Shown here: positions 1 to 32,000 of the stretch, piece after piece
Layout of the letters: the number at the start of each line of letters is the position of its first letter
Numbering within the stretch: position 1 is the stretch's first letter
NCBI GenBank assembly: GCA_963749455.1
Contig: CAVVMX010000006.1
Coordinates: 125,769 to 157,768 of the forward strand
DNA from: an uncultured Chloroflexia bacterium
Lineage (GTDB): Bacteria; Chloroflexota; Anaerolineae; JAAYZQ01
Direction of reading: 5' to 3'
Length of the DNA: 32,000 nucleotides
Notes under the pieces: model-generated
What the model saw: only the letters and a program-made list of their open reading frames with translations
What the model was told of the DNA's origin: nothing
Databases searched by the model: none
Program-made: the position numbers and the translations under genes

Positions 1-766
1 GAGTTGCCGGGGTTGATCGGTGCGTCGGTCTGGATGATGTCGGGGATGGTATACGACCCTATGAGGGAGGTAGAGTCAACCGGCAGCGACCGGCCCAGGG
101 CGCTGACAAAGCCGACCGTCATCGTCCCTTCCAGGCCAAATGGGTTGCCGATGGCCACGGCGAGCTGCCCGACCTTGAGCCCGGTCGAATCGGCCACCTG
201 CACCGGATGCAACTGATCGGCCGGCACGTCGACCTTGATCACTGCCAGGTCGCTGTTCGGATCGGTGCCTACCACCTCGGCCGGGACGGTCGTGCCGTCG
301 TAGAAGGTGACGGTGATCTCGCTGGCGTCCGTCCACGACGTGGTTATTGGTCACGATGTGCCCCTCTGTGTCCCACACAAAGCCCGAGGCCAGACCCTGC
401 TTGCTGGGGTGTCTGTTCTGGCAGCGAGGGCATGCCGGGAAACGACGGCATCTCAAAACTCTGACTGCTGCTCTTTACGGTCATCTGGATATTGACCACC
501 GACGGGTTGACCTGATCGTAGATCTGCGTCAGCGTGTTCTGCAGCACATCCAGTACATCACCGGCGTCTAGCTGCTGCCCGGCTGCTGACACCTGCCTGA
601 CCTCTGATACCTGAGTGGCCTGCGAGGTCGTTTCCTGGGCACTGGCCTCAGCCGCCGTCGGCTCGGCCAATACCCCCTTGAGATATTGGGACGGCTGACT
701 ACACCCGGCCAACATCAGGGCAGGAAGCAACAACAACACGACGACTAGAGCGAATTTACCTTTCAC
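1..766 (-). pseudogene. htrA: HtrA/DegP-family trypsin-like serine protease, N-terminal part (gene runs off the window start); frame broken twice
   Basis: GTG start at 766 with GGAG about 10 nt upstream. Lipoprotein-like signal MKGKFALVVVLLLLPALMLAGC. A second frame gives QGLASGFVWDTEGHIVTNNHVV (catalytic His region). A third frame gives TDASEITVTFYDG...AIGNPFGLEGTMTVGFVSALGR...IQTDAPINPGN, ending at the window edge inside the GNSGG Ser motif. Frame changes near ~400 and ~330. Confidence 0.85.
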
Positions 767-1100
767 TTTTGTTTTCTCCGTACTCTTGTTTTACATTTTC
801 TTGGGCCAATGAGCCCTGGCCTACATGGGTGAGAAACACCTCTTTCTCGTTCTCACCAATCCTACGTCTTGAATCCACCCCAGCACCTGCGGGGGGCTAG
901 CTCAGTCCCAATCAACTCTGCCTAGCTAACGACAACCGGTCGATCCCTCCTTCTACAAGATGTTTGCTACACTAACTGATCATGAGCATAGCACAAAGTT
1001 GTGCAGATCTTATGGAGAACCGGTGGAGATTTCGCGCAATTCTCCTGGGGACCCTGCATCCGGTTGGACAGCACCAAGGAAACCTCAAGATGGAAGTGTT

Positions 1101-1129
1101 TTGACATTTCTCCGGCGCTATGCTACACT
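1101..1129 (+). promoter_or_regulatory. sigma-70-type promoter candidate for the riboswitch/ECF operon
   Basis: TTGACA (1101-1106), 17-nt spacer, TACACT (1124-1129) preceded by TGC (extended -10-like TGCTACACT). Sits about 28 nt upstream of the aptamer P1. Confidence 0.4.
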
Positions 1130-1156
1130 GTCGATAACTTAACAACCGAGCTTGCA

Positions 1157-1291
1157 GCATCTTCGAGCCTCGCCGCCTAAAGGCCTGCGCCCCTTGTCAG
1201 TGTTAGCAAGGGAACAGGGCAGGCCCATGGTACGAGGCCGGTAGGGTATCGCTGGAAACGGCGATGCCTCCCATGCTTGGAAAGGAGATGC
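1157..1291 (+). promoter_or_regulatory. candidate molybdenum/tungsten cofactor (Moco/Tuco) riboswitch aptamer
   Basis: P1 GCAUCUUC (1157-1164) pairs with GGAGAUGC (1284-1291). GAGCCUCG follows the P1 5' strand, and GCCUCCC (1266-1272) plus GGAAAGGAG (1279-1287) match my recollection of the conserved Moco motif cores. Internal helices: GCCUCG 1167-1172/CGAGGC 1233-1238; GCCUGC 1183-1188/GCAGGC 1219-1224 enclosing CCCUUG 1191-1196/CAAGGG 1207-1212; AUCGCU 1248-1253/GGCGAU 1260-1265. Genomic context is Mo/W-related. Confidence 0.6.
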
Positions 1292-1311
1292 GCCGATCAG
1301 GACCGTGGGCG

Positions 1312-1335
1312 CGGCGTCTCCAAGACGCCGTTTTT
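1312..1335 (+). terminator. intrinsic terminator 1 (riboswitch expression platform)
   Basis: Stem CGGCGUC (1312-1318)/GACGCCG (1324-1330), 5-nt loop, then UUUUU (1331-1335). Its 5' strand GCGUCUCC (1314-1321) can pair instead with the P1 3' strand GGAGAUGC (1284-1291). Confidence 0.6.
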
Positions 1336-1392
1336 CTTGCCCCGACAGGCCTGCCCGTGGAGATCCCCTTTTGGGATGAGTGTCACCGGCAG

Positions 1393-1428
1393 AAACGGCG
1401 TCTCCCTTCCGAGACGCCGTTTTTATTT
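1393..1428 (+). terminator. intrinsic terminator 2 (second, longer copy of the same hairpin)
   Basis: 12-bp stem AAACGGCGUCUC (1393-1404)/GAGACGCCGUUU (1411-1422), loop CCUUCC, U-run UUUUUAUUU. Located 20 nt upstream of the S-component ATG. Confidence 0.65.
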
Positions 1429-1447
1429 GTGCCCGAGGGGGAGCTGG

Positions 1448-2022
1448 ATGGGGCAGAGACGCACCTACTTTTCTACTCGCGACCTGTTGATGATGGCCGC
1501 GCTGGCCGCCTTGGGTGGGGTGGTCAGTACCTATATCAACGCCATCGGCGACTTCTTCCAGTCGATCTTGGGCTTTGCCGGGACCACCCAGTGGGCGGCC
1601 GGCCTGCACGTGTTGTGGCTCACCCTGGCCGTGGGGCTGACCCGCAAGCAGGGGGCCGGGACCGTCACCGGCATCCTGAAGGGCGGCGTCGAGCTGCTCA
1701 CCGGCAATACCCACGGCCTGCTGATCGTGCTGGTCGACGTGGTGGCCGGGCTGCTGGTCGACCTGGGCTTTCTTCCCTTCAGGAACAAGGACTCGCTGCC
1801 CGCCTACTGCCTGGCCGGCGGGCTGGCTTCGGCCTCCAACGTCTTTGTCTTTCAGCTCTTCGCCTCGCTGCCCGCCGACACGCTGGCCTACGGGGTGATG
1901 CTGCTGGTGGGAGGCGTCGCCTTTCTGTCGGGCGTCGTCTTTGCCGGGGTCCTGGGCTGGGTCGCTGCTCAATGCTCTGCGCCGGGCCGGGGTGGTCAAA
2001 GATCGCTCGCCGGTCCCCATGA
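1448..2022 (+). pseudogene. ECF transporter S (substrate-capture) component, frame-shifted near ~1960; C-terminal boundary uncertain
   Basis: ATG 1448 preceded by GAGGGGGA. MGQRRTYFSTRDLLMMAALAALGGVVSTYINAIG... with 5-6 hydrophobic helices. After the frame change it reads GSLLNALRRAGVV, which parallels LTLAALRKAGFF of the second S component at 30478. A TGA at 2020-2022 overlaps the next ATG (ATGA) but lies in a third frame, so the gene is either fused to the next one or carries a second indel. Confidence 0.7.
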
Positions 2023-2812
2023 GCCGCCGGGTGTACCCCATCTTCCTGGTCGTCGCCGTGCTGCTCACCGTGGCTCTGACCCTCTATCTGCGTGTGGCCC
2101 TGCGCGGCCCGGCGACCGTCCACATCGGCGGCGCAGTGGCGGCCGCCTACGACTATCCCAAGGAGCATGGCGACATCGCCGCGATCACGCGCCGAAGGCA
2201 CTCTGCGCGAGGTGACCGGCCGCTACAACGGCATCCCGGTGCAGGAGCTGCTCGCCCGCGCCCAGCCCCAGGCCGGCGCCTCGCTGCTCCTCGTCCGGGG
2301 CTCTGACGGCTATGCCTTCTTTATCAGCATGGACGAGGTGCGCGACAACAGCGGCCTGCTGCTCTCCCCGCAGGGGCAAGGCGACGACGCGGCCTACAAC
2401 CTCGTCGGCGCCAAGAACTCCAAGGCCTGGGTGCGAGGCGTGAGTGAGCTGGTCGTCGTCGGCTCGGCGACGCTCGAGGTGAGCGGCGCGCTGGACAAGC
2501 CTGTCGCTCTACGATCCTGACGACTGGCAGTTCGAGATGGACAGCACCCGCCTGGACGTGGGCGACGGCCCGCACAAGTACCAGGGCGTGCCCCTGGGCC
2601 AGGTGCTCCAGGCGATGGAACCACAGGCCGGGGCGACGACGGTGGTGGTCTACACCGGCGGCGAGCCGGTGTCGCACCCCTTGGCCGAAGTGCTGGGCGA
2701 CAACGACCTGCGCCTCTTTACGATCATCGGCGAGTCGGACGTGACCTTTGCCCTGGCCCGCATGGACGGCCAGGTGCTTGCCGCCCGAGTGACGCGCATC
2801 GAGGTCCGCTAG
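2019..2812 (+). pseudogene. membrane-anchored protein with two extracytoplasmic molybdopterin-oxidoreductase-like domains (ECF accessory candidate); frame-shifted
   Basis: N-terminal TM MSRRVYPIFLVVAVLLTVALTLYL. Domain 1: TLREVTGRYNGIPVQELLARAQPQAGASLLLVRGSDGYAFF...WVRGVSELVVVG. Domain 2: WQFEMDSTRLDVGDGPHKYQGVPLGQVLQAM...ARVTRIEVR. Frame changes near ~2190 and ~2509. Confidence 0.6.
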
Positions 2813-2818
2813 CCGCAG

Positions 2819-4318
2819 ATGATCGCCATCGAGGGGTTGAGCTTCCGCTTCCAGGGCAGCCACCGCTATGCCCTGCGCGACGTGAACCTGACGATCCAGG
2901 CCGGCGAGTTCCTGGTCATCACCGGGCCGTCGGGCTGCGGCAAGTCCACCCTGGCGCTGGCCATCGGCGGCTATCTGTTCCGGCAGTACGACGGTGAGGC
3001 CGAGGGCACTGTGACCGTGGCCGGGATCGACGTGCGCCGCCAGCCGATCTACGACGTGGCCGAGATGGTCGGGCTGGTGCAGCAGAACCCGGAGGCCCAG
3101 TTCTGCACCCTCACCGTGCAGGACGAGGTGGCCTTTGGCCTGGAGAACCGCTGCCTGCCCCCCGCCGAGATCCGGGAGCGGGTCGCCTGGGCGCTGGGCA
3201 TCGTCGGCGCGGAGCACCTGGCCGACCGCTCTCTGGCTACCCTGTCCGGCGGAGAGAAGCAGAAGGTGGCCATCGCGGCGATGATGGCCGCCAGGCCGCA
3301 GGTGCTCATCTTTGACGAGCCGACCTCCAACCTGGACCCGACGGCGACGGCCGAGGTGTTCAGGGTGATCGAGCAGATCCGGGCCGAGGCCGGCATCACC
3401 GTCGTCGTCATCGAGCACAAGGTGGACTATTTGCTGCCGTTTGCGCCGCGCCTGGTGGCGATGGACGGCGGGCGGATCGTCTACGATGGGCCGCTGAACA
3501 CAGCTATCGGCCGTCAGCCGTCAGCCGCCAGCAACAAGGGCGCACGGCGCGCAACAGCTCCCACGGAGCGACGGGCGCAACACGCCCACAGGGTGCGCCC
3601 TGCGTTCGCGTCGAGGACCTGCACATCGGCTACGACGGCCAGCCGGTGCTGCCGGGCGTTTCCCTGGAGGTCTATTCCGGCGAATTCGTGGCGGTGATGG
3701 GCGACAACGGCTGCGGCAAGACCACCCTCCTGCTACAGCCTGCTGGGCCTGATCAAGCCGGACCAGGGCCGGGTCGAGGTCCTGGGCCAGGACACCCGCC
3801 AGGTGCCGGTCTCGCACCTGGCCCGCCAGGTGGGGTTTGTCTTTCAGAACCCGGACCACCAGCTCTTCGCCGACAGCGTCTGGGACGAGGCCACGTTCGC
3901 CTCCTCCAACTTTCAGACTGCTTGACGGCGCGACCGAGGCGCGGGTGGGCGAGCTCCTGGCGCGCTGTGGGCTGGGCGACCGTCGCGATGACCATCCCTA
4001 CCGGCTCAGCTACGGCGAAAAGCGCCGCCTGAACCTGATCTCGGTGCTGGCCCATGGCCCCAAGCTCGATCCTGCTGGACGAGCTGCTCATCGGCCAGGA
4101 CGCCGGCAACGCCGCCTTTCTCCTGGACCTGCTGCGCGAGCGGGTGGAGCAGGGCGACGTGGTGATCATGGTCAACCACGCCCCCGAGGTCACGCGCTCG
4201 CTACGCCAGCCGGCTGATCTTCTTGGACGGCGGCCGGGTCGCCGTCGACGCGCCGCCCGAGCTTGCCTTTGAGCAGTTGGCGGCGATGGGCAGAGAGGCC
4301 TATGTCCCCCATGCGTAG
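2819..4318 (+). pseudogene. ECF transporter duplicated ATPase (EcfA1-EcfA2 fusion type), at least 5 frame changes
   Basis: Domain 1 is intact: GPSGCGKST (Walker A), LSGGEKQKVAIA (signature), LIFDEPTSNLD (Walker B). Domain 2 reads across frames: GDNGCGKTTLL / YSLLGLIKPDQGRVEVLG...FVFQNPDHQLF / LSYGEKRRLNLISVLAHGPKL / ILLDELLIGQD...VIMVNHAPE / RYASRLIFLDGGRV...HA-stop at 4316-4318. Frame changes at ~3500-3600, ~3733, ~3915, ~4068 and ~4195. Confidence 0.9.
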
Positions 4319-5078
4319 CAGGGCGCAGCGCATCACCTATCAGCCCGGCCACTCGGTCCTCCACCGCCTGCACCCGCTGGTCAAGATGGCCTGGCTGCTC
4401 TTCGGGACCGTCCTGGTTTTTGTCGTCCGCAGCCCGTGGGTGGTCTTGGCTGCGGTGGCCCTGTTGGTGCTGGCTTTTCCCCTGGCCGGGCTGCGCCTGG
4501 GCCGCGTGCGCGGGACGCGGCTGTTCGTCACTACCGCCCTGCTGCTGGGGCTGCTGCAGATCCTCTTTGTCCACGAAGGGGAGACGCTCTTGCAGATCGG
4601 GCCGCTGGCCATCACCGTGGGTGGGCTGCAGGCCGCGGTCTATGTCGCCGGGCGCTTCCTGAGCGTCATCCTGCTGAGCTACCTCTTTGTCCTGACCACC
4701 GAGCCCAACGACCTGGCCTACGCGCTGATGCGCGCCGGCGTGCCCTACCGCTACGGCTTTGCCCTGATCACGGCCCTGCGCCTGGTGCCGGTCTTTGAGC
4801 AGGAAGGGCAGACCGTCTACCACGCCCAGCTGGCGCGCGGGGTGCAGTATGACGTCCGCAGCCCGCGCCGCTTTGTGACCCTGGCCCGCCAGTTCTTCCT
4901 GCCGCTGCTGGTCTCGGCGCTGGGCAAGGTGGATGCCCTGGCCGTGTCGATGGAAGGCCGCTGCTTTGGCAAGTACCCCACCCGCACCTTTCTGCGCGAG
5001 GTGCACGCCACCCGGCTGGATGGGCTGGCCCTTGGCCTGCTGCTGGCCGCTGCTGTGGCTGCGGCTCTGATTGGATAG
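4311..5078 (+). CDS. ecfT: ECF transporter T (transmembrane, CbiQ-family) component
   Basis: Intact ORF. MRSRAQRITYQPGHSVLHRLHPLVK..., multi-TM, with the conserved ARG motif region LMRAGVPYRYGFALITALRLVP and AQLARGV. ATG 4311 overlaps the ATPase stop; ATG 4302 is an alternative start. Confidence 0.9.
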   Translation: MRSRAQRITYQPGHSVLHRLHPLVKMAWLLFGTVLVFVVRSPWVVLAAVALLVLAFPLAGLRLGRVRGTRLFVTTALLLGLLQILFVHEGETLLQIGPLAITVGGLQAAVYVAGRFLSVILLSYLFVLTTEPNDLAYALMRAGVPYRYGFALITALRLVPVFEQEGQTVYHAQLARGVQYDVRSPRRFVTLARQFFLPLLVSALGKVDALAVSMEGRCFGKYPTRTFLREVHATRLDGLALGLLLAAAVAAALIG

Positions 5079-5120
5079 ATCGTAGGGCAGCTTCGGAGGT
5101 GGCTGCCAGGAGGTTTGCGA

Positions 5121-6026
5121 ATGTCGATGGTGGCTGGTTCTGATCGTCGTGGTGGCGCTGATAGTGGGCGGCGCGGCTGTGGCGGTGGCCATGGGCGCCC
5201 GAGCCCTGGCGCCGGCGCGGGCGGTCCTTCACTTTCCGTGGACCATGCTGGCCGACGAGGCAGCGACGATGAACGACTGCGTCGAATGCCACGAGCCGGA
5301 CAAGTTCCATAGCTGCGCCACCTGCCACGACGAGCACGGCTCGGCCGAGATGGCCAAGGTGCCCTTTAACCAGTTGGTGCTGCTGGCCGGCGATCTGCCC
5401 GAGCCGGGCTATATCGCGGTCAACGACATCCTGCCCTACCGCGACCAGCCCGGCACCCAGGTGGCCCTGCTCGACCTGTCTGGCAGAGCAGGGCGTGACC
5501 GATTTCGAGCGCGTGACCCTGGCCTCCAGCGACGGCGGCGTTGTGACGATCGAGCAGCCCAACCTGACCCAGTCGGCCCTGCTCATGCCCCACGTCGACG
5601 GGATGCGCTTTGCCGACGAGAGCCTGCACGTCTCCACCTGGCTGAAGGGCATCTCGCGCATCGTCGTCGTCGGCGTGGACAAGCCGCTGACCATCGACGG
5701 CCAGTCCACCTCCATCGGGCGGCTCCTGCTGCGGGCCACCCGCTCGGCCATCACCGGGCAGACCGAGGTGATGTTCAAGAGCGAGGACGACGGGCAGGTC
5801 CGCAAGGCCAAGACGGCCTCGCGCATCGAGGGCGCGCCGATAGAGGACCTGGTCGGGTTTTAACGCGATCCTGGTGCGCGATGCCCAGGGACAGGAGCAC
5901 GCCCTATCTGCCGACGAGGCTGAGGGGGCGATCCTGGCCCAGATCGATGGGCGGATTGTCCTGGTCCTGCCGGGGCGAGGGCAGCCGCAGTGGATTCTTG
6001 ACGTCGTCGAGATTACCTCTCGCTGA
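5121..6026 (+). pseudogene. membrane-anchored dihaem c-type cytochrome fused to two molybdopterin-oxidoreductase-like domains; frame-shifted
   Basis: AGGAGG lies 7 nt before ATG 5121. TM segment LVLIVVVALIVGGAAVAVAMG. Two CXXCH motifs (CVECH, CATCH) within NDCVECHEPDKFHSCATCHDEHGS. Then ...ALLDLLAEQGVTDFERVTLASSDGG...WLKGISRIVVVG and a second domain ending WILDVVEITSR-stop at 6024-6026. Frame changes near ~5130, ~5479 and ~5861 (a TTTT run). Confidence 0.65.
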
Positions 6027-6052
6027 CAGAGTAGGCCCGATTGAGGGAAATC

Positions 6053-7227
6053 ATGCTCAAGCGACAGATTCAGAGGACGAGGGCTGCTGATCATAGCCCT
6101 GGCGCTGCTGGCCGTGGCCCTGGTGCTGCTGGTCGCCCTGGTAGTCTTGGGGCGGTCCTGGCAGGCCGAGGTCATCGGGCCGGATGGCGTTCCCTTTCCG
6201 GTGGATGCCAAGGTCCTGGAAAGCCTGGACGACCCGGACGAGGAGGACCTGGGGGTCCCCGTGGACCAGCTACTGTGGGCAGCCGGGCTACCAGGCCGTC
6301 GAGCGGGTGATCGCGACCGGCCCTGACGGAACGCGCCGCGAGTTCGAGTGGCCCGCCGTGGCCGACGATGCCTGGTGGCTGGAAAACGGCAAGCTGTCTA
6401 TCGCCGGGGAGACGTTCGCCGTCTCCCGCCTGGAGGCCGAGCCGTCGCCTCTGCTCGGCCAGGTCCAGGCCCGCATCACCGACATTGCGCCGACGGCCGC
6501 GGCTGCCCTGGGGCTGCCGGCCCTGGCCCAGGCCACCGGACAGCCGCTGCAAGACCTCTCGGCCCGCCACGTGCTGATCCTGCTGCTGGACGGCCTGGGC
6601 TACCAGCACTACGTCGAGGCCCGGCAGGAGGGGCTGACTCCCAATCTGGCCGCCCTCGGCGAGCCGCTGCTGGGCCTGACCACCTACCCGCCCGTCACCA
6701 GCGTCTCGATGGCCTCGCTCCTGACCGGCGCGCCGCCGCAGGTGCACGGCGCTTGTCGCCGTGGCATACGCCAGACCGAGGCCGAGACCCTCTTTGATGC
6801 GGCCAGCGCCGCCGGCCTGTACGTCGTGGCCGTCGAAGGCGAGTCGCTGCCCTTCAACCTGCGCAACGCCGAGATCCGGCTCTCGGGCGACCGGGATGGG
6901 AACGGCAGCACCGACGACAATGTCCTGGCCAACGCCCTGGCCGCGCTGGATGCGGGGATGCCGGACCTGCTGTACGTCCATTTTCACGGCATCGACGACG
7001 CCGAGCACACCTACGGCCCCGGCGCCCCGGAGGAATTGGCGGCCGTCCGCGAGGTGGACTCGGCCGTCGGCCAGATAATCGAAGCGCTTCCAGAGGACAC
7101 ACTGATCCTTATCCTGGCCGACCATGGCCAGCACCTGGTCGAAGCGGATGAAGAAGGGAGGGTTGGCAATCACGGATCTCTGATCGAGTCAGATATGTTC
7201 ATTCCCATCTGGGTCGTAAAAAAGTAG
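6053..7227 (+). pseudogene. membrane-anchored alkaline-phosphatase-superfamily protein (type I phosphodiesterase/nucleotide pyrophosphatase type) with an N-terminal extracytoplasmic domain; frame-shifted
   Basis: GAGGGA lies 5 nt before ATG 6053. TM LLIIALALLAVALVLLVALVVL. NPP-type motifs: LLLDGLGYQHY, TTYPPVTSVSMASLLTGAPPQVHG (nucleophile Thr region), HFHGIDDAEHTYGP, LILADHGQ. Frame changes near ~6080 and ~6283. Confidence 0.75.
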
Positions 7228-7253
7228 ACCAATCGCCAAAAAAGGAGGAGGCT

Positions 7254-8104
7254 ATGTTGAGAAAAGCTGGTATGATTCTAGTGTTGCTCACGCTCGTGAG
7301 CCTGGTCGGCTGTGGCAGCTCGGCTCCGAAAGTGGACTGGACGCTCAAGGTCGGCGGCGCGGTGAGCTCGCCGCTGTCTGTGACCTTTGCCGATCTGGCC
7401 AAGATGCCCCAGACCGATCTGAAGGACATCCTCATGGAGAAAGTCGCGGGGCGAGGATACTACCGGCTCCTGGAGCGGCGTGCTGTTGACCGATCTCCTG
7501 ACCAAGGCCGGCGCCGGGGAGTATGCCACCATCACCGCCGTAGCCGGCGACGGCTATGCCATCGAGGTCAACAAGGACGAGCTGGAGAACGCCATCGTCG
7601 CTCTGAAAGAGAACGGCAAGTGGATCGCCGAGACCGACCCGGATCACGGCCCCATCCGCCTGGTCACCCCCAAGACCCCGGCCAACCGCTGGGTGTTCCA
7701 GCTCCAGGAGATCCAGGTCAACCAGGAGGGCGGCAGCGGCGTCCCGGCCAACGCCGCGCTCAAGGTCACCGGCAACGTAAAGGTCGAGGTCGGCTGGACC
7801 GAGGAGAAGGTCCGCTCCATGGACACCATCCAGGCCGAGTCCACCAACAAGCAGGGCGAGACCAAGACCTACACCGGCGTCCTGCATCAGCGACCTGCTG
7901 GGCAAGGCCGATCCCAAGGACGACGCGACGACGCTGGTCTTTGTCGCCGACGATGGCTTTACCGCCGAGGTGCCCCTGGCCGATGTCGAGGCGTGCCAGG
8001 ACTGCATCGTCTCGTTCCGCGACGGGGGCGGCTTTAGCACGGTCCTGCCCGGCTTTGCCAGCGGCGTCCAGGTCAAGGGCGTGGTCGAGATCCAGGTCAA
8101 GTAA
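7254..8104 (+). pseudogene. lipoprotein with two molybdopterin-oxidoreductase-like domains; frame-shifted
   Basis: AAGGAGGAGG RBS. Lipobox LVSLVGCGS. VDWTLKVGGAVSSPLSVTFADLAKMPQ... GSWSGVLLTDLLTKAG...GPIRLVTPKTPANRWVFQLQEIQV. The second domain ends VLPGFASGVQVKGVVEIQVK. There is no Cys at the position of the Mo-ligand Cys. Frame changes near ~7448 and ~7888. Confidence 0.7.
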
Positions 8105-8131
8105 GAGGGAGGTCCAACTATCGACGAGTTT

Positions 8132-8834
8132 GTGCGTGGCCTGGCCGAGGCCTTTCGCCTGATCGGTACCCTCGACCCGGCTCTGCTCGAGATCGTGGCG
8201 CTGTCGCTGCGGGTGTCGGGCATAGCGCTGCTGATCAGTGCCCTCATCGGCATCCCCCTGGGTGCCCTGATGGGCCTGAGCCGCTTCCGTGGGCGCAAGC
8301 TGCTCATCGCCCTGCTCTACACCGGCATGGGCTTTCCGCCGGTGGTGGTCGGGCTGTTCGTCTACCTGATGCTGTCCCGCAGCGGTCCTTTCGGCCAGCT
8401 CAACTCGCCGCTCATCCCCGACGCTGTTCACCCCCGGGGCAATGGTTGTCGCCCAGACGATCATCTCCTTTCCCCTGGTGGCCGGCTTTACCATGGCTGC
8501 CGTGATGGGCGTCGATCCCTACCTCCGCCAGCAGGTCCAGGCGCTGGGCGCCACCCGCTGGCAGACCGTGCTGTCGGTGTTGGCCGAGGCCCGGATAGGG
8601 GTGATCGTGTCGATCATCGCCGGCTTTGGCAGCATCATCTCTGAGGTGGGCGCGGTGATGCTGGTCGGTGGCAACATCGAGGACTCGACCCGGGTGCTGA
8701 CCACCGCCATCGTGCTCGAGACCCGCCAGGGGGACTTTGACCTGGCGATGGCCCTGGGCGTCATCCTGCTGAGCATCTCCTTTCTGACCAACGTGGTGAT
8801 GCTCCGCTTGCAGGGGAGGACCTTCGACGAATGA
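8132..8834 (+). pseudogene. tupB: tungstate ABC transporter permease (TupB-like), one frame change near ~8425
   Basis: ...LLEIVALSLRVSGIALLISALIGIPLGALMG...then LFTPGAMVVAQTIISFPLVAGF...ALGATRWQT...MLVGGNIEDSTRVLTTAIVLETRQGDF. The SD GGAGG (8108-8112) is spaced for codon 8120 (ATC, sequence IDEFVRGLAEAF), so the true start may lie upstream of the GTG at 8132. Confidence 0.75.
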
Positions 8835-9563
8835 GCGACATCGTCTACCACCTCGAGCAGGTCACCAAATCGTACAATGGCCGCCGTGTGCTGCAGGTCG
8901 ATTCCCTCGACATCCGGCGGGGGGAGATCCTGGCCGTGGTCGGCCCCAGCGGCGCCGGCAAGAGCACCTTGCTGCGCCTCCTCAACTTCCTGGAACCGCC
9001 CACCAGCGGCTCCATCCGCTTCCTGGACTCTGAGTTCAGCCCCAATCGGACGCCGCCTCTCGATCTGCGCCGCCGGGTGACCACCGTCTTCCAGCGGCCC
9101 ATCCTGCTCAACCGGACTGTGTGGGCCAACGTCGCTTATGGGCTGCAAGCTGCGCCGCCAGCGGCAGTTCGACGGCCAGGTACAGGCGGCGCTGGAGCAG
9201 GTCGGCCTGACCTCCATGGCCCGCCAAAGGGCGCGCACCCTGTCGGGGGGCGAGGCCCAACGGGTGGCTCTGGCCCGGGCGATGGTCCTCCAGCCTGATG
9301 TGCTGCTGCTGGACGAGCCGACGGCCAACCTGGACCCCTACAATGTGGGGCTGATCGAAGAGATCGTGCACACGCTGAACGCCGAGCAGGGTACCAGTCT
9401 GGTCCTGGTGACCCACAATGTGTTCCAGGCCAAGCGGCTGGCCCACCGGGTTGCCCTGTTCCTGGAGGGTCAGATCGCCGAGATCGCCGATGCAGAGACG
9501 TTCTTTGGATCGCCGCGCGATCCACGCACCGCCGCCTTTGTGCGGGGTGAAATGGTGTACTAG
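8831..9563 (+). pseudogene. tupC: tungstate ABC transporter ATP-binding protein (TupC-like), one frame change near ~9146
   Basis: ATGA overlap with tupB. GPSGAGKSTLLR, LSGGEAQRVALARAM, LLLDEPTANLD, VLVTHN. Confidence 0.8.
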
Positions 9564-9593
9564 AAGAAGCAAACACAAAAAAGAGGAGGAAAA

Positions 9594-11279
9594 ATGTCCA
9601 AGAAACTGATTTCCGTGTTGCTCATGTCGGCCCTGCTGGTTGGCCTGTTGGCCACGCTCGGTGGCTGCGGAGCCACCCCAGCGCCGACCAAGGTGCCCGA
9701 GCAGCCGACGGTCGCGCCGACGACCGCGCCGACGACCGCCGCCGAGGCGGCAAAGCTGATCCTGGCCACCACCACCAGCACCGCCGACTCGGGCCTGCTC
9801 GATTTCATCCTGCCTGACTTTGAGCAGGCCAACAACGTCAACGTAGAAGTGATCGCCGTCGGCACCGGCCAGGCGATTGAGATCGGCAGCAAGGGCGACG
9901 CCGACGTTCTGCTCGTCCACAGCCGCAAGTCCGAGGACAAGTTCGTCGCCGACGGATATGCCAAAGAGCGCTTTGACGTGATGTACAACGACTTTGTCAT
10001 CGTCGGCCCCACGAGCGATCCGGCCAAGATCGGCGGCATGACCATCTGCAGTCGACGCCCTCAAGGCGATTGCCGGCGCGGAGGCCACCTTTGTCAGCCG
10101 GGGCGACAAGTCGGGCACCAACACCAAGGAGCTGAGCCTGTGGAGCTCGGCGGGCATCACCCCGACGACCGACATGCCCTGGTACCAGTCGATCGGCCAG
10201 GGCATGGGCGACACGCTGCTCTTCTCGCAATGAGCAGCAGGGCTACACCCTCACCGATCGGGGCACCTACCTGTCGATGCGGGACAAGCTGCCCGATCTG
10301 CCGATCCTGGTCGGCGGACAGACGCTGACCGACAACGTAGACAAGAAACTGCTCAATCCCTACGGCGTGATGGCGGTCAACCCCGACAAGCTCCCTGTGA
10401 CCAAGTATGACCTGGCCATAAAGTTCGTGGAGTGGATCCTGTCGCCCGAGGTCCAGGCCAAGATCGGCGGCTATGGCGTGGACAAGTTCGGCCAGCCGCT
10501 GTTCTACCCCGGCGCGCCGCCCAGCACTCCGGCGCCCGCTGCTCGCCGCCCTCAAGATGACCGGCCCTGCCCTGGAAGTGAGCTGGACTGAGGAGCAGCT
10601 CAAGGCCCTGGGCACCATCGACGTCGACTATACCGGCAAGGACGGCACGACGACGACATACACCGGCGTGCTCATCACCAAGCTGCTCGAAGAGGCCAAG
10701 GCCCCGGCCGACGCCGCCGGCCTGGTCCTGGTAGCCAGCGATGCCTACACCGCTGACGTGGCCATGGCCGACGTACAGGGCTGCGCCGATTGCATCGTCG
10801 CCTTTGACCCGAACGGCGGCCTGCGATCCGTCCTGCCCAGCCTGTCGGGCAAGGCCCAGGTCAAGAACCTGGTCGAGATCCAGGTCCAGGGCGGCGCCGC
10901 CGCGGCGGCCGGCGGAATCCCGGACAACGCCGCGCTCAAGATCACCGGCAAGGTGGCCACGCCGATCGGCTGGACCGAGGAAGTGGTGCGGGCGATGAAG
11001 ACCATCGACGCCCAGTCCACCAACAAGGACGGCCAGACCGAGACCTACACCGGCGTCCTGATCACAGACCTGCTGGCCCTGGCCGGCCCGGCGAGCGACG
11101 CGACGACGCTGGTCTTTGTCGCCGATGACGGCTTTACCGCCGAGGTGCCCCTGGCCGACGTGCTGGCCTGCGCGGATTGCATCGTCTCCTTCCGCAGCAA
11201 GGGCGGCTTTAGCACGGTGCTGCCCGGCTTCTCCGGCAACGCCCAGGTCAAGGGCGTAGTCGAGATCCAGGTGAAATAG
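9594..11279 (+). pseudogene. tupA: tungstate-binding lipoprotein TupA fused C-terminally to two molybdopterin-oxidoreductase-like domains; 3 frame changes
   Basis: GAGGAGG RBS. Lipobox LATLGGCG. TupA motifs: LATTTSTADSGLLD, FVSRGDKSGTNTKE, WYQSIGQGMGDTL, YTLTDRGTY, NPYGVMAVNP. No stop separates these from LAALKMTGPALEVSWTEEQL...CADCIVAF...VKNLVEIQVQ and NAALKITGKV...CADCIVSF...VKGVVEIQVK. Frame changes near ~10047, ~10230 and ~10525. Confidence 0.8.
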
Positions 11280-11294
11280 CAGCCGAAAACCTGC

Positions 11295-11330
11295 CCGGCC
11301 CAGCACTCAGCCCATTGGGTGCTGGGCCGG
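11295..11330 (+). terminator. stem-loop after the tupA fusion gene (terminator candidate without a U-tract)
   Basis: 12-bp perfect stem CCGGCCCAGCAC (11295-11306)/GTGCTGGGCCGG (11319-11330) with a 12-nt loop, 16 nt after the stop codon. Confidence 0.45.
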
Positions 11331-11412
11331 CAACTACAAAAGATCCTTCGCCGTCGGCTTGCAGGTTCTGATCAACCCGGCTCCGTAGAACGCAAATCGG
11401 ACTCCCCACCAT

Positions 11413-11441
11413 TTGACAGCTTCACAGTTCTTTGCTAGAAT
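11413..11441 (+). promoter_or_regulatory. near-consensus sigma-70 promoter of the yhfZ-like operon
   Basis: TTGACA (11413-11418), 17-nt spacer, TAGAAT (11436-11441), within an AT-rich intergenic patch. Confidence 0.6.
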
Positions 11442-11460
11442 ATACAATGTACTATATTCT
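11437..11460. promoter_or_regulatory. inverted-repeat operator candidate overlapping the -10 element
   Basis: AGAATATA (11437-11444), N8, TATATTCT (11453-11460). The 8-bp arms are perfect. Confidence 0.4.
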
Positions 11461-11541
11461 GCATTTTGTATGACCGGTCGAGCGAGGGCGATGATTACAG
11501 ATCTGCTCCTGCCTCTTGTGTCGAAACAGGGAGTGGCCGTC

Positions 11542-12429
11542 ATGAAACTGGCCACACTGCTCCTCATTCACCAGCGAGGAGACCGAATCCAGCCTGTCCA
11601 ACAGTACGCTGAGGAGCTGGGAACAGGAGTGGGCACGATCCAGGCAGCCCTGGCCTACCTCCAGGAAATCGGGGCGGTCGACCTCGAGAGCCGGGGGCAC
11701 CTGGGTACATTCATCCGTGAGATCGACTACCCTCTCATCTGGTCCCTCACCGGACAAAACCAGATCGTGGGTGGCATGCCGCTGCCCTATTCCCGCCGAT
11801 ATGAGGGTCTGGCCACCGCACTCCACGAGGCATTTCGCCGGGCCGAAATCACCCTGAACCTCGTCTACACGCGCGGCGCCCTGAACCGCCTGCGTGCCTT
11901 GGAGGGAGGCAAGTTCGACTTTATCGTCCTATCGCGTTTCGCGCTGAGCAACGCTATCGAGCGAGAGTTGGCGGTCGAGGAAGTGCTGGGCCTCGGCGGC
12001 GAGTCTTACGTGGGGCAGCACGTTATTCTACTAAGAGACCGGGACCAGCAGGAGATCGTGGATGGAATGAGGGTTGGCATCGACCCGTCGTCCATCGATC
12101 AGGTCCTCCTGGCCAAGGAAGCCTGCCGTGGCAAGGACGTCGAGTTTGTCGAGGTTGGCTACATGAACCTGATGGCAGCTCTGGGCAAGGGACAGATCGA
12201 CGCCACCGTCTGGAATCAGGATGACTTTAGCACCTCGGCTCACCCATTCAAGGCGGTGCCCCTTGCGTTGCGCGACCTTGACCAGGCGCACGACAACACA
12301 GAGGCGGTCATTGCCGTGCAGAAGGGCAACCGGCTGGCCCTTCAAACCCTGAGGGTGATCATCGAACCGGAGACGATCCGCGACATCCAGCGGCAGGTGA
12401 TGGAAAACCGGCTCGTGCCGGCCTATTGA
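11542..12429 (+). CDS. yhfZ: YhfZ-family transcriptional regulator (N-terminal HTH plus periplasmic-binding-protein-like C-terminal domain)
   Basis: ATG 11542 with GGGAG about 8 nt upstream gives 295 aa. QQYAEELGTGVGTIQAALAYLQEIGAVDLESRGHLGTFI is HTH-like. The rest resembles my recollection of YhfZ, and the gene neighbourhood is yhf-type. The 11413 start in the ORF track lies inside the promoter, and the in-frame ATGs at 11470 and 11491 lack good SDs. Confidence 0.7.
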   Translation: MKLATLLLIHQRGDRIQPVQQYAEELGTGVGTIQAALAYLQEIGAVDLESRGHLGTFIREIDYPLIWSLTGQNQIVGGMPLPYSRRYEGLATALHEAFRRAEITLNLVYTRGALNRLRALEGGKFDFIVLSRFALSNAIERELAVEEVLGLGGESYVGQHVILLRDRDQQEIVDGMRVGIDPSSIDQVLLAKEACRGKDVEFVEVGYMNLMAALGKGQIDATVWNQDDFSTSAHPFKAVPLALRDLDQAHDNTEAVIAVQKGNRLALQTLRVIIEPETIRDIQRQVMENRLVPAY

Positions 12430-12469
12430 AGGTCCAAGTCCGGACTTGTTGCTTCCGCAGAGGACAGAA

Positions 12470-13681
12470 ATGCGTGCATCGAGCCAGGCACCGAAACCCA
12501 GCAAAATCCTGCTACGCGCCCATGAGCTCGCGCCGGCGCTGGTCGACATCCGCCGCACGCTGCACCGCCACCCTGAGCTCGGCTTCGAAGAGCGCTGCAC
12601 CGCGGCCCTCGTCGCCTCCAAGTTGCACTCGCTGGGCATCCGTGTCGAGACGAACGTCGGTATAACGGGCGTGGTGGGTCACATCGGCACGGGGGGCCCT
12701 ATTGTCGCCCTGCGGGCCGACATGGACGCTCTCCCTATCCAAGAGCTGAACCAAACGCCGTATGCCTCTGAGGTGCCTGGGATCATGCACGCCTGTGGTC
12801 ACGACGCCCACACGGCCTGTTTGCTGGGGGCCGCCACCATCCTCCAGGAGATCAAGCTCGACGGACAGGTGCGCCTGATTTTCCAGCCCTCAGAAGAAGG
12901 CATGGACAAAGAGGGCAAGAGCGGGGCCATGCGCATGGTCGAGGAGGGGGTCGCGGACGGCGTGCAGGCCTTTTTCGCCCTGCACGTGGACAGCGACTAC
13001 CACTCCGGCACGCTGGCGTGCTCACCGGGCTATGTGCTGGCTGCCATGGACACCCTTGTCATACAGGTCATGGGTACGGCGGCACACGGTGCCCAGGCCT
13101 ATCTGGGGGTAGATGCAGTGCTGCTGGCATCCCAGGTAATCGGCGCGCTGCACACAGTGGTCTCGCGGCGCATTTCGCCCCTGGACAGCGGCGTCATATC
13201 GATCGGCCTGATCCACGGCGGGACAAAGGAGAACATTCTGGCCGAACAGGTAGAGCTGCGCGGCACGGTTCGCAGCTTCAAGCCCGAGGTGCGCCAGGCG
13301 CTGCTCCGCGAAATCGACCGCGTGTGTGGGATAACCCGTGCTGTGGGGGGCGACTATCGCCTCTCCATCTGGCACGGGTACCCCGCACTGCACAACGATC
13401 CGAGCCTGACGGCGTTTGCCGTGGAGGCTCTGACCGGCCTGATCGGAAGCGAGGCGCTACTTCCCCTGGAACCCGAGATGGGCTCCGAGGATTTCAGTTT
13501 CTTTGCGCAGCGGGCGCCGGCATGCTACATGTCGCTCGGCGTCCGGTCCCCAGGACAGCCCATGCGCCCGGCGCACCATCCCGGCTTTGACATTGACGAA
13601 TCGGCCCTGCCGCTGGGAGCCGCCAGCCTGGCCCACCTTGCCGTCGGCTACCTGAATGCTCGGCCGCACGAGGGACAGTAG
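12470..13681 (+). CDS. M20D-family amidohydrolase (N-acyl-amino-acid/hippurate hydrolase type)
   Basis: GAGGA lies 5 nt before ATG 12470. HRHPELGFEE, ALRADMDALPIQE, MHACGHDAHTACLLGAA, FQPSEEG, IHGGTKENILAEQVELRGTVR. Confidence 0.9.
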   Translation: MRASSQAPKPSKILLRAHELAPALVDIRRTLHRHPELGFEERCTAALVASKLHSLGIRVETNVGITGVVGHIGTGGPIVALRADMDALPIQELNQTPYASEVPGIMHACGHDAHTACLLGAATILQEIKLDGQVRLIFQPSEEGMDKEGKSGAMRMVEEGVADGVQAFFALHVDSDYHSGTLACSPGYVLAAMDTLVIQVMGTAAHGAQAYLGVDAVLLASQVIGALHTVVSRRISPLDSGVISIGLIHGGTKENILAEQVELRGTVRSFKPEVRQALLREIDRVCGITRAVGGDYRLSIWHGYPALHNDPSLTAFAVEALTGLIGSEALLPLEPEMGSEDFSFFAQRAPACYMSLGVRSPGQPMRPAHHPGFDIDESALPLGAASLAHLAVGYLNARPHEGQ

Positions 13682-13689
13682 AGGAAACC

Positions 13690-14103
13690 ATGGCCTTTGA
13701 GGAACGGTTCCGGCTTCTGATCGCGAGTGGGCAGGCCAGCGAGCGGACCGTCGCAGCTGCCCGCGCTGCCCTTGGGGAGGTGGAGGCGCACTACCAGATC
13801 CTTCTCTGCGAACAAGTGGGTGCCTCGCTGGCCACGCACATCGCGGTCACCATGAAGCGCCTGTTGGACGGGGAAGCGTTGACCCAGGCCCCCGACACCG
13901 TCTGGAGCGAGCTCACGGCCTGGCCCGAGGAGGTGGCGCTGGCTACCTCCGTCGTGCACGGGCTGTGCAGAAGGCTGCGCCACTCCATCGCGCGGGACGA
14001 GGTCGGGTTTATCGCCCTGCATCTGTGCCGGATCCGGGCTGCAACCCTGCTGGCAGCCGAGGAGCCCGGCACAGCGGGGACTGCCGGTGAGGTGAGTGCA
14101 TGA
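13690..14103 (+). CDS. yhfY: stand-alone PRD-domain protein (YhfY-like)
   Basis: 137 aa. ...VGASLATHIAVTMKRLLDGEAL...RDEVGFIALHLCRI is a typical PRD helix pattern with conserved His residues. First gene of the translationally coupled block. Confidence 0.7.
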   Translation: MAFEERFRLLIASGQASERTVAAARAALGEVEAHYQILLCEQVGASLATHIAVTMKRLLDGEALTQAPDTVWSELTAWPEEVALATSVVHGLCRRLRHSIARDEVGFIALHLCRIRAATLLAAEEPGTAGTAGEVSA

Positions 14104-14474
14104 TACGCATCAACGTCGGGGGACTGGCAGCCAAAGAGATCGCTGCCCTGGCTGCTCAGGTCGGAGGAGGCCAGGTCGAGGTGCAGGTAGGGACCGACAT
14201 TGTCGGGGCGCAGCAGGTCGCCATGGGAATGGCCGACTACTATTTCGGCGCCTGCGCCACCGGCCGGGGAGGTGCTCTGGCGATGGCCATGGCCCTCCTG
14301 GGCGTTTCGAAATGCTTCACTGCCAGCACGACCGGCCGGCCGCCCAAGGAGCAAGAGGTCCGGGAAGCCGTCGCTGCCGGCAAGAAGGCGTTCGGTTTCA
14401 CCACCGATCACGTGGATGTGGCTGTGCCTATGATCGTCAAGGCCATCCTGGCCGGGCGCCGCCACGAGGCCTAG
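14100..14474 (+). CDS. yhfU: YhfU-like protein (DUF2620 family)
   Basis: ATGA overlap with the PRD gene. 124 aa: MIRINVGGLAAKEIAAL...MADYYFGACATGRGGALAMAMALLG.... Size, position and sequence fit YhfU. Confidence 0.65.
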   Translation: MIRINVGGLAAKEIAALAAQVGGGQVEVQVGTDIVGAQQVAMGMADYYFGACATGRGGALAMAMALLGVSKCFTASTTGRPPKEQEVREAVAAGKKAFGFTTDHVDVAVPMIVKAILAGRRHEA

Positions 14475-14519
14475 CGCGCTGCGCCGGCGTCTGCGGGCCG
14501 AGTTCGAGGGGACCAAGCA

Positions 14520-15803
14520 ATGTCATCGACAACCATCGTGCTGATGGCTGTTGCGGGTGCCATAGGGGCCGCCCTGGCCAATCGGGGCGTTGCCGTGTTC
14601 CACGACGGACTCCGCGCCCTCGTACCAGAGCTGCTCGAGGGTCGCCTGCAGCGTAAGGAGTTTGGCGCCCTCGCCTCTAGCATGAGCTTTGGGTTGCTCG
14701 TCGGCTATGGCCTGCCGTTCTCGGTCGTGTCGGGGGTGGTCCTCTATCACAGCCTTTGGCTCGGAACAGATATCATCGGCGCACGGTTTCCCGGCCCGAC
14801 TGGATCTGGCCGGCAAGATCACAGCAGGGAGCTTCTAGGTCTGATCGGCGCCGCGCTCGCCGGTTGTCTCTACGGGGCCCTGCTGGCGGCAGGGCTGGCG
14901 GGCGTGCGCTGGCTCTTCTCGCACCTCCCCATCCCGATCCAGGGTTCCCTTCAGGAGATGGGGGCGCCGATCGTCCTGGCCTTTGCCATGTTCCCTGCCG
15001 TTGCTGTGGCCTGCCAGCACGGCGCCAGACACGGGGTGCTTGTGTTCCTTCTTACGCTGTTGGCACGGCATATCGCGAGCAGCCTGGGATTGGCCGGGCC
15101 CGACGCCTGGGCACTGGGCGTGGGCATGGCTACGTTGGTGATCTATGCCCTTCTGGCTCAGAAGCGCAGCCGGCCGGCCCAGGGCATGGTGCCGATTCCG
15201 ACCCAGGGCGCGGCTCGAATCCGCCGCCATCTGCCCTCGATCGTGCTGCTGGGTGCGGTCTATGGCCTAATCTGCAGCCAGGCGGTCATGATGGAGAGCC
15301 CACAGTCACTGCTTGCCCTCGGCCAGGGGGATCGGGCGACCGCGATCGGCGTCACAATCGCGCGTGGGTTGTGCTTTACCCCTCAAAAGACGATGTCGGC
15401 TGCGGCTACTGGCGTGTTCGCCCTCGACGGCTTTGGCTTTGTGGCGGCGGCAGGATTGCTCGCCCCAAATGCGTGGAGCGCGGCTCTGGCCGGAGCGATC
15501 GTCATGGGCCTCGAGGCGCTGAGCTTGGTCGCACTGTCTCGGCTGCTGTGCCGCTGGCCGGTTCTGTCCCAGACGGCCGACGCCATGCGCACCGCCATGA
15601 CTAAACTGCTCGAGATCGCCTCGATGGTGGGCGGTATGCTTGCGGCGAACAGCCTGAAGCCTGGCCTGGGGTTTGCAGCGGTGGCCGGCCTGTATGCGCT
15701 CAACGAGGTGTCCGGCTTGCCCATCACGCGTGCTGCCGCCGGCCCGGTGGCCATCCTCCTGTTTGGCCTGGGGCTTAACCTGTTCGCATGGATCACGGGA
15801 TAG
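14520..15803 (+). CDS. yhfT: YhfT-like polytopic inner-membrane protein (putative transporter)
   Basis: 427 aa with at least 10 hydrophobic segments. The N-terminal ...RGVAVFHDGLRALVPELLEG... resembles the YhfT N-terminus as I recall it. Confidence 0.7.
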   Translation: MSSTTIVLMAVAGAIGAALANRGVAVFHDGLRALVPELLEGRLQRKEFGALASSMSFGLLVGYGLPFSVVSGVVLYHSLWLGTDIIGARFPGPTGSGRQDHSRELLGLIGAALAGCLYGALLAAGLAGVRWLFSHLPIPIQGSLQEMGAPIVLAFAMFPAVAVACQHGARHGVLVFLLTLLARHIASSLGLAGPDAWALGVGMATLVIYALLAQKRSRPAQGMVPIPTQGAARIRRHLPSIVLLGAVYGLICSQAVMMESPQSLLALGQGDRATAIGVTIARGLCFTPQKTMSAAATGVFALDGFGFVAAAGLLAPNAWSAALAGAIVMGLEALSLVALSRLLCRWPVLSQTADAMRTAMTKLLEIASMVGGMLAANSLKPGLGFAAVAGLYALNEVSGLPITRAAAGPVAILLFGLGLNLFAWITG

Positions 15804-15805
15804 CG

Positions 15806-16900
15806 ATGCAGACCTACCCTTTAGAGCAATTGGATCTGGACGGCGCGATGGAGCTGCAATTCCGCTTGGTGGAGGCCATCGCGCGCCACTTTGACGGGCA
15901 TGCGATCCTCGAGGCCGGGGATTACGGACTGTGGGCAGACACGGGGCGGCCCCACCATACCGCGCGGGTCGAGGCTACGCTCGCCGACCTGTTCGGCGCC
16001 GAGGCCGCCTGCCTGGTTCGTGGGGCAGGCACGGGGGCAGTTCGCTCCACCATCATGGCTGCCGTGAAGCCGGGGCAGGAGCTGCTGCTGCATCAGGCGC
16101 CTCTCTACCCCACGACCCACGTGACTCTCGAAGCCATGGGCCTGCGGCCGGTGTTCGTCGATCTGAACGACCCGAGCGCGCTCGGAGAGTTCCCGCCCAC
16201 CGTGTCGTGCGCGCTGCTGCAACACACTCGCCAGCGGATGGACGACCGATACCAGTTGGCCGAAGTGATCCGGGCGCTGAAGGCGAGCCGCCCGAATCTG
16301 ATGGTGATCGTGGACGATAACTATGCGGCCATGCGCGTGCCCAAGATCGGGATCGAATTGGGTGCTGACGTCTCCACCTTCTCGCTGTTCAAGCTACTCG
16401 GCCCCGAAGGGGTGGGGTGCGTGCTGGCGGGTCACGATCTGGCTGCCAAGATCCACAGGCAGAACTACTCGGGAGGCACCCAAGTCCAGGGGGTCGAAGC
16501 TCTGGAAGCGCTGCGGGCCCTGACCTACGCGCCGGTGGCCTGGGCCGTTCAGAGCCAAGTTGTCGAGGAAGTGACGCGCCGCCTGAACTCTGGCGAGGTG
16601 GTGGGCGTGGAGCAGGCCTACGTGGCCAACGCCCAGTCACGGGTCATCCTGGTCAAGCTCGACAAACCGCTTGCCAAAGGGGTGGTGGCCGCCAGTGTTC
16701 AGTTTGGAGCTGCCGACCGTCCGGTCGGGGCGGAATCGCGTTACGAGGTCGCTCCGCTCTTCTACCGCATCTCGGGCACGTTCCGTGCAGAGAATCCCGA
16801 CCTGGCGGAACGGATGATCCGGATCAATCCGATGCGAGCCGGAGCCAATCTCGTCATCAGGATCCTCGACAAAGCCTTGGAGGCGTGTCAGGGAGGATGA
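15806..16900 (+). CDS. yhfS: YhfS-like fold-type-I PLP-dependent enzyme
   Basis: MQTYPLEQLDLDGAMELQFRLVEAIARHFDG...; DDNYAAM and STFSLFKLLGPEG (candidate PLP-Lys). ATG 15788, overlapping yhfT, is an alternative start. Confidence 0.7.
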   Translation: MQTYPLEQLDLDGAMELQFRLVEAIARHFDGHAILEAGDYGLWADTGRPHHTARVEATLADLFGAEAACLVRGAGTGAVRSTIMAAVKPGQELLLHQAPLYPTTHVTLEAMGLRPVFVDLNDPSALGEFPPTVSCALLQHTRQRMDDRYQLAEVIRALKASRPNLMVIVDDNYAAMRVPKIGIELGADVSTFSLFKLLGPEGVGCVLAGHDLAAKIHRQNYSGGTQVQGVEALEALRALTYAPVAWAVQSQVVEEVTRRLNSGEVVGVEQAYVANAQSRVILVKLDKPLAKGVVAASVQFGAADRPVGAESRYEVAPLFYRISGTFRAENPDLAERMIRINPMRAGANLVIRILDKALEACQGG

Positions 16901-16901
16901 G

Positions 16902-18083
16902 ATGTTCCTAGACGTTACACTCCAACGAAATCCCAGGCTGATCGAAACCGCGCTGGCATTTCACCGCGCGGGGATCATCCCTCCCAATTGCTTCGTCATC
17001 GACTCGGACATTGTGGCAGAGAACGCCGCACTGCTCCACCAGGCCGCACATCGGGCCGGGCTGGACCTGTACTTCACTACCAAGCAGATCGGGTTCAACC
17101 CTCTGCTCGCCCGGCGCATCGTCGAGGCGGGCATCTCCAGAGCCATTGCCATCGATGCCCGGGAGGTCTCGGTCCTGGCGCGCAACCAGATCCCCATCGG
17201 TCATGTCGGTCACCTGGTGCAGATTCCCTATCACCTGATCGGCCCGGTGCTGAGACTGGAGCCGGAAGTTGTCACGGTCTTTAGCGTAGACAAGGCGAAG
17301 CAGATCTCCCAGGTGGCCGTGCAGGAGCAGCGTCAGGTCCGGCTCTTGCTCCGCGTCGTTGCTGACGGCGATTTCGTCTATCCCGGCCAGGCAGGCGGGC
17401 TGCAACTGGACACCCTGGTGTCACAGGCCATGCTCATTCAAGAGCTGCCCAACCTCCGGATCGTCGGCGTCACCTCCTACCCTTGTCTTCAGCTCGACGC
17501 AGCAACCCAGACTCTGATACCCACTCAGAACCTGTCCACCATCCTTCAGGCGGCGCGTGCTCTGCAAGAAGAGTTGGGCATTGTCGTCGAGCAGATCAAC
17601 GCGCCGGGAAACACGTGCGTTGGCGTCATGGACCTTTTGGCTCAGGCGGGCGCCACCCACGGTGAGCCCGGCCATGCCCTGACCGGGACTACATACCTGC
17701 ATACGCGCACCGATCAGGCAGAAAGACCGGCCATGGTCTATGTGAGCGAGGTCTCGCACCTCCACGGGAACCAGGCCCATCTCTTCGGCGGCGGAACATA
17801 TCGCCGGGCGGGGGTTCACAACGCCCTGGTCGGATCTGGCGCTGACAGTCTGGCGCGCACCGAGATTCTGCCGCTCGATCCCACCGCCATAGATTATTAC
17901 GTCGCGTTGGCGCTGCCTTCTGATCATACCGTGCAGGTGGGAGACACTGTGATCCTTGCTTCGCGGGCACAGGTCTTTGTCAGCCGCAGCTACGTGGCGG
18001 TCGCCCAGGGGATTCAGGCCGGGCATCCTACCCTGGCAGGTCTGTTTGATTCCTGGGGCGGGGCTGTGGAGAGGGTCGTCTAG
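16902..18083 (+). CDS. yhfX: YhfX-like alanine-racemase-fold (fold-type-III PLP barrel) protein
   Basis: GGGAGGA RBS overlaps the yhfS stop. 393 aa. CFVIDSDIVAENA...LYFTTKQIGFNP (Lys in the position of the racemase PLP-Lys). Confidence 0.7.
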   Translation: MFLDVTLQRNPRLIETALAFHRAGIIPPNCFVIDSDIVAENAALLHQAAHRAGLDLYFTTKQIGFNPLLARRIVEAGISRAIAIDAREVSVLARNQIPIGHVGHLVQIPYHLIGPVLRLEPEVVTVFSVDKAKQISQVAVQEQRQVRLLLRVVADGDFVYPGQAGGLQLDTLVSQAMLIQELPNLRIVGVTSYPCLQLDAATQTLIPTQNLSTILQAARALQEELGIVVEQINAPGNTCVGVMDLLAQAGATHGEPGHALTGTTYLHTRTDQAERPAMVYVSEVSHLHGNQAHLFGGGTYRRAGVHNALVGSGADSLARTEILPLDPTAIDYYVALALPSDHTVQVGDTVILASRAQVFVSRSYVAVAQGIQAGHPTLAGLFDSWGGAVERVV

Positions 18084-19294
18084 TGTCCCCTCGAGTGATC
18101 CTGCTGGTTATCGACGCGTTGGGCATTGGCGAGATGCCCGACGTCGCGCGGAACAGGCCCCAGGATGCCGGTGCCCATACGCTGGGCAGTGTCCTGCAAG
18201 ATGTGGGCCGCCTGGATCTTCCTGCCATGGCCGAGCTAGGCCTGGGCTGCGTCGATCCCTTGCCCGGCCTCGACCTCCCTGCGTCGGAGCCGCTCGCCAG
18301 CTACGGCCGATGCCGGCTTGCCCACACAGGTGCCGACAGTTACCTGGGACACCAGGAGATCATGGGTGCGATCCCCAAGCCCCCTGTGCTGACCCTCATG
18401 GCGCAGGCAGCCGGCCTGCTGGAGCAGCAGCTCGCTGCACACGGTCATATAGTCAAAAGGCCGCTGGATGGAAAGGGCCTGTTACTGGTCGATGAAGCGC
18501 TCGTGATCGGCGACAACCTGGAGGCCGATCCTGGACTGAATATCAACCTGACCGTCGCCACCGACGAGATCGACTTTGGCCGGGCCCTCGCGATCGGCAA
18601 GATCGTCCGGGAGCTGGTGAGCGTCGCCCGTGTGATCGTCTTTGGAGGGCCCGGCATTACGACCGGCAGCATCCTGGACCACGTGGAGCAGCGAGACAAT
18701 GGACAGCTCGGCGTCAACAGCCCTGCTCTGGGGGTCTACGATGAGCATCTGTTTGTCCAGCACCTGGGCTATGGGGTCGATCCCGAGCGGCAGGCAGCAT
18801 CTATCCTATGCCGGGCTGGCATCCCGGTGGTTCTGCTCGGCAAAATGGCCGATCTGGTCGTCTGCCCCTGCGCCCGCCAGGATTCGGTGGTCCCCACGCC
18901 GCAGCTGATGCGCACGTTGCGCGATTGCTACCGGAGTGCGCTTGGAGGCCTGATCGCAGCCACGGTGCAGGAAACCGACCTGGCCGCTCACGAAGGCGAC
19001 TGTGCGCGATTTGCCCACGTGCTTGGCGACGTAGACCGTGGCTTGCAGGCGCTGCTGCCGGACATGGCCGCAGGCGATCTTCTGATCCTCTGCGCTGACC
19101 ATGGCAACGATCCGCGTGTGAACGTCGGGCTCCACACCAGGGAAGAGACGCCCCTGCTGATCTACCAGAAAGATAGGGCCGCTGTGCCCTTGGGAGTTCG
19201 CAGCACGCTCGCGGATATTGGCGCGACTATCACCCATATGTTCAGTGCACCGCCGACACAGGATGGTGTCACCCTATTGGATCGGAGGAATTGA
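18083..19294 (+). CDS. yhfW: YhfW-like metalloenzyme-superfamily mutase (phosphopentomutase-like)
   Basis: GTG overlaps the yhfX TAG by 1 nt. VILLVIDALGIGEMPD..., ...LILCADHGNDP... These are alkaline-phosphatase-core motifs as in DeoB-type mutases. Confidence 0.75.
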   Translation: MSPRVILLVIDALGIGEMPDVARNRPQDAGAHTLGSVLQDVGRLDLPAMAELGLGCVDPLPGLDLPASEPLASYGRCRLAHTGADSYLGHQEIMGAIPKPPVLTLMAQAAGLLEQQLAAHGHIVKRPLDGKGLLLVDEALVIGDNLEADPGLNINLTVATDEIDFGRALAIGKIVRELVSVARVIVFGGPGITTGSILDHVEQRDNGQLGVNSPALGVYDEHLFVQHLGYGVDPERQAASILCRAGIPVVLLGKMADLVVCPCARQDSVVPTPQLMRTLRDCYRSALGGLIAATVQETDLAAHEGDCARFAHVLGDVDRGLQALLPDMAAGDLLILCADHGNDPRVNVGLHTREETPLLIYQKDRAAVPLGVRSTLADIGATITHMFSAPPTQDGVTLLDRRN

Positions 19295-20700
19295 TGCAAC
19301 TGGAGCTTCTCACGCCGGAGGATGTGGCGAGTGTTCATGCCGCCTCTATCCGCCTACTCGCCGAGATGGGGGTTCGATTCGGCAGCCGAAAGGCGCTGGA
19401 GATCCTGGCTGCTGCGGGCGCCCGCGTCGACCTGGACCGGAAAATGGTCTGGATGCCGGAGACGCTCGTCGAGGACGCCTTGCGTACCACCTCCGGCCAT
19501 TTCCGGCTGTGGAGCCGGGATGGCAGCCAGGTAGTGGACCTGCAGGATGGCCAGATCCGGGGCCATAACGTCGGCGGGTGCGTGCGGATCTTTGATTTCC
19601 TCAAGGGCGAGGCGCGAGACGCAACGCAGGGCGACCTAGTGCAGCTGACTGTTCTCCTGGATGCCCTCGAGAATATCCACGTCTGCCGGCCCATGGTCTA
19701 TCCCCGCGACTTTCCCACCATGCTGCGCGACATCTTTATTCTCGGCACCATGCTCCGGCACACCACCAAGCCGTACGGAGTCACCGCCTACAGCCCGGAG
19801 AACCTCGTCTATATTCTCGAGCTGGCCGGCGTCATCGCCGGCAACCTGGAGAATCTGAGGAGCAGGCCGTTCCTCTGGGGCAGCGTCTGCCCAGACAGCC
19901 CTCTCTCTTACTCTGAGAGCACCTCGAACATCCTGATGCGATACGCCGAGCTTGGGTTGCCGGTTGCCATTGCGCCCTGCCCAATCTGCGGGGGAACAAG
20001 CCCCGTCACCCTGGCCGGAACGCTGGCCCAGCTGAATGCCGAGTTCCTGGCCGGCCTGGTCCTGGTGCAGGTCATCCAGCCTGGAATCGACGCCAAGTAC
20101 ACCGGCCGGCCCATACCCATGGACATGAGGACCGGCAATGCCACATTTGGCGCCGTTGAGGCGGGCATGATGTCCGCCGGAATTGTCCAGTTGGCCAGGC
20201 GCTACCGAGTCTGTTCTGACGTGTACGGCCTGGGTACTCGCTCCAGAGCGCTGGACGAACAGTCGGCGTACGAGAAAGCGATAAACGGCCTGCTGGTGGC
20301 GCTGGCCGGGGCCGATCTGGTAGCGGCTGCGGGGCTGCTTGAGGATGCGCTTACTTCTAGCGCAGAGCAGCTGGTGATCGACAATGACATCCTGGGTATG
20401 ATTTTCCGCGCTGTGCGCGGAATTGGGGTCACGCCCGAAAGCCTGGCCGTCGAAACGATCATGAAGGCGGGCATCGGCGGCAGTTTTCTGACCGAGCCGC
20501 ACACCCTGGCCCATATGCGAAAAGAGCTGTACCTGCCCAAGCTTGCCTCACGCCCAGCTTCCCAGGCGCTCCTGGAGGCAGCTGCTGACAGGGTCCAGAC
20601 CATTCTGGCGTCCCACCAACCCAAGCCGCTCGAGGCGGCGATGGTCGCCGAGATCGAGCGCATCCTGGACCGGGCGACCCGAACGCTGAGGGCACAGTGA
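19294..20700 (+). CDS. MttB-superfamily (trimethylamine methyltransferase family) protein, non-pyrrolysine type
   Basis: ATG 19294 overlaps the yhfW TGA by 1 nt. LLTPEDVASVHAASIRLLAEMGVRF...ALEILAAAGARVD...MPETLVEDALRTT...FRLWSRDG follows the family N-terminal pattern. About 468 aa with no internal stop codon. Confidence 0.8.
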   Translation: MQLELLTPEDVASVHAASIRLLAEMGVRFGSRKALEILAAAGARVDLDRKMVWMPETLVEDALRTTSGHFRLWSRDGSQVVDLQDGQIRGHNVGGCVRIFDFLKGEARDATQGDLVQLTVLLDALENIHVCRPMVYPRDFPTMLRDIFILGTMLRHTTKPYGVTAYSPENLVYILELAGVIAGNLENLRSRPFLWGSVCPDSPLSYSESTSNILMRYAELGLPVAIAPCPICGGTSPVTLAGTLAQLNAEFLAGLVLVQVIQPGIDAKYTGRPIPMDMRTGNATFGAVEAGMMSAGIVQLARRYRVCSDVYGLGTRSRALDEQSAYEKAINGLLVALAGADLVAAAGLLEDALTSSAEQLVIDNDILGMIFRAVRGIGVTPESLAVETIMKAGIGGSFLTEPHTLAHMRKELYLPKLASRPASQALLEAAADRVQTILASHQPKPLEAAMVAEIERILDRATRTLRAQ

Positions 20701-20744
20701 GCGACTTGGACAACAGCGACATCTGTGGACCTCGATGGTCACCC

Positions 20745-21023
20745 GTGACGGCGACCGAGATCACCGTCACCCTCTCCAGCAGGGCGAGCCTGCACGCCCG
20801 TCCGGCAGCGCTGCTGGTACAAGTGGCGAATGGATTTGCCTGTGATGTGCGCGTGTTCAAGGCCGGTGGTGGCTCGGCGAGTGGCAAGAGCATCCTGGGG
20901 ATCCTGAGTCTGGACGTAGGCCCCAGAGACACGATCACCGTTCGAACGGAAGGAGACGATGCTCAGCAGGCGCTCGCTCGCATCCGGGCGCTTGTGGAGA
21001 GCGATTTCGTAGAAGTGGAGTGA
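20745..21023 (+). CDS. ptsH: PTS phosphocarrier protein HPr
   Basis: SLHARPAALLV (His-15 motif) and ASGKSILGILSL (Ser-46 region). The GTG at 20745 gives 92 aa. The ORF-track start GTG 20697, which overlaps the mttB-like stop as GTGA, is an alternative. Confidence 0.85.
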   Translation: MTATEITVTLSSRASLHARPAALLVQVANGFACDVRVFKAGGGSASGKSILGILSLDVGPRDTITVRTEGDDAQQALARIRALVESDFVEVE

Positions 21024-21182
21024 GGAAGGTTCCGGAAAGGGAAACGATCTGTCGAAATGGAGGTGAAAGGCGGCATATTCCAATGCGGGGCCCGCATGAC
21101 CTTGGCCAGGTCAGGTCGGCAGAATTCGGAAGCCCGCAGAAGCTTCCACTCTTGGTAACCAAACAATAAAGGAGAGAGGATC

Positions 21183-22868
21183 ATGAAACGCTTGAACCTA
21201 GTCGTATGCGTGTTGATGGTCGCCACCTTGGCCCTTAGCGCCTGCGGGGCGACGCCTACACCTCAGGTCATCAAGGAGACGGTGCAGGTCAAGGAGACGG
21301 TGCAGGTCAAGGAGACCGTCGAGGTCAAAGAGACCGTGCAGGTCAAAGAGACGGTGCAGGTCAAGGAGACCGTCGAGGTGGTCGTGACCGCCACCCCCGA
21401 GCCGACGCCTGCCCCGAAGAAGGGGGGGGTGCTGATCGCCGCGTATGCAACCGACGCCAAAGGCGTGGACCCGCACACGGCCACCAACTTCTCTGCCTTC
21501 CGCATCCTGGAGCTGACGTACGACTCACTGCTGGCATTCGACAAAGATCTGGCTGTGATTCCGAACCTTGCCGAGTCGTGGAGCTGGTCGGATGATGGGC
21601 TCGCGCTCACCCTGAAACTGCGCCAGGACGTCAAGTTCCATAGCGGCAACCCGCTCACATCAGCGGATGTCAAGTTCTCATTCGAGCGGATCCTGGACGA
21701 AGCTACCGGGGCCGCCGCGCGCTCCTACTTTACCAATATCACCAGCATCGATACGCCCGATGACTATACCGTCGTTCTGCACCTTGCTGAGCCGCAGGTC
21801 TCCCTTCTGGCGGCTATGACGAACGCAAACTCGGCGATCGTGGACTCCAAGGCGGTTCAGGCCGGCGCGGACCCGACCAAGACCGAAGTCGGCTCGGGTC
21901 CATTCAAGCTGGAGAGCTGGGAGCCTGACGTCAAGCTGGTCCTTACTGCCAACGAGGACTACTGGATGCCCGGCCTGCCATACCTGGACGGCATCGAATT
22001 CCGGACGATTCCAGACGAGAGCTCTATCCTGGCTGCGCTGCGCACCAAGCAGATCGATTGGGGCATCATCGCCGACCCGCGGGTGGCTATTGCCGCCGGA
22101 GCGGCCGGCAGCACGCTGGTGATCGACCGGGCGCCCGCGCTGTCGTACCACGTGATGCAGCTCAACGACAAAAAGCCGATCTTCCAGGATGTGCGCGTGC
22201 GGCAGGCCCTGTCATGCGCCATCGACCGGCAGCAGGTTCTGGACACCGCCTCGCTCGGCGAAGGCCAGGTAATCGGTCCGGTGACACCCCCCTACTATCG
22301 CCCCACCGACGCGGAGAGCCTCTACTGCTACACCCAGGATCTGGAGAAGGCCAAGCAGCTGCTGGCGGAGGCCGGCGTGACCACCCTCAAGTTCGCGATG
22401 ATGGCCACCACCGAGGAAATGCCCGTGACCGTCGCCGAGGCGCAGAACATCCAGGCGCAGCTCACCCAGCTGGGTATCGAGACGACCATCGACACAGTCG
22501 AGCTGGGTGTCTTTGTGGACCGCTGGTTCGCGACGGACTTTGACGCCGTGCTCACCGAGAACGGCGGCAACCCCGATCCCGACGTGATGCTCTATCGCTA
22601 TTGGCACAGCACCGGTAACCTGAACTCCATCGCGACCTATAACGCGCCCGAGATCGACGAGCTGCTGACCCAGGGCCGCACCACGGCCGATCCCGAGCAG
22701 CGCAAGGCCATCTACGCCGACGTCTCTCAGAAGCTGACCGAGGCGGCGCCCTGGATCTGGCTGTACGTGGGATACCAGTACCGCGTGATGCAGCCCTACG
22801 TCACGGGCTATACTTCGCTGGCGAATGGCTCTGCCATGTACTTGCGCGAGACGTGGCTCAACAAGTAG
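21183..22868 (+). CDS. ABC transporter substrate-binding lipoprotein, family 5 (peptide/nickel/opine type)
   Basis: AAGGAGAGAGG RBS. Lipobox LALSACG. AESWSWSDDGLALTLKLRQDVKFHSGNPLTSADVKFSFERILD and the overall length are typical of DppA/OppA-type SBPs. Confidence 0.9.
   Translation: MKRLNLVVCVLMVATLALSACGATPTPQVIKETVQVKETVQVKETVEVKETVQVKETVQVKETVEVVVTATPEPTPAPKKGGVLIAAYATDAKGVDPHTATNFSAFRILELTYDSLLAFDKDLAVIPNLAESWSWSDDGLALTLKLRQDVKFHSGNPLTSADVKFSFERILDEATGAAARSYFTNITSIDTPDDYTVVLHLAEPQVSLLAAMTNANSAIVDSKAVQAGADPTKTEVGSGPFKLESWEPDVKLVLTANEDYWMPGLPYLDGIEFRTIPDESSILAALRTKQIDWGIIADPRVAIAAGAAGSTLVIDRAPALSYHVMQLNDKKPIFQDVRVRQALSCAIDRQQVLDTASLGEGQVIGPVTPPYYRPTDAESLYCYTQDLEKAKQLLAEAGVTTLKFAMMATTEEMPVTVAEAQNIQAQLTQLGIETTIDTVELGVFVDRWFATDFDAVLTENGGNPDPDVMLYRYWHSTGNLNSIATYNAPEIDELLTQGRTTADPEQRKAIYADVSQKLTEAAPWIWLYVGYQYRVMQPYVTGYTSLANGSAMYLRETWLNK
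21273..21380 (+). repeat. 18-bp x 6 in-frame tandem repeat encoding (KETVQV-KETVQV-KETVEV) x 2
   Basis: Units run 21273-21290, 21291-21308, 21309-21326, 21327-21344, 21345-21362 and 21363-21380. They sit directly after the lipobox Cys, forming a tether between the lipid anchor and the SBP fold. Confidence 0.95.
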
Positions 22869-22945
22869 GATAGAAACTACGGGAAGTGGTCGGCGGTCAA
22901 AATGCCAGCCGCCGTCCACTTCCCAACGCGCAGAGTGAGACGGTC

Positions 22946-23899
22946 ATGCAGAGTTTCCTGTCCCGGCGGCTGATCGCATTCATACCCACCCTGTTGGGCA
23001 TCACGATCATCATCTTTATCGTGATGCACCTCATCCCGGGTGATACCATCGATGCCATGATCGGCACCGAGTTCAAGCTGACCGAAGTGCAGGCGCAGGC
23101 CCTCCGCGAATACTTTGGGCTGGATAAACCGCTGCCCGAGCAGTATGCGCGCTGGCTCCTGGCCGCCGCGCGCGGCGATTTTGGTTACTCTGTCCGCAAG
23201 GGAGAGCCTGTGCTGCCGCTGATCCTGCGCCACTTTCCTCTCACCCTCGAATTGGCGGTTCTGGGCATGGCAGTCGCCCTATTGCTGGGCATCCCGCTGG
23301 GTGTGCTGTCGGCCGTCAAACGCGATTCGCTGATCGACCTGATCGGACGCCTCTTTGCGCTGATCGGGCTGGCCGTGCCCGCATTCTGGCTGGGCACGCT
23401 GATCATCCTCGTCCTATCGCTGCGTTTCAATATCATGCTCAATGCCGGAAACTATGTCGACCTGTTCGAGGACCCCGTGGGGAATCTAAAACAGATGCTC
23501 TTTCCTGCTCTCGCCCTGGGCTTTGCGGCAAGCGCAGATGTGATGCGCACCATGCGCTCGGCCATGTTGGAGGAGCTGGGGCAAGACTATGCTCGAACGG
23601 CGCGCAGCAAGGGGTTGAGTGAGCGGGCGGTGATCTACAGACATTGCCTCAAGAATGCATTGATCCCCGTCATCACCATTGTTGGCCTTGAAACCGGCTA
23701 CCTTTTCGGCGGCGCCGTCATCGTCGAATCGGTCTTTGCCCTGCCGGGCGTCGGACGGCTCCTTCTGGATGCCATCGGCCAGCGAGACTATGCCGTGGTT
23801 CAGGGGACCATCTTGCTGATCGCCTTCAGTTTTGTCTTGGTGAACCTGTTGACCGATCTGGCCTATGCTTGGGTCAACCCGCGGATTCGCTATGATTGA
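22946..23899 (+). CDS. ABC transporter permease (DppB/OppB type)
   Basis: MQSFLSRRLIAFIPTLLGITIIIFIVMHLIPGD..., with an EAA-loop region ARTARSKGLSERAVIYRHCLKNALIP. Confidence 0.9.
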   Translation: MQSFLSRRLIAFIPTLLGITIIIFIVMHLIPGDTIDAMIGTEFKLTEVQAQALREYFGLDKPLPEQYARWLLAAARGDFGYSVRKGEPVLPLILRHFPLTLELAVLGMAVALLLGIPLGVLSAVKRDSLIDLIGRLFALIGLAVPAFWLGTLIILVLSLRFNIMLNAGNYVDLFEDPVGNLKQMLFPALALGFAASADVMRTMRSAMLEELGQDYARTARSKGLSERAVIYRHCLKNALIPVITIVGLETGYLFGGAVIVESVFALPGVGRLLLDAIGQRDYAVVQGTILLIAFSFVLVNLLTDLAYAWVNPRIRYD

Positions 23900-24782
23900 G
23901 AGCGGCAGCGCGCGTCTTCGTGTTCCTCAATCGGGAGCTCTCCACTCGCGGCGTGCCCGCGGCGTTCTGCGGCTGTTCCGCAGCGGCAGCACCGTGATCG
24001 GATTGATCCTGGTCACCATCTATGTCGTCGTGGCGCTCTTTGCTTCGACGCTGGACGCCTACTCGCCGATCGAGCAGCATCCAAAGGACCGACTACAGCC
24101 ACCCTCCGCCAAGTACCTGCTGGGCACAGACGAGTTCGGGCGTGATATCCTAAGCCGGCTGATGCACGGCGCTACCAACTCCTTGCGTGTTGCCGTCCTG
24201 TCGGTGGCGATTGCGTGCCTGGTGGGAGCCAGCCTCGGCATATTGGCAGGCTACGCCGGAGGGCTGGTGGACAACGTCATCATGCGCGTGATGGACCTTT
24301 TCTTCGCCTTCCCTGCCATGCTGCTGGCGCTTTCAATTGTGACTGCCCTGGGACCGGGGATGAAGAACACCATCCTGGCCATTGCACTCGTCTACATGCC
24401 GATTTTCGCGCGTGTGGCACGCGGCCCCGTCCTTGCCGTCAAGACCATGGAGTTTGTGGATGCGGCGCGGTCAATCGGCGCGCAGCACTTACGCATCGTG
24501 GGGCGTCACATCCTGCCAAACATCACCGCCCCAATCCTCGTTCAGGTCAGCCTTGCACTGTCCTGGGCCATGCTCACCGAGGCCGGCCTCAGTTTCCTGG
24601 GGCTGGGGACCATCCCTCCAACGCCGTCGTGGGGAAGCATGTTGGCTGACAGCCGCAGACTGATGGAGCTCGCCCCCTGGACCGCCGTCTTTCCCGGTCT
24701 GGCGATCATGGTCGGCGTGTTGGGCTTTAACTTGTTGGGCGATGGCCTGCGCGACGTGCTCGACCCGCATCTACGGAACTAG
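23892..24782 (+). CDS. ABC transporter permease (DppC/OppC type)
   Basis: ATG 23892 overlaps the previous stop (ATGATTGA). YLLGTDEFGRDILSRLMHG, EFVDAARSIGAQHLRIVGRHILPN. Confidence 0.9.
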   Translation: MIESGSARLRVPQSGALHSRRARGVLRLFRSGSTVIGLILVTIYVVVALFASTLDAYSPIEQHPKDRLQPPSAKYLLGTDEFGRDILSRLMHGATNSLRVAVLSVAIACLVGASLGILAGYAGGLVDNVIMRVMDLFFAFPAMLLALSIVTALGPGMKNTILAIALVYMPIFARVARGPVLAVKTMEFVDAARSIGAQHLRIVGRHILPNITAPILVQVSLALSWAMLTEAGLSFLGLGTIPPTPSWGSMLADSRRLMELAPWTAVFPGLAIMVGVLGFNLLGDGLRDVLDPHLRN

Positions 24783-24853
24783 CCCAGGCAACCCAATGGC
24801 GCAGCTCTCTTGCAGTTCTCGGAGATCGGTCGCCGGTGCAGATGGAGGAAGGC

Positions 24854-26569
24854 ATGCGGTGGCTTGAAGGTATCTTTGCCTCGGAGGGCGTGGCGATAGG
24901 CGCTGTCTGGATCTATCGCCCCCGTGCTATCGTAGCCGTTGAGCGCACAGTAGCCGCCCCGGAAGCCGAGTCCGCGCGCCTGGGGGCCGCTCTGGCGCGC
25001 GCCAAGGAAGAGTTGGATGCGCTGTACCACAATACCGCCGAGGTAGTGGGCGTCAGGACCGCCGGCATCTTCCAGGCACAACGGTTGATTCTGGAGGATC
25101 CGGAGCTACTCCACGCTGTCGAAGCTCATCTCCGCGCGGGAGCGAATGCGGAAACCGCGCTCGCCACAGAGGTCGAGCGGTTTGCTTCCATGCTGGCCGG
25201 CCTACAAGAACCCACCCTTCGGCAGCGTGCCGCCGACGTGCGGGATGTGGGCCAGCGCGTGCTGCACGTGTTGGCAGGAGCGGAGAGGATCTTGTCGGCT
25301 GCCCCTGGCGCGCCTGCCATCGTCGTCGCCCAAGATCTGAACCCCTCTGAGGTGGCGCAGTTGAACAGGTCTGAGACGCTTGGCATAGCCCTCGCGCGGG
25401 GCGGAAGCACTTCTCACGCGGCTATCCTGGCACGCGGCCTGGGGTTTCCGACCGTCGTCGGCCTCGGCGACCGGCTGCTCGACGCGGTTCAGAACGGCAT
25501 GTTCGTCATCCTTGACGGGCACGCAGGGCTTCTGATCGTGAGTCCGGAAGAAGCCCTGTTGCAGGACTATGGGACACGGCGGGCGCTCTGGCGTTCCGCG
25601 TGCGAAGCGGCGCGTGCCACTGCCCTGGACCCGGCGATCACACTGGACGGCCGCCGGGTAGAGGTTGTAGCCAACCTGGGCGATGGCACGTCGGCACAAG
25701 CCGCGCTGGCCTTCGGCGCGGAAGGGGTGGGCGTGCTGCGCACCGAGTTTCTCTTCCTCCAGCGCGGGGCGATGCCCGACGAGGAGGAGCAGTACATCGC
25801 CTACCGCGCCCTCGCCACGGCGATGGGCTCGCGGCCGCTGATTATCCGGACCCTGGACATTGGGGGTGACAAGGACATTCCCTATCTGGACTTGGGCCAG
25901 GAGCGCAATCCGTTCCTGGGCTACCGCGCGATCCGCATCTCGCTCACCCATCCCGAAATGCTCAAGACGCAGTTGCGAGCGATCCTCCGCGCGGCAGAGG
26001 GCTGCAATGTCAAAGTGATGTTTCCCATGATCGCGACACTCGACGAACTGCGCGCTGCGCGGCGTCTCCTGGAAGAAGCGCGGACGGAGCTGTGCGCGCG
26101 TCTCGGGGCATCTGTTCCCGGCATCGAGGTGGGGATCATGGTCGAAGTACCTTCGGCTGCCGTCTGCGCACCTGTCTTGGCGCGCGAAGTAGACTTTGTC
26201 AGCCTGGGTACGAACGATCTAATCCAGTATACGCTGGCCGCAGACCGCACGAATGAGCGTGTGCGGACCCTCTACGATCCCCTCCAACCGGCTGTCCTCC
26301 ACCTGGTCAAGAAGGTGATCGACGATGCGCATGCCGCCGGCATCTGGGCCGGCGTGTGCGGCGAGATGGCCGCCGACCTCGATGCTGTGCCGCTCCTGCT
26401 TGGCATGGGCCTGGATGAGTTCAGCATGAACGCGGCCACGATCCCCGAGGTCAAGGCCCTGATCCGTTCCCTCCGCTCTGATGCGATGCAAGACCTGGTT
26501 GCGCGCGCTCTGAAATTGCCCACCGCAGTGGAGATCCGTGCGCTGGTCCGCGGGCGGTCTGCGGTCTGA
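24854..26569 (+). CDS. ptsI: phosphoenolpyruvate-protein phosphotransferase (PTS Enzyme I)
   Basis: GGAGG lies 5 nt before ATG 24854. GGSTSHAAILARGLGFP (active-site His), GTNDLIQYTLAADR, FRTEFLF-like LRTEFLFL. Confidence 0.95.
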   Translation: MRWLEGIFASEGVAIGAVWIYRPRAIVAVERTVAAPEAESARLGAALARAKEELDALYHNTAEVVGVRTAGIFQAQRLILEDPELLHAVEAHLRAGANAETALATEVERFASMLAGLQEPTLRQRAADVRDVGQRVLHVLAGAERILSAAPGAPAIVVAQDLNPSEVAQLNRSETLGIALARGGSTSHAAILARGLGFPTVVGLGDRLLDAVQNGMFVILDGHAGLLIVSPEEALLQDYGTRRALWRSACEAARATALDPAITLDGRRVEVVANLGDGTSAQAALAFGAEGVGVLRTEFLFLQRGAMPDEEEQYIAYRALATAMGSRPLIIRTLDIGGDKDIPYLDLGQERNPFLGYRAIRISLTHPEMLKTQLRAILRAAEGCNVKVMFPMIATLDELRAARRLLEEARTELCARLGASVPGIEVGIMVEVPSAAVCAPVLAREVDFVSLGTNDLIQYTLAADRTNERVRTLYDPLQPAVLHLVKKVIDDAHAAGIWAGVCGEMAADLDAVPLLLGMGLDEFSMNAATIPEVKALIRSLRSDAMQDLVARALKLPTAVEIRALVRGRSAV

Positions 26570-26684
26570 CACCCGCTTCTGTTCGACACCGGCCTTCATC
26601 TCGACGACGGGTTTGCACATGCGCCCGGACGATCGAGTTCTGGGCCGCGCCTCTAGACATCCGCGTCGGACCTGCAGCGGCGAT

Positions 26685-26713
26685 TTGACGAACCGGTCAA
26701 CAGCCGCTACACT
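26685..26713 (+). promoter_or_regulatory. sigma-70-type promoter candidate reading toward the second ECF module, antisense to the small minus-strand ORF
   Basis: TTGACG (26685-26690), 17-nt spacer, TACACT (26708-26713). It shares the TACACTGT -10 context with the promoter at 1124. Confidence 0.3.
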
Positions 26714-26736
26714 GTGCGCGGCAAGATGGGGTGTGG

Positions 26737-26985
26737 CTACTCCTTGGACTGCTTGCGGCGGTGACGCCCAGGTTCGCCTTTATCGTCTGGTTCACCGCCG
26801 TGCTCGCCACGGGGCAGGTCGACGATCTCGGCGCCGACCTCGGCTGCGAGCTTTTCCAGTTCGGCCCGGCGGAACCGTACCTGGAACAGCTCCAGGTCGA
26901 GGTCCTCGATAGCGACGATGGCAAAGCGGGGCCGGCCTGTGCCCCGGCCGGCGCGACGCCGGCATCGGACAAAGATCTTGCTCAT
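26737..26985 (-). CDS. small basic hypothetical protein (82 aa)
   Basis: AAAGGAG immediately upstream of ATG 26985, plus its own promoter candidate. MSKIFVRCRRRAGRGTGRPRFAIVAIEDLDLELFQVRFRRAELEKLAAEVGAEIVDL.... I do not recognise a family. A codon-aligned antisense ORF (26731-27072) also exists. Confidence 0.5.
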   Translation of the reverse strand: MSKIFVRCRRRAGRGTGRPRFAIVAIEDLDLELFQVRFRRAELEKLAAEVGAEIVDLPRGEHGGEPDDKGEPGRHRRKQSKE

Positions 26986-27040
26986 ATGGCTCCTTTCTGG
27001 CCGGACCTGCCCGAGCCTGTCCGGCTGATCGTGGACAGTT

Positions 27041-27056
27041 TTGGGCAGATGCCCAA
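27041..27056. promoter_or_regulatory. perfect inverted repeat TTGGGCA-GA-TGCCCAA (operator or 5'-UTR hairpin candidate)
   Basis: Seen directly in the sequence. Lies between the minus-strand -10 element and the small ORF RBS. Confidence 0.4.
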
Positions 27057-27060
27057 CAGT

Positions 27061-27089
27061 ACAATACTCTGAGAAGGCAGGTTTGTCAA
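27061..27089 (-). promoter_or_regulatory. sigma-70-type promoter candidate for the small minus-strand ORF
   Basis: On the minus strand: TTGACA (27089-27084), 17-nt spacer, TATTGT (27066-27061). Confidence 0.45.
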
Positions 27090-27092
27090 GTT

Positions 27093-27779
27093 ATGATCTT
27101 TATCGGTCTCGACGACACCGACACCCTGGAATCGCGGGGCACCGGCCACCTGGCGCGGCAGATCGCTGCCGCCCTGGCTGCCGACTATGCCGTGCTGGGC
27201 GTGGTCCGCCACCAGCTGCTGCGAGACCCGCGCGTGCCGTGCACCAAGAACAACAGCAGCGCGGCCATCCTGCTCGACGGCGACCGCACGGCGACCTCCG
27301 CCGAGCTGACCGAGCGGCTGCGGGCCATGATGCTGGACGACTTTCAGCCCGGCAGCGACCCCGGCCTGTGCGTCGCCAGCCTGGTGCCCCAGGCCGTGGT
27401 CGAGTTTGGCCGCCGCACACAGCGCGAGCTGGTCACCCAGGATGAGGCGCGTGCGCTCGCCGCTGCCCACGCGATCCCGCTGCTGGGCCTGGGCGGCGAC
27501 GAAGACGGGGTGATCGGCGCGCTGGCCGCCGTCGGGCTGGCTGCCAGCGGCGAGGATGGCCGCTACGTCCTGGTCGGCCGGCTGCGCGAGCTGGCCGGGC
27601 TTCAGCCGGTGCCGGCGCTGCTGGAGGCCGGCATCGCCGCCGTGCAGACCCTCGACGGCCAGCCGGTGACGACCGGCCTGGTGCAGACCGACAAGCTGCG
27701 CCCTGCCCGTCGCAGCGGCCGTCCCATCGCCGTCGTCGAGTGGGCCGGCGACTGCTGGCAACCGCTCAAGCTCGACTGA
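27093..27779 (+). CDS. conserved hypothetical protein with N-terminal IGxDDTD motif (reminiscent of the TiaS N-terminal region)
   Basis: Intact 228-aa ORF. MIFIGLDDTDTLESRGTGHLARQIAA.... No signal peptide or TM. First gene of the second ECF module. Confidence 0.55.
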   Translation: MIFIGLDDTDTLESRGTGHLARQIAAALAADYAVLGVVRHQLLRDPRVPCTKNNSSAAILLDGDRTATSAELTERLRAMMLDDFQPGSDPGLCVASLVPQAVVEFGRRTQRELVTQDEARALAAAHAIPLLGLGGDEDGVIGALAAVGLAASGEDGRYVLVGRLRELAGLQPVPALLEAGIAAVQTLDGQPVTTGLVQTDKLRPARRSGRPIAVVEWAGDCWQPLKLD

Positions 27780-27802
27780 CCGAGAGATCTGGGGACAGAG
27801 CC

Positions 27803-29235
27803 GTGACCGGCATCCTCCAGGCCGAGGCAGTCGCCTACCGCTATCCCCAGAACGGCTACGGTCTGGCGCCCATCTCCCTGGCCGTCGCAGCCGGGTGAGC
27901 GGCTGCTCATCGCCGGACCGTCGGGCTGCGGCAAGAGCACGCTGGCCCGCTGCCTGACCGGGCTGATCCCCCACCTGTACCGGGGCACCCTCGAAGGCGA
28001 CGTCTGGCTCGACGGCCTGCACACCGCCGCCACCCCGCTGTGGCGCTTGGCCGAGCGCGCCGGGCTGGTCTTTCAGAATCCGGCGGCGCAGATGCTCGGC
28101 CAGTCGGTGGAAGAAGAGATCGTCTTTGGCCTGGAGAACCTGGGCCTGCCGCCGCGCGGCCATCGGCGAGTCGCTGGAGGCGACCCTGGACCGCTTTGGC
28201 CTGGAACCGCTGCGCAACCGGTCGCCCCAGACCCTGTCCGGCGGCGAGCAGCAAAAGCTGGCCCTGGCCGCGATCATGGCCAGGCAGCCTCCCGTCCTGA
28301 TGCTCGATGAGCCGCTGTCGATGCTCGACACCACGGCCGCCGCCGAGCTGGTCGCCCACCTGGCGGATCTGGCCGATTCTGGCACGGCCCTCGTCATCTG
28401 CGAGCACCGCCACGAGATGGTCCACACCATCCCCGGGCTGCGCACGATCTCCCTGCCCGGCCATGCCCGGGAAGAGACGCAGACCAGTCCTGCCTCACCT
28501 CCCGTGCCGACTGGCGTCGACCGCCGGCCTTGGAGGTCTCCGGTCTCACCGTCCACCTGGGCGGCCGGCCCGTCCTGCACGACCTGAGCTTCTCCGCGTC
28601 CGGCGGCGAGGTCGTGGCCGTGGTCGGCCGCAACGGCGTCGGCAAGACGACGCTGCTGCGCGCCCTGGCCGGCCTGCAGAAACACGAGGGCGCCGTGACC
28701 GTCGACGGCCGGCCGCCCGACCTGGGCATGGTCTTTCAGAACGCCGACCTGCAGCTCTTCAACGCGACCGTCCGCGACGAGATCCTCTACCGCGTGCCCG
28801 ATCCCGACCTGGCGCTCTACGCCTGGCTGCTCGAGGCGCTGGGCCTGGCCCGCTACGAGCAGGTGCCGCCCCTGCTGTTGAGCGAGGGCGAAAAGAAACG
28901 GGTGGCTCTGGCTACCGTGTTGATGCGCCAGCCACGCCATGGCCTGTTGCTCGACGAGCCGGCCGTTGGCCAGGACAGCAGCCACAAGGCGATGCTGATC
29001 CACCTGGCCCGGGCGTTGGCCCATGCCGGCAAGCTGGTGATCATGACCACCCACGACCTGGCCCTGGCCGCCCAGGCCGACCGGCTGCTGCTGCTTGGCC
29101 CCGACGGTTTTGTCGCCGACGGGCCGCCGGCCGTCGTCCTGCATGACCAGGCGGCGTGGGCCCGCCTCGGCCTGCTGGTGCCGGACTGGGTGCATGCCAC
29201 GCCGCCGGGCATCCCCGGCAGAGGAGGAGCCATGA
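27803..29235 (+). pseudogene. ECF transporter duplicated ATPase (second copy), at least 3 frame changes; 3' end uncertain
   Basis: GTG 27803. GPSGCGKSTLAR; LSGGEQQKLALAAIM; LMLDEPLSMLD; then a second domain with GRNGVGKTTLLR, LSEGEKKRVALATVL, LLLDEPAVGQD, IMTTHD. Frame changes at ~27896 (an inserted T creates TGA), ~28150 and ~28440-28520. The reading frame runs into the T gene unless a further indel restores the TGA at 29233-29235 (ATGA overlap). Confidence 0.9.
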
Positions 29236-29961
29236 TCAGGCTCGGCGGTGCCGGCCGGCCGCGCAGGCTGGCCCTGGTAGAAGCCTCGCCGCTGCGCCGC
29301 GCCGACCCTCGCACCAAGCTGGCCCTGAGCCTGGCCGTCTCGCTGGCGGTCATGCTGCCGGTGGAGCGGCTGGCCCTGTTCATGGTCGCTCTATGCCGCC
29401 CTGCTTCTCTGGGCGCGCCTGCTGCCCGAGGCGGCCCGCCAGGTGTGGCGCCTCAAGTGGGTGCTGGTCATCCTCTTTGTCGTCGATTGGCTCGTCGTCG
29501 ACCTCGACCTGGCTGTGGTCGTTACCCTGCGGCTGATCCTGCTGGCCGGCGCCTTTGCCCTCTTTTTCGCCACCACCACGCCGGGCGAGATGCGACTGGC
29601 CCTGGAATGGCTGCGGGTGCCCTACCGCTATGCCTTTAGCGTGAGCCTGGCCTTCCAGAGCGTGGGCCTGCTCGACGACGAGTGGCGCGCCATCCGCGAG
29701 GCGCAGCAGGCGCGCGGCGCATGGGCGCCCGCGTCCGGCTGGCGGGAGCTGCTGGGGCGGGTGCGCGACCTGGTGGCCCTGGCCGTGCCGGCCGTGGTGC
29801 TGACCACCAAGCGGGCCTGGGCCATGACCGAGGCCGCCTATGCCCGCGGCTTTGATTCGCCGCACCGCCGGCCCTACCGGCGCCTGGCCATGGGCCGGCT
29901 GGATTGGGCGCTGCTGGCCGGCGCGGCCATCGTCATCCTGCTGTTACTATTGTGGAGATAA
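29232..29961 (+). pseudogene. ecfT: ECF transporter T component (second copy), one frame change near ~29388
   Basis: GGAGGAG RBS. ...ADPRTKLALSLAVSLAVML... then LYAALLLWARLLPE...TTTPGEMRLALEWLRVPYRYAFSVSLAFQSV...AQQARG. Confidence 0.85.
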
Positions 29962-29975
29962 CGGAGGTAAGGATC

Positions 29976-30481
29976 ATGACCCAACGAACTCGCATCCTGA
30001 TCGCCGCCGGCGTCCTGATCGTCCTGGTCGCCGTCGTCCTGGGCATCGACGCCTTGCAGCGTGCCTCGGGCGAGCCGGCTGCCGCAGGCGAGCCCACCGT
30101 GGCGCCCGGCACCATCCCGATCCACCTGGACGGCAAGCTGGTGGGCAGCTTTACCCCTGCCGACCTGGAGCGGCTGGAGAAGGTGAGCTTTGTCGAGCCC
30201 GAAGAGGGCAAGACGCAGGAGGGCTGGCTGCTGCGTGACGTGATCCTGCTCTACGTCGAGCCCGAGAAGCTCGGGGCCGGCACGCTCGTCACGGTGAGCA
30301 GCAGCAGCCGGGACAAGTCGGCGCAGCTGACCTGGGCCGAGGTGGACAACCGGCGGACAATTGCGTCATGTTCGACCTGTCGAACCGGGGCACGCTCAAG
30401 CTGGTGTCGGTGCTGCAGAAGCTGGACACGCGCGACGAGTGGGTGCAGGACGTGGACAGCATCGAGGTCGTCAATCCATGA
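29976..30481 (+). pseudogene. membrane-anchored protein with one extracytoplasmic molybdopterin-oxidoreductase-like domain (ECF accessory candidate), one frame change near ~30350
   Basis: GGAGG lies 8 nt before the ATG. TM ILIAAGVLIVLVAVVLGI. IPIHLDGKLVGSFTPADLERLEKVSF...EGWLLRDVILLYV...TLVTVSSSSRD... then NCVMFDLSNRGTLKLVSVL...EWVQDVDSIEVVNP. The stop overlaps the next ATG (ATGA). Confidence 0.55.
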
Positions 30482-31023
30482 AGGAGCGCTACTTCTCCAC
30501 CTTCCAGCTCATCCTGCTGGCCCTGTTTGCGGCGCTGATCGTCGTGGCCAAGATCGCGCTGCGCCTGCCGCTGCAGATGCCCGGCCATTCGGGCATCTTC
30601 TGGATGGCGATCGTCGTCGTCGCCGCCGGCGTGGTGCCCAAGCGGGGCGCGGCCAGCCTGGTCGGCCTCACCTCGGGCATCATGGCCGCCTTCCTGGGGC
30701 TGGGCGATTTTGGCGCACTCGACACGCTGCTGTCCTACACCGCCGTCGGCGTAGGCACCGACCTGGCCCTGCTGCTGCTGCGCAACCCGGAGAACCTGGT
30801 CGTCGCCACGCTGGTCGGCGCCCTCGGTCACATGGGCAAGTTCCTGGTCAAGTGGGCCATCGCCGGCGTGGCCGGAGCGCCGGCCGGTTTCGTCGCCCTG
30901 GGCCTGGCCCGGTCGCTGATCGGCTACATCATCTTTGGCGCATTGGGTGGCCTGCTCGGCGGATTGACTCTGGCCGCACTGCGCAAGGCCGGCTTCTTTG
31001 CCTACCTGGCCGAGAAAAGATGA
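30478..31023 (+). CDS. ECF transporter S component (second copy)
   Basis: Intact 181-aa ORF. MKERYFSTFQLILLALFAALIVVAKIAL..., 5-6 TM, C-terminal LAALRKAGFFAYL. The N- and C-terminal patterns parallel the S component at 1448. Confidence 0.75.
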   Translation: MKERYFSTFQLILLALFAALIVVAKIALRLPLQMPGHSGIFWMAIVVVAAGVVPKRGAASLVGLTSGIMAAFLGLGDFGALDTLLSYTAVGVGTDLALLLLRNPENLVVATLVGALGHMGKFLVKWAIAGVAGAPAGFVALGLARSLIGYIIFGALGGLLGGLTLAALRKAGFFAYLAEKR

Positions 31024-31162
31024 TCTTTTCCATTCACCTGGCGATGGAAGTTGCCTTATTGAGCAAAAAGGACTAGCATAGGTGAGCCACTTTGCCGATG
31101 CGCGGCAGACCAGGAATGGGCTATAGGTGAGCACATTACAGCTTGGAGTAAAGGAGGTATCA

Positions 31163-32000
31163 ATGGACAAGTCCGGTGTTGGCAGTTTTCACCCGATCCA
31201 GTGCATCTTGCCGCCTCACATGGTCGATGCCATCAAGAAGCGTGGCGACGAGAGCCAACGGAAAATGGCCGAGCAGATCGAAAAGCTCGCTGCCGCGGTC
31301 CGGGTCGAGCGTGAAGCGGCCGCGCCGGCCGGCGCTTTTCTGGGTGTGCCGTCCATACGGAAGGGCCTGACGGCGCAGGTCAAGCGCGAGGTGTACGACG
31401 GCAAGTCCAAAGTGGGCTTGCCCGGCGACTTGGTCCGGCAAGAAGGCGATCCCCCGGTCGCCGACGCGACCGTAAACGAGGTCTACGACGCTGCCGGCGA
31501 CGTCTTTGGCCTCTACTATGACAACTGGCGCCGCAACTCCCTCGACGGCAACGGCATGACCCTCGTCCAGACCGTCCATCACCGCAAGCACTTCAATAAC
31601 GCCTCCTGGAACGGCGCCCAGATGGCCTATGGTGATGGGGATGCGGTCCTCTTTAGGGGTTTTGCCGTTCTGTCTGTGGTCGGCCACGAGCTGTCCCATG
31701 GAGTTGTGCAGTACTCTGGCGGATTGGAATATCGCGATCAGGCTGGGGCACTCAACGAGAGCTTTGCCGACGTGTTCGGTGCGCTGTCGGAGCAGTACAA
31801 GCACAAACAGCGGCCTGCCGACGCCTCCTGGCTGATAGGAGCCGGCATCTTGGGGCCCGACATCCAGGGGACTGCCCTGCGCTCGATGAAGGCGCCGGGT
31901 ATGGCCTACAACGATCCTATCCTTGGCCAGGATCCGCAGCCATTCCACATGGATCTGTATGTCAACACTTCATCCGACAACGGCGGCGTCCACATCAACT
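31163..32000 (+). CDS. M4 (thermolysin-family) zinc metalloprotease, protealysin-like, partial (continues beyond the window end)
   Basis: AAGGAGG lies 5 nt before ATG 31163. Short propeptide with CILPPHMV (PPL-type motif). VVGHELSHGV (HExxH), GALNESFADVFG (third Zn ligand Glu), DNGGVHIN. No signal peptide. This ORF is absent from the ORF track because it is open-ended. Confidence 0.9.
   Translation, partial: MDKSGVGSFHPIQCILPPHMVDAIKKRGDESQRKMAEQIEKLAAAVRVEREAAAPAGAFLGVPSIRKGLTAQVKREVYDGKSKVGLPGDLVRQEGDPPVADATVNEVYDAAGDVFGLYYDNWRRNSLDGNGMTLVQTVHHRKHFNNASWNGAQMAYGDGDAVLFRGFAVLSVVGHELSHGVVQYSGGLEYRDQAGALNESFADVFGALSEQYKHKQRPADASWLIGAGILGPDIQGTALRSMKAPGMAYNDPILGQDPQPFHMDLYVNTSSDNGGVHIN

Follow-up and report, generated by a model that had tools for sequence, protein, structure and literature searches.

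Organization of the locus

The window, meaning the whole 32 kb stretch of DNA that was analysed, contained a promoter, a structured leader with two terminators and a series of genes for transporters and exported proteins, all read from the forward strand. These features were as follows:

1101-1129, + strand: promoter of the sigma-70 type, with TTGACA, a 17-nt spacer and the extended -10 element TGcTACACT (promoter scan, 10/12 matches with the TG)
1149-1303, + strand: Moco RNA motif aptamer of the P3-lacking subclass (Rfam RF01055; P1-to-P1 core at 1157-1291)
1157-1164, + strand: 5' strand of P1, GCAUCUUC (identified in the sequence; paired with 1284-1291 in the unconstrained minimum-energy fold)
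1167-1239, + strand: P2, with a distal hairpin insertion of 36-40 nt (36 nt inserted in the P2 loop in the Rfam alignment)
1244-1269, + strand: P4 hairpin, capped by a GAAA tetraloop at 1255-1258 (minimum-energy fold; GGAAAC invariant)
1279-1295, + strand: switching strand GGAAAGGAGAUGCGCCG, made up of the conserved core, the 3' strand of P1 (1284-1291) and 4 further nt
1311-1336, + strand: terminator T1, with a 9-bp stem (1311-1319/1323-1331), a CCA loop and a U-run (terminator scan; -14.9 kcal/mol)
1395-1428, + strand: terminator T2, with a 10-bp stem (1395-1404/1411-1420), a CCUUCC loop and a U-run (-19.0 kcal/mol)
1448-2812, + strand: ECF S component (PF09819, YkoE fold) fused to OxM1 (Pfam, 69.4 bits; tblastn against intact L001 proteins)
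2819-4310, + strand: fused double ECF ATPase, A-A (two ABC_tran domain matches)
4263-5078, + strand: ECF T component of the CbiQ family (PF02361, 113 bits; 82% identical to the L001 T component)
5149-6020, + strand: membrane-anchored dihaem protein with two CxxCH haem-c motifs (tblastn to a 310-aa L001 protein; frameshifted)
6150-7227, + strand: lipoprotein of the alkaline-phosphatase superfamily, type I phosphodiesterase/nucleotide pyrophosphatase family (PF01663, 86 bits)
7254-8104, + strand: OxM2, a lipoprotein with two sulfite-oxidase/PruR-like domains (L002 ortholog, 75 bits on PF00174)
8132-11279, + strand: oxyanion-type ABC transporter related to TupB/ModB (Pfam; permease, ATPase and PBP_like_2 protein, then a further OxM domain)

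The S, duplicated A and T components were encoded together in a conserved order, which defines a group I (dedicated) ECF transporter; the L002 ortholog of A-A scored 338 bits on TIGR04520 (ECF_ATPase_1, cutoff 315). OxM1 was an extracytoplasmic, tandem sulfite-oxidase/PruR-like domain, linked to the S component through a seventh transmembrane helix. In L002 this fusion was encoded by a single open frame (453 aa), and one open frame was likewise recovered in 75 of 81 loci. Across these loci the gene order was S-OxM1, A-A, T, dihaem, pyrophosphatase and OxM2. The dihaem gene was present in 51/81 loci, always after T, and its product matched no Pfam or NCBIfam family. The gene for the pyrophosphatase-family lipoprotein, whose L001 ortholog had the lipobox LAGC, was present in 42/81.

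The TupB/ModB-like ABC system occurred within the unit in the closest clade only. The interval 1430-11400 contained neither a promoter nor a strong terminator, the next promoter-like site being at 11413-11441, and the ABC genes probably belong to the same transcription unit as the ECF operon.

The Moco RNA motif aptamer

Rfam family RF01055 (Moco RNA motif) matched 1149-1303 on the forward strand, scoring 67.6 bits (E = 1.9e-14; gathering score, 36). The match covered the full model (1-135) and was the only Rfam match across the 32 kb window. On a second covariance model, built for this analysis, the same aptamer scored 105.5 bits. The leader is therefore a member of the Moco RNA motif family far beyond chance; taken by itself, nothing sets it apart within this known riboswitch class.

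P1 was formed by GCAUCUUC (1157-1164) and GGAGAUGC (1284-1291), 8 bp including one U.G wobble, which enclosed 135 nt. GAGCC followed directly after the 5' strand of P1 at 1165-1169 (CGAGCC in the core), while GCCUCCC lay at 1266-1272 and GGAAAGGAG at 1279-1287. Within P2, whose insert ranged from 4 to 113 nt in length among relatives, CCUAAA (1176-1181) and CAUGG (1226-1230) resembled a tetraloop receptor. The core nucleotides, the GAAA tetraloop and the receptor columns (CCUAAA and CAUGG) were invariant or nearly so among homologues. The family hallmark of a GAAA tetraloop on P4 and a receptor in P2 is thus met at the level of sequence, the tertiary contact between them being inferred.

The consensus helices were recovered by RNAfold in the unconstrained minimum-energy structure, and P1, P2, P4 and P5 were all backed by covariation in 73 distinct relatives. 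Among these, 93.3% of cells were paired, compared with approximately 41% when partners were slid, and 19 of 30 pairs had changed on both sides. Support by helix comprised all 8 pairs of P2, 6/9 pairs of P4 and, in P1, the two outer pairs only. An alignment made independently of the covariance model (MAFFT/RNAalifold) agreed on this covariation. A response of the RNA to cofactor is inferred from family membership, there being no ligand-binding or expression data.

The P3 columns were deleted in the Rfam alignment, and the junction in the window was merely CGGUAG. The RNA was therefore placed in the P3-lacking class, tentatively designated Tuco-type by Regulski et al. 2008, in which such RNAs made up 58 of 176 and form a recognized subclass within the family; RNAs containing P3 constitute the larger subclass, assigned to Moco (PMC2408646). 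A tungsten assignment is made uncertain by the orthologous operons, some of which have aptamers with P3: sister genomes, with S components 83-85% identical, had aptamers of this type ahead of the same operon. In L002, P3-less switches preceded a Mo-type aldehyde oxidoreductase. The operon permease, taken from L002, scored 148 bits on TupB, under the cutoff of 320, and was better fitted by the generic subfamily NF038017 (252 bits). The aptamer could sense W-co or Mo-co, and the absence of P3 does not decide between them.

Terminators and alternative pairings

Transcription was predicted to start at approximately 1136-1137, and both the -35 hexamer and the TGnTAnAnT box were kept in 8/8 close leaders. 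Indeed the promoter, the aptamer, T1 and T2 were all conserved in the 8 closest leaders. T1 was found in the close clade; T2, the stronger of the two, was conserved in that clade and was equivalent to the single terminator of most relatives. At least one terminator lay between aptamer and gene in 55 of 68 orthologous leaders, with two or three in 8 of these.

The switching strand GGAAAGGAGAUGCGCCG, invariant in the 8 close leaders, had alternative partners in the 5' strand of P1 or the 5' arm of a terminator. For T1, 7 Watson-Crick pairs and one U.G were possible between GGAGAUGC (1284-1291) and GCGUCUCC (1314-1321). Across the family the antiterminator was longer than these 8 bp, consisting of GGAAAGGAGAUGCGCCG with the terminator 5' arm and the CCUUUCC loop, and using the GGAAAGG core; in most of 70 leaders, the best downstream complement of the aptamer 3' strand was this same arm and loop. 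Duplex energies of the switching strand were -12.6 kcal/mol with P1, -17.9 with T1 and -22.6 with T2. In the window, no complement of the aptamer 3' strand was stronger than T2 (-22.6 to -25.4 kcal/mol, versus -17.9 for T1). In addition, the T2 5' arm (1395-1403) was perfectly complementary to the T1 3' arm (1323-1331).

Folding of transcripts by length bore on how these pairings might succeed one another. With the transcript ending at 1404, the fold in which the relay was ON (-126.9) was practically equal to the minimum free energy (-127.0), and by 1412 the unconstrained fold already had P1 open and the aptamer strand paired with T2. The full-length minimum-energy fold without ligand was nevertheless the OFF state, at -93.0 versus -88.4 kcal/mol for an end at 1331, and -141.5 versus -127.7 for an end at 1428. 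Since the OFF fold is favoured even in the absence of ligand, the ON state must be reached kinetically.

P1, the antiterminator and the terminator are mutually exclusive, which gives structural backing to ligand-OFF logic; termination itself is inferred. The predicted sequence of events is as follows. Transcription would start near 1137 from the conserved promoter. Bound Mo-co or W-co would lock P1 (1157-1164/1284-1291) and the GGAAAGG core, leaving the terminator arms free, and RNA polymerase would halt at T1 (1311-1336), with T2 (1395-1428) as the fallback. With no ligand bound, GGAAAGGAGAUGCGCCG (1279-1295) would instead pair with the 5' arm of a terminator. If it captured the T1 arm, the freed T1 3' arm could pair with the T2 5' arm, so that both terminators would be disabled and transcription would run on into the unit, some 10 kb long. 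A bolder and more tentative side claim is that a single aptamer controls both terminators by way of this relay of alternative hairpins. In that event, the tandem-terminator platform would be a small and tidy example of a single aptamer possibly tightening repression.

Most of this had been anticipated by a first-pass annotation made from the sequence alone. It had described a 135-nt RNA of the Moco class closed by P1, with GAGCC and GCCUCCC, and each of these elements was found where it had been placed; the class identity held on the RF01055 score (67.6 bits) and on covariation in homologous leaders. Three sequence-based checks had been proposed, namely a search with the Rfam covariance model, a survey of homologous leaders for compensatory changes and inspection for P3; these returned a significant match at 1149-1303, support for P1 and the internal helices, and an absent P3, consistent with the P3-lacking (Tuco-type) class. 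The 8-bp antiterminator between 1284-1291 and 1314-1321 also held (7 Watson-Crick pairs and one U.G), as did the terminator, since the hairpin at 1311-1331 and its U-run were called independently. The ligand-OFF logic held structurally, refined by the two tandem terminators and by the antiterminator using the GGAAAGG core. Absent from that annotation were the second, stronger terminator at 1395-1428, and the fact that the aptamer 3' strand has its strongest partner in T2.

Distribution among relatives

The Moco motif was found directly upstream of the ECF operon, on the same strand, in approximately 69 of 81 species-level Anaerolineae genomes, and was in the same position at a more distant locus, L085. 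The S-OxM fusion is carried by 128 genomes in GTDB, and one uninterrupted copy of the operon lies on contig DAOUGI010000089.1 (72.9-81.7 kb). Motif scans found no riboswitch at 11 Anaerolineae loci, where the ECF-OxM module stood without one, and an Rfam scan likewise found no Moco motif with the Planctomycetota homologues that combine OxM and ECF. In L002, two P3-less Moco switches, each with its own terminators, were also present ahead of the Mo-dependent aldehyde oxidoreductase; therefore, OFF control alone does not imply uptake.

The S component and the OxM domains

Proteins with PF09819 are usually annotated as thiamine/HMP transporters. The residues of YkoE that contact thiamine (Y46, W49, E77, Q95 and D131; list from PMC5037267) were aligned to the S component using structure 5EDL, and corresponded to A, H, E, A and Q; hence, four of five were replaced, W49 by an invariant His. 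The thiamine/HMP annotation was rejected on the grounds that the binding residues are replaced and that the leader is not a TPP riboswitch. Cobalt transport, suggested by the Pfam names ABC_cobalt and CbiQ, was set aside as a historical naming artefact, as the solved PF09819 member binds thiamine.

Neither OxM2 domain had the Mo-ligating cysteine, Lys/Ser being found at the cysteine position of sulfite oxidase, while the second domain had an invariant CxxC. An AlphaFold2 model of OxM2 (pLDDT 85.9) was compared with known structures by Foldseek, and resembled PruR structures 7KOM, 7KOS, 7RKB and 7KP2 (TM 0.66-0.71, rmsd 3.3-4.0 A); 7RKB is the complex of PruR with neopterin (PMC11194511). A profile match of OxM to 7KOS was also obtained (E = 2.4e-4). 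Each OxM domain had approximately 125 aa, which matches PruR in length but is only about half of what a catalytic sulfite-oxidase domain has, and OxM proteins carried a lipoprotein signal, with a lipobox or transmembrane anchor. OxM thus meets the description of a PruR-type protein, being a small, secreted sulfite-oxidase fold without the Mo-ligating cysteine; that it binds pterin is inferred. Every solved relative of the fold has a pterin or molybdopterin site. The pocket of PruR itself is reported to lack the length needed for Moco (PMC11194511). Databases annotate OxM as YedY or a sulfite oxidase, but a catalytic role of this kind was not supported, given the missing cysteine, the half size and a Sec or lipoprotein export signal.

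Function of the operon and alternative explanations

Taken as a whole, the evidence makes it likely that a P3-lacking Moco riboswitch acts as a termination OFF switch on an ECF importer, whose substrate is best read as a molybdopterin-type compound. The analysis establishes the family to which the aptamer belongs and the structure it has, together with its terminators and alternative pairings and the conservation of the operon and of the S-OxM1 fusion; the ligand response, the switching kinetics and, most of all, the substrate are inferred.

In this account the unit of about 10 kb would supply a dedicated ECF importer and extracytoplasmic accessory proteins, the most likely job of which would be to scavenge a molybdopterin-type compound when the cofactor pool is low. 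Candidate cargoes would be Moco, molybdopterin, cPMP, or dinucleotide forms after trimming by the pyrophosphatase. Control that is OFF with cofactor fits an importer that replenishes cofactor, and the clues to substrate are the lost thiamine ligands, the PruR-like OxM and the pyrophosphatase-family lipoprotein. A pterin-type substrate remains an inference that falls a little short of an even chance. The first-pass annotation had named an ECF transporter as the target, which was confirmed with Pfam and NCBIfam profiles, and had called this target unusual, which is consistent with the literature searched (Regulski 2008, Sun 2013). Its suggestion that Mo/W, or a pterin cofactor or precursor, is taken up gains support for the pterin branch from the PruR-like domain fused to S, and is still an inference.

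A bolder reading goes further, and is offered tentatively, the balance being slightly against it. The operon would be the first recognizable bacterial uptake system for Mo/W cofactor or pterin precursors, with an S component fused to an extracellular domain for pterin capture, a secreted pyrophosphatase that trims MGD and MCD, a dihaem protein with a possible role in holding the pterin in its reduced state, and a second pterin-binding lipoprotein that assists. If this were true, Anaerolineae would scavenge Moco-type pterins released by neighbouring cells, and an ECF transporter would have a built-in extracellular capture domain, against the textbook view that ECF systems lack binding proteins.

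The alternative that survives best concerns the state of the operon in the window, where the riboswitch may be an intact relic before a decayed operon, or else the apparent decay may be merely an assembly error; this remains possible. Relative to an intact relative that was 90% identical (L002), the coding regions contained at least 14 isolated +1 insertions of G/C between 1963 and 9145. The S-OxM1 frame was broken by three (1963, 2188 and 2506), A-A by four (3732, 3916, 4068 and 4200) and OxM2 at 7443 and 7884; the orthologues of S-OxM1 and A-A were intact in L002 and most other loci. A GC3 frame plot showed repeated frame switches, and genes at 11.4-26.5 kb of the window were uninterrupted, which also count in favour of this alternative. 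Against a relic, all of the changes were single-base insertions, with no deletions, large lesions or stop-creating substitutions noticed, a pattern more suggestive of an artefact of sequencing or consensus building than of decay. Within each frame segment the proteins kept a high identity to relatives, and the promoter, aptamer and terminators were fully conserved. The same kind of frame breaks appeared in a further ECF-like locus at 27-31 kb, likewise very rich in GC, which suggests an error dependent on composition. The insertions reflect either assembly errors or pseudogenes, and the operon is possibly non-functional here or poorly sequenced.

A second alternative retains the same riboswitch and has the ECF system importing a metal (molybdate, tungstate, or the thio-forms of sulfidic habitats), with OxM as modules for metal handling or capture. 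In its favour, L008 and L010 had OxM joined to a binding protein of the PBP_like_2 (TupA/PstS) type, after which an OxM domain also comes in the window, and the invariant CxxC in the second domain of OxM2 could ligate metal. ECF systems for metals (Co, Ni) do exist. Moco riboswitches, moreover, classically control mod and tup transporters (PMC2408646). However, the S component is of the YkoE family and not of the CbiM/NikM metal type, and the ligand of the solved YkoE-family member is an organic vitamin. A metal-importing ECF would be redundant in the closest clade, where the unit already includes an oxyanion ABC system like TupB/ModB. The OxM fold has a pterin or molybdopterin site in all solved relatives, and a lipoprotein of the nucleotide-pyrophosphatase family has no obvious role in oxyanion uptake. 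Import of a metal was considered unlikely.

Less probable still is that OxM and the dihaem protein form an extracytoplasmic Mo/W redox enzyme, the riboswitch co-regulating users of the cofactor while the ECF system serves another need, perhaps importing the substrate or product of that enzyme system. OxM proteins are annotated as molybdopterin-dependent oxidoreductases (75 bits on PF00174), the dihaem partner suggests electron transfer, and Moco riboswitches do precede Moco-dependent enzymes (PMC2408646; the aldehyde oxidoreductase of L002). However, the Mo-ligating cysteine is absent from both OxM2 domains, which are PruR-sized (about 125 aa, or half of a catalytic domain). As inferred from the sequences, the signals are of the lipoprotein or Sec type and have no twin-arginine motif, which would prevent the protein from carrying out a cofactor inserted in the cytoplasm. 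The covalent fusion of OxM1 to S in 75/81 loci also argues for a role in transport. Finally, export of Moco to load secreted apo-enzymes is unlikely, by inference, because the switch is OFF at high cofactor and ECF systems import.

The preferred reading is that of a molybdopterin-type importer, and the interest of the RNA lies in what it marks: an OFF switch of the Moco class before a vitamin-type ECF importer, in dozens of Anaerolineae species. Riboswitches have been reliable pointers to transporter function, those for TPP, B12, preQ1 and FMN each having led to importers of their cofactor or of a precursor. No bacterial transporter is known for Moco, molybdopterin or cPMP, and how pterins cross bacterial membranes is unknown according to a 2026 review (PMC13259868). 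With a Moco switch and an S component fused to an outward-facing domain resembling pterin-binding proteins, the operon is a testable candidate for salvage of cofactor or pterin, and a concrete, clonable one for cofactor cross-feeding in anaerobic communities.

Comparison with known systems

Published targets of the Moco motif comprise moa, mod and tup genes and Mo/W enzymes, with no mention of an ECF transporter (PMC2408646). The literature searched yielded no paper that connects Moco riboswitches with ECF transporters; a mention in Rodionov et al. 2009 or RegPrecise is not excluded. Cofactor-salvage transporters under their cognate riboswitch are reported by Rodionov et al. 2009, namely QueT/QrtT with preQ1 and CbrT with cobalamin. 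These share the logic proposed here, in that import of a cofactor, or of a precursor, is repressed through the riboswitch that senses the end product. An equivalent is not known for the molybdenum cofactor, and S components of the QueT/QrtT or CbrT type are not known to have a fused extracellular binding domain.

The Moco motif of E. coli moaA (Regulski et al. 2008, PMC2408646) has the same core, with P1, P2, P4 and P5, a GAAA tetraloop and a receptor of the CCUAAG/UAUGG type. There, P3 is present and the ribosome-binding site is hidden, whereas the RNA in the window lacks P3 and is followed by terminators; that study reported repression by cofactor, and the family includes examples with intrinsic terminators. 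The Tuco-type RNAs, including the triple tandem of Syntrophomonas wolfei (PMC2408646), lack P3, have terminators and share the operon with Mo/W transport genes, as in the window. L002 shares tandem complete switches with the S. wolfei arrangement. In S. wolfei, however, there are several aptamers, each with its own terminator, while the window has one aptamer and two terminators.

PruR (7KOS, 7KOM, 7KP2, 7RKB; PMC11194511, PMC13259868) resembles OxM in having a secreted sulfite-oxidase fold without the Mo-ligating cysteine. PruR is further marked by a PW motif and a Tyr/Trp sandwich around the pterin, and the likeness of OxM to it is one of fold and profile. Unlike OxM, it acts in signalling, as the partner in Proteobacteria of c-di-GMP enzymes of the DcpA type. 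Among the gene families at conserved loci, there was no DcpA-like gene in the operon, which clearly differs from the pruR-dcpA context. OxM, for its part, is duplicated, lipid-anchored or fused to a transporter, and is found in Chloroflexota under a Moco riboswitch.

The nearest relative of the transporter is YkoEDC of B. subtilis, a group I ECF system for thiamine/HMP (5EDL, PMC5037267). Its S component belongs to the same family (PF09819; profile E = 1.3e-15), and the two systems share a fused A-A ATPase, a T component and a dedicated operon led by a cofactor riboswitch. The ykoEDC operon is under the control of a TPP riboswitch, in place of which the system in the window has a Moco motif leader. 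Compared with YkoE, the S component carries the replacements Y46A, W49H, Q95A and D131Q, and has gained an additional transmembrane helix and an extracellular domain of approximately 240 aa, while the operon has four added secreted proteins.

The Moco-motif leader

The resemblance of the RNA at 1149-1303 to the Moco RNA motif was real, and chance was ruled out. Family RF01055 was matched over its full length with 67.6 bits, its gathering score being 36 (E = 1.9e-14), and was the sole Rfam match in a scan of the whole window. The Rfam alignment deleted the columns of the P3 hairpin and placed a 36-nt insertion in P2; helices P1, P2, P4 (with a GAAA loop) and P5 were all recovered in the unconstrained minimum-energy structure of the aptamer (RNAfold). 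Two tandem intrinsic terminators (T1 and T2) followed, and then a gene for an S component, the substrate-capture subunit of an ECF transporter, fused to sulfite-oxidase/PruR-like domains (OxM1).

Features of the leader and of the first gene
1101-1129, + strand, promoter TTGACA, 17 nt, TGcTACACT (promoter scan; kept in the eight closest leaders)
1149-1303, + strand, Moco RNA motif RF01055 (Rfam)
1157-1164 with 1284-1291, + strand, helix P1, GCAUCUUC with GGAGAUGC, 8 bp with one U.G wobble, 135 nt enclosed (sequence)
Directly 3' of the P1 5' strand, + strand, GAGCC (sequence)
1266-1272, + strand, GCCUCCC (sequence)
1279-1287, + strand, conserved 3' core GGAAAGGAG (sequence)
1311-1336, + strand, terminator T1, 9-bp stem, hairpin -14.9 kcal/mol
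1314-1321, + strand, 5' half of T1, GCGUCUCC, the hairpin then followed by UUUUU (sequence)
1395-1428, + strand, terminator T2, 10-bp stem, CCUUCC loop, hairpin -19.0 kcal/mol
1448-2812, S-OxM1 fusion gene (8001-9362 in L002, an intact related locus, where it is a single open frame)

The RNA was taken to be one more example of an established riboswitch class, and the evidence for its termination platform is good; that it is a riboswitch, and acts as an OFF switch, is highly probable.

Conservation of the aptamer

Protein relatives of the S component were present in many metagenomes, and a GTDB scan with one genome per species produced 80 loci, nearly all from Anaerolineae. Of 20 loci scanned with Rfam, 18 had RF01055 immediately 5' of the S gene and on its strand (53-86 bits); the motif was also found upstream of S in locus L001 and the more distant L085. 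A purpose-built covariance model, trained on 19 of the Rfam-detected leaders, gave 75 matches across the window and 81 loci. The motif was just upstream of the S gene in approximately 69 loci, and 3.4 kb upstream in L008 and L010.

Among 73 distinct sequences, 93.3% of pairing cells were formed, compared with approximately 41% when partners were slid by 1-3 columns, and both sides had changed in 19 of 30 pairs. Covariation affected all eight pairs of P2 and six of nine in P4; P1 was largely invariant, its covariation being confined to the two outer pairs. An alignment not fitted to the covariance model (MAFFT/RNAalifold) was concordant, with compensatory changes in 17 of 30 pairs.

Expression platform

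Both T1 and T2 were present in most of the close clade; L011 had three terminators and distant leaders had one. Overall, at least one terminator was identified in 55 of 68 leaders, and two or three in 8. An alternative pairing, between the aptamer 3' strand GGAAAGGAG(AUGCGCCG) and the terminator 5' arm with its CCUUUCC loop, was conserved in most of 70 leaders. For the window, duplex energies were -12.6 kcal/mol for P1, -17.9 kcal/mol for the switching strand with T1 and -22.6 kcal/mol for the same strand with T2.

The T1 3' arm (1323-1331) is the perfect complement of the T2 5' arm (1395-1403; 9 bp, -17.0 kcal/mol), and therefore a relay over two near-identical tandem terminators is possible. 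When the T1 antiterminator was imposed, the folding program itself chose the pairing of these two arms. With the transcript ending at 1404, the relay state equalled the minimum free energy (-126.9 vs -127.0); at 1412 the unconstrained fold had P1 open and the switching strand on T2. Through such a relay of alternative hairpins, a single aptamer would control both T1 and T2. The OFF fold was favoured after terminator completion (-93.0 vs -88.4 at 1331; -141.5 vs -127.7 at 1428), and therefore the ON state must be captured co-transcriptionally, which is common among switches of this kind.

The spacer between T1 and T2 (1337-1394) contained a small hairpin, GGAGAUCCCCUUUUGGGAU, common to the window and L002 only; its GGAGAU could alternatively pair with GUCUCC of T2.

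The first-pass annotation had proposed, from sequence alone, a Moco/Tuco OFF riboswitch in front of an ECF transporter. All of its listed sequence elements held (900-1700), the Rfam check that it suggested was passed, and the compensatory changes that it would look for in homologous leaders were supported, strongly in P2 and P4 and in P1 at the outer pairs only. Its terminator/antiterminator mechanism was right in kind and incomplete, since it had one terminator and a minimal antiterminator only.

The controlled operon

The proposed ECF target also held: Pfam and NCBIfam identified a YkoE-family S component (PF09819), a fused double ATPase (A-A) and a CbiQ-type T component, and the double ATPase of L002 scored 338 bits as ECF_ATPase_1 (cutoff 315). 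The L002 S gene continued in a single frame, by way of a seventh hydrophobic helix, into the two domains of OxM1, each of approximately 120 aa with weak PF00174 matches. The fusion, some 450 aa in one open frame, was observed in 75 of 81 loci. The OxM1 domains were concluded to be extracellular, and joined to S via the extra transmembrane helix.

Gene order was S-OxM1, A-A, T, a protein with a membrane anchor and two CxxCH motifs, a nucleotide-pyrophosphatase-family lipoprotein (PF01663) and a separate two-domain OxM lipoprotein (OxM2); the order from S-OxM1 to OxM2 was kept at every locus with a sufficiently long contig. The window and the rest of its closest clade additionally had, downstream of these genes, a TupB/ModB-like ABC system with a binding protein carrying a further OxM domain. 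In L008 and L010 the ABC system preceded S-OxM1 and its binding protein was fused to OxM. No promoter and no strong terminator was found in a scan of 1430-11400, and the next promoter-like site was at 11413-11441; the controlled transcription unit may therefore span approximately 10 kb.

In L008 (4401-7862; L010 alike) the riboswitch was followed by a TupB-like permease, an ATPase, a 560-aa PBP_like_2-OxM fusion and then S-OxM1. L065 had a separate Moco-motif match on the minus strand (11709-12467; 76.7 bits, purpose-built model) preceding a stand-alone single-domain OxM protein (154 aa; PF00174, 61.7 bits), the pair adjoining the ECF operon on the opposite strand. Three Planctomycetota loci (L082-L084) had homologous OxM, S, A-A and T modules without any Moco motif, next to a number of genes without annotation and a divergent NTPase_1/DUF2478 gene. 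An unrelated cluster at 11413-20700 of the window encoded a YhfZ-like regulator, an M20 peptidase, YhfT, YhfS and YhfX-like proteins, a metalloenzyme-superfamily protein and an MttB-family methyltransferase; an Opp-type ABC system and PtsI came after it.

Integrity of the operon sequence

The window and L002 were 90.4% identical over 9 kb. Relative to L002, the coding regions of the window contained at least 14 isolated one-base insertions of G or C (1963, 2188, 2506, 3732, 3916, 4068, 4200, 5480, 5854, 6285, 7443, 7884, 8416 and 9145), every one frame-shifting. Genes at 11.4-26.5 kb were intact, and the leader RNA was free of the anomaly. A second ECF-like A-A/T locus at approximately 27.9-29.9 kb (region 27100-31000) was also frame-switching, and both frame-broken regions were the most GC-rich stretches of the window. 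The insertion-only pattern tips the balance modestly towards assembly error over decay, and the matter is undecided.

Moco or Tuco class

The P2-P4 junction was just CGGUAG in the window and approximately 60 relatives. Only 8 S-gene leaders had a hairpin of 31-37 nt at the P3 position (L001, L003-L006, L009, L019 and L037), and in all but L037 an additional ORF of 127 codons separated the aptamer from the S gene. The product of this ORF (9604-9987 in L001) comprised two repeats of approximately 55 aa with conserved Cys (LPCP...CQLG.F), and matched nothing in Pfam or NCBIfam.

Regulski et al. (2008; PMC2408646) used the presence of P3 to classify Moco RNAs, and proposed that P3-less RNAs were tungsten-cofactor sensors. 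The first-pass annotation had left Moco or Tuco to be decided by P3; under this rule its absence makes the window RNA 'Tuco-type', and a tungsten-cofactor ligand is possible. The metal could not be confirmed because both aptamer classes were used by operons with S components 83-85% identical to that of L002 (87-90% to that of the window), the operon permease scored below the TupB cutoff, and two P3-less switches in L002 lay upstream of a Mo-type aldehyde oxidoreductase.

These L002 switches were complete and in tandem, with one terminator each (5339-5685, minus strand); the gene behind them (2422-5163) encoded a MOP-type molybdopterin-dependent enzyme (NF045668, 1678 bits). That a Mo enzyme should be under OFF control is puzzling, unless the ligand is the tungsten cofactor and the enzyme the alternative isozyme. 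Two readings are possible: either P3-less RNAs sense Moco in this setting, or abundance of the tungsten cofactor represses the Mo enzyme as the alternative isozyme.

Putative substrate and comparison with known systems

The S-component profile matched the YkoE structure 5EDL (E = 1.3e-15), but only one of five contact residues of the YkoE thiamine site was kept in the S component (Glu77); Tyr46 and Gln95 were replaced by Ala, Trp49 by an invariant His and Asp131 by Gln. OxM2 had a conserved lipobox and no Mo-ligating cysteine, with Lys or Ser at the equivalent position. A 91%-identical homologue of OxM2, modelled with AlphaFold2 (pLDDT 85.9), structurally matched sulfite-oxidase-family enzymes and PruR pterin-binding proteins. 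PruR proteins are secreted sulfite-oxidase-fold domains, without the cysteine, that bind free pterins (PMC11194511; PMC13259868). Structures 7KOM, 7KOS, 7KP2 and 7RKB (the neopterin complex) matched the model at domain size (TM 0.66-0.71, rmsd 3.3-4.0 A), and the OxM2 sequence profile matched 7KOS (E = 2.4e-4). Judged by signal peptides and anchors, the accessory proteins of the operon were all extracytoplasmic.

The second OxM domain of OxM2-family proteins contained an invariant CxxC (ACxDCIV) in 29 of 29 aligned proteins (window 7254-8104 and 10473-11279), possibly a redox-active disulfide or a metal/thiolate ligand.

Because of the substrate, PruR-like and extracytoplasmic clues, together with OFF control by a cofactor, salvage of a molybdopterin-type compound is the simplest reading. 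It is inferred without binding or transport data, and we offer it tentatively, as rather more apt to fail than to stand. Two alternatives are standing: that the ECF system takes up metal, and that the operon has an extracytoplasmic redox-enzyme role. Under the salvage reading, a plausible task of the nucleotide-pyrophosphatase-family lipoprotein would be to strip MGD or MCD of its nucleotide. Uptake of a pterin cofactor or precursor, as first suggested, likewise stays an inference that falls short of being the probable outcome.

A link between a Moco riboswitch and an ECF transporter was not found in the literature searched, where titles and abstracts on molybdenum cofactor and ECF transporters did not connect the two; earlier mention in Rodionov et al. 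(2009) or RegPrecise is not excluded. The uptake categories of riboswitch regulons in Sun et al. (2013) include no Moco transporter, and neither Regulski et al. (2008) nor a Dehalogenimonas paper on Moco riboswitches mentions an ECF target. ECF transporters are normally described as being without an extracellular binding domain. What gives the finding its value is the target: an ECF importer to which a PruR-like domain is fused, conserved and, so it appears, not described before.

Follow-up and report, generated by a model that had tools for sequence, protein, structure and literature searches.

What is the role of a yhf gene cluster that shares an operon with genes for a deacylase, an MttB homologue, a peptide-type importer and PTS proteins of its own? 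Such a cluster lies in the window, the 32,000-nt stretch of DNA from an uncultured Chloroflexia bacterium analysed here. Its counterpart in E. coli K-12, yhfZ-yhfY-yhfX-yhfW-php-yhfU-yhfT-yhfS (b3376-b3383), has no assigned function, so that membership names the window cluster but does not explain it. The original prediction had called the cluster uncharacterised, in agreement with our searches. No characterised pathway matched it, RefSeq still lists yhfS to yhfZ of E. coli K-12 as 'putative' or 'uncharacterized', and the PDB entries matched by YhfS and YhfX (4J8L and 4KBX) were deposited as uncharacterised proteins. Literature searches and RefSeq annotation gave no function for the cluster; DUF2620 (YhfU) appeared in one paper only, an unrelated one. 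The M20D, MttB, importer and Enzyme I (EI)/HPr additions are new, testable clues to the role of the yhf genes.

The locus is one intact 14-gene operon on the + strand (Table 1). Profile searches kept all 14 ORFs in the families named for them beforehand, each above its curated cut-off.

Table 1 Features of the operon and its upstream region, with window coordinates.
Feature	Coordinates	Strand	Evidence
Sigma-70-type promoter TTGACA-17 nt-TAGAAT, extended -10 TG	11413..11441	+	11/12 consensus matches; sequence read directly
Perfect 8-nt inverted repeat AGAATATA-N8-TATATTCT, overlaps -10 box	11437..11460	.	Sequence search
yhfZ, GntR-type HTH regulator with periplasmic-binding-protein-like effector domain	11491..12429	+	NF041241 YhfZ_full, 350.5 bits (cut-off 260); HTH_41 + YhfZ_C
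M20D/ILR1-type N-acyl-amino-acid amidohydrolase	12470..13681	+	TIGR01891, 363.8 bits (cut-off 153.75)
yhfY, stand-alone PRD protein	13690..14103	+	Pfam PRD, 29.3 bits (cut-off 23)
yhfU (DUF2620), small RpiB-fold protein; start overlaps yhfY stop	14100..14474	+	Pfam above cut-off; structure model
yhfT, polytopic all-helical membrane protein	14520..15803	+	PF10797, 336 bits
yhfS, fold-type I PLP enzyme	15806..16900	+	YhfS-like_C domain; PDB 4J8L, E 3.7e-105
yhfX, fold-type III (alanine-racemase-like) PLP enzyme	16902..18083	+	YhfX-like_C domain; PDB 4KBX, E 3.2e-90
yhfW, phosphopentomutase-like metalloenzyme, alkaline-phosphatase superfamily; start overlaps yhfX stop	18083..19294	+	PRK12383, 450.8 bits (cut-off 254)
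Non-pyrrolysine MttB-superfamily methyltransferase homologue, yhf-linked clade; start overlaps yhfW stop	19294..20700	+	PF06253, 283 bits
HPr phosphocarrier	20697..21023	+	TIGR01003, 68.8 bits; Pfam above cut-off
Family-5 (peptide/nickel/opine-type) solute-binding protein (SBP5), N-terminal hydrophobic leader	21183..22868	+	SBP_bac_5, 322 bits
ABC permease 1 (DppB/NikB-like)	22886..23899	+	BPD_transp_1 above cut-off
ABC permease 2 (DppC/NikC-like), no ATPase gene after	23865..24782	+	BPD_transp_1 above cut-off
PTS Enzyme I, PtsI type, three domains, no GAF domain	24854..26569	+	TIGR01417, 545.5 bits (cut-off 341.7); PEP-utilisers_N, PEP-utilizers, PEP-utilizers_C

Seven of the eight E. coli yhf families are present in the window, and six of the proteins are detectable by BLAST, at 31-50% identity. 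The eighth, php, was not found in the window, as originally predicted. The gene order, Z-(M20)-Y-U-T-S-X-W in the window, differs from Z-Y-X-W-php-U-T-S in E. coli, with the T-U and X-W pairs kept, and seven genes are added (M20D, MttB, HPr, SBP5, two permeases and EI). YhfT-YhfU (adjacent in 59/61 loci), YhfY-YhfZ (58/60) and YhfX-YhfW (33/34) are near-invariant gene pairs. The window cluster is a lineage-wide variant of Chloroflexota type, in which the widely conserved yhf set has been expanded, and it comes in several architectures.

The predicted consensus promoter at the start of the array proved to be the best sigma-70-like site in the 16.6 kb scanned (10.8-27.4 kb), where seven promoter-like sites were found vs 2.6 ± 1.6 expected. 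Inside the array, no promoter or terminator signal rose above chance. The genes from 13690 to 21023 had been described as overlapping or abutting throughout. The ATGA (yhfY/yhfU), TAGTG (yhfX/yhfW) and TGATG (yhfW/MttB) junctions are real, as is GTGA (MttB/HPr) if HPr starts at GTG 20697, but a 45-nt gap separates yhfU from yhfT, so the description does not hold for the whole interval. The junctions suggest tight co-translation. The G+C content of the cluster is lower than that of its flanks, and relative L001 has the same gene order in a different genomic context; on these grounds, the best reading is that the operon is horizontally mobile and travels as a unit.

A plain yhf operon might lie by chance beside unrelated same-strand M20D, MttB, ptsH, degenerate peptide transporter and ptsI genes. 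Gaps of 159 nt before the SBP gene and ~70 nt before ptsI would fit this, and an ABC system without ATPases and an MttB homologue without a corrinoid partner in the window resemble broken remnants. However, the same additions accompany the yhf core in other orders and contexts. L093 is a compact Z-PRD-U-T-MttB-S-X-W-HPr-EI operon with MttB inside the core; L083 carries M20, Amidohydro_3, PTE, MttB, SBP5 and two amidases; L086 has M20 and MttB; and L025 and L085 carry SBP5, permeases and MttB along with EI/HPr (the latter seen in L025). The yhf-linked MttB proteins group in a separate clade (≥50% identity), which was yhf-embedded in 10/10 contexts examined, spanning six architectures, and the two homologues examined at 42-45% identity were both outside yhf clusters. 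Given this recurrence in independent arrangements, the extra genes (MttB, M20, SBP5, EI/HPr) are no chance neighbours of the yhf core. All 14 array genes are intact, whereas frameshifts have split at least four of the genes in the flanks; together with the signal-free interior of the array, this makes a chance juxtaposition very improbable.

Our main reading, to which we give a probability of about 45%, is a catabolic operon, linked to a PTS relay, whose substrate is an alpha-amino compound with an N-acyl or N-methyl group and undergoes phosphorylation at some point. The family identities, intact catalytic motifs and recurrent co-location are observed; from them we infer the reactions, their order and the nature of the substrate. 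A single promoter would drive the whole operon. The alpha-amino compound would occur N-methylated or conjugated, in the latter case as an N-acyl or peptide derivative. Its routes of entry would be the family-5 ABC system, for the conjugates, and the YhfT-YhfU pair. A primary amine would then be released, either by the M20D aminoacylase, stripping the N-acyl group, or by the MttB homologue, handing an N-methyl over to a corrinoid partner encoded elsewhere in the genome. YhfX, whose fold is racemase-, aldolase- or dehydratase-like, and YhfS, with an aminotransferase- or gamma-lyase-like fold, would act on the unmasked amine, and YhfW, the constant partner of YhfX, would relocate the phosphate of a phosphorylated intermediate. 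The RpiB-like YhfU could isomerise a sugar-phosphate-like moiety or work with YhfT. EI, HPr and His50 of YhfY would form a PEP-derived phosphoryl relay dedicated to the cluster, which would control the system or possibly energise it. The chemistry first suggested for the cluster, acting on an amino compound that is N-acylated or peptide-linked and possibly phosphorylated or N-methylated, is supported by the recurrent hydrolases, SBP5, the yhf-embedded MttB clade and a corrinoid neighbour in three loci.

For the deacylase, the nearest solved structures were ILL2 (251 bits), S. aureus M20 4EWT, YxeP and N-alpha-acyl-glutamine aminoacylase, all N-acyl-L-amino-acid hydrolases. The SBP5 protein is 61% identical to its L025 orthologue and reached no NCBIfam equivalog in the profile search; no Opp-type ATPase adjoins the cluster. 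M20, Amidohydro_3, amidase and beta-lactamase-family hydrolases recur with SBP5 transporters in related clusters. These could also serve peptidoglycan breakdown, with muropeptides or D-amino-acid peptides entering via SBP5, and amidases and deacylases freeing a D-amino acid or amino-sugar derivative for YhfX and YhfS. L025 and L085 carry GNAT, a beta-lactamase-family hydrolase, AnmK and a MurQ-like etherase on one strand between the SBP5 transporter genes and PRD-U-T-S-X-W-MttB. L083 adds Amidohydro_3 (a family including D-aminoacylases), M20 and two amidases, and the YhfX fold is that of D-amino-acid-handling enzymes. We nevertheless consider this quite unlikely: AnmK and MurQ occur in one sub-lineage only and not in the window, the M20D protein is closest to enzymes whose substrates are N-acyl-L-amino acids, the phosphomutase and the RpiB-like protein would be left without a role, and we know of no N-methylammonium groups in peptidoglycan to account for the clade-wide MttB.

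The MttB homologue showed a full-length match to the MTTB fold of corrinoid methyltransferases (236 bits to MttB 7XCL, 200 bits to MtgB, PDB 2QNE and 9YCE), and scored 414.9 bits against TIGR02369, below the cut-off of 525. Known MttB-family enzymes take one methyl from quaternary or tertiary amines, which alone would not give a primary amine and counts against the proposed mechanism. Unlike MttB, the window homologue lacks pyrrolysine, with Gly314 aligned to the Pyl position. The gene lies inside an amino-compound catabolic cluster and not in a methylotrophy operon. In known systems a B12-binding protein is encoded next to MttB, as in the Anaerolineae-type loci L003, L004 and L005, where a two-domain B12-binding corrinoid protein directly follows it; no corrinoid protein was found in the window. 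The glycine-betaine-binding residues of MtgB, Y97, R312, H348 and F356 (PMC13080624), fall opposite Gly, Asp, a gap and Ala. With all four replaced, methyltransferase activity itself is only putative.

In the PLP enzymes, SxxK202 and D176 of YhfS and K61 of YhfX are conserved. YhfW keeps its metal-ligand Asp/His residues and a D85-S86-x-x-G-H-Q-E motif. Although this phosphomutase is conserved, no kinase gene was found in the window cluster or in L093.

HPr carries His15 (SLHARPA) and Ser46 (GKSILG). YhfY contains the motifs THIAVTMKR and GFIALHL, at least 97% of 66 homologues share its His50, and it is the presumed acceptor of HPr~P. As in PTSs with operon-specific EI/HPr, the window encodes a PtsI-type EI and an HPr beside a PRD protein in one operon. 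Full-length EI is embedded in yhf clusters also of Bacillota (L008) and Treponema (L076), and yhf clusters from no fewer than five lineages in three phyla contain EI or HPr; the PTS genes recur as a functional component of the yhf system and are no mere add-on. Some relatives have a PfkB or AnmK kinase but lack EI/HPr in the vicinity, so that PTS input may not be universal. In contrast to a classical PTS, no EIIA, EIIB or EIIC domain was found in the window, and the stand-alone PRD protein and the RpiB-fold protein are the sole candidate acceptors. The dihydroxyacetone kinase DhaKLM is PTS-dependent, with a phosphoryl acceptor other than a classical sugar permease, and by analogy the phosphoryl groups here could feed something besides such a permease. 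The most likely endpoint of the relay, tentatively, is control of the regulator YhfZ and/or YhfT; direct substrate phosphorylation is a somewhat less likely alternative.

The structure model of YhfU (pLDDT 94.8) confidently points to an RpiB-like fold; the likeness is structural, and its sequence part weak. RpiB structures ranked top (TM 0.6-0.67), including 5IFZ (E 7e-4) and E. coli RpiB 2VVR (TM 0.67, rmsd 3.0). YhfU Cys52-x-Thr54 and Lys95 are invariant, and hhalign placed Cys52-x-Thr54-Gly on RpiB Cys66-x-Thr68-Gly in a weak match (E 0.0097, probability 4%). Pfam LacAB_rpiB was not matched at threshold (E 0.065, E. coli YhfU only). YhfU differs from RpiB/LacAB in being shorter (124 aa), in always being encoded next to a membrane protein gene, and in having EAVA where, in the hhalign alignment, RpiB has its QHND segment with His99 and Asn100. 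YhfT, a presumed permease, gave a model (pLDDT 79) that matched no PDB fold at E < 0.001.

YhfY, YhfU and YhfT might instead constitute a novel Enzyme II, with the PRD protein, phosphorylated by EI and HPr, as EIIA, YhfU, receiving the phosphoryl group on Cys52, as EIIB and YhfT as a new EIIC that imports and phosphorylates the substrate. The phosphate later moved by YhfW would then come from the PTS, which suits a conserved core, a window and an L093 that have a phosphomutase and no kinase. Operon-embedded EI/HPr paralogues usually go with an EII, and the spread of EI or HPr among yhf clusters favours one here. So do the adjacency of T and U, duplicated as a unit in L022, the invariant Cys of YhfU in a glycine-rich loop with its invariant Lys, and the yhfY/yhfU ATGA overlap in the window, L001, L085, L086 and L093. 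However, YhfT resembles no EIIC by Pfam or Foldseek, and the YhfU fold is much less like EIIB-Lac (rank 10, TM about 0.4) than like RpiB, in which the aligned Cys serves as a catalytic base. The tie of YhfY to YhfZ suggests regulatory pairing, PRD domains are to our knowledge only regulatory phospho-acceptors, and some variants are accompanied by PfkB or AnmK kinases. Overall, a novel Enzyme II appears unlikely.

In the E. coli frl (fructoselysine) and Salmonella dga (D-glucosaminate PTS) systems, an amino-sugar or amino-acid conjugate enters the cell, receives a phosphate from a PfkB kinase or the PTS, and is finally split by enzymes specific to the pathway. These are conceptual analogues of our catabolic reading, alike in logic only: the window has no FrlB, FrlD or DgaE homologue. 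The frl genes directly adjoin yhf in E. coli, and PfkB kinases flank some yhf clusters.

Position 11413 was rejected as a gene start, being the -35 box. The most likely yhfZ start is ATG 11491, giving 312 aa and aligning with the start called in L001. YhfS, 50% identical to E. coli YhfS in an alignment that begins at 15806, probably starts there, and EI probably at 24854. HPr has two candidates, GTG 20697 (with a GAGGG Shine-Dalgarno) and GTG 20745; the true start of ABC permease 1 is possibly ATG 22946. The inverted repeat is possibly an operator for YhfZ; it is not kept in L001/L002, where only 11455-11489 is conserved.

The array spans 11.4 to 26.6 kb on the + strand and consists of 14 consecutive ORFs, each assigned to a family by Pfam and NCBIfam profiles. 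The families named in the original prediction were recovered for all 14. The PLP lysines of YhfS and YhfX and the metal ligands of YhfW are conserved. The yhf proteins of the window are 31-50% identical to their E. coli K-12 counterparts, the sole exception being YhfY, which is too diverged for BLAST-level similarity to E. coli YhfY. The array is a variant of the known yhf cluster family. It has seven of the eight components of E. coli yhfZYXW-php-yhfUTS, but differs in having no Php. The absence of php, also proposed beforehand, was borne out by tblastn with E. coli Php and with the PTE (Php family) protein of L022, another yhf locus, neither of which had a match anywhere in the window. PTE/Php (PF02126) was present in 59 of the 83 loci surveyed, and also in the relative L083.

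Features of the window array, its surroundings and selected related loci
Feature	Positions	Strand	Evidence or description
Moco (molybdenum/tungsten cofactor) riboswitch	1149-1303	+	RF01055, 67.6 bits vs gathering score 36
ABC_cobalt ORF	1181-2215		ECF/cobalt-type transporter
ABC_tran ORF	2813-3697		ECF/cobalt-type transporter
CbiQ ORF	4218-5078		ECF/cobalt-type transporter
Oxidored_molyb ORF	7423-8037	+	partial match, molybdopterin-binding oxidoreductase
Split permease	8132-8644 / 8370-8834	+	pieces match different parts of one Pfam profile
Split ABC ATPase	8831-9298 / 9081-9563	+	pieces match different parts of one Pfam profile
Split PBP_like_2	9564-10328 / 10136-10591	+	different profile parts; part of profile unmatched
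Oxidored_molyb ORF	10422-11279	+	partial match, molybdopterin-binding oxidoreductase
Promoter	11413-11441		TTGACA-17-TAGAAT
YhfZ	start ~11491	+	NF041241, 350.5 bits vs cut-off 260; Pfam HTH_41 and YhfZ_C
M20 amidohydrolase		+	TIGR01891, 363.8 bits vs 153.75; Peptidase_M20 catalytic and M20_dimer domains
Stand-alone PRD protein YhfY		+	PF00874, 29.3 bits vs cut-off 23
YhfU		+	DUF2620 (Pfam)
YhfT		+	PF10797
YhfS	start 15806	+	matches E. coli structure 4J8L, solved but functionally unassigned
YhfX		+	matches E. coli structure 4KBX, solved but functionally unassigned
YhfW		+	PRK12383, 450.8 bits
MTTB-family protein		+	PF06253, 283 bits
HPr		+	family match; SLHARPA (His15) and GKSILG (Ser46) motifs
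Family-5 solute-binding protein and two permeases		+	Pfam / NCBIfam profiles
Enzyme I, PtsI type, three-domain		+	TIGR01417, 545.5 bits vs 341.7
Split second ABC ATPase	27807-28310 / 27967-28587	+	pieces match different parts of one Pfam profile
Thermolysin-type M4 metallopeptidase	31127-32000	+	runs off window end
L003, heliorhodopsin	15627-16550		Anaerolineae-type MAG
L022, two YhfU-YhfT pairs	6092-10423		U-T ... PRD-T-U in one cluster
L025, inserted genes	5280-9109	one strand	GNAT, beta-lactamase-family hydrolase, AnmK (anhydro-MurNAc kinase), MurQ-like etherase
L085, inserted genes	362-4273	one strand	as L025
L028, fru-type genes	3150-5944		FruB-like EIIA-HPr fusion and FruA-like EIIB'BC

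A promoter had been predicted at the start of the array, and the site found there was the best of the region, with 11 of 12 matches and an extended -10 TG; a perfect 8-nt inverted repeat overlaps its -10 box. Position 11413, taken in the prediction as the array start, belongs to the -35 box and is not a gene start. Consecutive genes between 13690 and 21023 had been described as overlapping or abutting, which holds only in part, because the adjacent yhfU and yhfT genes are separated by 45 nt. A regulatory RNA inside the cluster was considered and rejected, as the 159-nt spacer between the HPr and solute-binding protein genes showed no unusual RNA structure (z = -0.51) and Rfam gave no match inside the cluster. 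Terminator-like sites occurred at chance frequency.

Conservation of the yhf core was surveyed by a YhfT profile scan of GTDB species representatives, which gave 80 loci, weighted to Photorhabdus and Xenorhabdus. Each locus was read 10 kb to either side, all ORFs were clustered and the frequent clusters annotated. YhfT loci were found in Chloroflexota, Bacillota, Fusobacteriota, Spirochaetota, Synergistota, Actinomycetota, Pasteurellaceae and Enterobacterales. The conserved core comprises YhfZ, YhfY (the PRD protein, 66 loci), YhfU, YhfT, YhfS and YhfX, with YhfW in 34 loci. Three adjacencies were near-invariant and were kept through all rearrangements: YhfT-YhfU (59/61 loci), YhfY-YhfZ (58/60) and YhfX-YhfW (33/34). 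The closest relatives of the window were Chloroflexota (Anaerolineae-type) genomes and metagenome contigs. Around the YhfT-only loci L017 and L072, the neighbouring genes offered nothing informative apart from a YhfT-PTE pair. In L022, the YhfU-YhfT pair is duplicated as a unit. Ten Photorhabdus loci, among them L028, carry two fru-type genes directly upstream of yhfZ; Photorhabdus and Xenorhabdus clusters of this kind have no yhfW.

The genes added to this core in the window are part of the yhf system and not chance neighbours. The yhf-linked MttB homologues form a clade of ~67 sequence clusters at an identity of at least 50%, with the next homologues at 46% or lower, and in all ten distinct contexts that were readable the clade member lay inside a yhf cluster. 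Two MttB homologues at 42-45% identity were found in unrelated contexts. With single letters for the Yhf proteins, the order in L001 is Z-M20-Y-U-T-S-X-W-MttB-HPr-SBP (SBP, solute-binding protein), as in the window. L003, L004 and L005, from Anaerolineae-type MAGs, read Z-Y-U-T-S-X-W-MttB followed by a corrinoid protein, L086 reads Z-M20 fragment-Y-U-T-S-X-W-MttB, and the compact L093 reads Z-Y-U-T-MttB-S-X-W-HPr-EI (EI, Enzyme I). L083 has Z-Amidohydro_3-M20-Y-PTE-U-T-S-X-W-MttB-SBP-amidase-amidase-permeases. In L025, divergent Enzyme I and HPr genes precede SBP-permease-permease-GNAT-beta-lactamase-family-AnmK-MurQ-Y-U-T-S-X-W-MttB, and L085 has the same arrangement over the part read. The genes inserted in these two loci between the transporter genes and the yhf-MttB block are a peptidoglycan-recycling signature in one sub-lineage. 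Two further yhf clusters, L008 from a Clostridia MAG and L076 from a Treponema MAG, also encode a full-length Enzyme I, in L076 together with HPr.

The G+C content of the cluster (0.60-0.665 over 11001-27000) was 3-8 points lower than that of the flanks (0.68-0.71 over 2001-7000 and 27001-31000). The near-identical cluster of L001 lies in another context, with defence/mobile genes of restriction, RNase H and nucleotidyltransferase type. The lower G+C and the different context in L001 together suggest that the cluster was horizontally transferred as a unit. All 14 cluster genes are intact, with no frameshift in ~15 kb; in the flanks, frameshifts split at least four genes, which may be pseudogenes or local assembly errors. 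With its low G+C, its other context in L001 and its intact genes between split flanks, the cluster behaves as a maintained, transferable unit.

Two of the added enzymes would unmask an amine. The M20 protein resembles M20D / ILR1-like aminoacylases in its two domains and its subfamily, and its closest solved relatives (ILL2, 4EWT, YxeP and N-acyl-glutamine aminoacylase) are all N-acyl-L-amino-acid hydrolases. The MttB homologue has the TIM-barrel catalytic subunit of the MttB superfamily and matched MttB 7XCL over its full length (236 bits). Unlike trimethylamine-specific MttB, it has no pyrrolysine: the ORF contains no in-frame UAG, Gly314 aligns with the Pyl position of 7XCL, and the score against TIGR02369 (414.9 bits) falls under the cut-off of 525. 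The glycine-betaine ligands of MtgB are Y97, R312, H348 and F356 (PMC13080624). In a phmmer alignment to 9YCE, whose chain numbering is offset by 2 from PMC13080624, they correspond to Gly94, Asp309, a gap and Ala, so the substrate is predicted not to be glycine betaine. In L003, L004 and L005 the corrinoid (B12-binding) protein directly 3' of MttB is of the cognate type; tblastn with the L003 protein gave no match in the window at E <= 1. The array is not a canonical methylamine methyltransferase operon.

The family-5 binding protein and two permeases are like those of an Opp/Dpp/Nik-type ABC importer, and the binding protein reached no NCBIfam equivalog. No Opp-type ATPases (ABC_tran with oligo_HPY) were found in or adjoining the window cluster; the ABC ATPases that the window does encode belong to the ECF or some other type, two of them with frameshifts. 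ATPase genes were likewise absent from L025 and L083, read to 10 kb on each side. The ABC system therefore presumably borrows ATPases encoded elsewhere.

As in a canonical PTS, the window encodes Enzyme I and an HPr with the active-site His. However, EIIA, EIIB and the EIIC membrane domain are missing: none of the cluster ORFs has such a Pfam domain, and a FruB EIIA-HPr query matched only the HPr gene in the window. The array is not a canonical PTS. YhfY has both PRD histidines, of which His50 is conserved across 66 homologues. HPr and EIIB are known to phosphorylate PRD domains, and on this basis we infer a phosphorelay from Enzyme I through HPr to YhfY. The tight pairing of YhfY with YhfZ argues that YhfY modulates this regulator.

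The structure of YhfU was modelled with high confidence (26 homologues, pLDDT 94.8). The top structural matches were type-B ribose-5-phosphate isomerases (5IFZ, E 7e-4; E. coli RpiB 2VVR, TM 0.67, rmsd 3.0), with a Foldseek probability of 1.0 and TM of 0.59-0.67 across RpiB structures; a PTS EIIB-Lac domain ranked tenth (TM ~0.4). In a weak hhalign alignment (E 0.0097, probability 4%), YhfU Cys52-Ala-Thr54-Gly falls on RpiB Cys66-Gly-Thr68-Gly, which contains the catalytic dyad (Cys66/Thr68), and the RpiB QHND segment aligns with EAVA. Across 60 YhfU homologues, conservation is 97% or higher for Cys52, Thr54, Asp33 and Lys95. By its model, YhfU shares the RpiB fold and a Cys-x-Thr after strand 3 with RpiB/LacAB isomerases, but it lacks their sugar-phosphate binding residues and gave no match to PF02502 (LacAB_rpiB). 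E. coli YhfU had a sub-threshold LacAB_rpiB match (E 0.065) over the same segment as the hhalign alignment, and a YhfU profile search of PDB sequences returned chance matches only. The YhfT model (pLDDT 79) is all-helical and polytopic, with conserved buried Arg, Asp, Glu and His; no significant match was found by PDB fold search, and no EIIC family was matched in Pfam.

A substrate-phosphorylating role of the PTS module is possible, because three phyla include lineages with Enzyme I and HPr embedded in the operon, because neither the window nor L093 contains a kinase and yet the phosphomutase is conserved, and because YhfU and YhfT form an obligate pair, duplicated together in L022. In its furthest form, the yhf core would be a non-canonical phosphotransferase permease with the stand-alone PRD protein YhfY as EIIA-like carrier, the RpiB-fold cysteine protein YhfU as EIIB and YhfT as a new EIIC family. 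Fed in Chloroflexota by an Enzyme I and HPr dedicated to it, it would import and phosphorylate an amino-acid-like substrate that is also demethylated in this lineage by the corrinoid-dependent MttB enzyme. We regard this permease as unlikely, though worth stating: if true, it would be the first link of PTS, PLP-dependent amino-compound catabolism and MttB-type demethylation.

From family membership, motif integrity and gene co-location, which are what we observed, we infer every reaction and the substrate. In the core, a phosphomutase and an RpiB-like protein, indicative of a phosphorylated, sugar-like or hydroxylated moiety, stand beside two PLP enzymes, for which a primary amine is required. 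To this, Chloroflexota variants repeatedly add amide hydrolases, a demethylase homologue and a peptide-type binding protein. Most simply, all of this can be read as catabolism of an alpha-amino compound whose natural forms are N-acyl or peptide conjugates and N-methylated derivatives. From these forms the accessory enzymes would make the substrate on which the core pathway acts, and the dedicated PTS relay would serve as control or energy input. MttB-family enzymes of known activity take one methyl group from a quaternary or tertiary amine, so the PLP enzymes may act on another amino group of the same molecule. Amadori products, S-ribosylhomocysteine/sulfonium compounds, trimethyl-lysine, phospho-amino compounds and teichoic-acid fragments were weighed as substrates; none was adopted, because no result discriminates between them.

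The yhf genes are among the larger conserved E. coli gene clusters without assigned function. They are listed as putative or uncharacterised in the RefSeq record of E. coli K-12, and two of the proteins have solved structures. In the searchable literature we found no functional study of the cluster and no description of the yhf core combined with the MttB clade and Enzyme I/HPr; DUF2620 appeared in one unrelated paper. Constraints that are not available from the E. coli cluster by itself come from the Chloroflexota variant. The system has repeatedly acquired a PTS Enzyme I and HPr of its own, so PEP-derived phosphoryl input appears to matter. Also acquired were two enzymes predicted to unmask an amine, one an N-acyl-amino-acid hydrolase and the other a homologue of corrinoid-type demethylases, and a peptide-type binding protein that lends itself directly to ligand fishing. 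With these constraints, "unknown" is narrowed to a few defined in vitro experiments. The analysis also defines a new MttB clade in non-methylotrophic Chloroflexota and raises a new kind of PTS permease as a possibility.

Outside the array, the window carries a Moco riboswitch upstream of ECF/cobalt-type transporter ORFs. Two Oxidored_molyb ORFs flank the broken ABC transporter genes on both sides, in keeping with the molybdenum link of the riboswitch upstream. An M4 metallopeptidase gene lies at the window end. In L003, L004 and L005, a heliorhodopsin gene was found 2-3 kb downstream of the yhf-MttB-corrinoid cluster.
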